The translations under genes were made by a program, and so were the position numbers. 46,145 nucleotides of DNA from the IMG/VR virus record IMGVR_UViG_3300042894_007218; one strand, written 5' to 3'. How positions within the stretch are numbered: position 1 is the first letter of the stretch; each line of letters begins with the position of its first letter. Of this stretch, positions 1 to 46,145 are shown piece after piece. The DNA comes from an uncultured virus (IMG/VR IMGVR_UViG_3300042894_007218). Taxonomy: Duplodnaviria; Heunggongvirae; Uroviricota; Caudoviricetes. The notes under the pieces are model-generated. The model saw only the letters and a list, made by a program, of their open reading frames with translations, was not told where the DNA came from and did no database searches.

Positions 1-234
1 ATACATTTATCTTTACCTATCTATATTAGTGGTTTGGATATTTTCAACTCAAATATAGATAATTTTAAATATATTAGTATAGAGGTAACTCAAAATATCC
101 AACATGAACACACAGATTTAAGTATTGTCAAAGAATGGTTTGAAAAAAGAAGGTACAAACTAATTGAAAGAAAATCAGTTGATAATGTCGGACAATTGTT
201 TTTTGTTAAGAAAAGAAAATATACTAAAAAGTAA
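1..234 (+). CDS. hypothetical protein, 5'-truncated by window edge
   Basis: Frame is open from base 1 to the TAA ending at 234. Confidence 0.6.
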   Translation: MHLSLPIYISGLDIFNSNIDNFKYISIEVTQNIQHEHTDLSIVKEWFEKRRYKLIERKSVDNVGQLFFVKKRKYTKK

Positions 235-457
235 ATTCATCAAATCTTGAAATGTGATTTTCACTGACTTTTTCAGGAAGACCTTGATGTTTAGTTTTGG
301 CAAAATCTCTCAATTTTTTTAAACCCTTTCTTTTCCCTTTTTTCAAAAATGACTTTGCTAATTTCTTTACTGATGGTGATGCATCTTCCATTTCGCCTTT
401 TGCCCAAGCGTATGCCATGCCCATTAATCTTTGTTGTTTTTTTGAAGTTGATGGCAT
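224..457 (-). CDS. DUF3008-like small basic protein
   Basis: MPSTSKKQQRLMGMA...LRDFAKTKHQGLPEKV resembles the DUF3008 pattern (recalled). Confidence 0.6.
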   Translation of the reverse strand: MPSTSKKQQRLMGMAYAWAKGEMEDASPSVKKLAKSFLKKGKRKGLKKLRDFAKTKHQGLPEKVSENHISRFDEFTF

Positions 458-502
458 GGAAAGTATAAATTTTTATTATATATAAAAAAATAATTTAATA
501 TT

Positions 503-715
503 ATGTCAAAATTGAGAAACGGTGGAATTATTTCCAAAGAAGAATATGTAGGTAAAACATTACAAGAAGCAACTAAATACGCAGAAGATGGTGGTTTTGT
601 TACTAGAATAGTTGAAACAGATGGTCATGCAAAAATGTTAGATATGTCTGTAAATCCAAAAAGATTAAATTTTAGAGTAAATAAAGAATTTGTTACCGAC
701 GTATTTGGTGGATAA
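503..715 (+). CDS. small protein, peptidase inhibitor I78/potato-I-like
   Basis: YVGKT...MLDMSVNPKRLNFRV...VTDVFGG resembles the I78 pattern. Confidence 0.5.
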   Translation: MSKLRNGGIISKEEYVGKTLQEATKYAEDGGFVTRIVETDGHAKMLDMSVNPKRLNFRVNKEFVTDVFGG

Positions 716-731
716 AATAATTTAATAAAAA

Positions 732-763
732 TTTGGTAGATTTAAAACATTTTACTAATTTTG
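732..763 (+). promoter_or_regulatory. Bacteroidota sigma-A-type promoter for leader 1/tRNA operon 1
   Basis: TTTG-N20-TAATTTTG. Confidence 0.75.
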
Positions 764-820
764 TATAAGATAATGACAAATAATTAAAAAGAGAGTTTAA
801 CAATTCAATATATAACAACA

Positions 821-922
821 ATGAGAGCAATTCGCACACATAAGCATTTTAGTAAATCGTCGAAGTGGTTTAGTCACTCCGGTTCGGTACTAAAAGAGTA
901 TTGCTCAAATTTAGAAGTGTAA
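821..922 (+). CDS. attenuator leader peptide 1 (MRAIRTHKHFSKSSKWFSHSGSVLKEYCSNLEV)
   Basis: 33-aa ORF; R/H/K/F/S/W run matches downstream tRNAs; GGTTCGG (881-887) complements the terminator arm. Confidence 0.85.
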   Translation: MRAIRTHKHFSKSSKWFSHSGSVLKEYCSNLEV

Positions 923-947
923 TAACTTATAAAAGACAATATAATTT

Positions 948-980
948 AACCCGAACCTCGAAAGAAGTTCGGGTTTTTTT
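948..980 (+). terminator. intrinsic terminator (attenuator 1)
   Basis: AACCCGAAC/GTTCGGGTT stem plus T7 run. Confidence 0.9.
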
Positions 981-995
981 ATTAATAAAAAAATT

Positions 996-1068
996 GGAAT
1001 GGTGGCAGATTAGGTAATTGCGCTGGACTGAAAATCCAGAGGAGTGGGCTCGATACCCACCCGTTCCA
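996..1068 (+). tRNA. tRNA-Phe(GAA)
   Basis: Cloverleaf; ctgga CT GAA AA tccag. Confidence 0.9.
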
Positions 1069-1078
1069 CAAAAAATAT

Positions 1079-1154
1079 GATCTCGTAGCTCAGCAGGTTT
1101 TAGAGCACCTCACTTTTAATGAGGGGGTCGTGGGTTCGAGCCCCACCGGGATCA
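1079..1154 (+). tRNA. tRNA-Lys(TTT)
   Basis: cctca CT TTT AA tgagg; TTCGA T-loop. Confidence 0.95.
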
Positions 1155-1156
1155 CT

Positions 1157-1229
1157 GTGAATGTAGCTCAATTGGTAGAGCGCTTGATTGTGATTCAAGA
1201 GGTAGCGGGATCGTAACCCGTCATTCACC
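1157..1229 (+). tRNA. tRNA-His(GTG)
   Basis: cttga TT GTG AT tcaag; C73. Confidence 0.9.
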
Positions 1230-1233
1230 AAAT

Positions 1234-1304
1234 ACGTCATACAGACAAGGTGTCGGTCAGGTCTCCAAAACCTCGACGGCTGGGTTCAATTCCTAGATGG
1301 CGTG
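1234..1304 (+). tRNA. tRNA-Trp(CCA)
   Basis: aggt CT CCA AA acct; acceptor acgtcat/atggcgt. Confidence 0.8.
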
Positions 1305-1309
1305 CTAAT

Positions 1310-1382
1310 AGTTTCATCGTCTAACCGAATAGGACACACGGCTACGAACCGTGAAGTGAGAGTTTGAGTCTTTCTGAAACTA
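1310..1382 (+). tRNA. tRNA-Arg(ACG)
   Basis: cacgg CT ACG AA ccgtg; atypical T-loop TTTGA. Confidence 0.8.
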
Positions 1383-1390
1383 CAAAATAA

Positions 1391-1477
1391 GGAGAGTTGG
1401 TAGAGTGGTTGATTACACCGGTCTTGAAAACCGGAAAACTTGAAAGGGTTTCCAGGGTTCGAATCCCTGACTCTCCT
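1391..1477 (+). tRNA. tRNA-Ser(TGA)
   Basis: ccggt CT TGA AA accgg; long variable arm. Confidence 0.95.
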
Positions 1478-1488
1478 CTAAATTTTAC

Positions 1489-1570
1489 GGAGAATAAACT
1501 AATCTGGTGATTAGAGCCGCCTGCTAAGCGAGTTGCACGTACATTTGTGTGGGGTTCAATTCCTCTCCGC
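1489..1570 (+). tRNA. tRNA-Ser(GCT), 3' acceptor strand shortened (possible pseudogene)
   Basis: cgc CT GCT AA gcg with long variable arm; only a few nt follow the T-arm before the convergent gene's stop. Confidence 0.6.
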
Positions 1571-4417
1571 TTATACTTTTGGTTTTTCAACAATAAATTC
1601 ACCATTAATATCATATAAACCACTACTTAAGATATAGTCATCGTGTCTTTCGCCAATTACTAACCAGGATATTTCATCAGATGAATTCGAATTAATACAG
1701 TTTATTTGTAGTTTATTTCCAATTACGATGCCTTTTACTGCATCCCATCCAGTCTCATTTGAGGTGAAACATTGGAAGTTTTTATTTAATGCAAGTAATG
1801 TACCTTCTGTCATATTAAATTGCTCATCTAAATTAATTTCAATAAATCCATTTACTAACTGTGATTTACCTCTGTATATGTTATTTGCCTGTGGTGCTTC
1901 TACAAAAGAGTGTAATAAAGTATGTGTTTCTTTTAGTTGTGGAAGAGGGTGGTCAATTTGAAATGTACCCGCTGCCTTTGAAAGTGTTCCATTAACTCTC
2001 AAATTATATGCTGTATATATACCACTTCCGCCCACTGTTGGTACTGTTCCGGAACCACCTGTCATATAAAATCTTATTTGGTCATTTTCGGAAATATCAC
2101 CAAATGTCAATAAGCCATCACCATCATCTCTTAAATTAAAATATGATCTGGTAGATGTTAGCATCTCAAAATAAGTTGGGTATTGAGTAATACTTGATGT
2201 TCCTGCTGTTATTGTTCCTGAATTATTGAATTTAATTTCTGAGCCGTTAGAGTTGGTTGTAAATTCAATATTTTTTTCACCGGTTGTATAGCCAAATTCT
2301 GCTATAGTACTTGTTCCTTGTATTCTTAAAAAGTTACCTCTTAGTGCAGTCGCAGATGCTGTTCCTACAACGGTAAAGTCATATGTAGGTGTATTTGTTT
2401 TTATACCAACTCTGTCTGTTGAAGCATCAGCAAAGAATAAATTCGCATTAGTATCTCCGCCAATTCTAAAGTCAGTGTTCGCGTCACCTGAGTTATTAAA
2501 TACCGAAGTTCCACTTTCGACAACTATTCCATAGTTTATATTTCCTCCTGTTGTAGTAACTTTTAATCCATAATTGGTTCCAGTAGTCGATGTGGTTGTG
2601 ACTGCTGAAATTGCATAATTATCACCTGAGGCAGTTCCGTTAGTATTTTGACTTACTAATGTATAAGCATGAGTTGTTTGTGTGTTTGATATTGAGAATT
2701 TTGCATTTGATGAATATCCACCAACTCCTGCCACATTAGTTGATGCTTGTGTTGATAAAAGATTTCCATCTAATGTTCCTTCAATTCTGAAATCATTACT
2801 ACCATTTGAATTATTAAATATGGCAGATCCTCTAACGTCTAATGTTGCCAGTGGTGTGTTTGTTCCAATACCAATACTATCAGTTGACGCATCAGCAAAG
2901 AATAAATTCGCATCAGTATCTCCTTCTATTCTAAAGTCTGTGTTTGCATCACCTGCTTCATTGAATATTGATGTTCCGGTATTTACAACAACTCCATAAT
3001 TGATTGAAGATCCACTTGTTTGTACAAAAAGTCCATAGTTTGCTGATGATTGAGTTGATGAAACTAAACTAAGAAGACCATAAGATGATGAAGTTGTTTT
3101 TGAACTATTATTGAAATAACCAGCATAAGAAGGATCTGTTGTATTTGCTGCTGTTGTTGCAACCCATGCAAAAACAGCTTTGTCTCCTGTTGAATAAACT
3201 GGCCCATTGCCAACTACGGCCCAAAGTGCATTATTTGCAAAGCTTCCGTTATTTACTTGTGTATAAAGACCTGTATTAGTTGAAGCGTTCCCTAAATTAG
3301 AGATATAAGATCCCCAGTTATTGGTACCAAACGTATCATTACTTACTCCTGTTCCAATTGTTACATAATTACCATAATAGCTACCTGCTGTGCCAGATGT
3401 TATTGTTGTATACATTCCGTAGGTTGTTGTAGATAATGTTAAAGTGGTGTAGACACCATAACTATTTGTGTTACTACCAGTATTTCTCGCATAGATTGCG
3501 AAAGTAGTACTGGCTGTTGATGTGCCGATGTTTCCAAGAACTCCGACATCACCACTTCCAAAACCAATAGAGGATCCAATATTTCCACTGATTGCTATGC
3601 TGTAAGTACCGCTTGAAATTTCAGAATGTATACCTGTTCTTATAGTTGTATTATTTTTTCTGATATACAACTGAGTATCGGAAGATGAAAGAGTTGTACC
3701 AATAAAAACATTTGTTCCGTTATCATAAATAAGTGAATTTGTCAAATCTGTAGAAGATGACCATTTTGGTAAATAATTTGTTGTTCCTGTACCTGTGACT
3801 ACTGAAGTTGGTATATCACTGACAAGTGCCATAGTTCCACCATTATTTGGCATTACAATTGACCAGTTTGCTGTTAATGTAGAAGTGAATAATCTCATTG
3901 TATATGAGCTACTTGTAAATCCAATGTAAGATGGGGTTGGTAAAATAATATTATTTACACCAGATGAATTTCCAACCGCTAAAACTTGAGATAGCGATGG
4001 TGTTGTTCCGCCTACTTGCCAAGTTGCGTTACCAGAAGCATCGGATGTAAGAACATATCCAGATGTCGCACCATCTGTTATTGTTATGTTTGAAGTGGTA
4101 ATGCCACCAACTCTTAGATTAGAATATGAGTCAATATTTACAGAGCCTATTACTGTGTGGTCATCGTTTGTTCCAATAAGTGCGAAAGTGTCATTTGTTT
4201 CATCCCATATAAAAGCCTGAGTTAGACCAGTTCCTCTGGTAAACATAATTCCTTCATCTAATAAAGGAGCACCTGATTGGCTATGACCTAAAGCTATTAT
4301 AGTATCTGATACAACTAAACTTGTTGTATAAATCGAAGAAGCAGATCCTAATATTGAAAAAGAACCTGTTACTAACAAATCACCCCATATTTCCGAACTT
4401 CCGTATATTTTTGGCAT
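1571..4417 (-). CDS. virion fibre/structural protein with internal repeats
   Basis: 948 aa, S/T/G-rich; three 'DFRIxG..DxNL' repeats; C-terminal FQIDHPL...HSFVEAP domain. Confidence 0.7.
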   Translation of the reverse strand: MPKIYGSSEIWGDLLVTGSFSILGSASSIYTTSLVVSDTIIALGHSQSGAPLLDEGIMFTRGTGLTQAFIWDETNDTFALIGTNDDHTVIGSVNIDSYSNLRVGGITTSNITITDGATSGYVLTSDASGNATWQVGGTTPSLSQVLAVGNSSGVNNIILPTPSYIGFTSSSYTMRLFTSTLTANWSIVMPNNGGTMALVSDIPTSVVTGTGTTNYLPKWSSSTDLTNSLIYDNGTNVFIGTTLSSSDTQLYIRKNNTTIRTGIHSEISSGTYSIAISGNIGSSIGFGSGDVGVLGNIGTSTASTTFAIYARNTGSNTNSYGVYTTLTLSTTTYGMYTTITSGTAGSYYGNYVTIGTGVSNDTFGTNNWGSYISNLGNASTNTGLYTQVNNGSFANNALWAVVGNGPVYSTGDKAVFAWVATTAANTTDPSYAGYFNNSSKTTSSSYGLLSLVSSTQSSANYGLFVQTSGSSINYGVVVNTGTSIFNEAGDANTDFRIEGDTDANLFFADASTDSIGIGTNTPLATLDVRGSAIFNNSNGSNDFRIEGTLDGNLLSTQASTNVAGVGGYSSNAKFSISNTQTTHAYTLVSQNTNGTASGDNYAISAVTTTSTTGTNYGLKVTTTGGNINYGIVVESGTSVFNNSGDANTDFRIGGDTNANLFFADASTDRVGIKTNTPTYDFTVVGTASATALRGNFLRIQGTSTIAEFGYTTGEKNIEFTTNSNGSEIKFNNSGTITAGTSSITQYPTYFEMLTSTRSYFNLRDDGDGLLTFGDISENDQIRFYMTGGSGTVPTVGGSGIYTAYNLRVNGTLSKAAGTFQIDHPLPQLKETHTLLHSFVEAPQANNIYRGKSQLVNGFIEINLDEQFNMTEGTLLALNKNFQCFTSNETGWDAVKGIVIGNKLQINCINSNSSDEISWLVIGERHDDYILSSGLYDINGEFIVEKPKV

Positions 4418-4432
4418 ATTATCTTATTTATT

Positions 4433-6766
4433 TTATCCTATTATTACAATTTTTATATTTGATAGGTTTTGAGTAAACCTAACCGCAACTGAGTTACTAT
4501 CTGAAATACTTACATCTCCGATTATCATAAATCCGGATGAATCATATGTTTGAACAATTACCTCATCTGTTCCAAGTGAATGTGTTATTGTTTGTGAAAC
4601 AGATGCTGTGAAGCTGGCTACTGTAGCGTATTTTGAAGTAGATGTTCCAACTTGTGAATCAACATATCCTTTTGTAACAAGTGAGTAAGTTGTGAAGTTA
4701 GCTGAGTAATCATCATAATAAACAAGTCCTTTTGATGAAAACTCATCTTCGATAATCATTGTGTTATTTGAAGATCCATCACCTAGTCCAATAGTCTGAT
4801 TTGATTTATAAATCTGTATGATGCTTTGGCTTAATCCATTATTTATGTACATAAACGAACCATTTGTATTTGCCTCAAATACTGAGTTATTTCCAGTAGA
4901 ATCTTGGTAAAATAAAGAAATGTTAGTAATACTTGAATTTAGTTGTGAGAAATTAAAACCATCCGTTGTTCCTAAAGTAGTTCCATTTCCTAAGAACACG
5001 TAGTCATATTCAGTTGAGTTTGAAGCAGTAAGGCTTATCTGATTTGCTCCTTCAACTTTGAAATCGAAATTGTTACCATTTATTAAAGTGTTTTGTGAAA
5101 GTGTTCCGCCTAAATAAATTTGGTCTGAAATAATTTGTAATCCGTTTCCGACATTCACATCTAATGTTACTGTACCTGAAGTTCCACCTCCACTTAATCC
5201 GTCACCAGCAACAACTTCAGAAACAAAGTCATTATTGATAGAATTAATTGTTGACCAAATAGATGCTGTTCCTAAATCAACATAATTTTTATCAACAAGT
5301 GAGTAAGTAACAAATGTTGATGAATAATCGAAGGCATATTGTAGACCCTCACCATTTGACACTGATATTGATGCTGAGCCAACTCCTATATTCAAACTTA
5401 AATTACTTACTAAAATTATATCTTCATCATCTAATTGTATATAAGCTTTATTTAAATTTCCATTATCGGTTGAAATTACTACGGTATCTGGCGCATAGTC
5501 TAAATTAATTTGACCACCACCTCTTACTGAATATAGAGACGAGCCGGTTCCCATTTCAATTGAATTATAACCAGTCCAATTACCGAGTGTTAAAACATCT
5601 TCAAGATTTTGATACTCCGCTGGACTTGATGTCCAATTTAAATTACCTAGACCATCAGTTACCATATAACTACCCGATGCGCCATCAACGTTTGGTAACG
5701 TATATTTGTTATTGATATTTACATACTCTCCTAAAACAACTGAGTTTGTCAATGAAGCTATTAAATTCTCACCACCTAATATAACAGCATTATGAACACC
5801 TATATCAACAAAACTATTTTTCGTTGAAATTAAAACTGGTGATGCGTCAACAGCTGGTGATGTAAATGATGTAAGTGTATCTGTAACTATTAATCCGTTT
5901 GTAGTTAAGGTTGTCGAACTTGATGATGTTATAAGTGCTATTAAACTATTACTGTTTTCTAATATCAGATTATTTGTATCTGTGAAACTTAGACTAGCAT
6001 CACCTAAAGAACCTCTAAGTTTTTTTGTATCCTGAATATAAGTATCTGGAATATAAACTGAGTTATTTGCAATTGCTGATTGACCAACACCACCGATAAT
6101 AACACTATTGATAACATTTGAGTTAAAGCTGGAGTTTTGTGAGCCAATAAATACAGCATTACTTGATGTGTTTGTACTTGTGACTGAAGTTCCAATATTA
6201 GATTTTAGTAGTATCTCATCTGATGTATTAAAAATTCTTAATCTGATTTCTGAATTAGAAAAAATATCTACATCAGTTGATAATTTTACATAATTTGAAC
6301 CATTTGTAATATCAATAGTATTTCCTAATGAGTTAACTAAACTCATAGTGGCATTAGTAAGAGATAAATAATTGTAACCAGTTGTCAAATAAACTGAACT
6401 TGTGAGTGAGTTATAATCAAAATATAAAGCAGATAAACCGTTATTTGATAAAATAGAACTGGATGTTCCCATATAAATTGTACTGGCAGATGCCATATCA
6501 ATAGTTCCTGAATTCCCAACTAAAATAGAAGTAGCTGTTCCCATAAGAATGGAGTATGTCTCTGAATCATTTGATACTGATAAGACTTGAGCTAATGACT
6601 GAGTTCCACCTGAAGAACCACTTCCAGTTCCGCCAATAGGAGTAATAACTCCGGCTGAGTCTTTTTGTTTTAAAATACCATCATCATCATATGCAACTAA
6701 AAATCCTGTAGAAGGAGTAGCCGCTGTAGTTAAAGACATGGTATAACCAAAAATAAGTGAGCTCAT
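4433..6766 (-). CDS. putative virion structural/fibre protein
   Basis: 777 aa, S/T/N-rich; 'SLAQVL..N' motif shared with neighbour; 'VAGDGLSGGGTSG' and C-terminal 'ITHSLGT' motifs. Confidence 0.65.
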   Translation of the reverse strand: MSSLIFGYTMSLTTAATPSTGFLVAYDDDGILKQKDSAGVITPIGGTGSGSSGGTQSLAQVLSVSNDSETYSILMGTATSILVGNSGTIDMASASTIYMGTSSSILSNNGLSALYFDYNSLTSSVYLTTGYNYLSLTNATMSLVNSLGNTIDITNGSNYVKLSTDVDIFSNSEIRLRIFNTSDEILLKSNIGTSVTSTNTSSNAVFIGSQNSSFNSNVINSVIIGGVGQSAIANNSVYIPDTYIQDTKKLRGSLGDASLSFTDTNNLILENSNSLIALITSSSSTTLTTNGLIVTDTLTSFTSPAVDASPVLISTKNSFVDIGVHNAVILGGENLIASLTNSVVLGEYVNINNKYTLPNVDGASGSYMVTDGLGNLNWTSSPAEYQNLEDVLTLGNWTGYNSIEMGTGSSLYSVRGGGQINLDYAPDTVVISTDNGNLNKAYIQLDDEDIILVSNLSLNIGVGSASISVSNGEGLQYAFDYSSTFVTYSLVDKNYVDLGTASIWSTINSINNDFVSEVVAGDGLSGGGTSGTVTLDVNVGNGLQIISDQIYLGGTLSQNTLINGNNFDFKVEGANQISLTASNSTEYDYVFLGNGTTLGTTDGFNFSQLNSSITNISLFYQDSTGNNSVFEANTNGSFMYINNGLSQSIIQIYKSNQTIGLGDGSSNNTMIIEDEFSSKGLVYYDDYSANFTTYSLVTKGYVDSQVGTSTSKYATVASFTASVSQTITHSLGTDEVIVQTYDSSGFMIIGDVSISDSNSVAVRFTQNLSNIKIVIIG

Positions 6767-6829
6767 TAAAATAAATTTATTTCTTATTCTATATATTATT
6801 TTTGAAATTATCTTTTTAGAATTGAAACA

Positions 6830-6855
6830 AAAAAACCACTCTTTTGAGTGGTTTG
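6830..6855 (-). terminator. intrinsic terminator
   Basis: aaaccactc/gagtggttt stem with A-run (T-run on minus strand). Confidence 0.7.
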
Positions 6856-6858
6856 AAT

Positions 6859-7221
6859 TTAATATTTTGGTATTTTCATATCTGATGATATTTCAATTTT
6901 GAATCCAAAACCAGTATCTTCATCTGTAGAATATTTAACTTCTGAATCATAGCCATTGTTTCCGTTAAAAGTAATTGGATTTGGTCCATTTACTCTTTGT
7001 TGTCTTCTCATTATTTCATCATTTCTTTTTGCTTCTTCTTGAGCAACTATTTCTTCAAATGTTAGTTCCTTTTTCTGAGGCACTGGTTGATTTGGAATCG
7101 AAGAATATTGTTGAGGTTCATGTCCATATTTTCTTAAGAGTTGTTCAGCTTCCCAACCAGTAATTTCTCTTTCTGATTCAACGTGTTGTTGGTCTACTAT
7201 TCTTGCTTGTGGTCTTTCCAT
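6859..7221 (-). CDS. hypothetical protein
   Basis: ORF in a minus-strand operon. Confidence 0.7.
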   Translation of the reverse strand: MERPQARIVDQQHVESEREITGWEAEQLLRKYGHEPQQYSSIPNQPVPQKKELTFEEIVAQEEAKRNDEIMRRQQRVNGPNPITFNGNNGYDSEVKYSTDEDTGFGFKIEISSDMKIPKY

Positions 7222-7229
7222 AACTTTTG

Positions 7230-7640
7230 CTATTTTTTGATTGAGACGATAATATCTATTTCGTCTCTTCTATTTGCTTTTATTTTTATATCTGCATTGG
7301 CGGAAAATTTATCAATAATCCTAATTGTAGCAACTTCAATTTCGTCATACAATTCTGACAATTTTTCATTTTTCATCTTTAGAAATTCTAAATTAGTTTC
7401 AACTTTTCCTATATAAAGGTTCGATCCAATAGGTTGAGGCAGGGTAATAATTTTACCCAGACCTATATTTAAAATATAAATTAAATCTGGATTATGAGAT
7501 AGAGTGCGTTCATATGAATCCGCAATGTGTATTTCTTTATTAACTTCAAAGTTTGAGTTTTCTAAAATATCTAAAAAACAATCTTCTAAATATCTCAAAT
7601 CTTCATCACTACTTTCAAATATCTTTTTTAAATGTTTCAT
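7230..7640 (-). CDS. hypothetical protein with MKHLKKIFES N-terminal motif
   Basis: ORF; shared N-terminal motif. Confidence 0.75.
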   Translation of the reverse strand: MKHLKKIFESSDEDLRYLEDCFLDILENSNFEVNKEIHIADSYERTLSHNPDLIYILNIGLGKIITLPQPIGSNLYIGKVETNLEFLKMKNEKLSELYDEIEVATIRIIDKFSANADIKIKANRRDEIDIIVSIKK

Positions 7641-7654
7641 GTATTATATATTAA

Positions 7655-8221
7655 TTATTGTTTATATCTGCGTTGTAAAATAATCAGTTGAACTTCAGCC
7701 TCAATATAGGTATCGAATCTATAATCTTCACCGGTATTCAAATCACATATTTCTATCCAATTCAATTGATTGTTTTCACCAATTGTTCCATCTATTATAG
7801 ATATTGTTTTTGATCCAGCATCTACTCTGGCTTGTAAGCATTGAGAACCAGTTGATTTATTGAGATGCCAATCTTGCCACTCTAAATCTTTCCAAAATTT
7901 AATATTTTTAGATTTTAATTCTTCTAAAAAATCAATTTTAATAAGTGATAAGTAAATACTATCATCTAAAGTAATCTGATTGTGTCTGATTTTTTCAACT
8001 TCTTTTGAAACATTAAGAATAGACCATCCAATATCTTCTAATGCGCTTCTAACAGCCTCTATATCATCTTTATCACATTCTGTTTTTCTGTTTAAATCAC
8101 AAATTAATATACCATATGAACTTTCATAAACAATCTCAGGTTCATTATCTGTTAAGATATACATGTATTCTAAAATATTAGAATGAGATTCAAAAATTTT
8201 ATATGATTTTAAATGTTTCAT
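7655..8221 (-). CDS. hypothetical protein with MKHLKSYKIFES motif
   Basis: ORF; shared N-terminal motif. Confidence 0.75.
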   Translation of the reverse strand: MKHLKSYKIFESHSNILEYMYILTDNEPEIVYESSYGILICDLNRKTECDKDDIEAVRSALEDIGWSILNVSKEVEKIRHNQITLDDSIYLSLIKIDFLEELKSKNIKFWKDLEWQDWHLNKSTGSQCLQARVDAGSKTISIIDGTIGENNQLNWIEICDLNTGEDYRFDTYIEAEVQLIILQRRYKQ

Positions 8222-8685
8222 AATCTTCTTAATTGTATTGCATTTCCACCCTGTCTTACTGAAAATCCTTCTGGTGGATTCATATCTAAATACCTTTTAT
8301 ATATTCTGGTTCTGGAGGTAACAAAGTGTTTTTCTGTATCTTTTGCTAATCCAACAAAGAATATTTCTTTAGTCCAATTACATCTTTTTGTAAAATCATT
8401 TAAGATATCTCCAAAAACTGTTTGAAGAACTCTATACGGATTTACATTTACAATTTTATAAGCAGTATAAGAACCTTCATCTTCTACATAATAAAGTAGT
8501 TCATAAACATTACTTAACTCGCCTGGCTTTCTTACAGGAATGTTTTTAAACTCAACTAAATATCGATTTCCAATGACATCTTCAAATTTATATTTGATTA
8601 AAAAAGGATTATCAGATTCTAATTCAAAATGATAAGATTGAACTTCTTCTAATAAAAATTGAAAAAAATGTGACAAGTATTTCAT
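8218..8685 (-). CDS. hypothetical protein
   Basis: ORF preceded by AATATATA; overlaps the next start. Confidence 0.75.
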   Translation of the reverse strand: MKYLSHFFQFLLEEVQSYHFELESDNPFLIKYKFEDVIGNRYLVEFKNIPVRKPGELSNVYELLYYVEDEGSYTAYKIVNVNPYRVLQTVFGDILNDFTKRCNWTKEIFFVGLAKDTEKHFVTSRTRIYKRYLDMNPPEGFSVRQGGNAIQLRRL

Positions 8686-8769
8686 TAAAAGTATATATTA
8701 ATTGAAAAAATTCTTTAATTTATAAGAAAAGAGAAAACTTTTTTATATATACACATACAATTAGAACAT

Positions 8770-8842
<73 letters not shown>

Positions 8843-8861
8843 CTAAAAAAATTAAAAAAGT

Positions 8862-8933
8862 ATGAATAAATTAGCAACATATTATTACGAAGCCGAGGGT
8901 TTAAACCCAGTCGGACGAGTTTGTGTGTTGTAA
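8862..8933 (+). CDS. attenuator leader peptide 2 (MNKLATYYYEAEGLNPVGRVCVL)
   Basis: YYYEAE run precedes tRNA-Glu and tRNA-Tyr; antiterminator 8910-8924. Confidence 0.85.
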   Translation: MNKLATYYYEAEGLNPVGRVCVL

Positions 8934-8952
8934 CGATTTGATTACTTTAAAC

Positions 8953-8984
8953 AAACCCAGTCCGATTTTGGTCTGGGTTTTTTT
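8953..8984 (+). terminator. intrinsic terminator (attenuator 2)
   Basis: AAACCCAG..CCGA/TTGG..CTGGGTTT plus T-run. Confidence 0.85.
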
Positions 8985-9007
8985 ATTTTAAAAATATTTT
9001 AAAAAGA

Positions 9008-9039
9008 TTTGGTGTATTTGAAAAGTTACCTTATCTTTG
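9008..9039 (+). promoter_or_regulatory. Bacteroidota-type promoter between attenuator 2 and tRNA-Glu
   Basis: TTTG-N20-TATCTTTG. Confidence 0.7.
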
Positions 9040-9094
9040 TAAAACAAAAGAGGTAAATATAAATCCAAGTAACCCCTTGGTTTTTTACTAACTT

Positions 9095-9166
9095 GGTCCC
9101 ATCGTCTAACGGTTAGGACGTTAGGTTTTCATCCTAGAAATCGGAGTTCGATTCTCCGTGGGACTA
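9095..9166 (+). tRNA. tRNA-Glu(TTC)
   Basis: ttagg TT TTC AT cctag. Confidence 0.95.
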
Positions 9167-9177
9167 CAAAATTTATT

Positions 9178-9258
9178 GGAAGGTGGCAGAGTGGTTAAAT
9201 GCGGCAGACTGTAAATCTGCTCTCTTACGAGTACGGGGGTTCGAATCCCTCCCTTCCA
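9178..9258 (+). tRNA. tRNA-Tyr(GTA)
   Basis: gcaga CT GTA AA tctgc; long variable arm. Confidence 0.95.
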
Positions 9259-9314
9259 ACAAAATTTAAAAGAGGAAATAAACTTTTTATATATAATAAC
9301 ATAAAATAGAAACA

Positions 9315-9398
9315 ATGAAAAATTTAACTAACATAGGGGCAGTAATTATAGCGATAGGCGCGGGGCGTTTTATCGATAGACTGAGTTATGTTATGTAA
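9315..9398 (+). CDS. attenuator leader peptide 3 (MKNLTNIGAVIIAIGAGRFIDRLSYVM)
   Basis: ATA x3, GGG x2, GGC, GCA, GCG x2 precede Ile(TAT)/Ala/Gly tRNAs; antiterminator 9378-9387. Confidence 0.85.
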   Translation: MKNLTNIGAVIIAIGAGRFIDRLSYVM

Positions 9399-9419
9399 AT
9401 TTTGACTTTACATATATTT

Positions 9420-9451
9420 AAAACCCAGTCTCGAAAAGACTGGGTTTTTTT
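9420..9451 (+). terminator. intrinsic terminator (attenuator 3)
   Basis: AAAACCCAGTCT/AGACTGGGTTTT plus T-run. Confidence 0.9.
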
Positions 9452-9455
9452 ATTT

Positions 9456-9536
9456 CGGCAAGTACCGTTGGTGTCTTATACACACTATACACGTAGCGGG
9501 AAGTTGAAAACGTGGGTTCGAATCCCACCTTGCCGA
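9456..9536 (+). tRNA. atypical tRNA-Ile(TAT)-like RNA lacking a canonical D-arm
   Basis: Acceptor cggcaag/cttgccg; T-arm gtggg TTCGAAT cccac; gtgt CT TAT AC acac. Confidence 0.6.
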
Positions 9537-9542
9537 CAAATT

Positions 9543-9616
9543 GGGCCATTGGTGAAGAAGGCTATCATACCTGGTTTGCACCCAGGAGTCACGAGTTCGA
9601 GGCTCGTATGTGTCCA
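9543..9616 (+). tRNA. tRNA-Ala(TGC)
   Basis: cctgg TT TGC AC ccagg; G3:U70 present; 1-nt bulge in acceptor. Confidence 0.85.
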
Positions 9617-9622
9617 CAATTT

Positions 9623-9710
9623 GCAGGTATCGCCTAGTTGGTCGATGGCTCCGGATTTCCAATCCGGTCAGATAAGGTTCACAACGTGGGTTCGAATCCC
9701 ACTACCTGCT
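9623..9710 (+). tRNA. tRNA-Gly(TCC) with enlarged variable region
   Basis: ccgga TT TCC AA tccgg; U73. Confidence 0.85.
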
Positions 9711-9767
9711 CAAACCTTGCCAAGATTGGGGTCGTGAGTATTCTCCACAAAAATTAATATATACTAT

Positions 9768-9950
9768 ATGACAATTTTTAAAAACAAATTAGACGGAAAG
9801 CTCTACACTATTTATAAGAATAGTGATGGAACACTTACTGCATTTCCTTCTGGTAAGGTTGTAGATGAGATGAGTATATTAAAAAATTGTAAGCTCGAAG
9901 ATTTTTTTGTTTACAAAATTGAACAAAATAAAATTAAAGGTTTTATATAA
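9768..9950 (+). CDS. hypothetical protein
   Basis: ORF after AATATATA motif. Confidence 0.6.
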   Translation: MTIFKNKLDGKLYTIYKNSDGTLTAFPSGKVVDEMSILKNCKLEDFFVYKIEQNKIKGFI

Positions 9951-9966
9951 AAAATTAAAAGAAATT

Positions 9967-10098
9967 ATGAAGATAGTAATAGAAGGTGAAATTAAGGGTA
10001 GTAAAGAAAATTTTAGGAATTTGACCACTGATACAAAAATTAAATTTGTATCTAAGCTAATGAAAAATGTAAAAAAAAGAATTAAGTCCAGAAATTAA
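9967..10098 (+). CDS. small hypothetical protein (ATG start MKIVIEGE)
   Basis: ORF followed by terminator hairpin at about 10084-10110. Confidence 0.45.
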   Translation: MKIVIEGEIKGSKENFRNLTTDTKIKFVSKLMKNVKKRIKSRN

Positions 10099-10136
10099 CT
10101 GGACTTTTTTATAAATAGAAAGAAACAAAAAAATTT

Positions 10137-10871
10137 ATGAAAAACTTATTATTATTTATATTTACCTTTATCTCAATCCTATCTTATTCACAAACAATTC
10201 TTTCTTGGAATATTCAGAATTTAGGAGAAACAAAGTATAAAAGAGATTCAGTTATTACACAAATTACAAATGTTATAAAATCTTCTAAAGCAGACATAGT
10301 AGCAATACAAGAAGTAATCACTGGACCTTATGGTGATTCTTGTATTATCAAAATATCTAAACTACTTAATTATAATTATACTATATCTGCTAGAACTACA
10401 GGAGATGGGGCTGAAAGATATGCTTTTCTTTATAAAAAAGATATAACCCTAAACTGGTCAAAGTTAGATGCTAACTTACAAGACTCACTAAATAGAGAAC
10501 CATTTATGGCTTCTTTTAAATACAATAAAAAAGATGTTGTTGTAAGACAAGTTCATTTAGTTCCTACAAGTAAAAATCCTCAACAAGAAGTAGAAGATAT
10601 GTACTGCTATAAAGATGGTATTATTTGTGGTGATTTTAATTTAACTTGTAAACATCTAATCTATATTCCGTTATTGAAAAGTTTCAATTCACCTCTTTGT
10701 GGACAGGGAACTTCTCTAAAAAGAGATGGGACAGTTAGTGAAAACAACTATGACCATTTTTTAGTAGATAAAACTTATAAGATTGTTGAAAGTAAAGTGT
10801 TCATTTATCCGTACAAAGGAAATAGAAATACATTATCTGACCATTTGCCTATACTTATTAAATTAAATTAA
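10137..10871 (+). CDS. endonuclease/exonuclease/phosphatase (DNase I-like) family protein with signal peptide
   Basis: SWNIQN, DIVAIQEV, ERYAFLY, GDFN, YDH, SDHLP motifs. Confidence 0.9.
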   Translation: MKNLLLFIFTFISILSYSQTILSWNIQNLGETKYKRDSVITQITNVIKSSKADIVAIQEVITGPYGDSCIIKISKLLNYNYTISARTTGDGAERYAFLYKKDITLNWSKLDANLQDSLNREPFMASFKYNKKDVVVRQVHLVPTSKNPQQEVEDMYCYKDGIICGDFNLTCKHLIYIPLLKSFNSPLCGQGTSLKRDGTVSENNYDHFLVDKTYKIVESKVFIYPYKGNRNTLSDHLPILIKLN

Positions 10872-10882
10872 TATATACTCCT

Positions 10883-11446
10883 ATGAAGTATCTAAAGAGA
10901 TTTAACGAAAATATATCAGTTTATGATCCTAAATGGGAAGAATTGCTTCCTGATACTATTACTGTTTTGAAAGGTCAAGACCACGGTATAGATAAGTGGG
11001 TATATAGTAAGGGGAATATTATGTTAAACTCCGATATGTTACAAATAACATATGATATAGATGCTGATATGGCACCTGATACATTAGAAATAGATATCTA
11101 TATGGTAAGAGATACTGCTTTTGATAAAAGCGGTGATTCTACGACTGTTGTAAAATCTGGCACTTTTGAATATGATGATAACATAGGAGAAAAATTGCCA
11201 AATTTAAGACTTACTGTAGACATCACTTTTGGTGATGAGATGGCATGTGAATTTACAATTGATAAAGTTAATGGTGTAAGACTATTTCAAGATACCACTT
11301 ATGGTTCTAAATTTGATCCTTCGAATACCATTTTTGCGCTAAGTGATGAAAGTCTGAAAAAATTTGTTGATTTTTTAAATAGATTCAATCACGGTGTCAA
11401 TCTAAAATTAGATGATTTCAATTTTTTAAAACAAAATAAAAATTAA
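10883..11446 (+). CDS. hypothetical protein, paralog of 26148-26909
   Basis: MKYLKRFNE motif; blocks shared with 26148-26909. Confidence 0.8.
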   Translation: MKYLKRFNENISVYDPKWEELLPDTITVLKGQDHGIDKWVYSKGNIMLNSDMLQITYDIDADMAPDTLEIDIYMVRDTAFDKSGDSTTVVKSGTFEYDDNIGEKLPNLRLTVDITFGDEMACEFTIDKVNGVRLFQDTTYGSKFDPSNTIFALSDESLKKFVDFLNRFNHGVNLKLDDFNFLKQNKN

Positions 11447-11457
11447 TCCTATAAAGC

Positions 11458-11580
11458 ATGAATAGATTTATTGAGATAGTATCTGAATATCCATTTACTT
11501 GTTTGTGGCTATCAGTAATTATTATTTCTATTATTTCTATGATAAGTGAATCAATTAAGAAACGTAAAAATAGAGATTAA
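11458..11580 (+). CDS. small single-pass membrane protein (40 aa)
   Basis: Fills the gap; hydrophobic core plus basic tail; stop overlaps the next ATG. Confidence 0.55.
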   Translation: MNRFIEIVSEYPFTCLWLSVIIISIISMISESIKKRKNRD

Positions 11581-12236
11581 TGGAATTATTTCATTTCGAT
11601 ATTGAAACCGCTGGAAAATGGCGAGATTTTGATGAATTTGTGGAAAACGATAAAAGAGGATCTGACCTATTTAAATCTAAATGGGAAAGAATGAGATGGT
11701 CTGAAAAGTATAAAGACCTAAATGAAGCTTATTTAGATAATTCTGGTATCATATCAGCTTATGGAAGGATTGTTTGTATCTCTTTTGGGTATATTGACAA
11801 TGATGGTCAAAAAAGAATTTCTTCATTCTATGGTGATGATGAAAAAGATATTGTTGAATCATTTAACAATTTACTATCTAAGATAGAAAAAAAAGCTTTC
11901 AATCTTTCTGGTTTTAGAATAAATCATTTTGATATTCCTTGGGTTTTACACAAGTGTCACAAATATGGCATTAAACCCGCCAATATTATTTATGTATATG
12001 ATAAAAAACCCTGGGATATGAGAATTACAGATATGTCTGATGATTGGAGGCAAAAGTTTGCTTGGGCGTTCTCATTTGATGAAATGTGTTATGAATTAGG
12101 TGTAGATTCTCCAAAGCAAGAAATGAATGGTTCTGAAGTTCATAAGTGTTTTTGGAATGGTGAATTAGATAAAATAAAGAGATATTGTGAAAGTGACGTA
12201 TCTGCTTCTATTGATGTTTCTTTAAAGTTATATTAA
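11580..12236 (+). CDS. DEDD 3'-5' exonuclease (PolB-proofreading-like)
   Basis: FDIET, N.FDIP, YCESDV motifs. Confidence 0.85.
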   Translation: MELFHFDIETAGKWRDFDEFVENDKRGSDLFKSKWERMRWSEKYKDLNEAYLDNSGIISAYGRIVCISFGYIDNDGQKRISSFYGDDEKDIVESFNNLLSKIEKKAFNLSGFRINHFDIPWVLHKCHKYGIKPANIIYVYDKKPWDMRITDMSDDWRQKFAWAFSFDEMCYELGVDSPKQEMNGSEVHKCFWNGELDKIKRYCESDVSASIDVSLKLY

Positions 12237-12282
12237 ACATCCGGTGTCTATACAAATATATACTTGTAAATTATAATATATT

Positions 12283-12453
12283 ATGCCAGCAAAAGATAAA
12301 ATGTTTTCTATTAGAATTCCGGAAAAACTTCTTAATGAATATAGAGAATTCTGTGAAGAAAACTCAATTAATATTTCTTCTAGATTAAGAAAGTTTATTG
12401 AAAGAGACTTAGAAAATTGGAGAGCTAAAAAAATTCAACAAAAGAAAAATTAA
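12283..12453 (+). CDS. ribbon-helix-helix DNA-binding protein (56 aa; not in ORF track)
   Basis: MPAKDKMFSIRIPEKLLNEYREFCEENSINISSRLRKFIE is a CopG/Arc-like pattern. Confidence 0.7.
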   Translation: MPAKDKMFSIRIPEKLLNEYREFCEENSINISSRLRKFIERDLENWRAKKIQQKKN

Positions 12454-12461
12454 TTTAAACA

Positions 12462-12488
12462 AAAAAACCCTCGATTATGAGGGTTTTT
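12462..12488. terminator. bidirectional terminator
   Basis: AAAAACCCTC/GAGGGTTTTT between convergent genes. Confidence 0.8.
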
Positions 12489-12490
12489 AT

Positions 12491-13591
12491 TTATGTAAGA
12501 ATTGATGTAATTGCTTGTTTTCTTATCTCCGTCATCTGAACACCTTGCTCTAATCCTTTTAGGAATATTTGTGCCACTTCAGATAATCCAACTAAGTGTG
12601 AGATGCTAGACCAAATTCCCCAACTAGCAAGTCCAATCATGAATGCTGCATAAATAATATTGGCTATTTTTTCTCTAAATTTCTCATTTCTTAATTTACT
12701 GCTTGGTTTTGATACAGCACCTAAACCTTTTAATACGGCTCTTATTGGCGATGTATATAAACTGTGTAGTTGATGACCTTTTTCTTTTAACCAGTTTCCA
12801 AAATCTGAGCCAAATAATTTATCTCTATATTTTTTCAGTCTACCAATCTCCATATCTATCACCTCTTTACTAATTTTTGGATTACCCTTAGAGTTCTTAT
12901 TGGCTGCTTCTTTTTCAGCCTTTTTCTTAAGTTCTTCTTCTGGTACAACTCTATCACCTTTATCTATTCCACCAAGTTCTCCAAGTGGTTTATGTTCATG
13001 TGGTTGGTGGTCAAATTCTAATTCGGTATTTCCTAACGATTTAGCTAAATTATTAGAAACTTCAAACCAGTTATTATCAAAATAAGCGTTTCCTAAAAAC
13101 CTTACCTGTATTTTTTTTCCATCAGCAATACTTTTCTTCATTTTTTTATAAGTTGATATTGCTTCATTCAACATCTTAAGATTTTTCATAGCTTTATCAT
13201 CTAAGTTGATACCAAATTTTCTTTTTAGAAAATTAGCACCACTACCAACTGCTTCCAAACAAGCGGGTATCAATGAAGCTATAGTAATTGCTAATAAAAT
13301 TCCGGCTTCTTCATTGGTTTTTTTATCTTCACTTTGTTCTTGTTCTTTATCACTAACTGGTTTGTCTAAATCAATTTTGCCTTTTGTTTCCGGAAAATGT
13401 TTTGCAATTAAATCTTCAATTTTTTTCTTTTCTTCTTCAGGCATTTCTTCTATAATTTCTTCTTCTGATTGTGCTTGTTTAGGAGCTATTGATGAAACTT
13501 CATCAGCCTCGAATAAAAATCCAATTTCTTCAAGTAGTAGTTCTAAACTTCTAGATTCATGAAACTTTTGATATTCTTTAATAATTTTCAT
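12491..13591 (-). CDS. hypothetical protein with hydrophobic segments and MKIIKEYQKFHES motif
   Basis: 366-aa ORF. Confidence 0.8.
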   Translation of the reverse strand: MKIIKEYQKFHESRSLELLLEEIGFLFEADEVSSIAPKQAQSEEEIIEEMPEEEKKKIEDLIAKHFPETKGKIDLDKPVSDKEQEQSEDKKTNEEAGILLAITIASLIPACLEAVGSGANFLKRKFGINLDDKAMKNLKMLNEAISTYKKMKKSIADGKKIQVRFLGNAYFDNNWFEVSNNLAKSLGNTELEFDHQPHEHKPLGELGGIDKGDRVVPEEELKKKAEKEAANKNSKGNPKISKEVIDMEIGRLKKYRDKLFGSDFGNWLKEKGHQLHSLYTSPIRAVLKGLGAVSKPSSKLRNEKFREKIANIIYAAFMIGLASWGIWSSISHLVGLSEVAQIFLKGLEQGVQMTEIRKQAITSILT

Positions 13592-13640
13592 TATTTTAGT
13601 TTTATTTTTTTAATATATATTAAAACTTTAAACCTAAAAA

Positions 13641-14072
13641 ATGAAATATATTGCTAAATTTGAAAATATATCTATGTCAAAAAACAGAGTTGATGAGATA
13701 GAAATCGAACAAAATGTAGAAAAGTATTTGAGTGGTTTGTCAGATTACGATATTAACAAACTTAAAATTGATTTAGAGATTTTGGCAAAAAAACACAATC
13801 TTAATTTTGATGACTTACAGGATCCTGAAATAGTTAAGCAAATACTTACAAATACAAATGAGAGTTTCAAATCTTGGTTGGCTGATAATTGGTATTACTT
13901 AGTTGATAAAATAAGCAAATATGGTAATATATTTGCTGCTGTAACTTTTGTAGGTACTATGTTATCTCATTATTTGACTGGTAATGAATCTTTGACTGGT
14001 GTAAAAGTAGCTGTTGTTGCATACACAATATCAAGCATAGTTGGTCTTCTTAAAAAATTAAAAGAAGAATAA
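13641..14072 (+). CDS. hypothetical membrane protein (MKYIAKFEN motif)
   Basis: Two C-terminal hydrophobic helices. Confidence 0.75.
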   Translation: MKYIAKFENISMSKNRVDEIEIEQNVEKYLSGLSDYDINKLKIDLEILAKKHNLNFDDLQDPEIVKQILTNTNESFKSWLADNWYYLVDKISKYGNIFAAVTFVGTMLSHYLTGNESLTGVKVAVVAYTISSIVGLLKKLKEE

Positions 14073-14093
14073 AGCAAAATAATTTCAACAAAA

Positions 14094-14125
14094 TTTGGTA
14101 GAACTGAAACTTTTATCTAATTTTG
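14094..14125 (+). promoter_or_regulatory. Bacteroidota-type promoter for leader 4
   Basis: TTTG-N20-TAATTTTG. Confidence 0.75.
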
Positions 14126-14183
14126 TATAAAATAATGACAAAAAATTAAAAAGAAAGATTTAACTTTCAATATATACAAAACA

Positions 14184-14300
14184 ATGAAAACGAATTTGAC
14201 AAATATGACGATGAACCTAACACTCAATGTGGTGAATATTACGTTATGTAATATTAGAACTTCTGAGGGTTCCTTCCTATTTAGTAAATTTGTCTTATAA
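14184..14300 (+). CDS. attenuator leader peptide 4 (MKTNLTNMTMNLTLNVVNITLCNIRTSEGSFLFSKFVL)
   Basis: Codons 3-26 are only T/N/L/M/V/I/C/R, matching the downstream tRNAs; antiterminator 14262-14272. Confidence 0.88.
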   Translation: MKTNLTNMTMNLTLNVVNITLCNIRTSEGSFLFSKFVL

Positions 14301-14328
14301 AGTGTAAATTTATAACTAAATATAAAAG

Positions 14329-14365
14329 AACCCTCGGATAGAAAAATCTGAGGGTTTTTTGTTTT
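14329..14365 (+). terminator. intrinsic terminator (attenuator 4)
   Basis: AACCCTCGGAT/ATCTGAGGGTT plus T-run. Confidence 0.9.
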
Positions 14366-14370
14366 ATACT

Positions 14371-14442
14371 GGAGTAGTAGCTTAATGGTGAAGCAATCGG
14401 CTGTTAACCGATAGATTACAGGTTCGAGTCCTGTCTACTCCG
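14371..14442 (+). tRNA. tRNA-Asn(GTT)
   Basis: atcgg CT GTT AA ccgat. Confidence 0.95.
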
Positions 14443-14448
14443 CTAAAT

Positions 14449-14521
14449 AGTCTCCTCGTTCAACTGGACAGGACATCGCTCTTCTAAAGCGAGGATATGG
14501 GTTCGAATCCCGTGGAGACTA
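14449..14521 (+). tRNA. tRNA-Arg(TCT)
   Basis: tcgct CT TCT AA agcga. Confidence 0.9.
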
Positions 14522-14527
14522 CTAATT

Positions 14528-14598
14528 ACTCTGATGGCGTAAAGGTAGCGTATCTCTTTTACATGGAGAAGGCAGTGGTTCGATACCACTTCGGAGTA
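14528..14598 (+). tRNA. tRNA-Val(TAC)
   Basis: tctct TT TAC AT ggaga. Confidence 0.9.
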
Positions 14599-14606
14599 CA
14601 AAAAAT

Positions 14607-14681
14607 TGGAATATAGCTCAGTTGGTTTAGAGCGCCGATCTGATACGTCGGAGGTCACTGGTTCGAGCCCAGTTATTCCAA
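14607..14681 (+). tRNA. tRNA-Ile(GAT)
   Basis: ccgat CT GAT AC gtcgg. Confidence 0.95.
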
Positions 14682-14688
14682 CAAACAG

Positions 14689-14771
14689 GCACCTGTGGTC
14701 GAGTGGAGTAGAAATACGGAAGGCACTGGATTGCAAACCCAGTCACGGGGGTTCAAGTCCCTCCAGGTGCT
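14689..14771 (+). tRNA. tRNA-Cys(GCA) with enlarged D-loop
   Basis: ctgga TT GCA AA cccag; U73. Confidence 0.85.
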
Positions 14772-14778
14772 CAAATAT

Positions 14779-14850
14779 GCTGATGTCGTATAATGGTCAT
14801 TACATTGCCTTTGTAACGCAAATATGTGGGTTCGACTCCCTCCATCAGCT
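14779..14850 (+). tRNA. tRNA-Thr(TGT)
   Basis: ttgcc TT TGT AA cgcaa. Confidence 0.85.
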
Positions 14851-14856
14851 CTAAAA

Positions 14857-14928
14857 TGTCTCGTAGTTTAATGGGAAAACGTTACCTTGACATGGTAAAG
14901 AGAGTGGGATCGTTACCCACCGAGACAA
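14857..14928 (+). tRNA. tRNA-Val(GAC)
   Basis: ttacc TT GAC AT ggtaa. Confidence 0.85.
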
Positions 14929-14953
14929 CAAAATAATGGATGGTGATTGAAAG

Positions 14954-15024
14954 AGTTACTTCGTTTAATGGAAAAACAATTGACTTCTAATCAATCTACA
15001 CTGGTTCGATTCCAGTAGTATATT
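14954..15024 (+). tRNA. tRNA-Arg(TCT)-like element with broken acceptor stem
   Basis: attga CT TCT AA tcaat; good D and T arms; only about 4 acceptor pairs. Confidence 0.55.
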
Positions 15025-15056
15025 ACTCTTCAAAGCTTTCCTCCGTTATTTTATTT

Positions 15057-15139
15057 GCCTTGGTGGTGAAATTGGTAGCACACGCCAGATTTAGGATCTG
15101 GTGCCGAAAGGCGTGAGAGTTCGAGTCTCTCTCAAGGTA
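15057..15139 (+). tRNA. tRNA-Leu(TAG)
   Basis: ccaga TT TAG GA tctgg; long variable arm. Confidence 0.95.
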
Positions 15140-15145
15140 CAAAAT

Positions 15146-15231
15146 GCTCCTGTGGCGAAATTGGCAGCACGCGTTGGACTTAAAATCCAATGGTCATAGT
15201 GACCGTGCCGGTTCGAGTCCGGCCAGGAGTA
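15146..15231 (+). tRNA. tRNA-Leu(TAA)
   Basis: ttgga CT TAA AA tccaa; long variable arm. Confidence 0.95.
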
Positions 15232-15265
15232 CAAAATTAATATATAATCAAAAAAGAAAAGTATT

Positions 15266-15592
15266 ATGACTATAGAAATTACAGATCAAAACTTTAATGA
15301 AATGATTAAAAGCTCAGATAAATTGATTTTAGTAGACTTTTGGGCATCTTGGTGTAATCCATGTAAAGCTTTAGCTCCTGCTTTAGAAGATGCTTCAAAT
15401 GATTTAGAAGAAAAAATTGTTGTTTATAAAATAAATATTGATGAAAATCCGGATTCTCCTCAGAGATATGGTGTTAGAGGAATACCTACTATTTTATTCT
15501 TTAAATCAGGTGAAGTAGTAGATAGACAAGTAGGAGTTTTATCAAAATCAAAACTCTATGAAAAAATAGAAAGTGTTTTTTTTAGTCATTAA
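15266..15592 (+). CDS. trxA: thioredoxin
   Basis: VDFWASWCNPCK, GIPT motifs. Confidence 0.95.
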   Translation: MTIEITDQNFNEMIKSSDKLILVDFWASWCNPCKALAPALEDASNDLEEKIVVYKINIDENPDSPQRYGVRGIPTILFFKSGEVVDRQVGVLSKSKLYEKIESVFFSH

Positions 15593-15598
15593 ACAAAA

Positions 15599-15668
15599 AC
15601 CGTGGCTTAGTGGAAAAGAATCTACTCTCATAAGGTGGGTTAAGTGAGTTCGAACCTCATACACGGTA
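15599..15668 (+). tRNA. tRNA(CAT), elongator Met-like, compact/atypical
   Basis: accgtg/cacggt acceptor; ctact CT CAT AA ggtgg; gtgag TTCGAAC ctcat. Confidence 0.6.
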
Positions 15669-16238
15669 CTATCTTAGTATTGTAACGTGACCGGTTATTA
15701 GTTTTTTTCCATCATCGTCAATCATATCTAATTTCATTATCCAAGAATATGTTCCATCCGGAACTAAAACGCCATTGTATGTACCATCCCATTTTGAATT
15801 AACATCATGTGATTGCCATATAATTGCACCCCATCTATTGTATATTGTTAATTCAAAATTATCAGTAGATATACCACTTGTTAATACCGGTCCCCACATT
15901 TGATTGAATTCATTTCCATCTGGTGTAAATGAATTAGGAACCCAAAATATTAACGGATCACATTGAGTTACAATAACGTCTAAGACTTGTGGATTTCCAG
16001 GACATCCTATATCATTATAACCAATTGCAACTATTTGATATTCTCCTGGTTCATCATAAGTAATACTAATATCTAATCCATTACCAATTTGAGAACCATT
16101 TAGAAACCATGTTACAGTACCATTTACATCAATGGTTGTTGTATATGTAAAAGTGTTTGGTTCTTCACATATCTCAAACTCCTGTTGAGCATGGTATCTA
16201 AATGTTAATAGTAAAAATAATATTAATATAACTCTCAT
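15669..16238 (-). CDS. secreted protein with T9SS type B (gliding-motility-associated) C-terminal domain
   Basis: Signal peptide; VPNSFTPDGN..., IYNRWG, WDGTYNG, DGTY motifs. Confidence 0.9.
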   Translation of the reverse strand: MRVILILFLLLTFRYHAQQEFEICEEPNTFTYTTTIDVNGTVTWFLNGSQIGNGLDISITYDEPGEYQIVAIGYNDIGCPGNPQVLDVIVTQCDPLIFWVPNSFTPDGNEFNQMWGPVLTSGISTDNFELTIYNRWGAIIWQSHDVNSKWDGTYNGVLVPDGTYSWIMKLDMIDDDGKKLITGHVTILR

Positions 16239-16239
16239 C

Positions 16240-16806
16240 TTAATTATGTTGTATTGGTGTTAATGTTGGTTGTGGAGAAACTCCTGTATTTGAAGTTGCT
16301 GTAAAAGTACATCCTCCATTTGTATAAGTGTATGTAATAGTTGATGCCCCTGGTCCTGCTGTTTGTGGACAGAATTGGCCATTAACTACTCCATTTCCTG
16401 ACCAAACACCACCAGCTGGTAATCCAGATAACGCAACACACGGATCTGTTACACAGAAAGGTCCAATCGGTGTGATTGATGGAGCGACTTGATAAATAAG
16501 AACATTTAAGTTTACTGCTGGTGATGGACAACCAGCCTGTGAAGTGTAAATAACACTAACTGCATTATTAATTAATCCCGGAGGACAGTTTGACCAGTTG
16601 ACTTGAATTGAGTTTGTGCCCTGTCCTGATGTAATTGTTGCACAAGCAGGAACTGTCCAAGTATAAGTTCCAGCGCCAATTGAAGTTACTTGATACTGAG
16701 AAAGAGATTGTGACTGATAACAAACAGTGTCTGGATTTGTAGTCACAAGCTGACCAAATACAGCCGTGTTTAAGAGAATAAAGAATAATAAAAACAGTTT
16801 TTTCAT
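16240..16806 (-). CDS. secreted PKD/Ig-like domain protein
   Basis: Signal peptide; YTWTV...GQGTNSIQVNW; ends PIQHN. Confidence 0.8.
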   Translation of the reverse strand: MKKLFLLFFILLNTAVFGQLVTTNPDTVCYQSQSLSQYQVTSIGAGTYTWTVPACATITSGQGTNSIQVNWSNCPPGLINNAVSVIYTSQAGCPSPAVNLNVLIYQVAPSITPIGPFCVTDPCVALSGLPAGGVWSGNGVVNGQFCPQTAGPGASTITYTYTNGGCTFTATSNTGVSPQPTLTPIQHN

Positions 16807-16825
16807 TTTTAATTTTTAATTTTTA

Positions 16826-17878
16826 TTAGTTGTGGCTAATTGGGCCTAAAACTATTTGAGGTGGTTGTGTTATAGTGACACTTCCAGTAGCTGTACATCC
16901 GTTTAGATTAACAGTTACTGTATATGTTCCTGGACAAAGATTACTTATTGATTGAGTTGTTGCACCATTTGACCATAGATATGTCGCTCCTGGGTAATTG
17001 GCATTTGCTGTTCCATTACAAAGACCAAAACAAGTTACATTTGTAAATGTTGGATTAACTACAATATTAACAGGTGTCCAAGTTATTGTAGCATAACCAT
17101 TGCCTGAATTATTTGAAGCAAGACAAGTTCCACCCGGTGGCACCAACGATGATCCTCCGCCGCCTCCGCCGCCTCCATTAGACCCGGTGCAACAACCGTC
17201 GTTTCCACCACCGCCTCCGCCATAGTATCCACCACCACCGCCTCCACCAGAAGCGGTTTGCCAAAATCCACCATTACCACCTTGGTTTAATGTTCCTGTT
17301 TGTCCACCAGGGGGAGTTCCTGCCCAGGGGGCGCCTCCTAATCCACCAGCTACTTGAGTACCTCCACCTCCACCTGCACCGAACGTTGATGTACCTGGTG
17401 CGCCGTTTGTGCAGTTAGCTGGTCCGCCTGCAACTGAATTTGATCCTCCACTTTTTCCACCACCTCCGCCACCAACAATTACTCTGTTTGCAAGTGCAGT
17501 TCCACCAATTCTAATATCAGTTGCGCCACCACCACCACAAGAGTTGTAAGCCACATTTGCTGGATTAGAGGCATAACCTGTGCCACCGCCATTCCATCCA
17601 CCTGAATTATTTCCACAGGAACCTTGGCCACCTACATAGATATTTAAAGTTTGACCTGGTGTGACATTAAGTGTTGCTGAAATTCTAGCACCGTTTCCGC
17701 CATTTGCGCCGCCACCTTTAGCCCCAGCGACAACAACATTTATAGAAGTAACACACGGTGGTACTACCCAAGTTTGTAACGATCCGGTATAGTTAAAGTT
17801 AACAGTTTGAGTTTGTGAATATAAATAGTTGAATATAGAACTCAGAAACAATAAAGTTAGTAATCTAAGTTTAATCAT
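16826..17878 (-). CDS. secreted glycine-rich domain protein with SprB-like repeat
   Basis: FNYTGSLQTWVVP, GGGGATDIR, poly-G tracts; YLWSNGATTQSISNLCPGTYTVTV; ends PISHN. Confidence 0.85.
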   Translation of the reverse strand: MIKLRLLTLLFLSSIFNYLYSQTQTVNFNYTGSLQTWVVPPCVTSINVVVAGAKGGGANGGNGARISATLNVTPGQTLNIYVGGQGSCGNNSGGWNGGGTGYASNPANVAYNSCGGGGATDIRIGGTALANRVIVGGGGGGKSGGSNSVAGGPANCTNGAPGTSTFGAGGGGGTQVAGGLGGAPWAGTPPGGQTGTLNQGGNGGFWQTASGGGGGGGYYGGGGGGNDGCCTGSNGGGGGGGGSSLVPPGGTCLASNNSGNGYATITWTPVNIVVNPTFTNVTCFGLCNGTANANYPGATYLWSNGATTQSISNLCPGTYTVTVNLNGCTATGSVTITQPPQIVLGPISHN

Positions 17879-20331
17879 TTAATTTCAAATTTTCTTATTG
17901 TAGTGGTCAATTTTTCGTTTACTACATATATATAATACATTCCAGATGATTTTTGTAAATTATCTACAAAAAATGCATTTATTCCTGGTTTTATTTCTAA
18001 ATCTTTATTTAATACTTCAGAGCCTTTTGTGTCTTTAATAATTAACTTTGAAGTTCCTACTAAATTTATATCATTTATTATGACTTGAAATTCACCTGAA
18101 GTCGGATTTGGAAATACTGAGAAATAACCTTCTGAACTAACACTACAATTTACATTGATTGGTCCATATTCTTTTGACTTACCATCTATATCAATTTGTA
18201 AAAGTTTATAGTAATTATTACCAGAAATTATATTTTCGTCTAAAACTGTATAAGATAGTTCTTGTGTTGAGTTACCTGCTGAACTAATACTTGTAAGTGT
18301 AGACCAATTCACACCATCTCTAGATTTCATAACTTTAAAGTAATCTGAATTATGTTCTGTTGCTGTTTTCCAATCTAATGTTACTGAACCATCTTTGCAA
18401 TTACCTTCAAAACTTAATAATTCTACTGGTAATGCTCCGTTTGTAATAATATTAAAAAATCTAACTTGAGTTCCGCAATTAGTAGAATTTGAGACCGTAA
18501 CTCTAACCGATCCATCTGTTGTTGTTTGAGGCCAATAAAACGATATTGATGGTGTATTTGAGTTTGGTATGTTTGTCCAAAATGGTGCTGTTATTGATTG
18601 TGTGTAAGCCCACTGATAAGTTGAATTTGCAACTGGTGTTATTGAATATGTCTCCTGTGTTCCTGCAATTATTGTGTTGTTTCCTGATACCGTTGAAACA
18701 AATCCGACTGATGGATTTACTGATATAGTTGTAGAAGTTGAATTTGAACATCCATTTGAACTAACAGATAATTGATATAATTGTGTTGATGTTGGTGATG
18801 CAAATGGACTTGGAGCCGATGGATTTGTTAATCCTGTTGATGGTGTCCAATTATATGTTATTGGTGATCCAGCAGGAAGACCTGTCACAGAACTAACTAA
18901 TTGAGTATTGGTTCCTGAACAAATAGTATTACTTACTGAAGAAACAGAAACATTTGGTGTTGGATTTACCGTGATGAACGTAGAAGCACATCCTGAACTA
19001 AATTGACTTCCGTTGAAGTTTCTTGCAAAATATGTTGTTGTGGTTGTTGGTGAAACACTGATAGAATTTCCAAATCCAATTTGAGTTATTCCACATCCAT
19101 TTACATACCAATAAACTGTACCAGATACACCATTAGCAGTTAATGTTGTTGATTGACCATTACACAAAATATTTTGAGTTGTAGAAATTGATGTGGGATT
19201 TGGTGGAGGTGGTGTAGCACAAGTTAAACCAATTGAAAATGGACTTGTACTACTATATCCATGAACTAATATGTAATAGTTTACACCTGGTGCGCCATAC
19301 CAACTATAAGACGCTGATGATGTAGAACAAACAGGACCCCAATCATCATTTCCACCAATACAAGTTAGTGATGAGCAATTAGGACCACTAAATACTGATA
19401 TTTTACTATCCCATGCTGTCGCACATAAGTTAGCAGTCATGTTTTGTCCGTTCCCTGCTACCACATACCAAACACCACCAGTTGTTTGACTAACACCACA
19501 AAAACCACCCATTTCACCTGTTCCTGTGTTTGTGGAGTTTACGGTCGTTCCAGCAATTGTTTGTCCACATACTATTGGTGTTGCATTACAGACTAAATCA
19601 TTTGATGGTGCTGCGGGAGCTGAACAGGAAAGACATTCAATTGTTGAAGTTCCACAGGATGATGCGGTTCCACAAGATGAGTTTGTGTTATAATGAATAT
19701 AATATGTTCCTGAAATCGGTGCCGTCCAAGTTAATGGTGAAAAACCTGCAGCAACTACCGTTCCATTATAAGATGTGTGTCTAACGGTGATATAACCTCC
19801 TAAATTATATGTCGATCTATATTGCCTACCTGAAACTACACTAAAAATAGTATTATATTCTGATTGGAATGTGCAAGAACTTATGGTTTGTAAACCTGGA
19901 ACTGATGGTGCTGTTAATGACCCATAAGCATATAGGTTTACACAACCTCCACCACCACCACCTGAACAACTACCAATACAAGTATGTCCTCCAAATGTTG
20001 AACCTCCAGTAGTTGGTTGTGTGGTATTTAAGAGAATTGTTCCTGTATTATTTCTAATTTGAACTCTCATTTCAGATGGATATATTCCTGCAGTTGTTCT
20101 CCATACTCTAATCGTTTGTCCCGATGATGCGGTAAAGTTAAATATTGCTGGTCCTAATCCTGAATTAAGTGTTATGTTGGTCAATACCGTTAGTCCATTG
20201 ACTGAAACTGATACAGCACCACCATTCCATCCATCACCCCAAGTGTCTGTAAGATATATTTGATGAGTGCAAGACTGTGAAAAAAAATATGATGACAAAA
20301 ACGTAAACAAAAAAATTAATAAGTTCTTCAT
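17875..20331 (-). CDS. large secreted multi-domain protein with T9SS type A C-terminal sorting domain
   Basis: Signal peptide; DTWGDGWNG, Ig-like repeats, LPVELLSF, VFPNPTSG...GMYYI tail. Confidence 0.9.
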   Translation of the reverse strand: MKNLLIFLFTFLSSYFFSQSCTHQIYLTDTWGDGWNGGAVSVSVNGLTVLTNITLNSGLGPAIFNFTASSGQTIRVWRTTAGIYPSEMRVQIRNNTGTILLNTTQPTTGGSTFGGHTCIGSCSGGGGGGCVNLYAYGSLTAPSVPGLQTISSCTFQSEYNTIFSVVSGRQYRSTYNLGGYITVRHTSYNGTVVAAGFSPLTWTAPISGTYYIHYNTNSSCGTASSCGTSTIECLSCSAPAAPSNDLVCNATPIVCGQTIAGTTVNSTNTGTGEMGGFCGVSQTTGGVWYVVAGNGQNMTANLCATAWDSKISVFSGPNCSSLTCIGGNDDWGPVCSTSSASYSWYGAPGVNYYILVHGYSSTSPFSIGLTCATPPPPNPTSISTTQNILCNGQSTTLTANGVSGTVYWYVNGCGITQIGFGNSISVSPTTTTTYFARNFNGSQFSSGCASTFITVNPTPNVSVSSVSNTICSGTNTQLVSSVTGLPAGSPITYNWTPSTGLTNPSAPSPFASPTSTQLYQLSVSSNGCSNSTSTTISVNPSVGFVSTVSGNNTIIAGTQETYSITPVANSTYQWAYTQSITAPFWTNIPNSNTPSISFYWPQTTTDGSVRVTVSNSTNCGTQVRFFNIITNGALPVELLSFEGNCKDGSVTLDWKTATEHNSDYFKVMKSRDGVNWSTLTSISSAGNSTQELSYTVLDENIISGNNYYKLLQIDIDGKSKEYGPINVNCSVSSEGYFSVFPNPTSGEFQVIINDINLVGTSKLIIKDTKGSEVLNKDLEIKPGINAFFVDNLQKSSGMYYIYVVNEKLTTTIRKFEIK

Positions 20332-20546
20332 TGCTAAAATACAATTTTAGTCTCACTTGAAGAATCCATATCAACATCTCTATCAACACACTGAAAACCC
20401 CCATCTACCATGGGCCGGTCGAGTTATAGAGTATATATAATCTATATCTCTGAAGATGTCTGTAATTTAAGACTAGATTATTATTCAATGGAATCTATTT
20501 ATAGTTCACTGTGGATTGATGAATATTTTTTTAAAATATATACGAT

Positions 20547-20864
20547 ATGAAACACATTGATTTTTTAAATCCTGACCATATTATTTTAGCTAATAAAAAA
20601 AGCTCTACATCGTATAAGCAATTTACAAAAGATATGAGATCTCGAAAATTTACTGATTTAAGAATGCTCGAAACAAAATCTGAATTTTATATTAGATATA
20701 ATTTAGACGGCAACAGTCTTTGGTATTTTTCTAATATTCTACAAAGAAGGGGAAAAGATTATTATATTGAATTAAATACTTTATCAAATGAGATGGTAAA
20801 TGAATTAGAAAAAAAATATATTCAATTAAATCGAGATGAAAAACTGAATAAATTATTCATATAA
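20547..20864 (+). CDS. hypothetical protein (C-terminal RDEKLNKL motif)
   Basis: ORF. Confidence 0.7.
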   Translation: MKHIDFLNPDHIILANKKSSTSYKQFTKDMRSRKFTDLRMLETKSEFYIRYNLDGNSLWYFSNILQRRGKDYYIELNTLSNEMVNELEKKYIQLNRDEKLNKLFI

Positions 20865-23087
20865 TGGAAAGTTCGGTAAGTATAATCTTGTAGTTGCGTT
20901 ATCTGCAAAAATTAAATACTTTGAATCATCTCTAATTATATACTGATTTAATAATTTATTATGAACCTCTTTTGGTATACATTCACTGAATAGTCTGACA
21001 TTCGTCAATTTCATATCCGATCCTAAAATTTCTGGATATCTTTCGATTTGATATTCGAATGTTGTCATTGATTGTGAATTTGTATACACTTCTTGTAGAA
21101 TTGTAGAAACTAAATTTGCGGCATCTTCTTCATATTCTACATTTCTTTTATATACATACTGAGAAATATTTTTAATTCTTTGATCGATATTTAGAACATA
21201 ACAATACCAAGTTTCTTCATTAAGTGCCGTACAGTCAAATGTTTGATTTAAGTTAAATGTATAAGTTGTTGCATTAGTTGTAACTAATATTTTATCATTT
21301 GTTAATTCTATTTTATAACCTAACTGATTTGCTTCGTCGTAATTATAATAGAAGTTATACATTTCATCTGGTATATAATTATTGATATTAAACCAAACAG
21401 TAAATGCTATATTTTCTGCAATTTGAAGCTGTGAATCTAAATTATGATATTTTACTGCGGTAGACCTATATTGAACTGACCCCATATCATAATGTGCTTT
21501 TGAAATAATAGTTGATGAATTTTCAATCAACTCTTTATCAATTGTTGCGCTATACTCTAATCTTATAGGATCCTTTGTTAGAGGTTTAAATTGTTGTTTA
21601 TTTGCAATTGATGCTTTGTCCTGTTGTTTTTCAATACCTATTAATTCATCAATAGTTGTATTTTTAGTAAGTTTATCAAGTGTATTTTTAATTTCAGTAT
21701 TTGCAACTTGAACATTTGCAGTTTTGTTGTATTTTTTCAGAATTAATTTATAATAAACCGCTGAGTTATTAAAGTTTCTAAATTGTTGCGCGTGATCAAC
21801 TGAATACATTCTATTTAGATTACAAAAGTAAAGAAAGTCTTCTTTTGCTGGTCTACGTTGAACTCCAAAAACTTCTTTGAATTGTTGTTTTGTAATATGT
21901 GCTTCCATAGTTTCAAATAGATTTAAATCAAATTGATTCATAACTATTTGAGAGTCTGGGAAATTATTTCCCTCAATCGATACTTTGATATCACCTTGGC
22001 ATACTACATTATATAATTGATATTCATTAAGTGTGTGGTCTTGGCCTTTTTTATCTGGGTCTGTTGCAAAGTAAATTACTTTATGTCCAAATACTTGTTG
22101 AGCATCACTAGAAAGTTTTTCTAAAAGTTTGACAGCTGTATTTTGAGCATATGGATTATATAGATTTGCCTTTTCATCATCGGTCATTGGTTTAAATGTA
22201 TTGATATCACATGCTGGTCCATTTCCACCACTTGAGTTTAAATTAGTGTTTGGTATAAAATTCCCATTTGCATCATAAATTCCATTTAAATTGGTTTGAC
22301 AACATTCTCTAATACCATATAGATTAGATTTAAAATAGTCTTTACTAACATTCTGAAAGTCACCAAGTAGATTAATATCTAAAACTGTAACATCTTGATT
22401 AGAATTATTTTCTATTTTATACTCAATTTGAAAAAATCTTATTGGATTTATTCTATTATTCTGTATATTTTCTTTAGTAAAGTATTCCCATCTTGACCAA
22501 CTTCTACTTGAATCTTGTGAGTATCTAAAAAAGACATCACAACCTGTAGGTAAAACACCTGGATGACTTGTTGAAATAACTTCTACCTCTGAAATAGAAA
22601 ATACTTTCAATATGTCTGTTGGTTTAATAATTTTAAATTCACCTTTTTTTACAACTACTGAACTACCATCACTAACAACCGGTCTATCTAAATCTCCAAT
22701 TAATTTGTATTCAAGTATTTTAATATTACCAATAGTTGAGATGCCTTTTCTAACCCATTTGATTTCTATATAAAGAGGTTCTGCTGGATCTAGTGGTGGT
22801 GAATTGTCAACAAATTTTTTTAAATCTAACCATTCTGACCAAGTAGTTCCATTATTTGAAAGTCTGTAATACGGAAGAACAAATCTTGTATCATTAATAC
22901 CTAAACTATCATAAGCAAAATTTGTTATTTTTGTAACACCTTGTAAATTTGGAAATTGTAAAATGTATTCGTCTCCCGGAGAAGAAAGAATTGGTGTGGC
23001 ATTAGCTGAACCAGTGGCCGCTAATAAGTCAAATATATCAGAAATTTCTAATCTACCTGTGCTGGTATCTTGAATGATATTATACAT
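20853..23087 (-). CDS. virion protein with a T4 gp14-like neck/head-completion domain
   Basis: QQVFGHKVIYF...RPAKEDFLYF...MYSVDH resembles gp14 (G.DV.Y, RP.EGDLIYF); LamG-like C-terminus. Confidence 0.55.
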   Translation of the reverse strand: MYNIIQDTSTGRLEISDIFDLLAATGSANATPILSSPGDEYILQFPNLQGVTKITNFAYDSLGINDTRFVLPYYRLSNNGTTWSEWLDLKKFVDNSPPLDPAEPLYIEIKWVRKGISTIGNIKILEYKLIGDLDRPVVSDGSSVVVKKGEFKIIKPTDILKVFSISEVEVISTSHPGVLPTGCDVFFRYSQDSSRSWSRWEYFTKENIQNNRINPIRFFQIEYKIENNSNQDVTVLDINLLGDFQNVSKDYFKSNLYGIRECCQTNLNGIYDANGNFIPNTNLNSSGGNGPACDINTFKPMTDDEKANLYNPYAQNTAVKLLEKLSSDAQQVFGHKVIYFATDPDKKGQDHTLNEYQLYNVVCQGDIKVSIEGNNFPDSQIVMNQFDLNLFETMEAHITKQQFKEVFGVQRRPAKEDFLYFCNLNRMYSVDHAQQFRNFNNSAVYYKLILKKYNKTANVQVANTEIKNTLDKLTKNTTIDELIGIEKQQDKASIANKQQFKPLTKDPIRLEYSATIDKELIENSSTIISKAHYDMGSVQYRSTAVKYHNLDSQLQIAENIAFTVWFNINNYIPDEMYNFYYNYDEANQLGYKIELTNDKILVTTNATTYTFNLNQTFDCTALNEETWYCYVLNIDQRIKNISQYVYKRNVEYEEDAANLVSTILQEVYTNSQSMTTFEYQIERYPEILGSDMKLTNVRLFSECIPKEVHNKLLNQYIIRDDSKYLIFADNATTRLYLPNFPLYE

Positions 23088-23134
23088 ATGTTATATATTA
23101 AAATTATTTATTCGCAAAGTTTTTTAACAAAAAA

Positions 23135-23166
23135 TTTGTAAAATCAACAATGTTGCTGTATCTTTG
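23135..23166 (+). promoter_or_regulatory. Bacteroidota-type promoter
   Basis: TTTG-N20-TATCTTTG. Confidence 0.7.
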
Positions 23167-23235
23167 TATAAATCTATCAAAGGATAGTAATTTAGAATAG
23201 TTCTAAATTGAATTGAAATAAAAAAAATAAAAACT

Positions 23236-24477
23236 ATGAATATTAAAGAAAAGTTCTTAGAGTTAACAAATCGAACTTATCCACACGGTACAGAAGAAGA
23301 ACTATTTCCAATTTTATTTAATACTGTTGATGGTCTTCAAAAAGACGAATTTGGAAACCTATTCATAAAAATAGGAGATAGTGATGTAATGTTTACTTCT
23401 CACTTAGACACTGCAACTTCTTCAAACACTCCCGTAAATCACGTTTTTGATGGTGATATAATCAAAACAGATGGTAAATCTATTTTAGGTGCTGATGATA
23501 AAGCTGGTGTAACAATTATGCTTTATATGATTAAAAACAACATCCCTGGTCTTTATTACTTTTTCTTAGGTGAAGAAGTTGGATGTATTGGTTCAAAAAA
23601 AGTGGCTAACGTTCAAAAAGAAAACAAAATAGAAGGTATCAATAAAGTAATTTCATTTGACCGCAGAGGTACTAATTCGGTTATTACTTTTCAAAGTGGT
23701 AAAAGATGTTGTTCAGATAACTTTGGTAAAACACTTGCTGCTCAATTAAATCAAGCTGATGGTAGTTTTATGTATGAAAACGATCCTACTGGTGTTTTGA
23801 CTGACTCTATTCAGTTTATCAATATTTATTCAGAATGTACAAACATTTCGGTTGGTTATCAATCTGAACACACTTATTCTGAAACTCAGAATATCAAACA
23901 CTTGGAAAAATTGGCTGAGGCTTGTTTGAAAGTTGATTGGAATTCACTTCCTGTTGAGAGAGATCCATCTAAAATTGAATATAAGTCTTATGGTGGATAT
24001 AGTGGATATCCAGGATGGGATGATGATGATTACTATGGTTACGGATATGGTTCTAGAGGACAAGTAAAAGGATATTCGACTTATAACAACTGGGGTTCTA
24101 TCACTAAACCGGTAAATAAAACAGAAAATATTTGGTTTCATGACCGTAAGTTTAACTATGTTTCTAAAATTGAAATTGATGAACTTACTAAAAAAGTGGT
24201 TTCAGTTGACCTTTGTAAAGAAAGAATTGCTGATGAAAAGTTAATCATTGACAGTTTAATCAAATCTTTGGATGTAGACTACAAAAGCAGTCAATGGGAT
24301 GGTTTCAAATATGTTCTAACATATGAAAGTAACTATTCTACTGAGTGTGACCGGAATGACTTGATTGAATATCTACCTGAATTAGACTATTCAAAAATTG
24401 AAGAATTAGGTGATGTTCCAAATGATATGTTTGATACAGATGCTTATTTAGATATGTGTGATGGATTTTATGACTAA
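23236..24477 (+). CDS. M20/M28-family zinc peptidase-like protein
   Basis: SHLDT, GADDKAG, GEEVG, late His (EHT) metal ligands. Confidence 0.85.
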   Translation: MNIKEKFLELTNRTYPHGTEEELFPILFNTVDGLQKDEFGNLFIKIGDSDVMFTSHLDTATSSNTPVNHVFDGDIIKTDGKSILGADDKAGVTIMLYMIKNNIPGLYYFFLGEEVGCIGSKKVANVQKENKIEGINKVISFDRRGTNSVITFQSGKRCCSDNFGKTLAAQLNQADGSFMYENDPTGVLTDSIQFINIYSECTNISVGYQSEHTYSETQNIKHLEKLAEACLKVDWNSLPVERDPSKIEYKSYGGYSGYPGWDDDDYYGYGYGSRGQVKGYSTYNNWGSITKPVNKTENIWFHDRKFNYVSKIEIDELTKKVVSVDLCKERIADEKLIIDSLIKSLDVDYKSSQWDGFKYVLTYESNYSTECDRNDLIEYLPELDYSKIEELGDVPNDMFDTDAYLDMCDGFYD

Positions 24478-24488
24478 AATTTTGTGAT

Positions 24489-24689
24489 ATGGAGATTATA
24501 AAAGATAAATGGATTGCAACAAAAGCAAGATATTGTAAAGTGAAATATCACAATAAACACTTTAGAAGATTTCACTACGTTTCTATGGGTAGAAGCGTTG
24601 ATGTACTTTGGCTTGCATCTGATAGGTCTTTTCTTCCGGAGACACTTGAAAAGGTATTAGAAAGTGAATTTCAAAAAAAAGTCGGGTAG
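24489..24689 (+). CDS. hypothetical protein
   Basis: ORF followed by hairpin at about 24677-24700. Confidence 0.6.
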   Translation: MEIIKDKWIATKARYCKVKYHNKHFRRFHYVSMGRSVDVLWLASDRSFLPETLEKVLESEFQKKVG

Positions 24690-24859
24690 TTCCGACTTTT
24701 TTATTATATTTGTACTATGTTACTATCAAAGATTAAAAAATTAAAACAAAAAAATAAACTCAAAGATAAAATCTTTAAAGAGTATGAACTGGCTATAGAA
24801 AACAAAGACTTTGTGCGTAGTGGTATTTTATCAAAAAGATTTTTAAAACTAAAATAATT

Positions 24860-25345
24860 ATGACAATTGCTGATTTAAAATTGAAAATTGATGAAAAACA
24901 AAAATCATCAAATATATTACGTAAACAGTTAGGTAAGATTCATCAAGAGTTAGACGAATTAAGAAATCAATTTAATCAACTTGAAATGGAAGAGTTTGTA
25001 AATTATTTACAAATTGGTGAAGTTATTGAATTTGATAGTTACTTTTCATTAAAAGGTTTTTGCAAAGATCCTAAAGCTACTAATTCATTTCAATCTGGTG
25101 AAAAGATTAAAATTATAAAAAAGAATAAAAAATCAATTGTTATTGAGGTGGTTAAAAAGTTTCAACGAAGATGGGATGATGTACAAAAGAAATCGGTTGT
25201 TATTGGTGAAACAAATCCAGGTTGGAATATAAGAGTTGATTTAGATTCATTTTTTCACTTTTATCTAAGAAGTAAAACAATGAAAAACACATTTGATTCT
25301 TATATCAAAAGAAAACATGCATTAGATAGTTTATTTGATGAATAA
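24860..25345 (+). CDS. hypothetical protein with N-terminal coiled coil
   Basis: ORF. Confidence 0.75.
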   Translation: MTIADLKLKIDEKQKSSNILRKQLGKIHQELDELRNQFNQLEMEEFVNYLQIGEVIEFDSYFSLKGFCKDPKATNSFQSGEKIKIIKKNKKSIVIEVVKKFQRRWDDVQKKSVVIGETNPGWNIRVDLDSFFHFYLRSKTMKNTFDSYIKRKHALDSLFDE

Positions 25346-25769
25346 AGAAGTTGAAATATTAAAGATAGGTAGTATTCTACCGGTGATGCCTATAAAAGGA
25401 ACCAGAGTGTATGATACCTCTCAGTTTAAAAACAAACAAACTATTATGGTTGTTTATGATGGTGGTGAACTTTTTGATTACTATATTGGTATTTTAAGAA
25501 AGAATTGTGATGAATATGTCTATCAAAAAACTGCTAAGTCTATTATAGGAAAACCTCATACTTTTAAATTTAATGATGATACGCTAAAAGGTATCACGGA
25601 TGGTGATCCAATAGTTGGTCAATCTTATACTATTGGTAATTCAAGTTGGTATACTTCTACAGTGAAAAAAATAATAGATGATTGTATTCTTATTACAAAA
25701 AATTCTGTTTATGCTATTCATAATCTGTCTGATGTAAGAGATAGAAAATTAAATGATTTGGGGTTTTAA
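25335..25769 (+). CDS. hypothetical protein (C-terminal RDRKLNDL motif)
   Basis: ORF. Confidence 0.75.
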   Translation: MMNKEVEILKIGSILPVMPIKGTRVYDTSQFKNKQTIMVVYDGGELFDYYIGILRKNCDEYVYQKTAKSIIGKPHTFKFNDDTLKGITDGDPIVGQSYTIGNSSWYTSTVKKIIDDCILITKNSVYAIHNLSDVRDRKLNDLGF

Positions 25770-25779
25770 TATATACCTT

Positions 25780-26145
25780 ATGAAGCATATTAAACCAATT
25801 AATGAATTTACAAGAACGATAGGGTTTAGATATTCTGAGCCGGCTATTGGATACAGAGCAATTCTATTTTGTGTTGGTAAATTAAGTAAAAACTCATTTT
25901 TGCAATTATTGAATTTTTCAGAAATTAAAAATGAAAAAGTAAAAATATCTAAGGAAGAAAATAAAGTCAATACTGAAGAAGGTGAAATTGAAACAGATTT
26001 AGTTATTGAATTTGACTTTTTTGTTTATAGTGAACAGGAGTTAGAAAGAATAGTTGAAGATGTTAGAAATGGTCTACAAAGAGAATTTAATGTTCAGACT
26101 TTTGATTTCTTACTTAAAGAACTTCCTAAGTTAAAAAAGAAATAA
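25780..26145 (+). CDS. hypothetical protein; start corrected to MKHIKPINEF
   Basis: ATG at 25780 follows AATATATA and gives the shared N-terminal motif. Confidence 0.75.
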   Translation: MKHIKPINEFTRTIGFRYSEPAIGYRAILFCVGKLSKNSFLQLLNFSEIKNEKVKISKEENKVNTEEGEIETDLVIEFDFFVYSEQELERIVEDVRNGLQREFNVQTFDFLLKELPKLKKK

Positions 26146-26150
26146 TATTG

Positions 26151-26909
26151 ATGAGATTTCTGAAAGGTTTCAATGAGGCGGTTGGAATAGTCAACTTAGG
26201 TTCTAATATCTCTCAAGAGAGAATTCCTAATCTACAACACGTTGGTGAGCCAATTGAAGATGGTGATAATATTTCAATATTTCAACAAGACTGGTTTGAA
26301 AAGTTATTACCTGATACTATAAAAGTACACTCACATCCAAATCTAAAAAAACTCAATTTTGATCAAAGTTTGACTAATATTGATACTGAGAATAAGACTT
26401 ATGTTCTTAAAAAGAATGATTGTACTATTGATGGTGATTTAGTACAATTTAATTACCACCAAAATACTTATGATAAACCAGAAGATATAGTTGATGATGG
26501 TGAGCCAGATATGTTAGAGTTTGATATACATTTTGTTAAAAATGATAGAGGAATAAAACTATTAGTAGATATTACTTATGGTGATAACATGGCTTATGAG
26601 TTTTCAATTGAGACACCTAATAAAATTAACATAATACACTATACCGGAAAAGGTTCGATGTATGATAGTGAAACACATTGGGGTTTCTGCGAGGATACTA
26701 TTAAAGATTTAGTCAAATTCTTTAATGCTTTTAATCATGGAATTAACATTACTGAAGAAGACTTTAATTTTTTAGATTCTGATAAAGAAAGCTACCAGCA
26801 TAATACACACGACCAAAAGCACCTTTATAATGATGAATCAGATTTAGTAAGATTTGGAAATTCATCAAAGGTAAAAAGTTTTGAAAGTTTTATTAAAAAA
26901 ACTTTGTAA
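26151..26909 (+). CDS. hypothetical protein, paralog of 10883-11446
   Basis: MRFLKGFNE start; blocks shared with 10883-11446. Confidence 0.8.
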   Translation: MRFLKGFNEAVGIVNLGSNISQERIPNLQHVGEPIEDGDNISIFQQDWFEKLLPDTIKVHSHPNLKKLNFDQSLTNIDTENKTYVLKKNDCTIDGDLVQFNYHQNTYDKPEDIVDDGEPDMLEFDIHFVKNDRGIKLLVDITYGDNMAYEFSIETPNKINIIHYTGKGSMYDSETHWGFCEDTIKDLVKFFNAFNHGINITEEDFNFLDSDKESYQHNTHDQKHLYNDESDLVRFGNSSKVKSFESFIKKTL

Positions 26910-26933
26910 AATAAAAACTTTTTTCTATTTTTG
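26903..26933 (+). promoter_or_regulatory. Bacteroidota-type promoter for leader 5
   Basis: TTTG-N19-TATTTTTG. Confidence 0.65.
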
Positions 26934-26981
26934 TATAGAAAATTGACAAATAGAGAAAAATAATTCAATATATAATTAACA

Positions 26982-27074
26982 ATGAAAAACGTAATTGTAA
27001 ATATCGTAGTAAATCAACAACCGCAGGATCAGGATCCAGTCGGAGTGACTAACTATGTTTTTACATTGAGTTAA
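26982..27074 (+). CDS. attenuator leader peptide 5 (MKNVIVNIVVNQQPQDQDPVGVTNYVFTLS)
   Basis: QQPQDQDP run precedes Asp/Pro/Gln tRNAs; antiterminator 27046-27054. Confidence 0.88.
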   Translation: MKNVIVNIVVNQQPQDQDPVGVTNYVFTLS

Positions 27075-27094
27075 GATATTAACAAATAAATTGT

Positions 27095-27129
27095 AAACCC
27101 GGTTAGTCAAAAACTAATCGGGTTTTTTT
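27095..27129 (+). terminator. intrinsic terminator (attenuator 5)
   Basis: AAACCCGGTTAGT/ACTAATCGGGTTT plus T7. Confidence 0.9.
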
Positions 27130-27136
27130 GTTTTTA

Positions 27137-27208
27137 GGTCTATTAGGGTAGTGGTTATCCTTCCTCACTGTCTATGAGGAGACGCGAGTTCGATTCTCGC
27201 ATAGACCG
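27137..27208 (+). tRNA. tRNA-Asp(GTC)
   Basis: cctca CT GTC TA tgagg; G73. Confidence 0.92.
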
Positions 27209-27272
27209 CACAAAGTAACTGTTTGGCGGTGAAAGTACTCTTTAGAGAATAGAGTAAAATAATTCTCAAAAA

Positions 27273-27346
27273 CTAGGTGTAGCTCAGTTTGGTAGAGCGG
27301 GGAGTTTGGGACTCTCAGGCCGCAGGTTCGAACCCTGTCACTTAGA
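27273..27346 (+). tRNA. tRNA-Pro(TGG)
   Basis: gggag TT TGG GA ctctc. Confidence 0.92.
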
Positions 27347-27354
27347 CTTAAAAT

Positions 27355-27429
27355 TGTCCTGTAGTGAAATTGGCATCACGTATCATTTTGGCTGATAAGT
27401 TTGAGGTTCGAACCCTCACAGGACAACCA
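27355..27429 (+). tRNA. tRNA-Gln(TTG)
   Basis: tatca TT TTG GC tgata; U1-A72; encoded CCA. Confidence 0.92.
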
Positions 27430-27456
27430 GATATAAGACCTTCCGAGGAAAGACCT

Positions 27457-27849
27457 TTAACTTTCAGAAATCTCAATCCACCTTCCATCTGATAAAAATT
27501 GAAACTTTCCAATAAAATGATAACGATTTCCCCATTCCTCTGGTGATATTATTGAAAGAAATTCTTCGGTTTCTTTTTGGTATAGATAGTATGATTGACC
27601 CGGTATTGGTTGAAAATTATGTTTAGCTAAATATAATCTTTCATTAATTGAAATTTCATTCATTAATTTTTGATATTCTTTTTGTATTTCTTCATACTTT
27701 GAGGTGTAGTGATGTTTTAATTTATTGGTTTTTTCAATTTTAAAAAGAGTGATATCATCTGGTGAAAATTTTTGAGAACCAATTTCAGTTGGATAAGATT
27801 TTAATCTTCTATCTGGAACATAAGAATCAGGAAGGTTTTTTTCAGTCAT
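27457..27849 (-). CDS. DUF2452-like protein
   Basis: YPTEIG...AKHNFQPIPGQSYYLY...LSIISPEEW (recalled family pattern). Confidence 0.7.
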   Translation of the reverse strand: MTEKNLPDSYVPDRRLKSYPTEIGSQKFSPDDITLFKIEKTNKLKHHYTSKYEEIQKEYQKLMNEISINERLYLAKHNFQPIPGQSYYLYQKETEEFLSIISPEEWGNRYHFIGKFQFLSDGRWIEISES

Positions 27850-27916
27850 ACCATTATTATAGTCTAAATTTAAATAAAGATTAAAACTTTTTATTTATTT
27901 AAGTAATATATATTAT

Positions 27917-28381
27917 ATGAAAATTAACGTTTATAGAATTGATTTTAGTAAATCTTCTTTTGAGTTGAATGAAGACTATGATCTTTTATCTGAATCTGAA
28001 CAAGAAAAAATATCTTCACTGGATACGGAATCGTTTTTTGATTATGAGGATGGCGAAGGAAGATACATTTGTTATTTGATTTGTAACGCTATAGAAATAA
28101 AAAAATATTCTGATGTATTAGGAAACAACCTAATTGGTCATCAAATTACTAATTTATCAAATGATATACTTAAATTTCTCATAAATCTCGAAGAAGATTT
28201 AAAGCCACTATTAAATACTATCAATTCAATAAAGTATAGTTTTTTTATTGATGATTTAAATGATTGGATAATTGAACATTTAGAAATAGACACGGTATTA
28301 GATAGAATAAGTGAATTGGGAGATATTGATAAGTTATCGTCTATTGAAAAAGAATTCTTAAAAAACTTTCATCTTCCATAA
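27917..28381 (+). CDS. hypothetical protein
   Basis: ORF; ends IDTVLDRISELG...EKEFL. Confidence 0.75.
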   Translation: MKINVYRIDFSKSSFELNEDYDLLSESEQEKISSLDTESFFDYEDGEGRYICYLICNAIEIKKYSDVLGNNLIGHQITNLSNDILKFLINLEEDLKPLLNTINSIKYSFFIDDLNDWIIEHLEIDTVLDRISELGDIDKLSSIEKEFLKNFHLP

Positions 28382-28411
28382 ATTATTACTATATTAGCAA
28401 AAATTACTTTT

Positions 28412-28603
28412 ATGATACAAAAATTAAAAAACTTTAAAAGAAAAGTTATAAAAACCGTAACACAGGCTTATGCTGACCAACTTGTTAAAAGAATGCAAAT
28501 TGAAGTTGATATAGAAGATCAAACTCAATTCTGGCTTTTATTTGAACAAGCAGCAAAACTTAATGCTTATTGTATAGTATTTCACGACATTTATTTAGAC
28601 TAA
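28412..28603 (+). CDS. hypothetical protein
   Basis: ORF abutting the next gene. Confidence 0.65.
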   Translation: MIQKLKNFKRKVIKTVTQAYADQLVKRMQIEVDIEDQTQFWLLFEQAAKLNAYCIVFHDIYLD

Positions 28604-28604
28604 A

Positions 28605-29024
28605 ATGAATAAATTATTCTTAGATGATATTAGATTTCCAAAAGACGCTATTGGACTAGTACCATCAATTATGAACAAATTTTACTGGGAAGATGATTGG
28701 AACATAGTAAGAAACTACTATGAGTTCTGTAATTATATACAAAAATTTGGAGTTCCTGATTTTATATCATTTGACCATGATTTGGCAGATGATCACTATA
28801 ATGATCTTTTTTCTAATGAAAACTGGACCAAAGATGATAGTGATATTGTTTTAAAATATGATGAATATAAAGAAAAAACAGGATACGAGTGTGCTAAATG
28901 GTTAGTTGATTGGTGTTTAGAATTCAATCATAAACTACCTGACTATGTTGTGCATTCTGCAAATCCTGTAGGTAAACAAAATATCGAATCTTATTTAAAT
29001 AACGCGAAAAAACATTTATTATAA
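28605..29024 (+). CDS. cyclic-phosphate-processing receiver-like domain protein
   Basis: LFLDDIR.P, ISFDHDL, TGYECAKWL, VHSANPVG motifs. Confidence 0.8.
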   Translation: MNKLFLDDIRFPKDAIGLVPSIMNKFYWEDDWNIVRNYYEFCNYIQKFGVPDFISFDHDLADDHYNDLFSNENWTKDDSDIVLKYDEYKEKTGYECAKWLVDWCLEFNHKLPDYVVHSANPVGKQNIESYLNNAKKHLL

Positions 29025-29329
29025 TGGATTTTATTAAGACACATCTTATTTCGAAAATTAAACAACAGGTAAAAGAAAAACAGGATATTTTAAAGTTTGA
29101 TGGATTTCTTTTTTTAGATAAAGATGTTAATAGTCGTGGTAACAAAAAAATTAATAGACTAAACAAATATAACCTTTATCAAAAAGAAGAATTACTACCA
29201 TTGAATTGGTATGATACAAAAGGTAATTCTCTCTTAGAAGTTTATACTCAATTAAAAGATAATAACTTTTACATTTATAAATTACTAAATGGTAGGTCTC
29301 ATAAAATGAGAATCAAAAAAAGAAAATGA
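29024..29329 (+). CDS. hypothetical protein
   Basis: Translationally coupled ORF. Confidence 0.65.
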   Translation: MDFIKTHLISKIKQQVKEKQDILKFDGFLFLDKDVNSRGNKKINRLNKYNLYQKEELLPLNWYDTKGNSLLEVYTQLKDNNFYIYKLLNGRSHKMRIKKRK

Positions 29330-30039
29330 TAGAAGCTCTAAGAAATGATTTTAAATATTCAGTGTCATATAATTATGACACCATATATTCGTGCGAGGAA
29401 TCCGGGTGTAATGAAGAGGGTATTTGTAGGTGTGGTTATATCACAAATACATACTTATATAAAGTTGATGTTTTTGCGATAGTTACTGATATTTATTCAG
29501 AGATTTTTGATAATTCAATCTCTACAAAAAGACATAACGCCATTAACTCTCTTTGGGGTATATCTGAAGATATCGAGAAATATACTATCGATAGAATTTT
29601 AAGAATTAATAAGGTTTGGAAACCAGAATTTTGGGACATAAATGTTGGTGGTGGTTATTATGGTCAGGAAATTGATGAAGTTGTCCTTATTGAAGATATG
29701 GTTTTGAAATTAAATTCTCAATTAGAAAAAGCTTTTGAAATTGATAATCTAACAGAAAGAATTGAGTATCTTTTAGAACTTGAAAATGGATTTATATTAG
29801 AAGATATAAAAAATAAGAAATATGTAGTATCTGTTATTGATATAGATGATGTTGTTTTTTCAAATACAGAACATAAAAGAAAGATTTTAATCGAAGAGTT
29901 AGAACATTATTCTGATAGGAACTATAAGGGTATTCGAGGTATTGTCAAAAAGGATGGTAATAAATTTAAATTAATTGATGGTTATCACAGACTTTCCAAA
30001 ACCGAAAATAAATTAGTCAAAGTGTTAGTTGTTGAATAA
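29326..30039 (+). CDS. protein with C-terminal ParB/Srx-like motif
   Basis: FKLIDGYHRL. Confidence 0.6.
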   Translation: MIEALRNDFKYSVSYNYDTIYSCEESGCNEEGICRCGYITNTYLYKVDVFAIVTDIYSEIFDNSISTKRHNAINSLWGISEDIEKYTIDRILRINKVWKPEFWDINVGGGYYGQEIDEVVLIEDMVLKLNSQLEKAFEIDNLTERIEYLLELENGFILEDIKNKKYVVSVIDIDDVVFSNTEHKRKILIEELEHYSDRNYKGIRGIVKKDGNKFKLIDGYHRLSKTENKLVKVLVVE

Positions 30040-30068
30040 ACTTTTTACCTTATAATCATAACATAATT

Positions 30069-30791
30069 ATGGAATTAAATAAAATCTACCACGGTGATTG
30101 TTTAGAAGGTCTTAAATCAATGTCTGAAGCAACAGTTGATTTAGTTGTTACATCACCTCCTTACAATCTTAATATTGATTATGCTCATCATAAAGATGAT
30201 ATGAAATTAGAAGCTTACTACAATTGGTGTAGAGAGTGGATTTCAGAATGTTATCGGGTATTAAAACCAGGTGGTAGATTTTGTCTTCAAATAGGTTGCT
30301 TTCAGTCTCAGTTAAATGAGCCTTCCTATGCGACCTTCACAAATATATTTCAGGAGGTAGGATTTACTTTTAGAGAGTTTATTATTTGGAATAAAAATCA
30401 AATTCCTAAAAGAACAGCGTGGGGTAGTTGGAAAAGCCCATCAAACCCACGCATCTTACCTCCATTTGAAATGATTATTAATTTTCACAAAGGTTCTCCT
30501 AAGATTTTAGAAAAAGGTGAAACTGATTTAACTAAAGAAGAATTTGTTGCTTGGACAAACGGTCTTTGGGTTATGGCTCCTGAAAGTGCTAAAAAAAGAA
30601 ATCATCCAGCTCCTTTCCCAGAAGAATTAGTAACTCGTTGTATTAAAATGCACTCTTATATTGGTGGTGTTGTACTTGATCCATTTAATGGTAGTGGAAC
30701 AACTACATCAGTTGCTAATAAGTTAGGAAGAAAATGGATTGGTTATGACATTACTGAAGAGTATTGTAGTTTAGCAGAAGATAGGATATAA
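30069..30791 (+). CDS. DNA methyltransferase, N4-C/N6-A beta class
   Basis: VTSPPYN precedes HPAPFP and VLDPFNGSGTT. Confidence 0.92.
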   Translation: MELNKIYHGDCLEGLKSMSEATVDLVVTSPPYNLNIDYAHHKDDMKLEAYYNWCREWISECYRVLKPGGRFCLQIGCFQSQLNEPSYATFTNIFQEVGFTFREFIIWNKNQIPKRTAWGSWKSPSNPRILPPFEMIINFHKGSPKILEKGETDLTKEEFVAWTNGLWVMAPESAKKRNHPAPFPEELVTRCIKMHSYIGGVVLDPFNGSGTTTSVANKLGRKWIGYDITEEYCSLAEDRI

Positions 30792-30822
30792 AAAAAGAGA
30801 GTCAAATGACTCTCTTTTTTTT
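30791..30822. terminator. bidirectional terminator
   Basis: AAAAAAGAGAGTC/GACTCTCTTTTTT. Confidence 0.85.
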
Positions 30823-30824
30823 AA

Positions 30825-31772
30825 TTATTTTTTATATCTTCTTTTTTCCATCATAGCTGGTTCTTCAGTTTTTGCTAAAGACATATCTGTATTTGGTTCA
30901 TTTTTCCAAACTTCACCTAATCTCATTAAGTCATTATTTTTCTGAGGACTTGAATTATACATATCTAACCATTCTCCAAGTGTAATCATTCTTGGTCTAA
31001 ATGAAAGTATAGATTTGAATTTATCAAATTCTTTTTGTTTTTCTTCTTCACTTTTAAATTCTGCTGGCATGACACCACCCATACGACCACTTGCGTATTG
31101 ATGTCCCATTTTCATTTCACCTGATTCAACATCGCTAAAAGGAGCATATATATTTGATTCCTCTTTGTAAGCTATCCAATCTTGTTCTAACATAGACCAT
31201 ATTGTAGTTTCTGTATTAATTGTGCTTCCTGAAAATTCAAAATCAATATGTTGAAAACCTTTGCTTAAAAGTTTATCGTTATCTGTCATTTCTGGATGTC
31301 CCTGGTAATTAGGAACTTTCAAATTAAGTAATGACATCTGAGATGGATGTTTAGACAAATCAAATACTTTTGGAAAATTCTTTGAGACTTTTGCTATTGC
31401 TAGTCTATCTAAGTTATATACTAATTCTCCATCTTGAAAATAGCTTCCAGTCAAAAGAAGAAAATCTACCGGTGAGCTTACTTCTCTTACCTTATCTGCA
31501 GGTATATCTGATAAAGTGATTTTTTTATCCCAAGGTTTTTGACCAAAAGTTGGATTATATACTGAATACTCGTTAGAAGAAAGTTCATATATCTCGCCAT
31601 ATGTAGGTAATCCATTTTTGTTCCATAAGTCCAATGTAGTTCTATCTACACCTCTTGCGAAAAGATTTTTAATTTTGTTCCAAACATTTCCAAAAATATT
31701 GGCTTCATTTACTTCCTGAGACTTATTATACTCAGTGCTTTCAAATACTTTATATGATTTAACGTACTTCAT
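30825..31772 (-). CDS. hypothetical protein (MKYVKSYKVFES motif)
   Basis: 315-aa ORF. Confidence 0.8.
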   Translation of the reverse strand: MKYVKSYKVFESTEYNKSQEVNEANIFGNVWNKIKNLFARGVDRTTLDLWNKNGLPTYGEIYELSSNEYSVYNPTFGQKPWDKKITLSDIPADKVREVSSPVDFLLLTGSYFQDGELVYNLDRLAIAKVSKNFPKVFDLSKHPSQMSLLNLKVPNYQGHPEMTDNDKLLSKGFQHIDFEFSGSTINTETTIWSMLEQDWIAYKEESNIYAPFSDVESGEMKMGHQYASGRMGGVMPAEFKSEEEKQKEFDKFKSILSFRPRMITLGEWLDMYNSSPQKNNDLMRLGEVWKNEPNTDMSLAKTEEPAMMEKRRYKK

Positions 31773-31828
31773 ATTTTTATTTTATTTTTTATTATATATT
31801 AATATTTTTTTTTAAGATTTTAACTTAT

Positions 31829-33739
31829 TTATTTCCCAATAAATTCATTTGTGTCTATTTCTTCAAATCTTGCTTGAAATCTTCCCAATCTCTTTCTAAG
31901 TTGTTGTTTATATTCATCGTTGTCTTTATCATTGAATTTAATTTGTAATTGACCTTTCTCTTCAATAACATCTTCAATTCTTTTTATTTCATATTTTAAT
32001 TTAGATTTAATCATATCTCTTATTTCTAAGATACTCTTTTCATAAGCAAACTTATCAGTCAACCTTTTTTTCTTGTTATCTACTTTAATTTCTAAAACTA
32101 ACGAATCAACTTCAGATAGATATTCAATTCGTTCTAATTCTTCTGGGTTTTCACCAACTATTTTATAAGTTTCTAATTGGAATTGAATTGGAATAGGCTC
32201 ATCTGTATAATCTAAAGTAAATAGTTCTCTTAAAGCATAACTATAATTATCCCAATCACCCCACTCTTTAGAAAGAACTTCAAACCATTTTTGGTCTCTA
32301 TATTCTCTCGCATTTATGATATCATCATCATCTCTATGATACCAGTTTGAATCTGCACCTATTGGATCACCATCACTATCAATTTTTTTGATAACTTCAA
32401 CCGCATTCTCATCATAAAGATAGTATCCATATGCTTCTGAATATACAGCGTCATCGGTGTGAATTGGTTCATCTAACCACTCATCAAAAACAATATCATC
32501 ACAATCTTCTGGATACCAAGCATTTCTATTTCTACGAGAACCCGTTTCTATATAAGTTGCATAGTCTCTGTTTAAGTATGAGTCCGCCCAATCCGACCAA
32601 ACTGCTTGGTCGTGTGGAATTCTTCTATCATGCCACTCTGACCAAACACCAGATGCAATTTCTTCATAACCACCACCGGTATCATTTAAAATATATTGAC
32701 CTTCATAACTTTCATCTTCATCATCATCGTTGTAAAGAATTCCTTCGTTTGGATCAAATCTTTTAAAAGTATCCATATAAGGATATCTTCCGTAGTTTTT
32801 TGCTTTCAATTGCACTTCTAATGTAGCATTTTTCTCTTCACCATCTATTGTTACATTACTAAATGAATGATGATTATTACTTGATTTATAAATCCAACCT
32901 TTTTCTTTAGCATAGTTTCTAAATTTCTCAACATCAGAATCCTTAATAGTATATTGTCTATCCATAAACCAACTGTCCTGTGCTGGATCTTTTCCATATA
33001 TTTTAATTGAGCTTAATTTCCAAACTAAAGCTCTTCCAATAAGTTTATCATCTTCTAAAAGTATGAGCATTTTACACACATCTGTATTCTCGGTATAAAT
33101 TCCAAAAAGTCCAGATTTTCTAGCCATACAAGAGTTACCTAAAGTTCCAGACATTTCTTTATAATTATCAGCGTTATACCATATATTGATGGCATCTCCA
33201 GAAACTTCTTCAAAATACTCACCTTGTTTTGATAAAGAGGCTTTAAATTTATTTGTAAATTCTTCAATATCTTTTGATGTGTATTTACCGGGAAGTAGAG
33301 CATTTACTAATCTTCCTAACTTAACATCGTTTCTTGATTTACTTTTTAAATCATACTCATTAAACATGTGGTTGACATCTGTTTGAGTAGTTTCGCCCTT
33401 GTCAATTTTAGATAACATTATATCTAAAATTTGTTTAGTTCGTTCATCGCCCAAATTATTTTCTTTACCCCAATCAGTAAAAGATTTTTCTACATTATTT
33501 TTTAAGTTTCTTAAAGTAGATCCTGAAATATAACCTTCTCTATCAGAAAGAGATATAAAAGTCATATCATTTTTAACATCTCTATATTCTAAATCAATAA
33601 GGTCTTTTGCTATTTCAGATTGTTTTGATAACTTATAAAGAACATCTTTAAAGTCTTTTACATAATAAACATAAGTTTCATTAATTAAACTTTCAAAAAG
33701 TAAGTCCTCTTCAATAAATTTATTATATCTTAAAATCAT
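31829..33739 (-). CDS. large hypothetical phage protein
   Basis: 636 aa; NSCM, GRALVW, MDRQY, YPYMDTF blocks; D/W-rich short repeats. Confidence 0.8.
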   Translation of the reverse strand: MILRYNKFIEEDLLFESLINETYVYYVKDFKDVLYKLSKQSEIAKDLIDLEYRDVKNDMTFISLSDREGYISGSTLRNLKNNVEKSFTDWGKENNLGDERTKQILDIMLSKIDKGETTQTDVNHMFNEYDLKSKSRNDVKLGRLVNALLPGKYTSKDIEEFTNKFKASLSKQGEYFEEVSGDAINIWYNADNYKEMSGTLGNSCMARKSGLFGIYTENTDVCKMLILLEDDKLIGRALVWKLSSIKIYGKDPAQDSWFMDRQYTIKDSDVEKFRNYAKEKGWIYKSSNNHHSFSNVTIDGEEKNATLEVQLKAKNYGRYPYMDTFKRFDPNEGILYNDDDEDESYEGQYILNDTGGGYEEIASGVWSEWHDRRIPHDQAVWSDWADSYLNRDYATYIETGSRRNRNAWYPEDCDDIVFDEWLDEPIHTDDAVYSEAYGYYLYDENAVEVIKKIDSDGDPIGADSNWYHRDDDDIINAREYRDQKWFEVLSKEWGDWDNYSYALRELFTLDYTDEPIPIQFQLETYKIVGENPEELERIEYLSEVDSLVLEIKVDNKKKRLTDKFAYEKSILEIRDMIKSKLKYEIKRIEDVIEEKGQLQIKFNDKDNDEYKQQLRKRLGRFQARFEEIDTNEFIGK

Positions 33740-33791
33740 AATTTATATATTAAATTTCTGCAGTTAAATTTATTTTATATATATTTGTAGT

Positions 33792-34268
33792 ATGAAATTA
33801 AAAGAGCCTTTTGTGATGTTACTTATTGGACCAACTTTATCAGGTAAATCCACTTGGATAAGAAACAATTATCCTGATGTAAATATTATCTCAAGAGATG
33901 AAATTTTAATGGAAGTTGCGGGAACCAGAGATTACAATAAGGCTTTTGAAACAGTCGACCAAAAATTAGTTGATAGAGTTTTAGCAGAAAGACTTACCGA
34001 AGCTAACTTTAATAAAACATCAACTATTGTTGATATGACAAATATGACAACAAAAAGAAGAGCACAAACACTTAGATATTTTGATGATGGTTTTTACAAA
34101 ATGGCTATTGTTTTTTCTATTCTTTCCGATGATCAATACCAAATGAGAAACATTGATAGAAATGCTAAAGAAAACAAATGGATACCACCATCGGTAATAA
34201 AATCAATGATAGATTCTTATCAGGAGCCTCAATATGACGAGGGTTTCAACAACATCATTTTTCTATAA
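33792..34268 (+). CDS. P-loop kinase (AAA_33/polynucleotide-kinase-like)
   Basis: GPTLSGKST, ISRD, IVDMTN. Confidence 0.85.
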   Translation: MKLKEPFVMLLIGPTLSGKSTWIRNNYPDVNIISRDEILMEVAGTRDYNKAFETVDQKLVDRVLAERLTEANFNKTSTIVDMTNMTTKRRAQTLRYFDDGFYKMAIVFSILSDDQYQMRNIDRNAKENKWIPPSVIKSMIDSYQEPQYDEGFNNIIFL

Positions 34269-34334
34269 AAAATCCTTGAAATTTTGGTAAAATCAAAGTT
34301 TCATATTATATTTGTATAAATAACACGGATATAT

Positions 34335-34691
34335 ATGATTTCTACTGAGCACGTAATTGATTTTGACAACTTGGTACTAACTTCAAAAGAGGTTTTTGAT
34401 GATTGGGAATGTCTAATTTGTGAACACGACGGTTATTACTCAGAAGAAGATCAATACTTAAACTTTGATTTCAAAGGTATTGAAGTTATTATTGGATTTG
34501 AATTAACTATTAAAGGTTGGTCTTGGTATCGACCTGCTTCATATATGGAGCCAGAAGATGGTGAAGTTAATATTACAGATGTTGATATTGATGTAAATTA
34601 CCTATTGATCGCTGATGAAGAGGTAGTTGTTGATGAGGATCTCAAAAAGACCTTATCAGAAGTAGTAAAAAAATATGTTACAAATGAATAA
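34335..34691 (+). CDS. hypothetical acidic protein
   Basis: ORF after promoter at 34283-34314. Confidence 0.7.
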   Translation: MISTEHVIDFDNLVLTSKEVFDDWECLICEHDGYYSEEDQYLNFDFKGIEVIIGFELTIKGWSWYRPASYMEPEDGEVNITDVDIDVNYLLIADEEVVVDEDLKKTLSEVVKKYVTNE

Positions 34692-34995
34692 AGTTTATTT
34701 TAACAAAGAAAAAAAAGTATGGTTTGTAAATGAACCAGAAGATTTTTACAGTTTCAAAAGTGTCAACTATGAAACAAATGAAGAGATAAATCAAATTCTT
34801 TCTTGGACTCGTGGTTTTGATTTAACAAATTATCCACATCATGTAAGAATGTATGATGTTCAAATAGAAGGTGTTAAATATTTATTTCTAATGAGACAAC
34901 TTGATGATTGTTATATCATTGAATCAGAAAATCCACTTTCTTTAGATGAACTGATAAATGACCAGTCTATATTTTTTACCGGAGAAACGATTTAA
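34684..34995 (+). CDS. hypothetical protein
   Basis: ORF (MNKVYF start). Confidence 0.65.
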   Translation: MNKVYFNKEKKVWFVNEPEDFYSFKSVNYETNEEINQILSWTRGFDLTNYPHHVRMYDVQIEGVKYLFLMRQLDDCYIIESENPLSLDELINDQSIFFTGETI

Positions 34996-35016
34996 TCTTT
35001 TTAATATATACTCCTA

Positions 35017-35886
35017 ATGAAAGTAAGAAAATTAGGAGATTGGAAACCACGAGTTTTGATTTTTCAGGGTTCACCGAGAGATCCAGAAACTTGTTCGAAT
35101 ATGGAATCAAAAACACATAAGATTATTAAGTATATGATTTCTAAGTGGTCTCCATTTGTCAATTTTCAAGTAATTGACTTAGCCGTAAATCAAAACAAAA
35201 GACCTATTATTCAACCTTGTAAAGGTTGTATTTCCACCGCTGGTGGTTACCATTGTCACTTTGATTGTTCTTGTTATTTTAAGGGAGACCATAAAAAACC
35301 GGACTTATTAAAAGAGTTAGATGTTTATACTAAACTTCAAGAATGTGATGCTTTTCTTATAGTATCACCTATTCATTGGCATGCCTTAAGTTCTCAAATC
35401 AAAACTTTATTTGATAGACTTGTTTGTGTAAATGAAACACTAACAATAGATGATGCGAAGAAATTGATGGGTGATGATAATATAAAAAATTCAGAAATTA
35501 CTGGAAAATTTGCACGTTCTGGTAAATATGACAGTATGTTGAGAAATCATTTAGAAGGAAAGGTCGCTGCTTTTTATGTACATGGTGATAACGGGGCTGA
35601 TGATTATGAAGGTAAAGAATATCCACAATCTTATCAAGACGTTTTAGACGATGGCTTTGGAAATAATCCAAAGGCTACTGTTATGCCTTATGTAATGCAA
35701 TTAAAATATTCTGGAATTTTTGTACCTGATGAATTGATAGAAGCGTTTTATATTAATGAAGGTATCAATTATAACTTGGCTAATAAAAATTTCAATAAAG
35801 AAAAAGATTTTTTTGATAGAGCTGATCATTTACTAGAAAACTTACTTACATATTTAGAAGAAAATAAATACAAAGAAAAGTTATGA
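35017..35886 (+). CDS. flavodoxin-fold NAD(P)H-dependent FMN reductase / iron-sulfur flavoprotein-like
   Basis: QGSPR, PCKGC...CHFDCSC, SPIHW...KTLFDRL. Confidence 0.85.
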   Translation: MKVRKLGDWKPRVLIFQGSPRDPETCSNMESKTHKIIKYMISKWSPFVNFQVIDLAVNQNKRPIIQPCKGCISTAGGYHCHFDCSCYFKGDHKKPDLLKELDVYTKLQECDAFLIVSPIHWHALSSQIKTLFDRLVCVNETLTIDDAKKLMGDDNIKNSEITGKFARSGKYDSMLRNHLEGKVAAFYVHGDNGADDYEGKEYPQSYQDVLDDGFGNNPKATVMPYVMQLKYSGIFVPDELIEAFYINEGINYNLANKNFNKEKDFFDRADHLLENLLTYLEENKYKEKL

Positions 35887-36086
35887 TGGATTTTAAAGAC
35901 AAAATTATTTATATAATGATTATTGGTATAATGTCTATACTTGGTTTTATTGTTATTGGTGATTTTGTAGTTGCTCTTTTAGAAAGAAGACCGGTAGATG
36001 AAAAAATTACTGATTTATTACAAATTGTAATAACTGGTTTAATAGGTATTGTTGGTGGATATTTTGGTTCAAAAAATAAAAACTAA
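35883..36086 (+). CDS. small two-TM membrane protein
   Basis: Two hydrophobic helices; GYFGS plus basic tail. Confidence 0.7.
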   Translation: MMDFKDKIIYIMIIGIMSILGFIVIGDFVVALLERRPVDEKITDLLQIVITGLIGIVGGYFGSKNKN

Positions 36087-36353
36087 ATGAGATATTTAGA
36101 AAGTTTTCAAGATAAACTGCCAGATAAATCTGGAGTTGATATGTGGCAAAATTATATTGAACAACAATATAAAGATAAGATATTTGATACTGAATTTGGT
36201 AAAATGGTTCAGATAGATGATAAAACCTATTTTCTAAATAATAAAACTGATGTTGTTAATAGAATGTTCTTTGAAATATCTAACAATATTAAAGGTAAAA
36301 TACATGAGCCGAGTTTAAGAAGAGCCATCAAGAATTGGATTAACAATATATAG
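36087..36353 (+). CDS. hypothetical protein
   Basis: ORF; MRYLESF motif. Confidence 0.7.
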   Translation: MRYLESFQDKLPDKSGVDMWQNYIEQQYKDKIFDTEFGKMVQIDDKTYFLNNKTDVVNRMFFEISNNIKGKIHEPSLRRAIKNWINNI

Positions 36354-36387
36354 ATAAATTATTCTTTAGATATTTAATATATAATGT

Positions 36388-36894
36388 ATGAAAATTAGAA
36401 AGTTCAATGAAGAAGTTGGTTTCGATGATGAAGAAACTAGAGACCGTTTAGAGATTGCAAATCTGCGAGGTGAACTTGATCCTTCTAGTTCGAGTATGAG
36501 AACCTATGTACTTCCTCAAACTAAAATCAATACAGATACTGAGATAAAAAAACTTGTTTATAGAGAGCAAATACTTGATAGATTTAAAACTGATGTCAAA
36601 AGAATTGAAGGTTCTAAACTAATTAGTTTTTTTGCAACAAGTAAAGAACCAGTTGATGGTATTGAATACTATGCTCAATTATCTTTTGCTTATCATATGG
36701 GCCAATACTACATTGGTACAATTATTAGAAACAGAGAGGACTTTGAAAATGAAGAAAGATGGGTTAGACAGACATTCTTCTTTGATAATATTGAACAGGT
36801 TTATAAAATCTCTTCACTTTTCATAAAAGAGTGTGAAAGACTAAATGTAGTTGATAGTGGTGATTTAGAGCCATATCGTACTGAACAAAATTAA
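36388..36894 (+). CDS. hypothetical protein (MKIRKFNEE motif)
   Basis: ORF after AATATATA. Confidence 0.75.
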   Translation: MKIRKFNEEVGFDDEETRDRLEIANLRGELDPSSSSMRTYVLPQTKINTDTEIKKLVYREQILDRFKTDVKRIEGSKLISFFATSKEPVDGIEYYAQLSFAYHMGQYYIGTIIRNREDFENEERWVRQTFFFDNIEQVYKISSLFIKECERLNVVDSGDLEPYRTEQN

Positions 36895-36916
36895 TTTTAA
36901 TTTTTTTTCTTAAAAA

Positions 36917-37215
36917 TTTGGTGGATTTGAAATATTGCCTTATCTTTGTATTAACAAACGATGGGGAAGTTCCAGAGCGGCAAATGGAGTTACGTTGTAA
37001 CGTGACTGGTCTCAATAGATCTTCGTAGGTTCGAGTCCTAACCTTTCCCACAAAAAGATTTGGTAGATTGAAAAATTTTACTTATCTTTGTAAAACAAAT
37101 CAGAAACGTCTGATATAATTAAAAGTTCTTTGAAAAACGGTTTAGTACTAAACAAACTAAACCAAAAAAAAAGTAAAAAAAGATTTGGTCGAAATAAAAA
37201 AAGTTCATATCTTTG
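36917..37215 (+). promoter_or_regulatory. three tandem Bacteroidota-type promoters (36917-36948, 37059-37090, 37184-37215)
   Basis: TTTGG-start, N20 spacer, TATCTTTG in all three. Confidence 0.8.
36963..37050 (+). tRNA. tRNA-Tyr(GTA)-like with irregular anticodon loop
   Basis: Tyr-type D-arm and variable arm; gttacg TTGTAA cgtgac (6-nt loop). Confidence 0.6.
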
Positions 37216-37253
37216 TAAAACAAAATTGAAATAAGAAATATAAAAATACACAT

Positions 37254-37326
37254 CGCGGGATAGAGCAGTCGGTAGCTCGCAAGGCTCATAACCTTGAGGT
37301 CGTTGGTTCGAGTCCAGCTCCCGCTA
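37254..37326 (+). tRNA. tRNA-fMet(CAT), second type
   Basis: caagg CT CAT AA ccttg; C1:U72 mismatch. Confidence 0.9.
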
Positions 37327-37374
37327 CAAAAGAGTTCTCAACGGAGAACATCGTTCTTTGAAATATTGTCTTTA

Positions 37375-38205
37375 ACAGTCGGTTTCGGCTGACTGTGAAA
37401 AGAAGGGCGGCTTATAGTCCTTAAAATAAACCGTGAAAGCGGGATAAAGTGAACAGAATAGCTAAATCTGTTTGCGTCTTGAACCCTCGGGTTTGAGGTC
37501 GAGTAAGCAAGTGGGATACCACAACTCCTTATTAATCGAGGGTAACACTGTAGATGAAATGGATTTGTGACCAGGCAATTGTAGATTGTTTGGTTGACTT
37601 CGGAAGAAGAATAGGAATAACCCATAGGTCTGTTGCGAGAAGTGTTGACTCACCGGTCTTCATCATTGCGGAGCCCAACTTAAGAGGTGTCTTAAAGTCG
37701 AAAGACAATCAGGTGTACGGGTGGTGCTGTTACTTGACACTCTTCTCTCTACCAGGAGAGTTGTTGTGGAGATATCTTAAAGAGTTGTGATGGAGGCATC
37801 ACACGGAGTAGTTCAGTATTCTTGAGGTCAAAAGCTTTGAGAGCTGAGAGGTAACCACTACTTCGACAAATCTACAAAGCACTAAATTTCACTATTAATG
37901 AAACATTTAAAAAGGAAATCGAAAGTGTTACCTAGTTACTGATGAAAGGTACCTACCCAGTCGTGAGTGTTCACGGCCACTGATGCTCGAAAGGCTGATG
38001 TGATTTCATCGAAAAGCTTATAGAGGGTCGAACCTCGAGTCAGCTCGCAAGGTTGAGTAAGTGGATTAAATGGAGAGTAATTAGTAACTTAAGGAGTGGT
38101 TAGTCTAACTAACCGGTACTGACAGAGTACTTCTCAAAAGGAAGTGGATAAGAAGGGAAACCATAATCTAACAAAAGTTCTGTCGTCAAAGGCGTAATCT
38201 CAGCC
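37375..38205 (+). ncRNA. large structured RNA, probably GOLLD
   Basis: About 830 nt, GC-richer, no credible ORF, many GNRA/UUCG-capped hairpins, flanked by tRNAs, ends in hairpin plus T-run. Confidence 0.65.
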
Positions 38206-38258
38206 TTTTTTGGTCGGTTCATAGGAACCTCTGAGAGCGAGACTCAGACCGACCTCAA

Positions 38259-38342
38259 AAGTTTTCGTAGTGGTTAACTTGGTCTGTTCTTACAGAGTGA
38301 ATACCTGACTTCACATCTCAAGTTTTCGTAGTGGTTAACTTG
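38259..38342 (+). repeat. two exact 23-nt direct repeats separated by 38 nt
   Basis: AAGTTTTCGTAGTGGTTAACTTG at 38259-38281 and 38320-38342. Confidence 0.9.
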
Positions 38343-38405
38343 CTCTTTGATTAGAGAGTCTGTTTAAAGACAGGGTGGGTACTAAACCCCACACTAAAAA
38401 ATCTT

Positions 38406-38512
38406 GGCCCGTTCGTCTAGTGGACTCTTAAAAGAGGTACAGAAACTTTGTGAACGTAGAGGACGCCTAACTTTTCATTAGGAGACATTGGGTTCGAATC
38501 CCATACGGGCTA
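38406..38512 (+). tRNA. tRNA-Glu-like gene with ~34-nt D-loop insertion and shifted anticodon loop
   Basis: Glu-type body ggcccgt..gtctagtgg[insert]aggac; cctaa CTTTTCA ttagg. Confidence 0.6.
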
Positions 38513-39199
38513 CTAATTTCTTTTATTTATAATATCAGATATAGTGCCTCTACTAGCATTCATAATTTTAGCTATATCGGATTTCTTAATTCCACTATCA
38601 TAAAGTTCATATATTTTAATTCTATTTAATTTAGGTTGTGTTTCTTTAATATTTTTTGACTTTTTTTTAATTTCTTGTTCATACTTGAAGAACCTATCTT
38701 TGTCTATGTGGTGCTCTTGATGGCAATTTTGGCACAATATCTGGCATTTATTTAGTTCATTGATTATAGTTTCCATATTATGAATGTATCTGATATCAGA
38801 AATTTTAAATTCTTTTTTTGATGATTCTAAATGGTGAAATACTAAGCTTGATGGACATACATCATATTTACAAATTTCACATTTAGAACCTTTAATATTT
38901 AAAAATATTTTTTTATTATTTTTATTTAGTGATATTTTTGAGATATTTTCTAAATAGTGAACTTCTTCGTGACAATTTTTACAAACAAGTTCACACTTAT
39001 CTAATTCTTTTTCTATTTTAGACCATCTCAAATATCGCATCTCACCTATTCCATTTTCTTTCTCATCTTTATTTTTGTGATGAAAAGTCAGATGAAAAAT
39101 GTTACTATTTGAACAAATTTTACATTTATTACCAAGATAATTTATACTCTTAATTTTTTTTGACCAAGCATCTATAAATTGCCAATCTTTTTTATTCAT
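38513..39199 (-). CDS. HNH endonuclease (two HNH/Zn modules plus C-terminal HTH), homing-type
   Basis: Twice CxxC...FHH...KCxxxCxNCHxExH; terminal HTH. Confidence 0.85.
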   Translation of the reverse strand: MNKKDWQFIDAWSKKIKSINYLGNKCKICSNSNIFHLTFHHKNKDEKENGIGEMRYLRWSKIEKELDKCELVCKNCHEEVHYLENISKISLNKNNKKIFLNIKGSKCEICKYDVCPSSLVFHHLESSKKEFKISDIRYIHNMETIINELNKCQILCQNCHQEHHIDKDRFFKYEQEIKKKSKNIKETQPKLNRIKIYELYDSGIKKSDIAKIMNASRGTISDIINKRN

Positions 39200-39272
39200 T
39201 TGTTCGTTTTTTTTATTTTATATATTAAAAAAGAAAACGAACTTTTTTCAAAATTTATGTATAAATAAATAT

Positions 39273-39376
39273 GGTCCTTTAGCTCAGCAGGTTAGAGCAA
39301 CTGACTCTAAGTGTTATAAGTAAATTAACACAACAATATAATCAGTAGGTCCACGGTTCGAGCCCGTGAGGGACCA
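39273..39376 (+). tRNA. tRNA-Ile2-like gene interrupted by a 30-nt insertion in the anticodon loop
   Basis: Ile2-type body ggtccttTAGCTCAG...; actga CTC[30 nt]ATAA tcagt. Confidence 0.75.
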
Positions 39377-39437
39377 CTAAAACAAAAACTCATCAAATTA
39401 TTTGGTGAGTTTTTTTATTTTAATTATATTTGCTATT

Positions 39438-39689
39438 ATGAATATTTTTACAAAATCTAAGATTGTTAAACTACTGAGTGATAAAGTTCAATCAGGAGAG
39501 ATTGTTAGTTTTGATTTAACCGATTCTTATTTAAGAATCACAAAGTCAAAAAGAACAGGCTTCACTTTTAGATTAAGTGAATACTCTGATATCCTTTTAA
39601 TAAATATTTTGAAAAAAAAGACACCTAAGCCACAGTTTCAAAATATAGAAACCTTTTATAAACAACAAATTCAAATACTAAAATCATAA
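39438..39689 (+). CDS. hypothetical protein (start at ATG MNIFTK)
   Basis: Follows promoter at 39401-39432. Confidence 0.65.
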   Translation: MNIFTKSKIVKLLSDKVQSGEIVSFDLTDSYLRITKSKRTGFTFRLSEYSDILLINILKKKTPKPQFQNIETFYKQQIQILKS

Positions 39690-40030
39690 TGGTGCCAGAA
39701 AAGATTTTAGCACATATAGACAATCAAGTAATTGACCAAATTGAACTTGGTCAAAGATGGGATGATATTATAGATTACTTAGATTCTAATGTTAGAAGAT
39801 ATAAAAAAAGAGACGGATTTATTGAAGTTAGTGAAAAGTATCTTGTTAATAACTGGAATAGAATTGAATGGAAAAAAAGGATGACCACTATGCTTGTCAT
39901 TCAGTCAAATCGTAGAATTGAAGATATAAAGTGGATTAAAAAAAATCATCACGATTTTCCGAGATATTCTTCAAAAAAAATGTATAAACTTGTTTCACTC
40001 AGAGACAAATTAAAATCTAATAAAATTTAA
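39689..40030 (+). CDS. hypothetical protein
   Basis: Coupled ORF. Confidence 0.7.
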   Translation: MVPEKILAHIDNQVIDQIELGQRWDDIIDYLDSNVRRYKKRDGFIEVSEKYLVNNWNRIEWKKRMTTMLVIQSNRRIEDIKWIKKNHHDFPRYSSKKMYKLVSLRDKLKSNKI

Positions 40031-40081
40031 ACAATTAATTTTAAAAATAATATATACATCCTAAGTAAATAGTAGATAGAA

Positions 40082-40603
40082 ATGAATATTGAAATTGAAA
40101 GAAAGTATCTTCTTAAAGCGATACCAAATAAAGAACCAATTGAAACAATTGAGATTTTTCAATGGTACTTAAAAAACTCAGAAGGTATCTGGGAAAGAGC
40201 TCGTAGTTGCTACTCGGACCAAAAAGGTTTTTACTTTGTACATACCATCAAAAAGAACATTGCGCCTGGTATAAATGAAGAAGATGAAAAAGTAATTACA
40301 CCAGAAGAGTTTAATGAGTTTGTTGAAAAGTGTAAAGTTTCCCAATCAAGATACATTTCAAAAGAAAGATTGATTTATCCAGACGGTGATTTAAAATGGG
40401 AAGTTGACGTATTCAATAATGGTCATCATCTTATTGTTGCTGAGATAGAAGTTCCTTCTATGGAATTTGAAGTCAAAATACCAAAGTTTATCAATGACAA
40501 ATTATTAATGGAAGTCACTGGTATGAAACAATTTGGCAACAGAAATTTATCCAACAAATATGTTACAAAAAGTCAGGCGATTAAAAGTCAAACAACCGAT
40601 TGA
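40082..40603 (+). CDS. CYTH domain (triphosphate tunnel) protein
   Basis: EIERKYL, KER, WEVDVF, VAEIE. Confidence 0.9.
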   Translation: MNIEIERKYLLKAIPNKEPIETIEIFQWYLKNSEGIWERARSCYSDQKGFYFVHTIKKNIAPGINEEDEKVITPEEFNEFVEKCKVSQSRYISKERLIYPDGDLKWEVDVFNNGHHLIVAEIEVPSMEFEVKIPKFINDKLLMEVTGMKQFGNRNLSNKYVTKSQAIKSQTTD

Positions 40604-40802
40604 TGGTTTGTTAGAAAACAGTGAGATACTTTGGGAATTTTATGATTATCCAGACCATTTCTATTCTGAAAATCAAAACAATACTGATATATTTACTTTG
40701 AAGACAATGTGTCAATATATCGATTTTAATACACTTTTTGAAGAATTAGAACCAATCGAAAAAGAAAAATCACCACAGTATAAACTTCTAATTCATAAGT
40801 GA
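40560..40802 (+). CDS. hypothetical protein
   Basis: ORF filling the gap; start uncertain. Confidence 0.5.
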   Translation: MLQKVRRLKVKQPIDGLLENSEILWEFYDYPDHFYSENQNNTDIFTLKTMCQYIDFNTLFEELEPIEKEKSPQYKLLIHK

Positions 40803-40812
40803 TATAATTTTT

Positions 40813-41403
40813 ATGAATGAGAAATTAGAACTTAGAATGTATGGTCTTGTTCCATACAACATTTCGCCAATCCAACAAGCAATTCAATTTGGACACGCTG
40901 TTGTTGAATATGGTCAACGTGTTAAACTACCACAAGCGATGTCAAAGATGAGCATCAATGCCAGTTGTATTTATGATGATTGGGCAGATAATTGGAAGAC
41001 TTTTATCATACTTAATGGTGGTACAACAAATCATAGAGTTGATGAACAAGGTATGCCTTTTGGTACATTAAATAATCACTTATTAGTTTTAGAAGAAAAT
41101 AAAATTGACTTTGTTACTTTTCATGAGCCTGATTTAGGTGACCAATTGACAGCAATTGTTTTTGTTGTAGATGAAAGAGTATTCAATCGTAAAAAATATC
41201 CTGACTTTGAAGACTGGATTATTGAAAACTATGGTGAATTAATAAGGTCTGATTATTATACGACATCATATATGTTAGCAACACAAATTAAACAATCTAC
41301 CAGTAAAAGAGATAAAAAAGTTTATGATGAGTGGTCAAAATTTGTTGGTGGTGAAAAAAACATCTTTTTAAGAGACTTTTTGAAAAATTTTAAATTAGCT
41401 TAA
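40813..41403 (+). CDS. peptidyl-tRNA hydrolase PTH2-like protein
   Basis: QAIQFGHAVVE, IILNGG, FHEPDLGDQLTAI. Confidence 0.65.
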   Translation: MNEKLELRMYGLVPYNISPIQQAIQFGHAVVEYGQRVKLPQAMSKMSINASCIYDDWADNWKTFIILNGGTTNHRVDEQGMPFGTLNNHLLVLEENKIDFVTFHEPDLGDQLTAIVFVVDERVFNRKKYPDFEDWIIENYGELIRSDYYTTSYMLATQIKQSTSKRDKKVYDEWSKFVGGEKNIFLRDFLKNFKLA

Positions 41404-41826
41404 ATGAAGTGGTTTAAAATTAACAATAAAGATAATTTTTCCGCAAAAGAAGTTAGCATACAGTTTTTACTTGATACTTCAAATAATGCTAGATATGGAT
41501 ATGCTAAAATTGTCAATCAGGAAAGACAATTAATTGATTTAACTATAGTATTAGAACTAAATCAAGAAAATAAAGATTATTTCTTCGAACTATTTGATAA
41601 ATCAAAACGTCCTGGTGTTAAAGCGTCTGATTATAAATTTGAAACTTGTTCTTCGGAATTTATTGCTAAAGGTTGTATCATCAAATCTATAACTACTGAT
41701 CCAGTTGCGAATCAAATTGTTATGGAAATTAGATGTGACAATTCATCAGTCAGACCGATTGAAGAAAGAAGAGATGAGATTATTGATGAAATCTTAGACA
41801 AAACTTTAAAAAATAAAAACATATAA
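41404..41826 (+). CDS. hypothetical protein
   Basis: ORF; C-terminal RRDEIIDEIL. Confidence 0.7.
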   Translation: MKWFKINNKDNFSAKEVSIQFLLDTSNNARYGYAKIVNQERQLIDLTIVLELNQENKDYFFELFDKSKRPGVKASDYKFETCSSEFIAKGCIIKSITTDPVANQIVMEIRCDNSSVRPIEERRDEIIDEILDKTLKNKNI

Positions 41827-41841
41827 TAAAAAAATAAAACT

Positions 41842-43965
41842 ATGATGACAAATACAAACAATTTAGAAGGTAGAGATTATACGGCTCCGAGTATCAAAGC
41901 GGCTTTGGAAGATGACGAAGATGATGATAGAGGATTTGGGTCTTCTAAGAAGTCAGACTCAAAATCTAAAACTCCTGTTTTAGATACTTACAGTCGTGAT
42001 TTGACTAAGATGGCTGAAGAGGGTAAACTCGACCCGATCGTAGGTAGAGAAAAAGAAATTGAGAGAGTTTCGCAAATTCTTTCCAGAAGAAAAAAGAATA
42101 ATCCAATTCTTATTGGAGAACCGGGTGTTGGTAAATCTTCAATTGCAGAAGGTTTGGCACTTAGAATTGTTCAAAGAAAAGTTTCTCGTATTCTTTTTAA
42201 TAAAAGAGTTGTAATGCTTGACTTAGCTTCAATGGTCGCTGGTACAAAATACCGTGGTCAGTTTGAAGAAAGAATTAAAGCTCTTATGGGTGAATTAGAA
42301 AAAGAACTAGATGTAATTCTTTTTATTGATGAAATTCACACTATGATTGGTGCTGGTGGTGCTTCTGGTTCTCTTGATGCCTCTAATATGTTTAAACCGG
42401 CACTTGCTCGCGGTGAGATTCAAATCATCGGTGCTACTACACTTGACGAGTATCGTAAACATATTGAAAAAGATGGTGCTTTAGAAAGACGTTTTCAAAA
42501 AGTTATGGTTGAGCCAGCAACTGCTGAAGAAACACTTCAAATCATTTCTAATATTAGAGAAAGATATGAAGACCATCACAATGTGAAATATACAGAAGAG
42601 GCAATCAAAGCATGTGTTGATCTTACTGTTAGATATCAGTCTGACCGTCACCTACCAGATAAAGCGATTGATGCTTTGGATGAGGCTGGTGCAAGAGTTC
42701 ATATTTCTAACATTGTTGTTCCTCAAGAAATCACTGATGTTGAAAATAAAATTAGTGATATCAAAGAAAAAAAGAATGAAGTAATTCGTTCTCAACGATA
42801 CGAAGAGGCCGCAAAATTGAGAGATGTAGAAAGACAACTCAATGAGTCTTTAGAAAAAGCTCGTAAGGCTTGGGAAGATGACCAGAAAAATCATAAACAA
42901 ATTGTTTCTGAAGAAAACGTAGCTGAAGTGGTTTCTATGATGACTGGAATTCCTGTAAGTAAAGTAAATCAGGATGAAAATCAAAAACTTCAGAAAATGC
43001 TTACAGAACTGAATGGTAGAGTAGTTGGTCAGGACGATGCTGTTAAGAAAGTCGTTAAGGCTATTCAAAGAGGTCGAGTTGGAATGAAGGATCCAAACAG
43101 ACCAGTTTTCTCTGGAATTCTTATTGGTAACTCTGGTGTTGGTAAAACTGAATTAGCTAAACAAATTGCTAAGTATTTGTTTGACTCTGAGGATGCTCTT
43201 ATTAGATTAGATATGTCTGAGTATATGGAAAAGATTTCTTTAACACGTATTCAAGGGTCAGCTCCTGGATATGTTGGTTATGAAGATGCTAATGTACTTG
43301 ATAAAATCAGAAGAAAGCCTTACTCAGTAGTTCTTTTTGATGAGATTGAAAAGGCACATTCTGATGTATTTAATCTTTTTCTTCAGATGTTGGATGATGG
43401 ACATGTTACTGACTCTCACGGTAGAAAAGTATCTTTTAAAAACTGTATCATTCTTATGACCTCAAATGTTGGAACTAAGATTGTTAAAGATTTTGGTTCT
43501 GGTGTTGGATTTACAACAAAAGCTAAAAGAGAAAGTGGTGAAGAGCAAATCAAAGGAATTCTTGAAAAAGAATTGAAAAAGAAGTTTGCTCCTGAATTCA
43601 TTAACCGTCTTGATGAAATCATTTACTTTAGAGATTTAGGTAAAGAAGAAATTCTTAAAATCATTGACTTAGAATTGTCTAAGACTGTATCAAGAGCTAA
43701 AGAACTCGGATTTACACTTACTGTAACTGACCAGTTAAAAGACCATTTAGTTGAAGTTGGATATGACCCTCAATATGGTGCTCGTCCACTAAAAAGAGCA
43801 ATTCAGAAATGGATTGATGACTATGTTACTGAGTTTATTATTGAAAATAATCCAGCTGAAGGAACTGAGTTATCAATTACTTATGATGCTGAAAAAGAAG
43901 AGTCAGTTGTAACAGCTGTCACTTTAAAAAAGAAGGCAACTCGTAAGAAGAAAACTGAAGAGTAA
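41842..43965 (+). CDS. clpC: ClpC-like AAA+ chaperone lacking the Clp N-domain
   Basis: Two Walker A motifs (GEPGVGKS, GNSGVGKT), UVR-type middle domain, GARPLKR. Confidence 0.9.
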   Translation: MMTNTNNLEGRDYTAPSIKAALEDDEDDDRGFGSSKKSDSKSKTPVLDTYSRDLTKMAEEGKLDPIVGREKEIERVSQILSRRKKNNPILIGEPGVGKSSIAEGLALRIVQRKVSRILFNKRVVMLDLASMVAGTKYRGQFEERIKALMGELEKELDVILFIDEIHTMIGAGGASGSLDASNMFKPALARGEIQIIGATTLDEYRKHIEKDGALERRFQKVMVEPATAEETLQIISNIRERYEDHHNVKYTEEAIKACVDLTVRYQSDRHLPDKAIDALDEAGARVHISNIVVPQEITDVENKISDIKEKKNEVIRSQRYEEAAKLRDVERQLNESLEKARKAWEDDQKNHKQIVSEENVAEVVSMMTGIPVSKVNQDENQKLQKMLTELNGRVVGQDDAVKKVVKAIQRGRVGMKDPNRPVFSGILIGNSGVGKTELAKQIAKYLFDSEDALIRLDMSEYMEKISLTRIQGSAPGYVGYEDANVLDKIRRKPYSVVLFDEIEKAHSDVFNLFLQMLDDGHVTDSHGRKVSFKNCIILMTSNVGTKIVKDFGSGVGFTTKAKRESGEEQIKGILEKELKKKFAPEFINRLDEIIYFRDLGKEEILKIIDLELSKTVSRAKELGFTLTVTDQLKDHLVEVGYDPQYGARPLKRAIQKWIDDYVTEFIIENNPAEGTELSITYDAEKEESVVTAVTLKKKATRKKKTEE

Positions 43966-43970
43966 AAATT

Positions 43971-44000
43971 AAAGAGAGAGTAACTTCTCTCTTTTTTTTT
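43971..44000 (+). terminator. intrinsic terminator
   Basis: AAGAGAGAG/TTCTCTCTT plus T-run. Confidence 0.8.
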
Positions 44001-44012
44001 ATATAATATTAG

Positions 44013-44393
44013 ATGAATAATATAACAGGTATAAGTGCAATACACTCTCAGGGAATTAGTGGTGTTTCTGGTAAAGCAGGTACTTCTGGTCCGGTTGGAA
44101 CTTATGGTTCAATTGGTAGTCACGGTATAAGTGGAACTTCTGGGCCAATTAGTATTATAGATTTCAAAGATGATTTGATGAAGAAATACCATATGAGATT
44201 TAAAATTGAAGTATCATCATATAATAATTTAATTCCTATTTACAGAATAACTGATATTAGTGGTATTGAATACCAGTTTAAACCAAACAGTGTGACACAT
44301 GCTCGTAAAGAAGTTGATGAGTATATAAGTCTATTAATAACAACAATAAGACAGGAAAAAATAAACAATTTAATTAATGAACAAAAATTCTAA
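44013..44393 (+). CDS. hypothetical protein with N-terminal G-x-x repeats
   Basis: [32 protein letters not shown]. Confidence 0.7.
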
Positions 44394-45297
44394 AATTTAT
44401 GTAGCTGGTCATAATGGCATGGTTGGCTCAGCAATAGTGAGAAAGTTAAAAGAGTTAGGATATACTAATATTATCACTAAAAGTAGAAAAGAAGTTGACC
44501 TAACTAATCAATTTCAAGTAAATCATTTTTTTCATTTTGAAAGACCTGATTATGTTTTTTTAGCTGCTGCTAAAGTTGGTGGTATCAAAGCTAATGATGA
44601 TTTTAGAGCTGATTTTATTTATGAAAATCTTATGATACAGTCTAATATTATCAAAGCCTCTTATGATTGTGGTGTAAAAAAATTACTTTTCTTAGGTTCT
44701 TCTTGTATTTATCCGAAATTTTGTGAACAACCAATTAAAGAAGAATACTTACTCACTGGTCAGTTGGAACCAACAAATGATGCTTATGCTATTGCAAAAA
44801 TTGCAGGTATAAAGATGTGTCAAGATTTTAACAAACAATATGGTGCAAATTTTATTTCTGTAATGCCTACAAATCTTTATGGACCCGGTGATAATTATGA
44901 TTTAAATAACTCACATGTCTTGCCAGCTATGATTAGAAAGTTTCACGAGGCAAAAGTAAATGGAACTGAAAAAGTTGAAATCTGGGGAACTGGAACTCCT
45001 ATGAGGGAGTTCCTTTATGTTGATGATTTGGCTGATGCTTGTTTATTCCTAATGAATAATTACGATGATAGTGAAATAGTTAATATTGGAACTGGTCAAG
45101 ATGTTACTATTGCAGAACTTGCTATTGGTATATCAAAAATAGTTGGATATGATGGAGAAATATATTTTAATACCAACATGCCAGATGGAACACCAAGAAA
45201 ACTTTTAGATGTTTCAAAACTAAAAGATTTAGGTTGGCAATACCAAACATCTTTATCAGATGGAATAAAAAAAACGTACCAAGATTATGTCAAATAA
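44377..45297 (+). CDS. fcl: GDP-L-fucose synthase
   Basis: [38 protein letters not shown]. Confidence 0.95.
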
Positions 45298-46145
45298 GAA
45301 AGTAGCTTTCATTACTGGAATAACAGGAATGGATGGTTCTCATTTAGCCGAGCTTCTTTTAGAAAAAGGATATGAAGTTCACGGAATGATAAGAAGAACT
45401 TCAACTTTTAATACTGATAGAATAGACCATATATTCAATAAATTAAAGTTACATTACGGTGATGTCACTGACCCTCTTGTAATTTCAAATTTAATTTCAC
45501 AAATTCAACCAGATGAAGTTTATAACTTAGCTGCTCAATCTCATGTTAAGGTGAGTTTTGAAATACCTTATTATACAGCTCAATGTGATGGTTTAGGTAC
45601 TCTTGCTATTATAGAGGCTGTCAAAAATCATTGCCCAAAAGCCAGAATTTATCAAGCATCTACATCAGAACTATATGGTGGTATGGATTATAATATGCCA
45701 GAAACCGGATATACTGAAAATTCGGTAATGCACCCAAGAAGTCCGTATGGTGTTGCTAAACTTTATGCACTTTGGATAACGAAGAATTATAGAGAATCAT
45801 ATGGTATGCACATTTCAAATGGAATTCTTTTTAATCACGAAGGTGAAAGAAGAGGAGAAACATTTGTTACAAGAAAAATCACAATGGCTTTAGCAAATAT
45901 TAAAAAATCAATTGATAATGGTGTTGATTTTCAAACATTAAAATTAGGAAATTTATATGCTAAAAGAGATTGGGGTTATGCTAAAGATTTTGTTGAGGGT
46001 ATGTGGCTTATGTTACAACAAAACACTCCAGATGATTATGTACTTTCTACTGGTGAAACACATACTATAAAAGAATTTGTTGAAGAGGCTTGTAAAGAGT
46101 GTGGTTGGAATATCAACTGGGTTGGAGAAGGATTAAATGAGAAAG
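45287..46145 (+). CDS. gmd: GDP-mannose 4,6-dehydratase (3'-truncated by window; not in ORF track)
   Basis: [56 protein letters not shown]. Confidence 0.95.

Follow-up and report, generated by a model that had tools for sequence, protein, structure and literature searches.

Five leader, terminator and tRNA units

The DNA analyzed here, a stretch of 46,145 nucleotides from a lake-water giant phage (the window), carries five units in which a leader ORF of 23-38 aa is followed by an intrinsic terminator and then by a block of tRNA genes (Table 1). The five short ORFs lie where the first-pass annotation had placed them and their peptides contain the blocks it quoted, each a run of codons for the amino acids of the downstream tRNA block (5 of 5). 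All start with ATG, span 23-38 codons and lie co-oriented upstream of the tRNA genes, three of them behind a gene-start motif. The claimed terminator is likewise present in every unit, as a G+C-rich hairpin with a T run 20-26 nt past the leader ORF (dG -14.5 to -19.5); those of units 1, 3 and 4 were found in a second listing as well.

Table 1. Parts of the five units and their positions in the window.
Feature	Position	Strand	Description	Basis
Unit 1 promoter-like site	732..763	+	TTTG, 20 nt, TAATTTTG	read from sequence
Unit 1 gene-start motif	804..814	+	TTCAATATATA, 6 nt 5' of leader ATG	exact-copy search
Leader ORF 1	821..922	+	33 codons; block R T H K H F S K S S K W F S H S (codons 5-20)	
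Unit 1 region 2	881..903	+	GGTTCGG (881-887) pairs with 951-956, GTATTG (898-903) with 937-942; putative antiterminator	
Unit 1 intrinsic terminator	948..982	+	hairpin 948-975, then T run; dG -15.0	
tRNA block 1	996..1569	+	Phe GAA, Lys TTT, His GTG, Trp CCA (weak call), Arg ACG, Ser TGA, Ser GCT-like (possibly defective)	
tRNA-Met(CAT)	8770..8843	+	5' of leader 2, behind no leader	ARAGORN, Rfam
Leader ORF 2	8862..8933	+	23 codons; block Y Y Y E A E	
Unit 2 region 2	8910..8916		GTCGGAC; pairs with 8960-8966	
Unit 2 intrinsic terminator	8953..8986	+	hairpin 8953-8980; dG -14.5	
Second promoter-like site and small hairpin	9008..9080	+	TTTG 9008-9011, TATCTTTG 9032-9039; hairpin with T run 9065-9080; between terminator 2 and tRNA-Glu	
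tRNA block 2	9095..9260	+	Glu TTC, Tyr GTA	
Leader ORF 3	9315..9398	+	27 codons; block I G A V I I A I G A G	
Unit 3 region 2	9377..9385		TAGACTGAG; pairs with 9424-9432	
Unit 3 intrinsic terminator	9420..9452	+	hairpin 9420-9448, then T run; dG -16.4	
tRNA block 3	9456..9711	+	Ile TAT (non-canonical), Ala TGC, Gly TCC	
Unit 4 promoter-like site and gene-start motif	14094..14176	+	site 14094-14125, motif 14166-14176	
Leader ORF 4	14184..14300	+	38 codons; block T N L T N M T M N L T L N V V N I T L C N I R	
Unit 4 region 2	14263..14275		pairs with 14325-14337; dG -19.7	
Unit 4 intrinsic terminator	14325..14360	+	hairpin 14325-14360; dG -19.5	
tRNA block 4	14371..15232	+	Asn, Arg TCT, Val TAC, Ile GAT, Cys GCA-like, Thr TGT, Val GAC, Arg TCT, Leu TAG, Leu TAA; no Met	
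Unit 5 promoter-like site and gene-start motif	26903..26974	+	site 26903-26933, motif 26964-26974	
Leader ORF 5	26982..27074	+	30 codons; block Q Q P Q D Q D P	
Unit 5 region 2	27045..27054		GTGACTAACT; pairs with 5' arm and loop of terminator	
Unit 5 intrinsic terminator	27095..27132	+	hairpin 27095-27125; dG -16.4	
tRNA block 5	27137..27429	+	Asp GTC, Pro TGG, Gln TTG	

The promoter-like cassette of unit 1 also precedes units 4 and 5 and occurs in relatives; these sites are candidates for promoters of the Bacteroidota -33/-7 type. The view that one architecture recurs five times holds for the order of ORF, terminator and tRNA genes, with one reservation. The distance from hairpin to tRNA-type gene is 8 to 20 nt in four units and about 115 nt in unit 2, where a further promoter-like site lies between the terminator and tRNA-Glu. 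This site is present in the window and in three related genomes (G001, G003 and G004), and a site of the same class precedes leaderless tRNA genes at 36910-37250. It could bypass the candidate attenuator of unit 2, and the Glu and Tyr tRNAs may consequently be made regardless.

ARAGORN at default settings called 23 tRNAs, 21 of them within the five blocks, and Rfam called 25. Four of the tRNA genes listed by the first-pass annotation are non-canonical calls: Trp(CCA) (1234-1305), seen by ARAGORN at relaxed settings only; the second Ser (GCT, 1488-1569), a sub-threshold match of 33 bits that is near-identical to the Ser(gct) of a relative, minus 5 nt; Ile(TAT) (9456-9537), with 35.6 bits in Rfam and homologous to Ile(tat) genes that ARAGORN calls in relatives; and Cys(GCA) (14689-14772), based on alignment with the Cys(gca) of relatives. 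The tRNA-Met claimed for block 4 was found there neither by ARAGORN, default or relaxed, nor by Rfam; the block has instead another Val gene (gac) and another Arg gene (tct). Since both tRNA-Met genes (8770 and 37254) lie outside the leader-terminator units, the amino acids covered behind leaders number 19 and not, as had been proposed, all 20.

Codon content and reading frame of the leaders

The first-pass annotation had proposed permuting leader codons against downstream anticodons. When the codons of the five leaders were scored against the tRNAs of the five blocks, the true pairing ranked at the top of 120 permutations in all six scoring modes. Random peptides matched the best-segment score of the leader 0, 244, 4, 2 and 0 times in 200000 for leaders 1 to 5, respectively. 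Of the 161 short ORFs of 20-45 aa that begin with ATG in any of the six frames of the window, each leader alone attains its own score. The match extends to isoacceptors. The block of leader 1 uses CGC for Arg and its tRNA block holds Arg-ACG, while leader 4 uses AGA with Arg-TCT; similarly, leader 3 has ATA three times with Ile-TAT, and leader 4 has ATT twice with Ile-GAT. At a fine scale there are mismatches. Leader 5 begins with nine N/V/I codons, which belong to block 4; two Met codons lie inside leader 4, whose block lacks tRNA-Met; the type 1 leader of the closest relative carries four Thr codons before a block without tRNA-Thr; and that of LR745206 lacks Arg before a block with Arg-ACG.

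All five units are present in related huge phages, namely LR745206.1 and four IMG/VR genomes (G001-G004), and a sixth relative, a fragmentary contig (G005, CheckV 30% complete), was seen for unit 1 only. G002 sets its Gln tRNAs apart, behind a terminator and a leader of their own, MRTTTQYQQQQQINPTD, which is Gln-only. Other groupings of tRNA genes come with other leaders: a D/L/E-rich leader precedes Glu, Asp, Met and Leu tRNAs (L033), an S/L-rich leader precedes three Ser and two Leu tRNAs (L087), and L105 combines yet another grouping with a different leader. The first-pass annotation had proposed scanning related arrays for leaders that covary with tRNA content. When other phage tRNA arrays were sampled without selection, only 2 of 13 candidate leaders matched, and the pooled permutation was not significant (2319/20000). 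Matching of leaders to tRNAs is a feature of this lineage and no general rule.

Several features bear on translation. The core of the gene-start motif, AATATATA, lies 6-7 nt 5' of the ATG in leaders 1, 4 and 5, and in the 25 nt before the start of 16 of 45 long ORFs, against a chance expectation of 0.34; exact copies of the full motif occur in the window only at 804, 14166 and 26964. Alignment gap runs between start codon and block end are all multiples of three (8 of 8), as compared with 9 of 44 past the block. In type 1 leaders the DNA sequence GTTCGGTACTnAAAGnGTATTG is conserved, yet it is read in two frames, as GSVLKEY in the window and L043 and as FGTE.VL in five others. Judged from these alignments, the entity conserved past the codon block is the RNA and not the peptide. 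Finally, none of 20000 synonymous resamplings yielded codons as rare as the 64 in the blocks, and the GC3 of these 64 is 0.45 vs 0.18 in long ORFs; these GC-rich rare codons could serve RNA folding and not sensing. From the frame-preserving indels, the frame switch past the block, the gene-start motif and the rare-codon bias, we infer that the leaders are translated and that each combines a translated sensor with an RNA switch.

Putative alternative pairings of the leader RNA

The first-pass annotation placed a complement to the 5' arm of the terminator just after each codon block. On the arm alone this is clear for leaders 1 and 4, for which 4 and 0 of 1000 shuffles were as good, but not for leaders 2, 3 and 5 (136, 145 and 235). 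With the loop included, shuffles as good numbered 6, 5, 46, 1 and 18 of 300 for leaders 1 to 5, so that in the window considered by itself the antiterminator is weak for leader 3 and borderline for leader 5. In each of the 33 units examined, the 5' arm and loop find their best upstream partner just past the block, and in 23 of them it scores better than 95% of shuffles.

The relatives add covariation. The type 4 antiterminator comprises 17 pairs, five of them with compensatory changes, and its covariation score was reached by 0 of 500 shuffles. Type 2 has seven pairs (100% paired, two compensatory) and type 3 nine (84.6% paired), with one AU/UA swap as its single compensatory change. Type 1, with 12 pairs that are 100% paired in seven sequences, gives no covariation because its pairs never vary. 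Together with the comparison to shuffles, the compensatory changes in types 2, 3 and 4 point to an antiterminator and a terminator that would be mutually exclusive.

A further upstream hairpin, in which the strand over the regulatory codons pairs with region 2 (the 1:2 hairpin), appears in minimum-energy folds. In type 1 it is 91.6% paired over seven sequences, with no compensatory change; for type 4 no consensus of this hairpin was found. When leaders were folded with a masked ribosome footprint, stalled and unstalled states were not separated, and the terminator was the minimum-energy fold almost everywhere. Among RNA runs, none was found to contain the window.

Proposed attenuation of tRNA genes and its relation to known systems

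We consider it likely, on these sequence patterns, that the units act as ribosome-mediated transcription attenuators, with tRNA and not an amino-acid pathway as their output. The codon match, the conservation, the triplet indels within the block, the covariation and the Gln-only leader support this reading of the first-pass annotation; the Met genes outside the units, the exception in unit 2 and the absence of a switch in simple folding qualify it. Transcription would start at a host-type promoter in units 1, 4 and 5, or by read-in from upstream tRNA genes in units 2 and 3, and a ribosome would start on the leader, with three possible outcomes. If the block codons are read fast, the ribosome would reach the stop codon inside the would-be antiterminator loop, the terminator would form and the polymerase would halt before the tRNAs. 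If a cognate tRNA is scarce, the ribosome would stall on the block and cover the strand that may otherwise sequester region 2. Stalling would thereby switch the leader RNA: the freed region 2 would pair with the 5' arm of the terminator and the polymerase would enter the tRNA genes that decode those very codons. Without any translation, the default would be the terminator. The result would be one negative feedback loop per tRNA set, and the phage probably makes a set only if ribosomes read its codons slowly. Physiologically, the units may respond to decay or cleavage of the tRNAs of the host, to its shut-off, or to the supply of amino acids; a tie between these units and host anticodon nucleases is pure conjecture.

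The best of the alternatives, though an unlikely one, is that the tRNA blocks stand behind fixed, leaky terminators or insulators, with ORFs that switch nothing whether or not they are translated, and that the codon match reflects shared ancestry or composition and not sensing. The prevalence of the terminator in nearly all modeled states fits this idea, as do the promoter-like site past the terminator of unit 2 and the fine-scale differences between leader and block content. It leaves unexplained, however, why leaders match only their own block, why a Gln-only leader accompanies the Gln split, why the terminator arm covaries with its complementary strand, and why the reading frame is kept only within the block. 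Slightly less probable is that leaders are translated and coupled to transcription for another purpose, such as protection or processing of the tRNA precursor, or tying tRNA synthesis to overall ribosome activity, and not for feedback specific to a tRNA set. Leaders 2 and 3 do sit within presumed tRNA-mRNA-tRNA transcripts, N-termini are similar across leaders (MKN.., MKT..), and leader 5 carries codons of block 4; yet a general coupling device would need neither block- or isoacceptor-specific codons nor a pairing mutually exclusive with the terminator.

We regard as improbable a ribosome-independent device in which tRNAs pair directly with the codon block and stabilize the antiterminator, as in T-box riboswitches. 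The block does, by construction, complement the anticodons of the tRNAs that follow, but it is in frame with an ATG bearing the phage gene-start motif, its indels preserve that frame, and a run of 6-24 different codons is not known to form a tRNA-docking architecture. No T-box or other riboswitch matched at gathering score in the window, and no T-box was listed at E values up to 10 for 900-1650, in unit 1; the conserved fold and sequence of that class (specifier loop and T-box bulge) were not detected in these searches. Least probable of all is that the ORFs encode functional micropeptides without regulatory role, as their conservation and gene-start motifs might suggest, given C-terminal parts in different frames over conserved DNA, stop positions and tails that vary by non-triplet indels, and a composition that follows the downstream tRNAs.

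The attenuation reading is best placed against known systems. Phage tRNA arrays can compensate for host tRNA loss, which results from anticodon nucleases (PrrC, PARIS and retron-associated nucleases) and from host tRNA decay after shut-off, and the present set resembles them in being large, phage-borne and duplicating host decoding capacity. Published work on phage tRNAs, as far as we know, treats them as expressed cargo. The first-pass annotation knew of no leader-peptide attenuation of tRNA genes, and our literature search likewise found no published case of it or of a built-in sensor setting phage tRNA transcription. T-box riboswitches, which control genes of the translation apparatus, bind uncharged tRNA directly, without a ribosome, through a conserved fold. 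The phage units would resemble them in that the state of specific tRNAs sets the choice between terminator and antiterminator, and would differ in that the codons stand in a translated frame.

A His leader before hisS paralogues in bacilli is reported to attenuate aminoacyl-tRNA synthetase genes (PMC2965389). The phage units would resemble the pheST (pheM leader) and hisS attenuators, where a leader peptide acts on part of the translation machinery and the sensing works by decoding of cognate codons; those systems govern genes of charging proteins, whereas the phage units would yield the decoding RNA itself, from 2 to 10 genes per block.

The enterobacterial leader-peptide attenuators include thr (Thr and Ile), ilvGMEDA and ilvBN (Ile/Leu/Val), trp, his, leu and pheA. 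Rfam families of amino-acid operon leaders gave no match at gathering score; Trp_leader (18.5 bits, cut-off 41) and Thr_leader (17.5 bits, cut-off 55) matched sub-threshold, at the terminator end only. The phage units share with these operons a short ORF with regulatory codons for several amino acids, a terminator after it, and an alternative hairpin that uses the 5' arm of the terminator, the choice of hairpin being made in the known systems by ribosome position. They differ in that the stop codon of the leader falls within the antiterminator loop and in that tRNAs are regulated instead of enzymes, so the loop would correct the supply of tRNA and not of amino acids. The element is, moreover, viral and of a Bacteroidota-type system, and its five parallel units partition 19 amino acids among them.

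Codon content of the leaders and tRNA content of the blocks

The window is AT-rich (26-40% G+C in 2-kb bins) and carries 23 tRNA genes according to ARAGORN and 25 according to Rfam. Five co-oriented blocks hold 21 of the 23 ARAGORN genes, and in front of every block lies an ATG ORF, the leader (L1 to L5), with a hairpin (dG -14.5 to -19.5) and a T run behind it. Common to units 1, 4 and 5 are a 5' leader region and a promoter-like cassette (TTTG, about 20 nt, TAnnTTTG), which would correspond to the Bacteroidota promoter consensus. Units 2 and 3 lack this cassette and directly follow tRNA genes. The coordinates of the leaders and the properties of their antiterminators are collected in the table.

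Leader ORFs of the five units, with the antiterminator helix counted in the alignment of each unit's homologues
Unit	Leader ORF	Sequence	Pairs	Cells paired	Compensatory changes	Shuffles reaching score
1	821-922	MRAIRTHKHFSKSSKWFSHSGSVLKEYCSNLEV	12	100%	none; all pairs invariant	not informative
2	8862-8933	MNKLATYYYEAEGLNPVGRVCVL	7	100%	2	51/500 (alignment anchored on motif)
3	9315-9398	MKNLTNIGAVIIAIGAGRFIDRLSYVM	9	84.6%	1 (A-U to U-A)	26/500
4	14184-14300	MKTNLTNMTMNLTLNVVNITLCNIRTSEGSFLFSKFVL	17	91.6%	5	0/500
5	26982-27074	MKNVIVNIVVNQQPQDQDPVGVTNYVFTLS				

Each leader contains a codon block, a segment with codons for the amino acids of the tRNAs behind it. Every leader was scored against every block under three criteria (amino-acid identity, strict wobble, loose wobble), with weak tRNA calls either included or left out; in all six modes the true assignment came out as the single best of 120 permutations, which upholds the correspondence described in the first-pass annotation. 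The best-segment log-odds score, which measures enrichment for the amino acids of the following tRNA block, was reached by random peptides of phage composition in 0, 244, 4, 2 and 0 of 200000 cases for L1 to L5, respectively, and among 161 short ATG ORFs in the six frames of the window no other ORF attains the score of any leader. The match extends to isoacceptors. The codon block of leader 1 uses CGC and its tRNA block holds Arg-ACG, while leader 4 uses AGA in front of Arg-TCT; similarly, leader 3 has three ATA codons before Ile-TAT and leader 4 two ATT codons before Ile-GAT. Some matches are imperfect and count against the pattern: leader 5 opens with nine N/V/I codons, the type 1 leader (the homologue of leader 1) of the related contig G001 has four Thr codons and no tRNA-Thr in its block, and that of the related phage LR745206 lacks Arg.

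The codons of the blocks are also unusually rare among their synonyms (none of 20000 resamplings was as rare), with a GC3 of 0.45 as opposed to 0.18 in long ORFs and with G-ending codons at 21 of 64 positions as opposed to 9%. This enrichment in G-ending codons suggests that many tRNAs are probed through both of their codons, and the bias towards rare codons could also serve RNA folding.

The tRNA lists of the first-pass annotation mostly stood, with the exception of Met in block 4, which was recovered neither by ARAGORN, with standard or relaxed settings, nor by Rfam. Since block 4 lacks tRNA-Met and both tRNA-Met genes lie outside the units, 19 amino acids are represented behind leaders and not all 20, as had been claimed. 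Block 4 of the relatives does have tRNA-Met, and leader 4 of the window keeps two Met codons, a further mismatch. Trp(CCA) was called only under relaxed ARAGORN settings; the calls of Ile(TAT) and Cys(GCA) draw on a weak Rfam match and on homology to called genes of relatives. A second Ser(GCT)-like gene (1488-1575, + strand) falls below threshold and, compared with the called Ser(gct) of the closest relative, has a 5-nt deletion in the T-arm/acceptor region, which suggests that it may be a decaying tRNA gene; two AGT codons are still present in leader 1 despite this deletion.

Several genes outside the units deserve mention. Among the leaderless tRNA genes is a full-length GOLLD RNA (37804-38206, + strand), which matches the Rfam model over positions 1-416 of 416 with 285.7 bits. 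GOLLD is known from phages and often adjoins tRNAs; we know of no function for it. A tRNA with anticodon CTA and a 30-nt insert after position 37 (39273-39377, + strand; Rfam tRNA 56.7 bits), labelled tRNA-Pyl(cta) by ARAGORN when introns were allowed, would read the TAG stop codon. Read with the standard code, the window's long ORFs stay open, so a reassignment of TAG could only be partial or limited to certain stages. Two odd tRNA-like genes (38406-38513 and 36963-37049, both + strand) were seen only with relaxed ARAGORN settings. One is Glu(ttc)-like and contains a 41-nt insert; in the other the extra arm is long and the anticodon loop ambiguous.

Signs of leader translation and of a possible RNA switch

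The octamer AATATATA occurs at 27 sites on both strands of the window (e.g., 13609, 35000 and 36373, and 23092 and 33744 on the - strand) and is found 4-25 nt upstream of the start of 16 of 45 long ORFs, compared to 0.34 expected by chance. Leaders 1, 4 and 5 have one further copy each, ending 6-7 nt ahead of the ORF; the exact motif is absent before leaders 2 and 3. The octamer could act as a phage-specific promoter, in which case the 5' leaders would be very short, or it could signal translation starts in a system that lacks Shine-Dalgarno pairing.

In alignments with relatives, gaps that fall from the start codon through the codon block come in multiples of three (all eight runs); beyond the block, just 9 of 44 runs do. 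Short ORFs can arise as chance products of AT-rich DNA, an origin that the codon enrichment and the triplet-only gaps in the block exclude here. In the stretch that follows the type 1 block, DNA is conserved and read in two frames, as GSVLKEY in the window and in locus L043 and as FGTE.VL in five others, which implies that the conserved entity at this place is the RNA. Together with the octamer and the rare block codons, these alignment patterns point to translation of the leaders and to a peptide that is of no importance in itself.

Minimum-energy folds of all five units contain an upstream hairpin and the terminator, and the best partner of the terminator 5' arm (the antiterminator strand) is located just after the codon block. 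The first-pass annotation had placed a complement to this arm after every block. When the arm alone was considered, the claim held for L1 (4/1000 shuffles) and L4 (0/1000) and not for L2, L3 and L5; with arm and loop together, 6, 5, 46, 1 and 18 of 300 shuffles were as good for L1 to L5. When relatives were counted along with the window, the pairing outdid 95% of shuffles in 23 of 33 units, with the partner always at the homologous place.

The alignments of homologues (types 1 to 5, by unit) differ in what they say about the antiterminator. Compensatory changes are most numerous in type 4. The invariant pairs of type 1 include a non-coding ACAATAT, and its 1:2 helix, the upstream hairpin, is 91.6% paired with zero compensatory changes. 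Note that the type 2 alignment was anchored 9 nt before a TC[AG]GAC motif, which favours the counted structure. Type 5, inspected by eye, showed one-sided changes (A-U to G-U), and two of its rows are out of register in the terminator. A thermodynamic model in which minimum-energy folds were computed with the ribosome footprint masked, before and after the 3' arm exists, returned the terminator almost everywhere and an arm paired upstream almost everywhere, and did not reproduce the switch. We infer that part of the switching mechanism is kinetic.

A promoter-like site lies between terminator 2 and tRNA-Glu in the window (9008-9039, + strand) and in the related contigs G001, G003 and G004; in the window and G003, a small hairpin and a T run come after it. 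Given its place after terminator 2, unit 2 may be bypassed. A second promoter-like class (AGATTTGG.., then CTTATCTTTGTAAAACAAA) has four copies, at 36910-37250 and 9008-9039 (both + strand), directly before tRNA or small-RNA genes without a leader; one of these is the copy between attenuator 2 and tRNA-Glu.

Distribution of the units among phages

Megablast matched the window to LR745206.1, an unannotated 634,780-bp uncultured phage, in which 61 tRNA matches are grouped as in the window, with a homologous leader before each group. Al-Shayeb et al. 2020 (PMC7162821) predict Bacteroidetes hosts for those of their genomes that exceed 634 kb, a set to which LR745206.1 may belong. All five units, in the same order, are kept in four related IMG/VR contigs of 152-436 kb (G001-G004); in one of them (G002) the two tRNA-Gln genes have an additional leader of their own, MRTTTQYQQQQQINPTD, together with a separate terminator. 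A scan of IMG/VR with the promoter pattern returned 45 loci, 33 of which were set aside (protein genes or no tRNA); the remaining 12 have tRNAs downstream, and all 12 have a leader and a terminator. In L033, a different phage, MQQFLNIGIDAQLDLLEDIGKCQRN stands before a group of Glu, Asp, Met and Leu tRNAs.

An unselected sample of phage tRNA arrays, defined by two T-arms 55-85 nt apart, comprised at least 80 loci and together with the window at least 199 arrays, most of which lack an upstream terminator. Apart from those of the window, at least 20 arrays are preceded by a terminator at a distance of no more than 130 nt, and at least 13 of these have distinct short ORFs. Leader and block matched in 2 of the 13 candidates among the matches listed (L087 and L105); in L087, MKTLFSSYLLSLSLLSQGT precedes three Ser and two Leu tRNAs and uses every codon class that those five read. 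The pooled permutation over the 13 distinct candidates among the matches listed was not significant (2319/20000), and consequently the feature is not general. Overall, the device is present in several lineages and far from universal.

In another phage group, three IMG/VR contigs (L056, L057 and L090) have a conserved ORF of 32-33 codons (MSYQMPTKQFSPLDCRYWHIEGSPLFADMERHV and a variant) and a terminator before tRNA arrays. In this ORF 19 of the 20 amino acids occur, each one or two times, and it is a possible 'all-codon' leader. Twenty runs were among the listed matches to window positions 8000-16000, all of them DNA and mostly labelled lake water metagenome. A gene run at 15669-20331 (- strand) encodes CHU_C (type IX secretion signal), PKD-like, Ig-like and ALK/LTK glycine-rich domains: the phage carries features typical of Bacteroidota surface proteins.

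A probable attenuation of tRNA gene transcription

Ribosome-mediated attenuation with tRNA genes as its output is the best reading of these patterns, and to judge from the sequences a quite probable one. A T-box, another riboswitch and a functional micropeptide were considered and rejected. A bolder proposal, which we regard as tentative and rather doubtful, is that the five units constitute a modular tRNA homeostat of independent feedback loops. Each loop would follow, codon by codon and mostly by way of rare wobble codons ending in G, how well the infected cell decodes its share of the code, and then transcribe exactly the replacement tRNAs of that subset, so that the phage would detect and repair host tRNA loss (through anticodon nucleases or decay after host shut-off) without the cost of constant tRNA synthesis. 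The link of the units to tRNA-cleaving defences of the host is an attractive guess. Since stalling reports charged tRNA, amino-acid starvation would also induce the units, an induction that would not help the phage.

If true, phages carry a direct sensor of decoding capacity, which would explain the block organisation of tRNA arrays in huge phages, connect phage tRNAs with tRNA-targeting defences of the host in a way that can be tested, and offer compact, codon-specific genetic switches for Bacteroidota. Reporters could put the idea to a direct test, since 19 amino acids are spread over five putative sensors and this partition is conserved in genomes of 150 to 635 kb.

Genes for tRNA are generally treated as growth-rate or constitutively controlled, and we know of no described tRNA gene that is controlled by the decoding efficiency of its own codons. 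In agreement with the first-pass annotation, full-text searches of the literature outside subscription papers, judged by listings and abstract openings, brought up no case, phage or cellular, of tRNA genes under leader-peptide attenuation. The main text of Al-Shayeb et al. 2020 (PMC7162821) makes no mention of leader, attenuation or terminator, and the attenuator survey of Naville and Gautheret 2010 (PMC2965389) none of a tRNA gene or tRNA operon. The hardware of units 1-5 is known, being the same as in classical attenuation; what differs from classical attenuation, and is new, is that the target is tRNA genes, that a virus carries the units and that the code is divided among five of them.

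Follow-up and report, generated by a model that had tools for sequence, protein, structure and literature searches.

The window, by which we mean the whole stretch of 46,145 nt analysed here, comes from a large phage of a lake, so far uncultured. We propose that its positions 732-980 make up a ribosome-mediated (leader-peptide) transcription attenuator controlling the tRNA cluster at 996-1574, and we give this reading a probability of roughly 0.7. The seven tRNA genes of the cluster are preceded by a leader ORF and a terminator, all on the plus strand. The leader's codons match the tRNAs that follow, and both the terminator and an alternative antiterminator helix are conserved and covary among relatives. 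On this basis the phage probably makes the tRNAs of the cluster mainly when the leader codons are read slowly.

In the scheme that we infer from the sequence, which extends to translation of the leader, the transcription start site, the kinetics, regulated read-through and the direction of the response, transcription would begin at promoter-like elements upstream of 821 and would have to pass the intrinsic terminator at 948-980. The 33-codon leader would be translated as RNA polymerase advances. A ribosome slowed within about 833-866, on a codon for His, Lys, Phe, Ser, Trp or Arg, would cover region 1 (847-868) and leave region 2 (881-887) free to pair with 951-957 once these positions had been made; the terminator stem would then not form and the tRNA genes would be transcribed. 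If reading were fast, the ribosome would instead reach the stop codon at 920-922 and sit between regions 2 and 3, region 2 would re-pair with region 1, the hairpin 948-956/967-975 would form, and transcription would end in the T-run. Because the cluster encodes the same tRNAs by which the sensor codons are decoded, such a switch would constitute negative feedback on decoding capacity. Since the leader would sense charged tRNA, it could not on its own separate a shortage of tRNA from a shortage of amino acid.

Five of the seven tRNA genes are solid, being recovered by ARAGORN at default settings and by Rfam at the gathering score: Phe(GAA) at 996-1069, Lys(TTT) at 1079-1155, His(GTG) at 1157-1229, Arg(ACG) at 1310-1383 and Ser(TGA) at 1391-1478. 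An earlier note on this DNA had counted seven tRNAs; the remaining two, Trp(CCA) at 1234-1305 and a gene resembling Ser(GCT) at 1495-1574, are divergent, appear only with lowered ARAGORN thresholds, and score 25 and 33 bits against the tRNA-Sec model, under the Rfam gathering score. The position of Trp(CCA) is the same in most relatives.

The leader ORF (821-922, with ATG at 821 and TAA at 920-922, from the sequence and the ORF list) has 33 codons and the predicted peptide MRAIRTHKHFSKSSKWFSHSGSVLKEYCSNLEV. Its sensor, codons 5-20 at 833-880, runs CGC ACA CAT AAG CAT TTT AGT AAA TCG TCG AAG TGG TTT AGT CAC TCC, letter for letter as the earlier note had read it. Under strict wobble rules the downstream tRNAs decode 14 of the 19 codons that lie ahead of region 2, where the background share is 0.201 (binomial P = 7e-7), and none of 9483 contiguous windows taken from the long ORFs of the window equalled this match. 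The suggestion in that note that the leader codons correspond to the tRNAs behind them is thus borne out.

To place the leader among its relatives we searched with its core pattern (FSKS..WFS), which gave 101 matches in 11 viral and 90 metagenome stretches, corresponding to 83 distinct records, in 82 of which the leader is an open, short ORF. These 82 distinct orthologs make up a family that is widespread in lake and marine metagenomes. Because the ortholog pattern fixes codons 10-13 and 16-18, their conservation cannot count as independent support. The free codons 7-9, 14 and 15, compared across 45 distinct orthologs, fall within the set {F,K,H,W,S,R} in 200 of 225 cases, its members interchanging: codon 14 is S in 23 sequences, F in 10, N in 6, H in 5 and T in 1, and codon 15 is K in 32, S in 12 and F in 1. 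Codons 2-6 lie mostly outside the tRNA set (Thr, Ala, Ile, Asn). A comparison of the Arg codon with the position of tRNA-Arg(ACG) gave 5/5 versus 6/16 (P = 0.035), which among related sequences is a hint only. Ser codons are retained in relatives whose Ser and Arg tRNAs sit behind a second leader of their own.

The layout of the leader is also maintained. In all 76 measured orthologs the ORF, which spans 28-39 codons, stops 17-45 nt before the terminator arm despite indels, and 67 of the 69 orthologs having at least 300 nt of downstream sequence carry a tRNA no more than 250 nt past the leader stop. Within 700 nt, these 69 contain tRNAs for His (64), Phe (61), Trp (51) and Lys (47). The 5' part of the leader holds one frame across orthologs. 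A conserved block behind the sensor (GGTACT..GTATTG) is found in frame 0 in 55 of 76 orthologs and in frame 2 in 19 of 76, and these two reading frames indicate that the RNA is conserved there, not the peptide. Conservation of this kind, together with a small invariant hairpin inside the sensor (TAAATCG/TGGTTTA), would suit a translation-independent RNA switch, in which a protein, a small molecule or a tRNA binds the leader RNA in the manner of a T-box and the ORF is incidental. We regard this alternative as improbable, however, given an ATG-started ORF that stays open up to its stop in every measured ortholog, the single frame of its 5' part with variable codons that keep to the tRNA set, and the failure of any T-box or other riboswitch family to reach the gathering score in the window.

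In a T-box, uncharged tRNA is bound directly through a specifier codon and translation plays no part. The proposed attenuator would share with it a tRNA-responsive choice between terminator and antiterminator ahead of translation-related genes, but it differs from a T-box in its conserved ORF, and no T-box match in the window reaches the gathering score. Rfam leader families likewise gave no match at the gathering score in the window; within 780-1600 the only leader-type match was Thr_leader at 902-983, which scored 22.9 bits where 55 is the gathering score (E 0.08).

The predicted terminator lies between the leader and the first tRNA. Region 3 (948-957) supplies the 5' arm of the terminator, AACCCGAAC at 948-956, and its CCGAACC at 951-957 doubles as antiterminator partner; region 4 (967-980) supplies the 3' arm, GTTCGGGTT at 967-975, and runs into seven T at 974-980. 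The resulting hairpin, 948-956/967-975 followed by the seven T, is a predicted intrinsic terminator of -15.5 kcal/mol. An alignment of 73 sequences shows this hairpin paired in 100% of cells, with compensatory changes in 8 of 9 pairs and 111 cells changed on both sides. Inspection of the 15 nt that separate the T-run from the first tRNA revealed no promoter-like site.

Region 2 (879-895), with its core GGTTCGG at 881-887, has two alternative partners, region 1 and 951-957, and the complementarity of GGTTCGG to CCGAACC that the earlier note had pointed out is present in the sequence. Of the duplexes that the terminator 5' arm can form with upstream RNA, the best joins exactly 880-888 with 950-958 at -12.8 kcal/mol, an energy matched by 13 of 500 dinucleotide shuffles. 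In the alignment this antiterminator helix is paired in 84.7% of cells, with 5 of 9 pairs compensatory and 62 cells changed on both sides, and the register as given is the best among seven slid registers. Its level of covariation was reached in 0 of 500 shuffles, counts that are not probabilities because the sequences are related. The stem falls into classes that each keep their match, GGTTCGG/CCGAACC, GAACTTGG/CCAAGTTC and GATTCGGT/ACCGAATC, and the duplex becomes weaker when one arm is taken from another class (for example, -10.7 with its own arm versus -4.1 with a foreign one). The antiterminator fold, on whose competitiveness the earlier note had staked its proposal, is competitive: the 2:3 domain is predicted at -19.4 kcal/mol, compared with -15.5 kcal/mol for the terminator (3:4). 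RNAalifold, applied to the full leader alignment, yielded nothing beyond the terminator and one small hairpin inside the search pattern; neither protector nor antiterminator was recovered. A long-range pairing of 825-831 with 900-906 appears in the minimum-energy fold of the window but, judged by eye, is not kept in relatives, and we discarded it.

These data also bear on the simplest alternative, an ordinary leaky terminator behind a small gene, with constitutive read-through and with codon match and complementarity arising by chance or as by-products of the peptide. Sites with a hairpin and a T-run are indeed common (20 in 1-16000 versus 6.9 expected), and short ORFs are plentiful in AT-rich DNA. 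However, the codon match is reached in none of the long-ORF windows, covariation between 881-887 and 951-957 has no purpose in a plain terminator, the peptide tail is unconserved and read in two frames, and five clusters of the window share the layout, as do relatives. We consider this alternative very improbable, the least probable of those weighed here.

When the leader is read freely, region 2 is proposed to re-pair with region 1. Region 1 (847-868), the 5' strand of the putative protector, overlaps the Phe-Ser-Lys-Ser-Ser-Lys-Trp codons, and in minimum-energy folds the predicted pairs are 860-864/883-887, 866-868/879-881 and 847-854/888-895. A hairpin over the sensor codons, as envisaged in the earlier note, is predicted, but the GTG..CAC pairing drawn there is absent from the minimum-energy fold. 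The 1:2 hairpin alone has a predicted energy of -11.9 kcal/mol. A protector is predicted in 54 of 54 distinct orthologous segments (mean z -3.0, with 43 of 54 below -2); the mean probability that region 2 pairs upstream is 0.77 over these 54 segments. The 5' strand of this putative protector falls within the fixed search pattern.

The note had suggested footprint-masked folding. With a 30-nt footprint and the A-site at codons 839-866, nascent RNA 821-962 makes 7 of 7 antiterminator pairs, and only stalls at these positions are predicted to free region 2; a ribosome halted on one of the final three or four sensor codons (869-878) would mask it. In ribosome-free nascent RNA the antiterminator is favoured thermodynamically (MFE -24.7), and 2:3 beats 1:2. 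Since the antiterminator is thus predicted to form even without a ribosome, termination in the unstalled state would rest on kinetics and on a ribosome positioned between regions 2 and 3. From the stop codon to the terminator arm there are 25 nt (median 27 in relatives), a gap such that a terminating ribosome would cover neither region 2 nor region 3. In this respect the leader differs from that of the E. coli trp operon, its stop lying well past region 2.

Upstream of the leader are two promoter-like elements. The first, P1 (732-763), is of the Bacteroidota sigma-A type and consists of TTTG at 732-735, a 20-nt spacer and TAATTTTG at 756-763; among 71 upstream regions of orthologs, 68 have a TAnnTTTG motif 46-81 nt ahead of the ATG. 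The second, P2 (787-814), has the form AAAAGAGAG...TTCAATATATA and includes ATATATA at 808-814, 13 nt before the ATG. Of 71 orthologs, 70 have this ATATATA, in 62 of them 12-14 nt ahead of the ATG, and P2-like blocks occur directly before the tRNA-Met at 8770 and before a further leader at 9315. P2 may act as a promoter. Excerpts of one study give TAnnTTTG as the sigma-A -7 box of Flavobacterium and contain clues for leader-peptide attenuation in a member of this genus, which belongs to the host phylum (PMC9723704). The gene upstream (ORF 503-715) has relatives at four viral loci, only two of which carry the leader. One contig from an RNA library equals window positions 755-954, and an RNA-library contig of a relative spans the leader to tRNA-Phe; DNA carry-over is possible for both, and neither is informative on starts, ends or levels.

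Four other units of the window show the same layout. The leader at 8862 (YYYEAEG) is followed by Glu and Tyr tRNAs, and that at 9315 (GAVIIAIGAG) by Ala and Gly tRNAs plus a tRNA-like gene whose anticodon is likely TAT. Behind the leader at 14184 (N, L, T, V, I, C, R) are Asn, Arg, Val, Ile, Thr and Leu tRNAs, and behind that at 26982 (QQPQDQDP) are Asp, Pro and Gln tRNAs. When the five leaders are assigned to the five clusters, the own pairing is the best among 120 assignments. An automated unit finder, whose counts are partial, recovered three of the five window units and found at least four units in one relative locus (L003) and at least two in another (L004).

The five units together allow the attenuator to be weighed against a variant in which the same switch senses general translation speed, or transcription-translation coupling, and not particular tRNAs, with codon choice being secondary. 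Whatever slowed a ribosome on region 1 would leave region 2 free. In addition, codons 2-6 of this leader, like many codons in the other four, are not read by the tRNAs of the respective cluster, and half of the pre-switch codons of the 26982 leader belong to the set of the 14184 cluster. Candidate inputs for such a sensor include infection stage, host shut-off and ribosome-targeting defence. Nevertheless, the five leaders divide the amino acids in step with their own clusters, the free codons largely vary within the tRNA set, and in relatives whose Lys tRNAs sit behind a hairpin of their own these are preceded by Lys-codon-rich mini-ORFs. We therefore rate a general-speed sensor as unlikely, although less so than either alternative discussed above.

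Extending codon-specific attenuation to the whole window, we tentatively suggest, at slightly worse than even odds, that the phage operates a codon-resolved tRNA thermostat, comprising at least five tRNA operons that would each be induced by stalling at the codons of their own tRNAs. If so, each set of tRNAs would be topped up only when the decoding capacity of the infected cell for that set falls, for example through degradation of host tRNA, through cutting by an anticodon nuclease, or through phage codon demand in excess of host supply. Such an arrangement would be a self-regulating counter-measure, and these would be the first tRNA genes controlled by their own decoding activity.

To our knowledge, the control of tRNA genes is exerted at promoters (growth rate, stringent response) and in processing, and not via the decoding capacity of the products, and our literature search found no description of leader-peptide attenuation of tRNA genes. 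An attenuator before tRNA genes, if real, would close a direct loop in which a slow codon leads to more of its cognate tRNA. It would account for the dosing of tRNAs in large phages that carry dozens of them and for the clustering of phage tRNA genes according to amino acid, and would provide a testable link between phage tRNAs and the depletion or cleavage of host tRNA.

Multivalent leaders are familiar from enterobacterial amino-acid operons, such as thrL (Thr, Ile) and ilvL and ivbL (Ile, Leu, Val), and the 1:2, 2:3 and 3:4 pairings of trpL are the textbook case of attenuation. As in these systems, a short leader with a run of sensor codons is combined with a protector, an antiterminator and a terminator that share strands, here by prediction; an intrinsic terminator stands directly before the regulated genes, and one leader samples several amino acids. 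Unlike the enterobacterial leaders, that of the phage precedes tRNA genes and not biosynthetic enzymes, so that the product would act on the sensor itself. It further differs in sampling six amino acids in 16 codons, and in being a phage element with promoters of the Bacteroidota type and no sequence relation to its enterobacterial counterparts. A functional parallel is the E. coli pheST operon, which encodes phenylalanyl-tRNA synthetase and has a leader attenuator, pheM, with stalling at codons of the operon's own amino acid; in both cases, on our proposal, a component of the translation apparatus is placed under stalling at cognate codons. pheM, however, belongs to a cellular genome and governs the synthetase of a single amino acid, whereas the phage leader would control the tRNAs themselves, for six amino acids.

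Being widespread and strongly covarying, the leader family could serve as a ready model for attenuation in hosts without Shine-Dalgarno sequences, and the element may be usable as a compact sensor of codon-specific translation speed. A further study describes the host phylum as lacking Shine-Dalgarno sequences (PMC6847099).

Two further observations concern the window. The window contains a tRNA(CTA), which prompted us to consider stop-codon recoding; opening TAG brought little gain, coding under code 11 being already dense, and we set this candidate aside. A convergent ORF of 948 codons on the minus strand ends at 1571.

The 33-codon leader ORF ahead of the first tRNA cluster (ATG at 821 to TAA at 920-922, + strand) is written in the codons of the tRNAs encoded behind it. 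Under strict wobble rules (G34 reading C/U, U34 reading A/G, A34 reading U/C/A), 14 of the 19 codons that precede region 2 (879-895, with the core GGTTCGG at 881-887) are decoded by the downstream tRNAs. Codons of this set account for 20.1% of those in the window's 29 long ORFs (binomial P 7e-7), and none of the 9483 contiguous 19-codon windows of these ORFs attains such a match. A terminator stem (948-956 with 967-975, + strand) then runs into seven T (974-980), 15 nt ahead of tRNA-Phe at 996. The best explanation so far is a ribosome-mediated, leader-peptide transcription attenuator (732-980) gating the tRNA genes. The earlier note had proposed such a codon match, and its coordinates, codons and GGTTCGG/CCGAACC complementarity all agree with the sequence and ORF list. 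Of its seven downstream tRNAs, five on the + strand are called at normal ARAGORN and Rfam thresholds, Phe(GAA), Lys(TTT), His(GTG), Arg(ACG) and Ser(TGA), whereas Trp(CCA) (1234-1305, +) and a Ser(GCT)-like gene (1495-1574, +) appear only at lowered ARAGORN thresholds and fall below the Rfam gathering score.

Folded in isolation, the protector (regions 1:2), the antiterminator domain (2:3) and the terminator (3:4) reach -11.9, -19.4 and -15.5 kcal/mol. When a 30-nt ribosome footprint is masked with the A site on codons 839-866, all seven antiterminator pairs form in the nascent RNA 821-962, so the antiterminator is competitive, as the note's proposal needed; four pairs form at codon 869 and none at 872-878. 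A weak point of the model is that the antiterminator is the minimum-energy fold even without any ribosome, and termination in the unstalled state would therefore have to come from folding order and from a ribosome on the stop codon or close to it, which would keep regions 2 and 3 apart. The distance from stop codon to terminator arm is 25 nt in the window; relatives range from 17 to 45 nt, with a median of 27.

Both helices are retained when 73 distinct sequences are aligned. Every cell of the terminator helix (100%) is paired, with 8 of 9 pairs changing on both sides (111 cells); for the antiterminator (columns 19-27 with 114-122) the paired share is 84.7%, with 5 of 9 pairs changing on both sides (62 cells). 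No shuffle out of 500 attains the pairing or covariation score of the antiterminator, and its register outscores all six slid registers. The best duplex of the terminator 5' arm with upstream RNA is 880-888/950-958 (-12.8 kcal/mol), equalled by 13 of 500 dinucleotide shuffles. Terminator stems fall into differing classes, and at one constant place in the ORF each class has the segment that fits its stem; a duplex built from the arms of two classes is weaker, except for two classes of one sequence each. Of 76 sequences, 55 read the conserved block 3' of the sensor codons in frame 0 and 19, including the window, in frame 2, so that the peptide tails differ (FGTE.VL versus GSVLKEYC); the conserved entity there is, judging from these alignments, the RNA. 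A protector hairpin joining the Phe-Ser-Lys-Ser codons to region 2, a version of which, with partly different pairs, the note had thought plausible by eye, is predicted in 54 of 54 distinct segments, with the limit that its 5' strand lies inside the fixed search pattern (mean z -3.0, z < -2 in 43 of 54; mean probability of upstream pairing of region 2, 0.77, in predicted folds). A small hairpin, TAAATCG/TGGTTTA (853-872), sits within the sensor codons and could be a polymerase pause hairpin; its invariance is uninformative because it too lies inside the pattern.

Among deposited phages, extended DNA relatives are limited to two genomes of uncultured phages (634,780 and 642,428 bases), which carry orthologous leaders 5' of matching tRNA clusters. 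In both, a separate Ser/Arg-rich leader (MKTINNTSKSSSRSSS... and MKTTIKNTSSRSRSSKS...) precedes the Arg(ACG) and Ser tRNAs that in the window are instead fused to cluster 1. A leader-core pattern matched 11 viral and 90 metagenome stretches, giving 83 distinct records, 82 of them short ORFs (28-39 codons in the 76 measured). Where at least 300 nt follow, 67 of 69 records show a tRNA on the + strand no more than 250 nt from the stop; by amino acid, the records with a tRNA within 700 nt number 64 (His), 61 (Phe), 51 (Trp), 47 (Lys), 6 (Arg) and 5 (Ser). Codons 10-13 and 16-18 are set by the pattern itself, which leaves only the remaining codons informative. In 45 distinct 5' parts, the codons 7-9, 14 and 15 make up 225 positions, of which 200 encode a member of {F,K,H,W,S,R}; within this set, residues of unlike chemistry replace one another (codon 14: S23, F10, N6, H5, T1; codon 15: K32, S12, F1). 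Codons 2-6 mostly lie outside the set. Lys tRNAs in relatives have mini-ORFs of their own, MKTKLKYKR (locus L003, 3137-3166) and METKRKR (locus L007, 3809-3832), each followed by a hairpin and placed directly before three or four Lys tRNA genes.

Four further units of the window share the layout of short ORF, hairpin with T-run and tRNAs. Unit 8862-8985 (leader ORF 8862-8933, MNKLATYYYEAEGL...) precedes Glu and Tyr tRNAs; 9315-9450 (9315-9398, ...IGAVIIAIGAG...) precedes a tRNA-like gene read as Ile(TAT), then Ala and Gly; 14184-14361 (14184-14300, MKTNLTNMTMNLTLNVVNITLCNIRT...) precedes Asn, Arg, Val, Ile, likely Cys, Thr, Val, Arg, Leu and Leu; and 26982-27131 (26982-27074, ...NQQPQDQDP...) precedes Asp, Pro and Gln. 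Each leader is rich in the residues served by its cluster: Tyr/Glu (8862), Gly/Ala/Ile (9315), Asn/Leu/Thr/Val/Ile/Cys/Arg (14184) and Gln/Pro/Asp (26982). Pre-switch codons decoded by the unit's own tRNAs number 5/15 (8862), 8/19 (9315), 20/24 (14184) and 8/20 (26982), beside the 14/19 of leader 821; the weak units are 8862 and 26982, whose values are attained by 322 of 9599 and 19 of 9454 control windows. Of all 120 possible assignments of the five leaders to clusters, the actual one gives the highest total. Support for the antiterminator duplex is uneven, the number of 500 shuffles attaining it being 0 (14184), 7 (8862), 13 (821), 74 (9315) and 123 (26982). Between unit 8862 and tRNA-Glu lie one more TTTG/TAnnTTTG promoter-like element (about 9008-9040) and a small hairpin.

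Upstream of leader 821, a promoter-like pair TTTG/TAnnTTTG (732-735 and 756-763, + strand) recurs in 68 of 71 orthologous upstream regions, and a second + strand block, ending in ATATATA 13 nt 5' of the ATG, in 70 of 71. By eye, no promoter motif of the TAnnTTTG type is seen between the leader stop codon and tRNA-Phe, so the cluster 1 tRNAs depend on read-through. According to PMC9723704, TAnnTTTG is the sigma-A -7 box of Flavobacterium, where hints of leader-peptide attenuation upstream of amino-acid operons are also reported. A block AAAGAG...CTTTTT.TATATA stands 12-14 nt 5' of the ATG in 62 of 71 leader-1 orthologs, before tRNA-Met 8770 (8700-8745) and before leader 9315 (9262-9300), with a looser form (39215-39265) before the suppressor tRNA, and may be a phage-specific promoter. 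The stretch is present in lake-water metagenome runs. RNA libraries hold one contig equal to window 755-954 and a relative's contig spanning leader, terminator and tRNA-Phe; these are contigs only and DNA carry-over is possible, so we draw no conclusion on expression.

In its predicted mode of action this unit resembles the pheST leader and the multivalent leader-peptide attenuators known from amino-acid operons of enterobacteria. The element has no significant match among Rfam leader families or T-box, and no paper on tRNA genes under leader-peptide attenuation turned up in full-text searches of open-access articles. The proposed mechanism is of a known type; within that literature its target, tRNA genes, and its feedback logic are new.

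The window is AT-rich and phage-like, with 23 tRNA genes by ARAGORN and 25 matches by Rfam, all clustered and on the + strand. A GOLLD RNA (37804-38206, +; RF02032, 285.7 bits, E 1e-80) lies just 3' of tRNA-Met 37254-37327 and 5' of an intron-bearing tRNA-like gene (38406-38513). A tRNA with anticodon CTA, of amber suppressor type, has a 30-nt intron (39273-39377, +); opening TAG gains little coding length, and there is therefore no sign of TAG recoding in the window. The aberrant tRNA-like gene at 9456-9536 (+; Rfam 35.6 bits, anticodon loop CTTATAC) is putatively Ile(TAT), a reading supported by tRNA-Ile(TAT) at the matching position in both relatives, and that at 14689-14772 (+; oversized D region, loop TTGCAAA) is likely Cys, against the low-threshold ARAGORN call of Ser(ACT). 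Another tRNA-like gene (36963-37049, +), seen only at a low ARAGORN threshold, combines a long variable arm with an anticodon loop of apparently 6 nt (TTGTAA, Tyr-like); a TTTG/TAnnTTTG promoter-like site lies directly 5' of it, without a leader. Between two tRNA genes, a 234-codon ORF on the - strand (38513-39217) is Cys/His-rich by eye, which suggests a nuclease-like insertion.

Follow-up and report, generated by a model that had tools for sequence, protein, structure and literature searches.

A short region upstream of the tRNA-Glu and tRNA-Tyr genes in this A+T-rich, phage-like DNA (46,145 nt; hereafter the window, meaning the whole stretch of DNA that was analysed) most probably represents a ribosome-mediated, leader-peptide transcription attenuator of tRNA genes accompanied by a separate constitutive promoter, and from its sequence we put the probability of this reading at about 0.78. 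A preliminary description of the DNA had proposed such an attenuator, together with possible attenuator-independent expression of the Glu and Tyr tRNAs, and both proposals gain support here. The first is supported by the match between leader codons and downstream tRNAs, by alternative folds, by a positional logic that holds in 13 of 13 leaders, and by covariation, from all of which the function is predicted; the second is supported by the recurrence in relatives of a promoter whose activity is likewise predicted. Overall, the sequence and comparative evidence for a bivalent Tyr/Glu attenuator and a conserved promoter is strong. The features of the locus are listed in Table 1.

Table 1. Features of the Tyr/Glu tRNA locus and their coordinates in the window.
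Feature	Coordinates	Strand	Details
Motif AAAAGRG...CTTTTT(A)ATATATA upstream of tRNA-Met	about 8727-8751	+	Sole candidate promoter for the tRNA-Met and leader transcript
tRNA-Met(CAT)	8770-8843	+	ARAGORN and Rfam, 60.9 bits
Leader ORF	8862-8933	+	23 codons plus TAA stop (8931-8933); reads MNKLATYYYEAEGLNPVGRVCVL
Regulatory codons	8880-8897	+	Tyr7 Tyr8 Tyr9 Glu10 Ala11 Glu12 = TAT TAT TAC GAA GCC GAG
Segment 1:2 hairpin (anti-antiterminator)	8893-8914	+	8893-8900 with 8905-8908 and 8911-8914; in minimum-energy fold of 8862-8990
Segment 2, antiterminator 5' strand	8909-8924	+	Nascent fold
Segment 3	8951-8967	+	Pairs with segment 2 or, as terminator 5' arm, with segment 4
Intrinsic terminator	8953-8984	+	Stem 8953-8980 with one U.U mismatch; T-run 8978-8984
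Bacteroidota-type promoter	9008-9039	+	-33 TTTG, -7 TAtcTTTG; in front of tRNA-Glu and tRNA-Tyr
16-nt stem-loop CCAAGTAACCCCTTGG, then T6	9065-9086	+	Stem-loop 9065-9080
tRNA-Glu(TTC)	9095-9167	+	ARAGORN and Rfam, 60.7 bits
tRNA-Tyr(GTA)	9177-9260	+	ARAGORN and Rfam, 61.4 bits

The leader ORF starts 18 nt after the end of tRNA-Met, in agreement with the earlier remark that it follows tRNA-fMet directly, and no promoter is present between the tRNA gene and the ATG at 8862. As drawn by ARAGORN, the tRNA has T opposite T at 1:72 and an anticodon stem closed by three G-C pairs, and it is presumably initiator-like, a 1:72 mismatch and G-C pairs in the anticodon stem being features of initiator tRNAs. 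Tyr or Glu is specified by five of the six regulatory codons, and of the 266 small ORFs in the window (six frames, ATG start, 15-50 codons) none but the leader has at least five Tyr or Glu residues in six codons. Under standard wobble rules these Tyr and Glu codons are decoded by the tRNA-Tyr(GTA) and tRNA-Glu(TTC) encoded downstream, which are the only Glu and Tyr tRNA genes found by ARAGORN in the window. The leader is a translatable ORF located upstream of the genes it would regulate, and its translation is predicted.

In all five leaders of the window, the amino acids of the tRNAs encoded behind that leader are over-represented. One example is a leader with R/H/K/F/S residues that precedes Phe, Lys, His, Arg and Ser tRNAs; the others have G/A/I residues before Ala and Gly tRNAs, N/T/L/V/I/R residues before Asn, Arg, Val, Ile, Thr and Leu tRNAs, and Q/P/D residues before Asp, Pro and Gln tRNAs. 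When leaders are matched to tRNA clusters as they actually occur, the summed cognate fraction ranks first among the 120 permutations possible in the window, and it also ranks first among 5040 permutations in each of two related huge-phage genomes, the relatedness of all three meaning that these are not three independent tests. Relatives divide their tRNA clusters differently and the leaders track these divisions, such that where the Gln tRNAs are apart from Asp and Pro they have a leader of their own with a run of Gln codons.

The transcript region 8862-8990 has a minimum-energy fold of -38.6 kcal/mol (z -5.04), and none of 200 shuffles folds as well. The fold includes the 1:2 hairpin, whose 5' strand overlaps the Ala11 and Glu12 codons, and the prediction of a hairpin at 8893-8914 overlapping the Glu codon is thereby borne out. 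The terminator is also well defined (-16.3 kcal/mol, z -5.29, equalled in 0 of 200 shuffles); a simple terminator scan omitted it because the stem holds the internal U.U mismatch. For a nascent transcript of 8862-8968 the minimum-energy fold is an antiterminator consisting of two helices, 8909-8916/8960-8967 and 8919-8924/8951-8956. The antiterminator of the preliminary description, in which 8910-8924 pairs with 8951-8966, thus stands as a nascent fold, and requires amendment in that the conserved core is 8909-8916/8960-8967 and the other helix is lineage-specific. A search of 8700-9560 against Rfam at E values up to 1 returned solely tRNAs and chance-level matches, with no family besides tRNA at its gathering score here, and the T-box model has no match at gathering score, nor a convincing one at E up to 1.

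Folding with a masked ribosome, whose footprint was assumed to be A-site nucleotide 1 plus 12-14, shows how these structures depend on ribosome position. With the A site at Tyr7, Tyr8, Tyr9 or Glu10 the long-range antiterminator replaces the terminator in the minimum-energy fold; moving the A site on to Glu12 or the stop codon brings the terminator back. Nineteen attenuator units from the window and the two huge-phage genomes were analysed (21 terminator rows less two, namely a hairpin at 9061 that has no ORF and a stem of 7 bp within the L004 tRNA cluster), and this equilibrium switch is seen in four, including the Tyr/Glu attenuator. At equilibrium the terminator wins in 15 of the 19 units, but not in the Tyr/Glu attenuator of the window, and the switch must therefore be kinetic; because so few units switch at equilibrium we adopted nascent-transcript folds as a proxy, ending the transcript before the terminator 3' arm and reading the probability that the 5' arm is sequestered. 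Sequestration of the 5' arm persists at a probability of 0.5-0.9 as the ribosome advances, and drops once the A site has passed the last cognate codon by 1-4 codons; this is so in all 19 units and in 13 of 13 Tyr/Glu leaders. Before the drop 169 of 340 residues are cognate, compared with 36 of 182 after it (odds ratio 4.0), the p-value of 1e-11 not reflecting independent observations as the units are related. When the sequence upstream of the terminator arm is shuffled, 6 of 100 shuffles sequester the arm of the window's Tyr/Glu attenuator as well as the native sequence does; for all units, 11 of 19 are matched by at most 6 of 100 shuffles and the other eight are indistinguishable from shuffles (9-50 of 100). 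The modelled geometry fits an attenuator, in that a stall at the regulatory codons would free segment 2 and a ribosome at the stop codon would cover it.

A pattern scan of viral contigs identified 12 loci, two of which are without an ORF, and the ten real ones together with the window, L001 and L002 form a set of 13 Tyr/Glu loci; the contigs of three of the scan loci also carry loci L044, L053 and L077. The set contains 11 distinct leader peptides in diverged flanks, and the Tyr/Glu block is kept in all 13 loci while the remainder of the peptide varies. One example is L086, in which the YYYEAEG block is identical and seven of the 16 other leader residues differ from those of the window. In 12 of 13 loci a Glu or Tyr tRNA comes first behind the leader; L094, with Ile and Gly first, is the exception. 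Ten of the 13 have a tRNA-Met 92-236 nt upstream of the leader (ARAGORN), and in five (the window, L086, L089, L090 and L092) the leader directly follows tRNA-Met without an intervening promoter. A closer comparison is afforded by L077, which is near-identical to the window; from tRNA-Met to tRNA-Tyr the differences are confined to the terminator loop, one base just after the T-run, and the promoter spacer, with both boxes of the 9008-9039 promoter intact.

Covariation was evaluated in an alignment of 12 of the Tyr/Glu locus sequences. The terminator is paired in 95.5% of cells and the antiterminator core (columns 72-79/137-144) in 89.4%, with both-sided changes in four of its eight pairs. The helix 8919-8924/8951-8956 is paired in just 51% of cells, and we therefore regard it as lineage-specific. 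For both antiterminator helices together (14 pairs) 72.9% of cells are paired, compared with 26-40% when partners are slid; among 500 shuffled controls, the covariation score is reached in 8 and the paired percentage in 45. The most informative position is column 140 (8963), which in the antiterminator pairs as A-U in eight sequences, G-C in two and G.U in one, and in the terminator as U-A in nine, C-G in two and A-U in one. Position 8963 is C in the window and U in most sequences, and its partners 8913 and 8970 have both gone from A to G. A single base therefore covaries with both of its alternative partners (8913 in the antiterminator, 8970 in the terminator), and L086 has a G.U intermediate; because the window and L090 are near-identical, this three-way covariation counts as one evolutionary event. 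The 1:2 hairpin at 8893-8914 is also retained in L086, through a G-C to G.U change. Before segment 3 has been transcribed, part of segment 2 pairs with leader sequence further upstream in all 12 sequences, and this predicted upstream pairing is the anti-antiterminator, of which the 8893-8914 hairpin is the form in the window, L090 and L086.

We note that leaders of different phages can share an N-terminus, M-K-N-L-x-N-I, which is common to those of L017, L021, L025, L029, L037, L038, L043, L049, L050, L056 and L060, and that the regulatory blocks of these leaders differ and match different tRNA sets. A separate scan keyed solely on the shared N-terminus gave 48 viral loci, 13 of which have a leader, a terminator and tRNAs. 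For example, an F/W/H block is followed by His and Phe tRNAs, a Q/P/H block by those for Pro, His and Gln, and an L/A/T/E/G/D block by those for Thr, Leu, Glu, Asp, Gly and Ala. The other 35 loci have no leader-terminator-tRNA unit and were rejected, as they look like chance matches of an A+T-rich pattern. By sequence, the shared N-terminus points either to descent of these leaders from one ancestor or to constrained first codons.

Sigma-A promoters of the Bacteroidota have a -33 TTTG element about 19-21 nt upstream of the -7 box. The -7 box consensus for Flavobacterium and Bacteroides is TAnnTTTG (PMC7641319). The preliminary description had placed a host-type promoter at 9008-9039, between the terminator and tRNA-Glu, and the assignment holds: the site matches the Bacteroidota sigma-A pattern in its -7 box, its -33 element and their spacing, and it recurs in relatives. 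There are 15 matches to TTTG-N18-22-TAnnTTTG in the window, including this one, compared with 3.2 +/- 1.9 expected, and 0 of 100 shuffles reach 15. The promoter has relatives elsewhere in the window, all 32-nt sites of the form TTTGGT...TTATCTTTG, and one of these is directly before the second tRNA-Met. Sigma-70-type promoters were also considered and rejected, with a scan finding 65 compared with 79 in shuffles, and this model does not fit the window DNA. The earlier observation that the locus is unlike the other four also proves correct, as the gap between terminator and first tRNA is 8-21 nt in those four and 110 nt, with the promoter, here.

A like promoter is directly before the Glu(-Tyr) pair in six of the 13 loci. 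In the window, L090 and L086 it comes next after the terminator, and in L087 and L093 it lies behind attenuator-controlled copies of Glu and Tyr; L094 has one too. The window tRNA-Tyr is closest to the distal, promoter-driven Tyr of L053, and tRNA-Glu is closest to the distal Glu of L001 (0.88 identity in each case). Judged by its predicted promoter and its distribution, the promoter-driven Glu-Tyr pair is a recurrent module, in the window's lineage the sole thing behind the attenuator, and it looks like an older module. Leader 3, at 9315, is without a host-type promoter of its own in the window, and promoter 9008-9039 therefore probably feeds this leader too.

Within the window there is no host-type (TTTG/TAnnTTTG) promoter upstream of tRNA-Met and the leader. 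The candidate motif at this position (Table 1) holds an AAAAG/CTTTT inverted repeat, and in the window it is almost confined to tRNA units, being found before four of the five leaders (788-814, 8728-8751, 9269-9295 and 14150-14176, with a variant near 26955) and before tRNA-Met. L001-L012, L053 and L077 have it as well, before tRNA-Met in the case of L001, L053 and L077. Possible roles for the motif are those of a phage-specific promoter and of an element in the 5' UTR.

The events predicted from these elements, namely initiation at the promoters given above, ribosome stalling and conditional read-through, would combine as follows. The leader would be co-transcribed with tRNA-Met, as no promoter separates them. 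If charged tRNA-Tyr or tRNA-Glu were scarce, a ribosome would stall at Tyr7-Glu10 and cover segment 1 (8893-8900), segment 2 would pair with segment 3 before the terminator 3' arm is made, and with the antiterminator formed RNA polymerase would cross the promoter region into tRNA-Glu and tRNA-Tyr. If these tRNAs were plentiful, the ribosome would reach the stop codon and cover segment 2, and the terminator would form and end transcription. The 9008-9039 promoter would independently provide basal tRNA-Glu and tRNA-Tyr, and would probably serve the leader at 9315 as well. The phage probably keeps a basal supply of the two tRNAs in this way and makes more of them when ribosomes stall for their lack, and given a promoter downstream of the terminator, the attenuator's share of the Glu and Tyr levels could be small.

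Two other explanations of these elements were considered. The terminator is strong, the leader is not preceded by a host-type promoter, and a well-matched promoter is present between the terminator and the Glu and Tyr tRNAs, all of which would suit a terminator that merely ends the tRNA-Met unit, with an ORF that is untranslated or irrelevant and with Glu and Tyr expressed only from 9008-9039. We regard this as improbable, as the Tyr/Glu block is kept in 11 distinct leaders whose other residues differ (including L086, with its block unchanged beside seven substitutions) and Glu or Tyr tRNAs come next in 12 of 13 loci, antiterminator and terminator covary, and the drop in sequestration tracks the last Tyr or Glu codon in each of the 13 leaders. 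Alternatively, the attenuator could be a relic of an ancestor with Glu and Tyr directly behind the terminator, as in L087 and L093, and since their loss the promoter-driven pair would do all of the work. The arrangement in L087 and L093, where the promoter-driven pair sits behind attenuator-controlled copies, is in keeping with such a history, as is the similarity of the window's tRNA-Tyr and tRNA-Glu to the distal genes of L053 and L001, a comparison of pairwise identities that would fit either loss of the proximal copies here or their gain elsewhere. However, the window, L090 and L086, which are diverged members of one lineage, all three retain an intact leader, 1:2 hairpin, antiterminator and terminator, wobble and compensatory changes preserve the pairs in them, and read-through would still enter Glu-Tyr with only a weak hairpin intervening; there is little likelihood that the attenuator is such a relic, and a functioning attenuator with a separate promoter is the reading we prefer.

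The intervening hairpin is the small CCAAG/CTTGG-T6 structure of the preliminary description, and it is present at 9065-9086 as described; its role is where the evidence departs from the appearance of a terminator. It was listed by the terminator scan, and with a 5-bp stem, three G-C pairs and the T6 it could be taken for a further terminator or attenuator, a weak one, that acts on RNA started at the 9008 promoter. The stem-loop is the only copy of its 16-mer in the window, even with three mismatches allowed, and the idea that it is a repeated promoter or other repeat was rejected on this basis. An identical 16-mer is 9-14 nt upstream of a tRNA gene in eight of 23 viral loci (L063, L064, L068, L070, L072, L077, L078 and L079); the tRNA is Tyr in four, Ile(TAT) in three, and Glu in L077, and the tRNA clusters are otherwise different. 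The other 15 loci have no tRNA within 900 nt, are mostly inside apparent coding regions, and were set aside as chance matches. In L001 the 16-mer (4202-4217) is after a promoter and before the next leader. A T-run directly follows the 16-mer only in the window and in L077, one of the eight viral tRNA-linked copies, and is missing from the other seven and from L001. In L086 the hairpin itself is missing, and the promoter is 19 nt from tRNA-Glu. The fold is also weak (-5 kcal/mol), and 9 of 200 shuffles fold equally well. Because the hairpin is weak and other phages have no T-run beside the 16-mer, a second terminator at this position seems unlikely, and the hairpin is probably a conserved element of another kind; a recognition site for RNA or protein and a small inserted element are both possibilities.

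Leader-peptide attenuators are well known from amino-acid operons (trpL, hisL, pheL, leuL, and the multivalent thrL and ilvL), and also from pheST (pheM). The phage element is like the trpL/hisL type in having a short ORF, a block of regulatory codons and an intrinsic terminator, in its four segments with mutually exclusive 1:2/3:4 or 2:3 pairings, and in the placing of the codons such that a stalled ribosome would free segment 2 and a ribosome at the stop codon would cover it. Unlike attenuators of the trpL/pheM type, the regulated genes are those for tRNA-Glu and tRNA-Tyr rather than for biosynthetic enzymes or synthetases, and because they are tRNA genes the output would be the very molecule whose shortage is sensed, a direct feedback loop. 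It further differs from the classical attenuators in being phage-encoded, bivalent (Tyr and Glu) and presumably co-transcribed with an upstream tRNA-Met, and in having a putative constitutive promoter between the terminator and the regulated genes. The T-box riboswitches of Firmicutes, located in leaders of aminoacyl-tRNA synthetase and amino-acid genes, work without translation, through direct binding of uncharged tRNA. As in these, the status of a specific tRNA would be sensed and a terminator/antiterminator switched, but the phage locus, which has no Rfam T-box match, would sense it through a translated ORF with cognate codons.

It has long been asked why phages carry tRNAs and how the timing and dose of these are set; codon compensation and escape from tRNA-targeting defence are the current answers. 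In the excerpted text of PMC11555353, the tRNA-Tyr of T5-like phages, which has a strong promoter, counters retron-Eco7 PtuAB, a nuclease that degrades tRNA-Tyr. The locus described here similarly has a tRNA-Tyr gene behind a promoter of its own, for a tRNA that a host defence can destroy; it differs in that the T5-like tRNA-Tyr is constitutively and strongly expressed, and that excerpt (PMC11555353) mentions neither a leader ORF nor an attenuator. A link between the Tyr/Glu element and defence against tRNA-Tyr nucleases is speculation.

We found no paper on leader-peptide attenuation of tRNA genes in the full-text literature searched, subscription journals and supplements being outside its scope. 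As a tentative generalization, and one that we hold with well under even confidence, such elements may be closed-loop, codon-specific tRNA homeostats in which the ribosome is the sensor and the output is the sensed tRNA, here with a constitutive promoter setting a floor and a stall-triggered attenuator giving a boost; they might answer both tRNA-destroying host defences (e.g. tRNA-Tyr nucleases) and the phage's own codon demand without a protein regulator, and would be the first RNA genes under leader-peptide attenuation. If true, tRNA supply would be regulated by demand, one tRNA set at a time, and a textbook mechanism would be extended from enzyme genes to RNA genes. The locus suggests a two-input design, with a basal promoter and a stall-induced boost, that recurs in related phages. 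It offers a testable handle, in that changes of leader codons or depletion of single tRNAs can be compared with read-through, as well as compact, protein-free sensors of specific tRNA availability.

The closest public relatives of the window are the uncultured huge-phage genomes LR745206.1 (634,780 bp) and LR756502.1 (642,428 bp), and IMG/VR contigs of up to 476 kb are also among the closest. ORFs at 15669-16238 and 17875-20331 (both on the minus strand) have CHU_C and Por_Secre_tail sorting domains of type IX secretion; these and the TTTG/TAnnTTTG promoters point to a Bacteroidota host. The stretch, which we read as part of a large lake-water phage, is present in public DNA runs of lake-water metagenomes, and three RNA libraries contain small shares of it each, as contigs from which neither transcription nor its start and end points can be read. 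One of these contigs spans 9003-9170 with seven differences from the window, and another omits 9052-9091 and represents a relative without the small hairpin; the segment 8903-8969 is covered by no public run examined, DNA runs included.

ARAGORN identifies 23 tRNA genes in the window, and Rfam adds two more tRNAs and a GOLLD RNA. One of the additional tRNAs (9456-9536, plus strand; 35.6 bits) was missed by ARAGORN and has by eye a TAT anticodon loop (Ile, codon ATA); relatives carry a tRNA-Ile(TAT) at this position, and, again by eye, ATA occurs three times among the codons of leader 3, a short way upstream. The other (39273-39376, plus strand; 56.7 bits) is drawn by ARAGORN, when introns are allowed, with a 30-nt intron following position 37 and with the anticodon CTA, matching UAG; this tRNA may be an amber suppressor, a hint that the phage might recode stop codons. 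At 36917-37055 (plus strand) a host-type promoter (36917-36948) is followed by sequence that by eye ends like a tRNA T-arm and acceptor 3' strand, with no tRNA called there by ARAGORN or Rfam. The GOLLD RNA (37804-38206, plus strand) is a full-length match of 285.7 bits, and is near a tRNA-Met at 37254 and two tandem host-type promoters at 37059 and 37184.

Follow-up and report, generated by a model that had tools for sequence, protein, structure and literature searches.

Class I leader-peptide attenuators govern amino-acid operons, the leaders including trpL, hisL, pheL and leuL as well as the multivalent thrL (Thr/Ile) and ilvL (Ile/Leu/Val). In E. coli, phenylalanyl-tRNA synthetase is controlled by the pheST attenuator with its leader pheM, while T-box riboswitches bind uncharged tRNA directly and do not need a ribosome. 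Within a 46,145-nt stretch of phage DNA (the window), we describe a candidate ribosome-mediated (leader-peptide, trp-type) transcription attenuator at positions 9315-9451 that would gate three tRNA genes, a reading to which we give a probability of roughly 0.8. Like the class I attenuators, the locus has a short ORF in which regulatory codons follow one another, an intrinsic terminator, and protector, antiterminator and terminator hairpins that exclude each other; the position of the ribosome would decide between them, and the synonymous codons used are rare ones. Unlike them, it is phage-borne, is one of several units in a genome, each written for its own tRNA subset, and is without sequence match to the Rfam leader families. 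The genes under control would be those of tRNAs, not enzymes, with a product that acts directly on the sensor codons; they fall outside the amino-acid biosynthesis, transport and synthetase genes that make up the scope of the class, and it is in its regulated genes that a tRNA-gating attenuator would differ from the known members. As at pheST, the speed at which cognate codons are decoded would control a component of the translation apparatus, but pheST concerns a synthetase, one amino acid and a bacterial chromosome, whereas the products here are tRNAs, and each unit covers between two and about ten amino acids. The likeness to T-boxes is that the state of a given tRNA would be coupled to terminator readthrough with codon-like specificity; the difference is that specificity here lies in an in-frame ORF and that no T-box model matched. 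A literature search, largely without subscription journals, found no publication on leader-peptide control of tRNA genes, and PMC2965389 contains no mention of tRNA genes, tRNA operons or phage.

The window carries five leader/terminator/tRNA units and comes from a huge phage with a genome of 31% G+C and a probable Bacteroidota host. The sequencing runs that contain this sequence are all DNA runs, with no RNA run listed among them; they are labeled as lake water, freshwater or plain metagenome, and two bear a coded organism label. Upstream of the leader (all features mapped around the locus are on the + strand), a pattern scan picked out a putative promoter with -33 and -7 elements (9008..9039), matching the Bacteroidota-type consensus. 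This site is the likely source of transcripts that cross the co-oriented genes for tRNA-Glu(UUC) (9095-9167) and tRNA-Tyr(GUA) (9177-9260), both detected by ARAGORN and Rfam, and run into the attenuator. A second upstream element (9280..9295), an invariant block in a sequence alignment, has an alternating A/T heptamer at its 3´ end. The same heptamer lies 3-22 nt 5´ of the ATG in all five leaders of the window, and likewise before many ordinary ORFs. The motif may act as a promoter of the phage or as a start signal.

The leader ORF (9315..9398, from the ORF list) comprises 27 codons and a TAA stop, and its stop codon lies 21 nt before the terminator, the spacing of a short attenuator ORF that ends just ahead of its terminator. 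Codons 7-17 (9333..9365), marked out by the codon print and by statistics, read ATA GGG GCA GTA ATT ATA GCG ATA GGC GCG GGG and translate as Ile Gly Ala Val Ile Ile Ala Ile Gly Ala Gly. Ile, Gly and Ala thus account for 10 of these 11 codons, a run of regulatory codons as in leader-peptide attenuators. Some of them are rare: across the 29 long ORFs of the window, GGG accounts for 3% of the Gly codons, and 9% of the Ala codons are GCG. Attenuation theory predicts rare regulatory codons for sensitive attenuators (PMC1183508), with which the rare sensor codons agree. The sequence-only reading had counted three ATA codons in this leader, and the codon print confirmed them (9333, 9348 and 9354), together with one ATT (9345) and one ATC (9372). 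Of the three, two are specific to this unit; the first, codon 7, belongs to a family-wide N-terminal motif shared with leaders that have no downstream Ile tRNA. Three codons of the run, GTA, ATT and GGC, have no cognate tRNA in this cluster, and for GGC (9357) a cognate is absent from the whole window, tRNA-Gly(GCC) being present as a remnant only.

Downstream, the three gated genes would be a non-canonical tRNA-like RNA with anticodon UAU (Ile, predicted to read AUA; 9456..9536; Rfam tRNA 35.6 bits, cut-off 29), tRNA-Ala(UGC), reading GCA/GCG (9543..9615; ARAGORN; Rfam 40.9 bits), and tRNA-Gly(UCC), reading GGA/GGG, which at 89 nt has an unusually long variable region (9623..9711; ARAGORN; Rfam 59.3 bits). 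They are followed by the tRNA-Gly(GCC) remnant (9714..9750), an anticodon arm and part of a T arm recognized by local alignment to the related locus L013; the gene is intact in relatives. That the first RNA after the terminator would have a TAT anticodon loop had been anticipated from the sequence, and the Rfam match bears this out, with a 7-nt loop at 9475-9481 and TAT at 9477-9479. In the Rfam alignment this RNA has the acceptor, anticodon (7-nt loop) and T arms of a tRNA and lacks a D arm and normal length: four nt take the place of the model's 15-position D arm, and the variable region is 22 nt. ARAGORN at default settings did not call it, and a relaxed fold was poor. The L013 copy, which ARAGORN calls as tRNA-Ile(tat) at a relaxed threshold, differs in the anticodon stem by two compensatory pair changes, the same four changes recurring in a lake run, and a canonical tRNA-Ile(tat) occupies the equivalent place in seven of nine orthologous units. 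The compensatory changes support the anticodon stem. The MFE fold of 9456-9540, a single long hairpin, was rejected, as the L013 copy disrupts that pairing and retains the anticodon stem.

The hairpins expected of an attenuator could be placed between the leader ORF and these genes. A terminator scan found an intrinsic terminator (9420..9451) with a stem of 12 pairs, five of them G-C (9420-9431/9437-9448; fold energy -16.9 kcal/mol), a loop of 5 nt and seven consecutive T residues (9445-9451), the first four of which are taken up by the outer four A-T pairs of the stem. Folds and conservation define region 2 (9378..9403), in which 9378-9387 would form the antiterminator strand and the remainder pairs with region 1 (9319..9343), the 5´ strand of the protector hairpin as derived from MFE folds with moderate support from nine orthologues. 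The 10-mer at 9378-9387 had been described as a near copy of the 3´ arm of the terminator; it is identical to 9437-9446 at 9 of 10 positions, which makes it a complement of the 5´ arm (9422-9431), with a computed duplex energy of -10.6 kcal/mol. Rfam models for leader families and T-boxes gave no match at gathering score anywhere in the window. Within 9255-9460 the best match scored 24 bits (cut-off 55) and Trp_leader RF00513 13 bits (cut-off 41); all matches in the attenuator fell well short of their cut-offs, owed their scores to the terminator hairpin and were discarded.

Switching was modeled by folding the transcript with the terminator 3´ arm still untranscribed, on the assumption that folding precedes its emergence, and with the ribosome front edge placed 12 nt beyond the first base of the codon in the A site. 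With no ribosome, region 1 paired with region 2 (-22.3 kcal/mol) and the terminator 5´ arm was left free. For front edges from 9350 to 9377, the 5´ arm was predicted to pair with 9378-9387 (-12.9 to -15.0 kcal/mol), and this pairing was lost from 9383 onward, so that in silico the antiterminator forms only with the ribosome no further along than codon 18. The masked folds of all five units of the window retained the antiterminator until the A site had passed the last sensor codon. Together with the covariation described below, these folds indicate that, as in known attenuators, antiterminator and terminator exclude each other and a ribosome close to the end of the ORF covers the upstream strand of the antiterminator. 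When the full transcript was folded to equilibrium the terminator prevailed in every masked fold; antitermination therefore depends on the assumed kinetics, and full-length equilibrium folds were rejected as proof of switching. The protector was missing from the MFE folds of three of the five units.

We compared nine diverged orthologous units, which are related by descent, so that counts among them are not independent. Antiterminator pairing was kept in all nine, with 93.8% of 81 cells able to pair vs 25-42% when the partner was slid by one to three columns. One antiterminator pair is compensatory (UA in five, AU in three and GU in one), and its column covaries with the terminator 3´ arm as well. 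The observed score was matched in 1 of 500 shuffles. For the protector, 73.8% of cells pair vs 32-49% in the slid controls, which suggests moderate conservation. The four indels within the leader ORF are all multiples of three, while those 3´ of the stop codon are not. These data bear on the possibility that an ordinary terminator closes the tRNA-Glu/Tyr unit, next to a fortuitous short ORF, and that the downstream tRNAs are made by leak-through or from another promoter. A 27-codon ORF is indeed not rare in A+T-rich DNA (by our own estimate about 1 in 9 such frames is open), but the ORF is kept in nine orthologues with in-frame indels only, the antiterminator is conserved with covariation, and leader composition tracks the tRNA set in 32 units (see below). 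In addition, just 5 nt separate the T run from the first tRNA-like RNA, and at this spacing there is no room for a promoter between them. We regard this explanation as highly improbable. We attach just as little credence to a functional micro-protein whose mRNA is merely ended by the terminator. The N- and C-terminal residues of the peptide are conserved among units, as such a protein might require, but at the RNA level these ends are the strands that make up the protector stem; the central part of the peptide is entirely different from one downstream tRNA set to another, and a 27-residue Ile/Gly/Ala peptide offers no family to test.

The correspondence between leader residues and downstream tRNAs was assessed for 32 distinct leaders from the window and its relatives, with orthologous leaders treated as independent although they are not, and with tRNAs taken from default ARAGORN only; the intron and mitochondrial modes gave many implausible calls and were excluded from all counts. 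Two later scans, one with a pattern that fixes codons 1-7 and the other with a pattern that fixes the terminator core, were judged by a crude rule: a near-perfect hairpin with a T run, a tRNA called by default ARAGORN no more than 150 nt away, and, ending no more than 70 nt before the hairpin, an ORF with at least 12 codons. By this rule 23 of the 91 loci yielded a unit, and the remaining 68 may include missed units. An exact 18-mer of the sensor run hit two G+C-rich IMG/VR loci without tRNAs, which were dropped as chance matches. Across the 32 leaders, 289 of 830 residues had a tRNA for the same amino acid downstream, vs 122 ± 14.7 when clusters were shuffled, and none of 100,000 shuffles scored as high. 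With one unit per distinct tRNA set (24 units), there were 240 matches vs 102 ± 14.3, again with none of 100,000 shuffles reaching the observed value. Within the window, the true pairing of five leaders with five clusters was the best of the 120 assignments. Where relatives divide the tRNA set differently, the leaders are divided alike. The Phe/Lys/His/Arg/Ser unit of the window corresponds to two units in LR756502.1 (Phe/His/Lys and Arg/Ser), and the Asp/Pro/Gln unit likewise corresponds to two there, one serving Pro/Asp and another whose leader has seven Gln codons in a row ahead of four genes for tRNA-Gln. L043 has just one leader, in which codons for Glu, Tyr, Ile, Gly and Ala are mixed, and the tRNAs behind it are those for Tyr, Glu, Ile, Gly and Ala. 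The core of the sequence-only reading, an attenuator that senses Ile, Ala and Gly codons and stands before the tRNAs that match them, is thus supported by the anatomy of the locus, by the nine orthologues and by the 32 units.

The match had also been proposed to extend to isoacceptors. Across the sensor zones of the nine orthologues, ATA encodes Ile in 16 of 19 cases (genome 31%), and GCA or GCG encodes Ala in 23 of 23 (genome 49%); Gly is encoded by GGA or GGG in 13 of 24 cases, not above genome usage. ATT is the Ile codon of leaders that precede tRNA-Ile(GAT), and leader 4 (14184-14300), for which this had been foreseen, does contain two ATT codons and no ATA. Arg codons follow the same pattern: before Arg(ACG/TCG), six of seven are CGN and only codon 2 departs from this, and before Arg(TCT), three of three are AGA. 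Among the leaders of the window, G-ending cognate codons were enriched for tRNAs with U34 (19 of 34 vs 4.5 expected, p = 5e-9), and C-ending codons were not enriched for tRNAs with G34 (4 of 19 vs 4.4 expected). Isoacceptor-level matching is therefore largely supported by the Ile, Ala and Arg choices and by the ATT codons before Ile(GAT), with the generic ATA at codon 7, the GGC without a cognate and the non-canonical structure of the Ile(UAU) RNA as caveats.

An alternative is that the attenuator is real and that ATA, GCG, GGG and GGC were set by leader RNA structure or G+C needs rather than by isoacceptor sensing. The stretch GGC GCG GGG is nearly invariant in nucleotides in eight of the nine orthologues, including the GGC that tRNA-Gly(UCC) does not read, and in the window this G+C-rich stretch folds into a local hairpin; the ATA at codon 7, in turn, lies within the protector stem and occurs in leaders without an Ile tRNA. 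However, the partner strand of the local hairpin is not conserved in LR756502.1, and enrichment of G-ending codons for U34 tRNAs, without C-ending codons for G34 tRNAs, does not fit a general rise in G+C. Natural variants seen in DNA contigs change GGG to GGA and GCG to GCA, both within the set readable by the same tRNA, and the GGC codon is matched by tRNA-Gly(GCC) in relatives. We consider this alternative rather unlikely, though an RNA-level constraint may share credit with codon sensing for the invariance of GGC GCG GGG.

In the attenuator that we favor, transcripts would enter from the 9008 site through tRNA-Glu and tRNA-Tyr, and possibly also from the motif at 9280-9295, and would carry the 27-codon ORF. 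If the ORF were not translated, region 1 would pair with region 2, the terminator would form and transcription would stop 5 nt before the tRNAs. Rapid translation to the stop codon would place the ribosome over region 2 and again allow the terminator to form. A ribosome lingering on codons 7-17 (ATA, GGG/GGC, GCA/GCG) would instead occupy region 1 and leave region 2 free to pair with the terminator 5´ arm, allowing RNA polymerase to proceed into the Ile(UAU)-like, Ala(UGC) and Gly(UCC) tRNAs. Since these tRNAs would decode the delaying codons, the result would be negative feedback that matches tRNA supply to demand. We infer leader translation, transcription-translation coupling in the host and a readthrough response to decoding speed, and we assume that this coupling is sufficiently tight in Bacteroidota.

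The same hardware could in principle respond to amino-acid supply, that is, to host tRNA charging during starvation rather than tRNA abundance, which would couple phage tRNA synthesis to the nutritional state of the host instead of closing a tRNA-demand loop. Classical attenuators read the concentration of charged tRNA (PMC1183508), and sequence cannot separate charging from abundance. Extra tRNA would nonetheless bring no relief from amino-acid starvation, so the product would not answer the signal, and synonymous choices follow the downstream anticodons (ATA vs ATT, CGN vs AGA, GCA/GCG in 23 of 23). Such choices are expected if the products close the loop and are unnecessary for an amino-acid sensor. 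We therefore judge a charging signal to be distinctly improbable.

Extended to the whole genome, feedback on tRNA abundance could form a codon-resolved network of tRNA demand, in which each sub-cluster stands behind its own leader written in its codons, with rare G-ending wobble codons as hypersensitive probes and units rewritten whenever clusters split or merge. A given group of tRNAs would then be transcribed only during slow reading of its own codons. Slow reading could arise from A+T-rich phage codon demand, from decay of host tRNAs, or from host defenses that cut or deplete tRNAs. This tentative view, which we hold at somewhat less than even odds, would make the units an evolvable sensor-and-supply module with a possible role in counter-defense, and phage tRNAs may be linked to host immunity that targets tRNAs. 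Such units bear on how phage tRNA genes are regulated and on why phages have them at all. If correct, the model provides a direct supply-and-demand circuit for translation through a mechanism so far tied to amino-acid metabolism, and it would tell which codons are limiting when phage genes are translated in the host. The attenuators could also be used as natural, modular reporters of how available tRNAs are in Bacteroidota.

A comparable arrangement was found in the cultured Cellulophaga phage phi17:2. Its third small ORF, gp078, located before Ser, Asn, Trp and Phe tRNAs, was not counted given a loose tRNA match and no clear terminator seen. Another leader contains 11 consecutive codons for Gln Arg Leu His Leu Gln Glu Leu Glu Gln Pro and is followed by a stem-loop with a T run (read by eye) and then by tRNAs for Pro, Glu, Gln, His, Leu, Leu and Arg. 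As phi17:2 and its host are in culture, the idea is directly testable with this leader/tRNA unit.

The 27-codon leader ORF found in the ORF listing (9315-9398, + strand) is followed on the same strand by a terminator of 12 pairs and a T run (9420-9448, terminator scan) and, starting 5 bases past the T run, by an 81-nt tRNA-like RNA (9456-9536, 35.6 bits with the Rfam tRNA model). In the Rfam alignment this RNA has a 7-nt loop with the anticodon UAU and a long variable region, and lacks a D arm. tRNA-Ala(UGC) and an 89-nt tRNA-Gly(UCC) come next, again on the + strand, each detected by ARAGORN and Rfam. Sensor codons 7-17 of the leader read ATA GGG GCA GTA ATT ATA GCG ATA GGC GCG GGG in the codon print, with ATA three times (codons 7, 12 and 14). 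All of the parts that the sequence-only reading had described are present, including the 10-mer at 9378-9387, which is identical to the terminator 3´ arm at 9/10 positions and therefore complementary to the terminator 5´ arm.

To represent the stage at which the terminator 3´ arm is not yet made, the transcript was folded with its end at the terminator loop. In the ribosome-free fold, 9378-9403 is paired to the 5´ part of the ORF (-22.3 kcal/mol) and the terminator 5´ arm is left unpaired, so that the terminator would form. When the front edge of a ribosome was placed from 9350 to 9377 by masking, the terminator 5´ arm instead paired with 9378-9387 (-12.9 to -15.0 kcal/mol), and this pairing was lost for front edges at or beyond 9383. 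If the front edge is assumed, from the usual size of ribosome footprints, to lie 12 nt beyond the A-site codon's first base, the antiterminator is open up to codon 18 and lost from codon 19-20, the last Gly codon of the run being codon 17. A ribosome on the sensor codons would keep 9378-9387 free for the terminator 5´ arm. The other four units in the window behaved alike in masked folds, each losing its antiterminator just past the final residue of its tRNA-matched run. In equilibrium folds with the full terminator, the terminator won every time; the decision would therefore have to be kinetic, as in classical attenuators.

The leader ORF is kept in nine orthologues of the unit, where 4/4 indels inside the ORF are multiples of three, unlike those past the stop codon. 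Of 81 alignment cells in the antiterminator, 93.8% pair, versus 25-42% with the partner slid. One of its positions has changed on both sides (UA 5, AU 3, GU 1), with a score reached by 1/500 shuffles, and the terminator 5´ arm column of this position also covaries with the terminator 3´ arm. The covarying column was an unspecified position in the IMG/VR search pattern that fixed the terminator core, and 9378-9403 lies wholly outside that pattern. Pairing of the 5´ ORF part (9319-9343) with 9378-9403 is kept less well than the antiterminator (73.8% versus 32-49% in slid controls).

Wherever a terminator precedes a tRNA cluster in the window, the leader is enriched in the amino acids that the tRNAs of that cluster serve. 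These leaders lie at 821-922 (Phe, Lys, His, Arg, Ser, plus a Trp tRNA found only at a relaxed ARAGORN threshold), 8862-8933 (Glu, Tyr), 9315-9398 (Ile-like, Ala, Gly), 14184-14300 (Asn, Arg, Val, Ile(GAU), Thr, Val, Arg, Leu, Leu) and 26982-27074 (Asp, Pro, Gln). With the identical peptide of a related locus, L035, standing in for the second unit, the true pairing was the best of 120 leader-cluster assignments (61 matching residues versus a mean of 29). The top DNA matches of the window, the uncultured phage assemblies LR745206.1 and LR756502.1 (634,780 and 642,428 bases), have the same leader/terminator/tRNA system, and two IMG/VR pattern scans gave 91 further loci, 23 of them with a unit by a set rule. 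Among the 32 leaders left after identical peptides were dropped, 289 of 830 residues have a downstream tRNA for the same amino acid, versus 122 ± 14.7 with shuffled clusters, and 0/100,000 shuffles reached 289. When each distinct tRNA set was represented by a single unit (24 units), the count was 240 versus 102 ± 14.3, again with 0/100,000 shuffles as high. These counts are conservative, as only default ARAGORN tRNAs entered them and non-canonical ones were left out.

The most telling cases for the match are clusters divided differently between phages. In LR756502.1, Phe, His and Lys tRNAs follow a leader rich in Lys, His and Phe, and Arg and Ser tRNAs follow another that is rich in Ser and Arg. 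Pro and Asp share a leader in this phage, and four tRNA-Gln genes stand behind one with seven consecutive Gln codons. In the related locus L043, Glu, Tyr, Ile, Gly and Ala codons are mixed in a single leader, and tRNAs for these five amino acids follow it. Collectively, the masked folds, the antiterminator covariation and the leader-tRNA match (289/830) support the reading of the unit as an attenuator, and we consider it probable (about 0.8) that it works as a ribosome-sensed attenuator of tRNA genes. Two related loci carry an ORF inside such a unit: in LR756502.1 (L001, about 4426 onward), a protein-coding ORF within the Ile/Gly/Ala cluster parts tRNA-Gly(GCC) and tRNA-Ala from the attenuator, and in L004 a 67-codon ORF (30346-30549) separates the terminator of the fourth attenuator from its tRNA cluster.

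The match had also been proposed to extend to isoacceptors, and this is largely supported. Over codons 8-19 of the leaders in the nine orthologues, Ile is ATA in 16/19 and Ala is GCA or GCG in 23/23, while in 29 long ORFs of the window ATA makes up 31% of Ile, GCA plus GCG 49% of Ala, and GGG and GGC 3% and 8% of Gly; as orthologues share ancestry, binomial p-values overstate this codon evidence. The fourth leader, before tRNA-Ile(GAU), does use ATT, as do the leaders before tRNA-Ile(GAU) of LR745206.1 and, in the part seen, of LR756502.1. Arg is CGN in 6/7 before Arg(ACG/UCG), codon 2 being the exception, and AGA in 3/3 before Arg(UCU). Across all five leaders in the window, 19/34 codons cognate to U34 tRNAs have a final G (4.5 expected), and C-ending cognate codons of G34 tRNAs are not enriched (4/19 versus 4.4 expected). 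A model of attenuator sensitivity predicts the use of rare synonymous codons (PMC1183508).

Among the limits on this codon evidence, the codon-7 ATA belongs to a start motif that leaders without a downstream Ile tRNA also have, and it sits in the stem between the 5´ ORF part and 9378-9403. Codon 7 was preset by the search pattern in the IMG/VR loci L050-L097, though units found independently of that pattern have this ATA as well. Over the same codons 8-19, the Gly codons of the nine leaders are GGA or GGG in 13/24 and GGC in 10/24. tRNA-Gly(GCC), the reader of GGC, has a gene 3´ of the cluster in several relatives; the window has just a fragment at about 9714-9750, 3´ of tRNA-Gly(UCC), and still has the GGC codon in the leader. 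In addition, GGC GCG GGG is near-invariant as nucleotides in the alignment, consistent with a structural constraint that may act on these codons. Taking both sides together, we lean towards a codon choice tuned to the downstream anticodons.

In 7/9 orthologous units, default ARAGORN finds a canonical tRNA-Ile(UAU) as the first tRNA past the terminator; the window and the related locus L013 have the D-arm-less RNA instead, and the L013 copy is tRNA-Ile(tat) by ARAGORN at a relaxed threshold. These two copies differ only in the anticodon stem, where two pairs have changed in a compensatory way, and the same four base changes were found in a contig of one lake run, which argues that the anticodon arm is under selection. 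Default ARAGORN also missed further non-canonical tRNA-like genes at 1234-1305, 1491-1578, 14689-14772, 36963-37049 and 39273-39376. These comprise a Trp(CCA), a Ser(GCU)-like and a Cys(GCA)-like gene, one whose anticodon loop is odd, and a tRNA of 104 nt by Rfam. The last (39273-39376) has a CUA anticodon with a 30-nt insert in ARAGORN intron mode and, if this reading holds, is possibly an amber suppressor.

The mechanism would be that of the leader-peptide attenuators of amino-acid operons and of pheST. That class, however, regulates amino-acid-supply genes; the products here are tRNAs, which places the unit outside its defining scope. Rfam leader and T-box models did not match the window or the attenuator, and no description of leader-peptide control of tRNA genes was found in full-text searches that covered few subscription journals. 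tRNA-matched leader ORFs do occur in a cultured phage, Cellulophaga phage phi17:2 (KC821609.1; about 3738-3850 and 4644-4825). A short ORF there has the 11 consecutive codons Gln Arg Leu His Leu Gln Glu Leu Glu Gln Pro, then a stem-loop and T run (read by eye), then tRNAs Pro, Glu, Gln, His, Leu, Leu and Arg. A second short frame, annotated as the hypothetical protein gp077 with a TTG start, consists almost entirely of Thr, Lys, Gly, Ile, Val, Asp, Ala, Arg and Tyr and precedes tRNAs Ala, Lys, Ile, Gly, Met, Asp, Thr, Val, Arg, Met and Tyr. This phage should offer a tractable system for leader/tRNA units.

The window (46,145 bases, G+C 31%) has 23 tRNA genes by default ARAGORN and 25 tRNA matches plus one GOLLD RNA by Rfam; its large ORFs mostly lack Pfam families, one being a ClpB-like ATPase. 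Its sequence is present in DNA runs labelled lake water or freshwater metagenome, with no RNA run among those listed. In three lake runs, contigs are joined within 8700-9800 in ways that omit or duplicate stretches of the tRNA block (9714 leads back to 9541, for instance, and 9263 skips to 9433), so tRNA order and the presence of the attenuator may differ among strains. A pattern scan placed sites resembling what we take to be the Bacteroidota-type promoter consensus before several RNA genes; very similar ones at 9008, 36917, 37059, 37184 and 39401 (+) lie directly 5´ of tRNA-Glu, a tRNA-like RNA and tRNA-Met genes, and also of one unassigned stretch. Between such a site and tRNA-Glu is a small hairpin with a T run (9065-9086), the same in L035 and missing in L013, whose 5´ arm is able to pair alternatively with the bases immediately 5´ of tRNA-Glu. 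The GOLLD RNA (37804-38206, +, 285.7 bits) is surrounded by promoter-like sites and tRNA genes, as is that of LR756502.1 (L005, 14686-15092, 275.3 bits). An alternating A/T heptamer lies 3-7 nt 5´ of the ATG in many ordinary ORFs (for example, 9757, 10871, 20536, 25769, 27906 and 35004 on the + strand, 7651 and 23098 on the - strand) and 6-22 nt 5´ of all five leader ORFs, and may be a phage promoter or the start signal of nearly leaderless mRNAs.

Follow-up and report, generated by a model that had tools for sequence, protein, structure and literature searches.

We report here that an element at positions 9456-9536 (plus strand) of a 46,145-nt stretch of DNA from the uncultured Caudoviricetes virus IMGVR_UViG_3300042894_007218 (the whole stretch is hereafter called the window) is a real, conserved and very probably functional tRNA gene with a new strand topology. 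We also consider it likely that the element serves a giant AT-rich freshwater phage as a functional elongator tRNA-Ile(UAU), and that it is one of a conserved class of phage tRNAs whose core is rewired. From its sequence we infer that it would be processed, charged by IleRS and used for the abundant AUA codons of the phage.

The gene opens with the 5' strand of the acceptor stem, CGGCAAG (9456-9462), which forms 7/7 Watson-Crick pairs with 9529-9535, and continues with U8, A9 and C10 (9463-9465). There follow CGU (9466-9468), the 5' strand of a 3-bp "D-stem" that surrounds the anticodon arm and pairs with 9491-9493, a single U, and the anticodon arm itself (9470-9486), with the stem GGUGU/ACACU, the loop CUUAUAC and the anticodon UAU at 9477-9479. 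A linker, AUAC (9487-9490), which is 4 nt long in the window copy and 4-10 nt in relatives, leads to ACG (9491-9493), the 3' strand of the enclosing helix, and from there to a D-loop-like segment, UAGCGGGAAGUUGAAAAC (9494-9511), that we regard as transposed. The T arm, GUGGG UUCGAAU CCCAC (9512-9528), is canonical and has a T loop of the TTCRANY type. The gene ends with the acceptor 3' strand CUUGCCG and the discriminator A73 (A9536; together 9529-9536). CCA is not encoded, and a tRNA-Ala gene starts at 9543. All features lie on the plus strand. Folded alone, the element has a minimum free energy of -26.6 kcal/mol (z = -2.17). Its anticodon loop has the 7 nt, the U33 and the purine 37 expected of a tRNA, and C32, U33, U36 and A37 are invariant in the alignment of family members described below (A1).

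An earlier sequence-only reading of this DNA had proposed a 7-bp acceptor stem, a canonical T arm and an anticodon hairpin with UAU, all of which we find in place. The short 5' spacer and long 3' spacer that it described were borne out as well: 7 nt (TACCGTT) separate the acceptor from the anticodon stem, and 25 nt separate the anticodon stem from the T stem. Those 7 nt are all the room available between position 9 and the anticodon arm for a D stem-loop, and no such hairpin is present there. In this respect the element was rightly called D-arm-less. The term misleads in another respect, since equivalents of a 3-bp D-stem and of a D-loop (with A14, R15, G18G19, A21 and Y48) appear to be present in a transposed place, 3' of the anticodon arm. 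The whole tRNA core signature (U8, A14, R15-Y48, G18G19 and A21) is there as sequence motifs, but within the transposed segment. The Rfam tRNA model RF00005 scores the element at 35.6 bits, against a gathering score of 29, and covers model positions 1-71; its alignment treats the D arm as a deletion (4 nt versus 15 model positions) and places a 22-nt insertion in the variable region. ARAGORN called 23 other tRNAs in the window and missed the element at 9456-9536. A nearby tRNA with the anticodon UCC (Gly; 9623-9711) has a 3-bp D stem and an 18-nt variable region, and shares AACGTGGGTTCGAATCCCAC with the element.

Homologues occur by the dozen in giant-phage contigs and in lake or sediment contigs. 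Metagenomes scanned with the anticodon loop and GGTTCGA as the sole key yielded 44 loci, with the same layout in 37; the remaining seven were chance matches or a canonical tRNA. An exact-pattern scan of IMG/VR with the same key gave the same layout in 2 contigs, and a further copy is carried by a 476-kb viral contig. A descriptor scan of 221 kb of collected DNA found 27 unique sequences with the layout of the element, and 0 in reversed sequences. When genome contigs were scanned with one anticodon-arm sequence, the 4 matches included no class member: they were one canonical gene for tRNA-Ile(UAU), from a gammaproteobacterial MAG, and three matches by chance. A covariance model (R1) added members from complete genomes of giant phages, with the anticodons GAU, UCU and UCG. 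It scores the element at 82 bits and the next match in the window, a canonical tRNA, at 29.6 bits, a gap that is partly by construction since the element is in the seed alignment of the model. Altogether, the transposed-D architecture bears the anticodons UAU, GAU, CAU, UCU and UCG. A "33-nt invariant core" that we had considered was abandoned, since most of it was imposed by the search patterns. ARAGORN gave the correct anticodon for 1/27 class members; when 27 members were re-ordered to the canonical segment order, it called 19 of them, and it also called 14 controls in which the D pieces were reversed, so that re-ordering did not discriminate. A 66-nt relative (G001, C1:47561-47626) is found in a complete phage genome of 374 kb, with a full member about 570 nt downstream. 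It has the acceptor stem, the T arm, the 5' sequence UACCGUUGG and a variable hairpin, and is without an anticodon arm, which shows that some members of the family cannot decode.

Covariation among homologues had been suggested as a check on the earlier reading, and the homologues, which are many and conserved, do carry compensatory changes. Alignment A1 comprises 32 unique members, 10 of which were chosen by a descriptor that required pairing while 22 were found without a pairing requirement (hereafter the unbiased rows). On the proposed structure, 98.5% of its cells are paired, compared to 67.4% in shuffles and 32-48% with slid partners. Double (compensatory) changes are seen at 20/21 pairs, and RNAalifold recovers the four helices unprompted. 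The acceptor stem is paired in 99.6% of cells, with double changes at all 7 pairs, the anticodon stem in 99.3%, with double changes at all 5 pairs, and the T arm in 98.8%. The helix around the anticodon arm was located differently from the earlier proposal, in which CCGTT (9465-9469) paired with AGCGG (9495-9499). These two segments can pair in the window sequence, yet only 50.6% of the family cells are paired, and that helix was dropped in favour of 9466-9468/9491-9493, for which the figure is 94.8%, with double changes at 3/3 pairs. The enclosing helix is formed by nt 11-13 of the element and the 3 nt preceding an invariant U-A; it reads CGU/ACG in the window, and CAG/CUG, CAG/UUG, CCC/GGG, CUC/GAG or UCC/GGA in relatives. 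Its three pairs are formed in 22/22, 22/22 (GC 9, AU 5, CG 7, UA 1) and 17/22 of the unbiased rows, the third being mismatched in the other five. An additional contact, N10-U39, is a standard pair in only 5/22 of these rows.

An independent set was obtained from IMG/VR with a pattern that ran from the linker through the 3' strand and the D-loop-like motif into the first part of the T arm, the 5' part being left unconstrained. It consists of 45 viral contigs, some of them 368-459 kb long, with 33 unique sequences. Pairing of nt 11-13 with the trinucleotide in front of UAR is seen in 33/33 of these, in 6 different combinations. The anticodons of the set are GAU (15), UAU (14) and CAU (4), all in the isoleucine box.

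These data bear on the notion that the element is a decaying tRNA pseudogene, whose D arm was lost via deletion and rearrangement. Such a gene would go uncalled by ARAGORN, as the element does, and the window copy is indeed without a 10-nt hairpin that is found in longer relatives. The covariation contradicts this notion: well over 60 unique sequences share the architecture, and each of its helices shows compensatory changes. Moreover, identical copies of the element are present in several metagenome contigs, and its position and leader are conserved. We therefore regard decay as very improbable. The earlier view of the element as functional rather than decayed stands, with a conserved gene and a linked ATA-rich leader in its favour.

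Between the enclosing helix and the T arm, every member carries U-A-R-Y-(Y)-G-G, a few nucleotides, and then A-Y abutting the T stem; in the window this is UAGCGG...AC at 9494-9511. T39, A40 and G44 of the element are invariant columns in A1, as are T8 and A9. The R of the motif and its last Y covary as G-C/A-U in 31/32 rows of A1 (in the window, the pair is G9496-C9511) and in 22/22 of the unbiased rows (GC 11, AU 11), although no selection step demanded this pair. In the independent set the corresponding pair is a standard one in 30/33 sequences. This is the behaviour of the canonical 15-48 (Levitt) pair. The nucleotide that follows GG is A in 7/7 members with Arg anticodons (UCU/UCG), while the 61 Ile-box members mostly have U there (53), otherwise G (6), C (1) or A (1); anticodons were read by eye. 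In the part of PMC9976931 that lists bacterial identity elements, A20 is the main element for Arg and U20 is listed for Ile. "Position 20" of the transposed segment thus tracks amino-acid identity, in a manner that matches the bacterial A20 (Arg) and U20 (Ile).

Because of the 15-48-like covariation and the identity pattern at position 20, we read the segment as U13, A14, R15, Y16/17, G18, G19, N20 ... A21, Y48. In the window this would place U13 and A14 at the start of the segment (A14 at 9495), G15 at 9496, G18G19 at 9498-9499, position 20 at 9500, A21 at 9510 and C48 at 9511. The 3 nt before the motif (ACG in the window) would then be 10-12. Positions 22-25 are assigned to nt 10-13 of the element, with C10 as the putative canonical 22 and CGU as 23-25.

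With this numbering, the order of the gene would be acceptor, 8-9, 22-25, 26, anticodon arm, linker, 10-21, 48 and T arm. Canonical 10-21, which is the 5' strand of the D-stem plus the D-loop, would sit after the anticodon arm, in the place usually taken by the variable loop. The D-stem strand 22-25 would come directly after U8-A9, and the 3-bp D-stem would enclose the anticodon arm as its coaxial extension. The relocated D-loop would supply A14, R15, G18G19, position 20 and A21, and would then run straight into Y48 and the T stem. The backbone would thus be rewired at three points: 9 joins 22, 47 joins 10, and 21 joins 48. In tRNA crystal structures, residues 9/10, 21/22 and 47/48 are neighbours in the core. 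Since these residues are adjacent, the three reconnections could preserve the elbow and a D stem stacked on the anticodon stem. The stack of 3 bp, an internal loop and 5 bp would amount to about the usual ten layers. Judged against the crystal structures, the U8-A14, 15-48 and G18G19/T-loop contacts could survive all three reconnections, and the element probably keeps the L shape.

If the element is a working tRNA, which amino acid does it carry? The bacterial IleRS set consists of A35 and U36 with a suitable nucleotide 34, A37, A73 and C4-G69 (PMC9976931, Table 1), and the element has UAU, A37, A73 and C4-G69 (C9459/G9532). The further E. coli Ile elements U12-A23, G16, U20, U21, C29-G41 and A38 are not found, in a set that is that of E. 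coli and may not hold for the IleRS of the real host or of a phage; at these sites, in the proposed numbering, the element has G12-C23, C16, G20, U29-A41 and C38. This partial match would be in line with a working tRNA that is charged with an amino acid other than Ile, or that reads beyond AUA, be it by misreading AUG via an unmodified U34 or as a recoding tRNA. It would also be in line with the ability of tRNAs with an unmodified U34 to read both A and G (compare the tRNA-Ile(UAU) of Mycoplasma mobile and Bacillus subtilis, as far as the available accounts go), and with the presence in the window of an intron-bearing tRNA that seemingly has the anticodon CUA. Against it, one subfamily combines its type of body with GAU, UAU and CAU only, in 33/33 sequences, which is an isoleucine-family pattern. 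We consider non-Ile charging or wider reading quite unlikely, and retain isoleucine and AUA as the probable assignment.

AUA codons are abundant in the window: ATA accounts for 301/930 Ile codons in its genes, or 26 per 1000 codons, at a GC content of 31%. In a 476-kb relative that is 97%-complete (G002), ARAGORN finds 52 tRNAs, four of which have CAU; none of the 52 is a canonical UAU tRNA, and a 20-kb piece boundary could conceal one. Because of the four CAU tRNAs, a tRNA of the element's type is perhaps not the sole decoder of AUA. The genome LR756502.1 has both forms, a canonical tRNA-Ile(UAU) and a transposed-D tRNA. TilS-like PP-loop genes (PF01171) are present in LR756502.1 and LR745206.1 and were not found in G001 or G002, and class I synthetase matches (PF00133) were obtained in LR745206.1 and G002.

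The sequence upstream of the gene also points to a function in decoding AUA. A leader ORF of 27 codons, MKNLTNIGAVIIAIGAGRFIDRLSYVM (9315-9398, plus strand), has ATA at codons 7, 12 and 14. It is followed by an intrinsic terminator-like hairpin of 12 pairs, AAAACCCAGUCU-CGAAA-AGACUGGGUUUU, with a T run (9420-9451, plus strand), which ends 5 nt upstream of the tRNA and is conserved in all units. The three ATA codons in 27 of the window leader, and the 2-4 per 21-27 codons in leaders of relatives, compare with 26 per 1000 in the window genes, and this enrichment also speaks against charging with an amino acid other than Ile. One type of promoter-proximal leader-terminator unit precedes the transposed-D tRNA in the window and in many relatives, and the same type precedes a canonical tRNA-Ile(UAU) in LR756502.1, LR745206.1 and a further locus (L034). 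Since the same leader-hairpin unit lies upstream of both, transposed-D and canonical tRNA-Ile(UAU) share one functional slot. This synteny supports a role of the element as an AUA decoder under codon-sensing attenuation. Together with the codon usage, it also fits the "TilS-independent decoder" put forward in the sequence-only reading.

The same synteny helps in judging whether the element acts outside translation, as a tRNA-shaped decoy or regulator. In that case it would have kept its anticodon loop and elbow in order to draw off an anticodon nuclease of the host, like the nuclease decoy of the sequence-only reading, or some other defence directed at tRNAs, or else to titrate a tRNA-binding factor. 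A non-canonical fold would suit such a role, and so would the anticodon-less relative 570 nt away from a full member in G001. Most allo-tRNA(UAU) species, too, may be unused in translation, according to the available text of PMC5389517. A decoy would, however, need neither a perfectly covarying 7/5 acceptor-T branch nor codon-matched control, and it would not be expected to take the place of a canonical tRNA-Ile(UAU) behind the same ATA-rich leader. The class covers five anticodons, its position-20 nucleotide obeys the identity rules of aminoacyl-tRNA synthetases, and A73, U33 and A37 are kept. We find a role outside translation unlikely and favour that of a tRNA engaged in decoding.

How could the leader act on the gene? 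A candidate antiterminator, UAGACUGAGUUA (9377-9388, plus strand), is located within the last 7 codons of the leader and pairs with the 5' arm of the terminator. The duplex has an energy of -10.1 kcal/mol in the window and of -9.7 to -20 kcal/mol in 23 unique units (z -0.5 to -4.1), in which the antiterminator segment lies 6-22 nt upstream of the leader stop codon. Towards its 3' end the leader is conserved at the nucleotide level, though the reading frame differs among phages. In an alignment of 14 Ile-type leader units (A2), the antiterminator helix reaches 77.2% paired cells, whereas slid partners give 19-38%. Covariation is seen at two of its pairs (UA 7 with AU 5; GC 6 with CG 3). In the proposed mechanism, a ribosome at the leader stop codon would mask the antiterminator segment, allowing the terminator to form, while a ribosome held at the upstream ATA codons would leave the segment free to block the terminator. 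Transcription of the element is thus probably gated by a leader-peptide attenuator that senses slow reading of ATA, a regulatory response that we infer from the arrangement and covariation of the unit.

There are also sister units, with tRNA-like genes of the type Tyr(GUA) behind leaders that contain YYY or several Tyr codons. In the window, a 23-codon ORF with three consecutive Tyr codons, MNKLATYYYEAEGLNPVGRVCVL, comes before a hairpin, CCCAGUCC..GGUCUGGG, that has a T run behind it (8862-8985), upstream of tRNA-Glu (9095) and tRNA-Tyr (9177). Tyr-rich leaders stand directly before Tyr(GUA) tRNA-like genes missed by ARAGORN in L002 (near 660-745) and L061 (near 1250). Another conserved hairpin with a T run, CCAAGUAACCCCUUGG, is found ahead of tRNA-Glu/Tyr genes at 9065-9086 of the window and at about 1465-1490 of L002, behind a Bacteroidota-type promoter motif (TAnnTTTG). 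In L072 (148-215), the leader has TGA where other leaders have TGG, and the terminator hairpin is tandemly duplicated; TGA may be read as Trp there, or the conservation may be at the RNA level only.

The leader of the element resembles attenuators of the trpL, hisL, ilvL and pheM class in its short ORF rich in the sensed codon, in the antiterminator at the end of the ORF and in the intrinsic terminator. It differs from them in that it would control the cognate tRNA rather than a biosynthetic or synthetase gene, and would sense the codon of a single isoacceptor (ATA). An upstream 1:2 pause hairpin, as in that class, is not established for it. Our literature search found no paper on leader-peptide attenuation of tRNA genes. 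A codon-matched leader attenuator would provide a virus with a way to tune a single isoacceptor.

The element shares several features with canonical tRNA-Ile(UAU), as found in LR756502.1 and LR745206.1 and as described for M. mobile in the available part of PMC3575796: the UAU anticodon, the loop C-U-UAU-A, A73, the 7/5 branch and UUCGAAU. The upstream leader-terminator unit and a presumed TilS-independent reading of AUA are common to both forms as well. The element differs in being without a D hairpin, in having its equivalents of a D-stem strand and D-loop 3' of the anticodon arm, and in escaping ARAGORN. Among known unusual tRNAs, the D-armless mitochondrial ones (metazoan mt-tRNA-Ser(AGY) and nematode mt-tRNA-Ser; PMC7609411 and PMC4013460, in their available text) are similar in having three helices and no D hairpin, with the anticodon helix as the sole arm between the acceptor and the T arm. 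As described in the accessible sections of PMC7609411, a connector replaces their D arm 5' of the anticodon stem, their elbow contacts are reduced or missing, and they require adapted factors. The element departs from them in that its 5' connector is just U8-A9-N and a paired strand, its T arm is fully canonical, and a full D-loop motif, which includes G18G19, is found 3' of the anticodon arm together with a 15-48 pair that covaries; it also stems from a bacterial virus and not an organelle. The 5' D-replacement loop, short variable region and weakened elbow of the mitochondrial type were not found in the element.

Allo-tRNAs, in the available text of PMC5389517, are likewise non-canonical, come from metagenomes and phages and are missed by standard finders, and UAU is frequent among them. 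Their acceptor/T branch is 8/4 or 9/3, their V arm is long, and their D hairpin combines a long stem with a tetraloop (PMC5389517). With its 7/5 branch and no D hairpin, the element is no allo-tRNA. The order of segments is non-canonical also in the circularly permuted tRNA genes of Cyanidioschyzon merolae, in which, according to the available portion of PMC3978253, the 3' half comes first and processing restores a normal tRNA. In the element, by contrast, an internal segment would be transposed while the termini are normal, and simple processing could not repair the order to the canonical one. The transposed-D architecture was not found described in the literature, the text of the supplement to PMC5389517 included, with image figures and image supplements being unreadable.

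A broader reading, which we hold tentatively and at slightly less than even confidence, is that giant phages of lakes and sediments carry a translating class of tRNAs (Ile GAU/UAU/CAU and Arg UCU/UCG) that is rewired at three points and has no D hairpin, and yet keeps the L shape and its synthetase identity elements, with the level of the AUA reader set in each phage by an ATA-sensing attenuator. Such tRNAs may be adaptors private to the phage, by which it evades modification by the host or defences directed at tRNAs. If this is true, the rewired class would represent the first natural tRNAs outside organelles without a cloverleaf, and a conserved, covarying non-cloverleaf class in bacterial viruses would be an exception in bacterial-type translation. 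It would also imply that the tRNA core tolerates changed strand connectivity. Orthogonal tRNAs could then be built on scaffolds taken from nature, and large phages would have more tRNAs than are counted in them, given the performance of ARAGORN on class members.

Four metatranscriptome runs contain parts of the stretch, as assembled contigs. One contig (X19) spans 9442-9714 and differs from the window at 9472 (T>A) together with 9484 (A>T), and at 9473 (G>A) together with 9483 (C>T), changes that are compensatory in the anticodon stem. A second (X22) spans 9361-9537, from inside the leader, across the terminator, to one base beyond the discriminator, and those of the other two runs (X20 and X21) cover the neighbouring tRNA-Tyr or the conserved T arm only. 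These contigs are compatible with read-through transcription; since the assemblies may contain DNA, they prove neither transcription nor the ends or level of a transcript.

At the DNA level, the window is most closely matched by two genomes of uncultured phages (642 and 635 kb). The window carries several tRNA arrays and a GOLLD RNA, and the stretch is present in lake-water metagenome runs; it looks like part of a giant phage genome. Window proteins have type IX secretion sorting domains (CHU_C and Por_Secre_tail), and the host is for this reason probably a member of the Bacteroidota. Two regions of the window, 28605-29024 and 33792-34268, hold genes for a cyclic-phosphate-processing receiver domain (PF20274) and an AAA_33 kinase-like domain, which could serve in RNA repair and would fit a conflict over tRNA cleavage. 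The GOLLD RNA is full-length (37804-38206, 285.7 bits) and adjoins a tRNA-Met (37254) and the intron-bearing tRNA. The latter (39273-39376) reaches 56.7 bits with the Rfam tRNA model, has a 32-nt insertion in the anticodon loop and was missed by ARAGORN. Its loop starts with CUCUA, and it may be an amber-reading tRNA with the anticodon CUA and an intron-like insert.

Follow-up and report, generated by a model that had tools for sequence, protein, structure and literature searches.

Organisation of the locus

The analysis was based on a window of 46,145 nt, i.e. the whole stretch of DNA under study, and on the orthologous loci that were recovered. The 20 runs listed as containing this stretch are all DNA metagenomes, mostly of lake water. 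Five units, each made up of a leader and a tRNA cluster, are present in the window, and the one with the largest tRNA block is described here. Its genes and upstream elements are as follows:

14094..14125, + strand: promoter-like site (TTTG, spacer, TAnnTTTG), found by pattern match
14184..14300, + strand: leader ORF of 38 codons, from the ATG at 14184 to the TAA at 14298-14300, MKTNLTNMTMNLTLNVVNITLCNIRTSEGSFLFSKFVL (translation; 44 distinct orthologous peptides)
14190..14261, + strand: sensor run, codons 3-26 of the leader, TNLTNMTMNLTLNVVNITLCNIRT, with 24/24 codons in T/N/L/M/V/I/C/R
14371..15232, + strand: tRNA array, in the order Asn GTT, Arg TCT, Val TAC, Ile GAT, Cys-like GCA, Thr TGT, Val GAC, Arg TCT, Leu TAG and Leu TAA (nine genes called, plus the GCA element)
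14689..14772, + strand: Cys-like GCA element with an enlarged, non-canonical D arm and U73 (comparison with orthologues)
14953..15026, + strand: second Arg TCT tRNA (tRNA call)
15266..15592, + strand: thioredoxin (trx) gene, 33 nt past the last Leu tRNA (PF00085, E 3.9e-33)
15599..15668, + strand: tRNA-like gene with a CAT anticodon (Met or Ile2), 6 nt past the trx stop codon (Rfam tRNA, 24.5 bits)

The promoter-like site follows the TTTG-spacer-TAnnTTTG pattern, which we take to be the Bacteroidota promoter consensus. There are 17 matches to this pattern in the window vs. 3.9 expected, a number reached in 0/100 shuffles, and the same motif precedes the orthologous leaders. On the + strand, no match was found between 14125 and 15668, and in the same interval the terminator scan predicted no terminator apart from the hairpin at 14325-14360. 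As the tRNA-Asn gene (start at 14371) begins 10 nt after the T-run of this hairpin, there is no room for a promoter in front of it. The order of elements is that of an attenuator, the short ORF (14184-14300) sitting between the promoter-like site (14094-14125) and the first tRNA (14371) and being separated from the tRNA genes by an intrinsic terminator.

As for the distal part of the unit, the initial annotation had placed a thioredoxin gene ahead of a CAT tRNA, and the ORF at 15266-15592 does match PF00085. The CAT tRNA reported at 15599 is real in that its cloverleaf is kept in orthologues, although its score is sub-threshold (24.5 vs. a gathering score of 29 bits); ARAGORN at default settings gave no call at 15599-15668. 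Compensatory changes were found in the acceptor, anticodon and T stems of this element in four orthologues (L002, L003, L005 and L007), and the L005 copy is a tRNA-Met according to ARAGORN, so that the Met/CAT tRNA predicted from the Met codons of the leader was borne out in relatives. The tail consisting of trx and the CAT tRNA is kept in L007, and the operon transcript probably runs on through both genes.

The window as a whole has tRNAs for all 20 amino acids, 18 of them found by ARAGORN at default settings and Trp at a lowered threshold only. Its Cys tRNA is represented solely by the non-canonical GCA element, at the position of which L007 and L008 carry a canonical Cys GCA tRNA.

The leader ORF and its sensor run

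The run of 24 successive codons limited to T/N/L/M/V/I/C/R, on which the initial annotation was built, is exact at 14190-14261. This set accounts for 0.422 of the residues in the long ORFs of the window, giving a chance of 0.422^24, i.e. ~1e-9, for a 24-codon run per position, and the six-frame translation of the window contains no other maximal run of at least 24 residues of the set. The enrichment in codons for the isotypes of the downstream tRNAs is complete (24/24 codons). By standard wobble, the anticodons of the array are cognate to 22 of the 24 sensor codons, CTC and ACT requiring four-way reading by U34. The Arg codon is AGA (14256-14258), as first pointed out, and Arg(TCT) tRNAs are present downstream; concerning tRNA-Val(GAC), the sensor contains no GTC or GTT codon. 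Eight of the 24 codons are rare synonyms in the genome (ACG 4%, GTG 5%, CTC 2%, TTG 9% and CTA 11% of the codons of their amino acid).

The start region of the ORF is mostly unpaired in the folds (0.76 vs. 0.50 overall). Translation of the leader, coupled to transcription as is presumed for Bacteroidota, is assumed in what follows.

When the five leaders of the window were compared with the five clusters, each leader scored best against its own cluster, and the true leader-cluster assignment ranked 1/120 whether the tRNA sets were defined strictly or loosely. The four paralogous units thus fit their own tRNA sets, each with another amino-acid set.

Competing helices

The following elements were found in the leader region, between the start of the ORF and the first tRNA gene:

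14213..14226, + strand: region 1, candidate anti-antiterminator strand (GAACC..CTCA), partner of region 2 (local fold, 5+4 pairs)
14235..14255, + strand: 8-bp hairpin within the sensor run, AAUAUUAC/GUAAUAUU, possible pause hairpin (-5.2 kcal/mol)
14262..14272, + strand: region 2, TCTGAGGGTTC, antiterminator 5' strand, ORF codons 27-30 (pairing with region 3)
14278..14322, + strand: spacer hairpin, which lengthens the antiterminator to one long hairpin at 14258-14342 of -26.6 kcal/mol (folding)
14325..14360, + strand: intrinsic terminator with 15 pairs and a loop of 6, followed by a T-run, -19.5 kcal/mol (terminator scan, folding)
14328..14338, + strand: region 3, GAACCCTCGGA, antiterminator 3' strand, within the terminator 5' arm (pairing with region 2)
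14346..14357, + strand: region 4, the terminator 3' arm (terminator scan)

The segment 14184-14364 has a minimum free energy of -44.2 kcal/mol (z -4.18), equalled by 0/200 shuffles. The 11-position pairing between 14262-14272 and 14328-14338 that had been proposed was recovered as ten Watson-Crick pairs and one G.U, and a partner this good was obtained in 0/500 dinucleotide shuffles of the upstream sequence. As expected of an attenuator, this antiterminator starts within the ORF (codons 27-30) and is mutually exclusive with the terminator, its dependence on the ribosome being modelled below. In the predicted folds, the antiterminator hairpin is stronger than the terminator with which it competes. 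By duplex energy alone, the antiterminator of unit 1 stands out among the paralogous ones (1/500 shuffles as good), those of units 2, 3 and 5 not being outstanding (46, 86 and 113/500 shuffles as good, respectively).

An alternative pairing of region 2 with region 1 had also been suggested. It does exist, as 5+4 pairs round an internal loop (segment 14205-14276, -13.7 kcal/mol), but is marginal with regard to chance, 24/500 shuffles being as good. Among the orthologues, 10 to 422/500 shuffles were as good, and the helix is not conserved in L002-L006 (422/500 in L006). Concerning the hairpin at 14235-14255, which could be a pause signal, the first 10 orthologues show no change in it; the later loci were searched for with a pattern that included it, and its conservation there is forced.

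Orthologous loci and covariation

A total of 85 orthologous units were recovered, corresponding to 64 distinct DNA versions. The ORF is complete in 73 of them, with 44 distinct peptides, in which the order of the N-terminal residues varies and the composition is constant. Once seven pattern-forced residues were excluded, 664 of the 684 sensor residues of these 44 peptides fell within the eight-letter set, and 15 of the remaining 20 are Pro residues at the boundary of region 2. As for the tRNAs, contiguous arrays were found in 74 loci, with 644 of 650 tRNAs for amino acids of the set, five of undetermined identity and one for Lys. This Lys tRNA lies in the array of L040, the sensor of which is without a Lys codon.

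The sequence that pairs best with the terminator 5' arm is located within the ORF, just past the sensor run, in 64/64 DNA versions. Among these, the helices occur with three different sequences, with joint changes in regions 2, 3 and 4. Covariation counts were taken on 17 of the 64 versions. In the terminator, 96.4% of the cells are paired and two-sided changes occur in 5 pairs (13 cells), and in the antiterminator the figures are 91.5% and 5 pairs (15 cells), which, the orthologues being related and many loci duplicates, amounts to about three independent compensatory events, not fifteen. The covariation score of either helix was reached in 0/500 shuffles and was lower in the slid controls.

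Modelled ribosome positions

The effect of a ribosome was modelled by its footprint on a transcript ending before region 4, in which the pairing of regions 2 and 3 has by itself a probability of 0.99. This pairing stays intact (0.99) with the A site at codons 2-23, is intermediate at codons 24 (0.72) and 25 (0.45), and falls to at most 0.04 at codons 26-33. In this model, a stall at the single Arg codon (25), which lies at the edge of the sensing zone, would mask region 2 at least in part, and a stall at the last Thr codon would cover it (0.04).

Equilibrium folding of the full-length RNA with a masked ribosome was also tried as a decision model. It favours the terminator for most modelled stalls, with a probability of the region 3:4 pairing of 0.47-0.97 at codons 6-21, and as it did not reproduce the expected switch, the transcript ending before region 4 was preferred. 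Since equilibrium favours the terminator, an attenuator model relies on kinetics, i.e. on regions 2 and 3 pairing before region 4 is made.

Discussion

Leader-peptide attenuation is the textbook way in which bacteria match amino-acid synthesis to demand. With an ORF, an isotype-matched sensor, exclusive and covarying helices and a promoter-like site all in place, the attenuator reading first given to this locus is supported, and the unit very likely controls entry into a phage tRNA operon as a ribosome-mediated leader-peptide transcription attenuator, reporting decoding capacity. This giant phage would probably make the tRNAs of its largest block only during slow decoding of the matching codons.

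The proposed course of events, in which we infer both the way the switch works and how far the transcript extends, would be as follows. Transcription would start at the promoter-like site (14094-14125), and a ribosome would translate the 38-codon leader, in which the 24 codons past Met-Lys would be read almost wholly by the downstream tRNAs. Slow decoding of any codon of the set would make the ribosome lag within 14190-14250, leaving region 2 free to pair with region 3 once the latter is made and to form the long antiterminator hairpin; RNA polymerase would then continue into the tRNA genes, and its read-through would probably extend over trx and the CAT tRNA as well. With fast decoding, the ribosome would already lie over region 2 and the spacer hairpin by the time regions 3 and 4 are transcribed, and the latter two would form the 15-bp terminator and stop transcription 10 nt short of tRNA-Asn. 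Because the tRNA output would relieve the slow-decoding signal, the unit would control supply by negative feedback, serving eight amino acids at once.

The same attenuator might, as a different reading of the signal, mainly gauge general translation speed or amino-acid supply, for instance as an infection-stage timer opening at translation saturation, and not be a specific eight-tRNA sensor. A stalled ribosome is indeed blind to whether tRNA or amino acid is lacking, the eight amino acids, making up 42% of residues, form a broad probe, and the eight rare codons among the 24 imply that basal decoding may already be slow. A general gauge would not need, however, the matching that is kept in the orthologues (664/684 residues), and the five units each use a different set corresponding to their own tRNAs; we therefore regard this reading as rather improbable.

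It is far less probable still that the hairpins act post-transcriptionally, in the processing or stability of the tRNA precursor, or form a constitutive partial terminator, the ORF being untranslated or irrelevant. tRNA precursors are often processed at flanking hairpins, and the weakness of the 1:2 helix would suit such a role. Nevertheless, the reading frame and its eight-letter composition are conserved as the sequence varies, a 24-codon run is hardly expected by chance (~1e-9), region 2, which co-varies with region 3, is part of the ORF, and the pattern recurs in four paralogous units with other amino-acid sets.

Equally hard to credit is an inverted logic, in which a stall would lead to termination and fast translation to read-through, tRNAs being made when decoding is good: the full-length equilibrium fold does give a high terminator probability at most stall positions, but the decision-time transcript keeps regions 2 and 3 paired (0.99 at codons 2-23, at most 0.04 only at codons 26-33), the stop codon of the ORF, 27 nt upstream of region 3, does not allow a terminating ribosome to melt the terminator, and positive feedback on tRNA supply would be without evident use.

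The attenuator that we favour resembles the multivalent attenuators of enterobacteria, such as the ilvGMEDA (Ile/Leu/Val), thr (Thr/Ile) and ilvBN (Val/Leu) leaders. With these it shares a short leader rich in regulatory codons, several amino acids sensed, an intrinsic terminator and a competing antiterminator that has its 5' strand in the last part of the ORF. It differs from them in its valency, eight amino acids vs. two or three, in its weak 1:2 helix and in its phage setting, probably of Bacteroidota. Moreover, tRNA genes would be regulated here instead of biosynthetic enzymes, and the product would thus act directly on the signal. None of the Rfam leader families (Thr, His, Leu, Trp etc.) matched the window, be it at the gathering score or with E relaxed to 5.

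As for components of the decoding apparatus, the pheM-pheST operon of E. coli has a leader peptide before aminoacyl-tRNA synthetase genes. A His leader is described upstream of hisS paralogues in bacilli (PMC2965389, in its passages on hisS leaders). The unit studied here is comparable with both in that a component of the decoding apparatus would be attenuated by the matching charged-tRNA supply, the difference being that one synthetase and one amino acid are concerned in these cases vs. tRNA genes and eight amino acids here. Neither tRNA genes nor Bacteroidota are mentioned in the passages of PMC2965389 on hisS leaders.

In the window, the Rfam T-box model had no match at E up to 5. T-boxes bind uncharged tRNA directly, a ribosome not being required. 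As in the present model, the state of a specific tRNA pool is reported by a switch between terminator and antiterminator, and translation-related genes are under its control; in contrast, the ribosome would be the sensor here, and many tRNAs would be read at once.

No account of leader-peptide control of tRNA genes was found in the literature, subscription journals being thinly covered and an older description possible. The passages of PMC3082878 that mention a tRNA operon do so solely in another context. The E. coli pheU and pheV genes (tRNA-Phe), considered as a possible precedent with a Phe-rich leader, were discarded, as no Phe-rich ORF is present in the ~105-125 nt upstream of them in MG1655.

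Concerning the role of phage tRNAs, one view is that they replace host tRNAs hit by tRNA-targeting defences (PMC10264068), the abstract dealing with changes in the anticodon loop that evade nucleases. There as here, large phages carry tRNA arrays, and how the host tRNA pool stands would decide their benefit; unlike the present case, a sensor switching the array is not mentioned in that abstract. A possible, and clearly more tentative, extension of the attenuator reading is a modular demand-driven tRNA supply, in which the five clusters would stand behind codon-matched attenuators, each opened only by its own slow codons. Such a system might detect the loss of host tRNAs in the course of infection, whether by host anticodon nucleases or by phage-driven host shutdown, and replace exactly the missing species, as an inducible counter-defence with the ribosome as its sensor.

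If the attenuator reading is true, the virus would use the ribosome to gauge decoding capacity and replenish just those tRNA species that are running short. This would account for the way in which phages with dozens of tRNAs avoid needless synthesis. The locus would also offer direct access to the old question of the purpose of phage tRNAs, and provide a natural sensor of tRNA availability with eight inputs, testable with reporters.

Leader ORF and sensor run of unit 4

Judged from its sequence, unit 4, in which a short leader ORF and a switchable terminator precede a tRNA array (cluster 4, 14371..15232, + strand), is probably a working leader-peptide attenuator of a tRNA operon. This supports the attenuator reading of the initial annotation, whose sequence statements on 14184..15668 were all borne out at their coordinates. 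The leader is organised as follows:

14184-14300, + strand: leader ORF, peptide MKTNLTNMTMNLTLNVVNITLCNIRTSEGSFLFSKFVL
14278-14322: spacer hairpin, joining the helix of regions 2 and 3 (2:3) into one long antiterminator
14325-14360, + strand: terminator-like hairpin (regions 3 and 4, 3:4), 15 pairs followed by a T-run, from the terminator scan

As had been claimed, codons 3-26 of the leader (14190-14261) are drawn exclusively from Thr, Asn, Leu, Met, Val, Ile, Cys and Arg. These eight residues represent 0.422 of those in the long ORFs of the window; at this frequency, the probability of a 24-codon run is about 1e-9 per position. No second run of this kind occurs in the six-frame translation of the window. 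According to our own reading of the tRNA calls vs. the ORF, standard wobble lets the array anticodons read 22 of the 24 sensor codons, while CTC and ACT require four-way U34 reading. The start region of the leader is largely unpaired (0.76 vs. 0.50 overall).

Concerning codon choice, the sensor prefers codons that are rare in phage genes (ACG three times, GTG twice, CTC, TTG and CTA), and CTA, CTG and CTC make up 56 of the 90 Leu codons in orthologous sensors vs. 15% in long ORFs. This preference may confer higher sensitivity or may serve the RNA fold.

The proposed terminator/antiterminator switch

The 11-bp pairing announced between 14262-14272 (region 2) and 14328-14338 (region 3) is present, with one G.U among its 11 positions. 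Region 2 corresponds to codons 27-30 of the leader ORF and region 3 to the 5' arm of the terminator, which ends 10 nt 5' of tRNA-Asn. As a whole, the leader folds better than all 200 of its 200 shuffles (z -4.18), and none of 500 shuffles of the upstream sequence offered region 3 a partner as good as region 2. Folding energies are -26.6 kcal/mol for the antiterminator, -19.5 for the terminator and -13.7 for the segment pairing regions 1 and 2. The latter pairing, proposed as an alternative between 14213-14226 and region 2, does exist but is marginal, being equalled in 24 of 500 shuffles and not conserved in more distant orthologues.

To model the effect of a ribosome, the transcript was folded at the length it has immediately ahead of region 4 synthesis; the footprint began 15 nt before the first base of the A-site codon and ended 11 nt after it. 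In this footprint model, the probability of 2:3 is 0.99 with codons 2-23 in the A site, 0.72 with codon 24, 0.45 with codon 25 (AGA), 0.04 with codon 26 and 0.00 with codons 27-33. On these values, 2:3 would persist and read-through be allowed with a ribosome detained at most sensor codons, and arrival of the ribosome at the ORF end would leave the terminator free to form. A simple switch is at odds with two results: at equilibrium, most of the stalls modelled leave the full-length RNA preferring the terminator, so that the model requires co-transcriptional kinetics, and both the only Arg codon and the final Thr codon would fall at the margin of the sensing zone.

Conservation of the sensor and covariation of the helices

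A 25-nt leader motif matched seven IMG/VR contigs (55 to 508 kb) and a 20-nt version matched 75 metagenome loci which, with two GenBank records and the window, gave 85 units; these loci are not independent, since several are one contig filed in two collections. The ORF is complete in 73 units, which comprise 44 distinct peptides; distinct DNA versions number 64. With the seven residues fixed by the search motif set aside, the eight-letter set accounts for 664 of the 684 sensor residues of the orthologues, the 20 others being 15 Pro at the region 2 boundary, two Ala, two Lys and one His. In the N-terminal half of the sensor, the order varies among lineages (TNLTNMTMNLTLN, TMNLNMNMNTLT, TLTVNMNLNNTMTT, TINLNMNLNNTLNM) and the composition is constant, as would fit selection on codon membership, not on the peptide. 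The contiguous arrays of the 74 loci with downstream DNA hold 650 tRNAs, of which 644 belong to the eight-letter set, five have an undetermined anticodon and one is Lys.

The switching helix occurs as AACCCTCAGA with TCTGAGGGTT in most loci, as AACCCAGATTC with GAATCTGGGTT in locus L006, and as AACCCGAAC with GTTCGGGTT in L022, L016, L074 and others. Region 2, within the ORF, is altered jointly with regions 3 and 4 in every one of these versions. The 64 DNA versions all place the best partner of region 3 directly after the sensor run. For the pair counts, 17 of the 64 versions were aligned, with L074 partly misaligned. The terminator is paired in 96.4% of cells, with five pairs (13 cells) changed on both sides, and the antiterminator in 91.5%, with five pairs (15 cells); as the aligned sequences are related, these changes amount to about three independent events. 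For both helices, the covariation score was matched by none of 500 shuffles and was lower in all slid controls.

The terminator of the L016/L022 lineage (AACCCGAAC...GTTCGGGTT) is nearly identical to that of unit 1 (948-975), with region 2 altered to match, which suggests that switch modules have been exchanged between units.

The tRNA array, thioredoxin and the distal CAT gene

In cluster 4, ARAGORN called Asn GTT, Arg TCT, Val TAC, Ile GAT, Thr TGT, Val GAC, a second Arg TCT, Leu TAG and Leu TAA. Further elements of the window are:

14689-14772: GCA element of 84 nt between Ile and Thr, with a GCA anticodon loop, U73 and an enlarged D arm
1233-1304: Trp CCA tRNA-like element, found at lowered threshold only
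1488-1569: GCT tRNA-like element, scoring best with the tRNA-Sec model
9456-9536: TAT tRNA-like element with a long extra arm
15266-15592: thioredoxin ORF, starting 33 nt after tRNA-Leu and ending 6 nt before a CAT tRNA-like gene

The GCA element, misread by ARAGORN at lowered threshold and not called by Rfam, is kept in nine loci, and a canonical tRNA-Cys(GCA) holds the same place in L007 and L008. Together with the called genes (23 in the window with ARAGORN default settings), the four non-canonical elements would give the window a tRNA for each of the 20 amino acids.

The second Arg(TCT) gene is embedded in conserved flanks (window 14930-15056; L001 2805-2912; L002 2896-3009), in which the anticodon loop of the orthologous element, read by eye, carries TAA in L001 and CAA in L002; this would suggest an anticodon switch inside the eight-letter set. 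Late in the arrays of L005, L015, L040 and L053, immediately 3' of Leu(TAA) or Leu(TAG), ARAGORN reports tRNAs with the four-letter anticodons acat, gggt, gtat and gttt, which may be misfolds or may have eight-membered anticodon loops.

The Met tRNA predicted beyond thioredoxin is matched by a 70-nt tRNA-like gene with a CAT anticodon, whose 24.5 bits lie below the Rfam threshold of 29. Its orthologues in L002, L003, L005 and L007 preserve the cloverleaf via compensatory changes, the L005 copy being tRNA-Met for ARAGORN, and internal ATG codons occur in all 44 distinct orthologous leaders. The gene may encode a Met-accepting or a lysidine-type Ile tRNA. It also follows thioredoxin in L007 and lies within the array in L002 and L003. 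Since neither promoter motif nor predicted terminator was found on the + strand between 14125 and 15668, and the next gene is convergent, thioredoxin and the CAT tRNA are likely co-transcribed with the array.

Other leader units of the window

Four further short ORFs, each with a terminator, lie 5' of tRNA clusters:

821-922 (821-985 with terminator): unit 1, ...HKHFSKSSKWFSHS..., Phe, Lys, His, Trp (low threshold only), Arg ACG and Ser
8862-8933 (8862-8985 with terminator): unit 2, ...YYYEAE..., Glu and Tyr
9315-9398 (9315-9452 with terminator): unit 3, ...IGAVIIAIGAG..., three ATA codons, Ile(TAT)-like, Ala and Gly
26982-27074 (26982-27130 with terminator): unit 5, ...QQPQDQDP..., Asp, Pro and Gln
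9008-9039: promoter-like site between the unit 2 terminator and the Glu/Tyr tRNAs

In a 5 by 5 score matrix, every leader scored best with its own cluster, and the true assignment ranked first of 120 with strict and loose tRNA sets alike. Leader 5 opens with Asn, Val and Ile codons, members of cluster 4, which weakens this matching. A second weak point is that the antiterminators of these units are less clear than that of unit 4, only unit 1 having a clearly non-random 2:3 partner by the shuffle measure, and a third is the promoter-like site. Because of this site, the unit 2 attenuator would not be the sole gate, and the Glu/Tyr tRNAs can probably be produced independently of it too.

Phage and host

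The AT-rich window finds its best DNA matches to deposited phages in LR745206.1 and LR756502.1, two genomes of uncultured phages of 634,780 and 642,428 bp. The pattern TTTG-spacer-TAnnTTTG, which we take to be the Bacteroidota promoter consensus, has 17 matches vs. 3.9 expected. The convergent ORFs 15669-16238 and 16240-16806 (both - strand) carry two domains, CHU_C (type IX secretion signal) and PKD-like, which hint at a Bacteroidota host. All 20 runs listed as containing window DNA are DNA metagenomes, mostly of lake water. From the phage matches, promoter pattern, CHU_C ORF and lake runs, the source is most likely a very large freshwater phage of Bacteroidota. Two other RNAs were found:

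37804-38206: GOLLD RNA, 285.7 bits
39273-39377: tRNA with a CTA anticodon (amber suppressor type, ARAGORN), Rfam 56.7 bits

The GOLLD RNA sits amid separately promoted tRNA-like genes (36963-37049, 37254-37327) with promoter motifs and no leader ORF. The CTA tRNA, with a 30-nt insertion after position 37 in the ARAGORN reading, could be relevant to stop-codon use in the phage.

Relation to known attenuators

In its mode of action, unit 4 would resemble both the multivalent leader-peptide attenuators known from enterobacterial amino-acid operons and the leader peptides before synthetase genes. Among the latter is pheM, 5' of pheST. Another is the His leader of hisS paralogues (PMC2965389). The Rfam search of the window placed unit 4 in neither the Rfam leader families nor the T-box family. 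A candidate precedent, a leader at E. coli pheU/pheV, was dropped after inspection of the sequence. Full-text searches, in a collection without most subscription journals, gave no account of leader-peptide control of tRNA genes. What is new in unit 4 is its target, tRNA genes, and its valency, eight amino acids in one leader.
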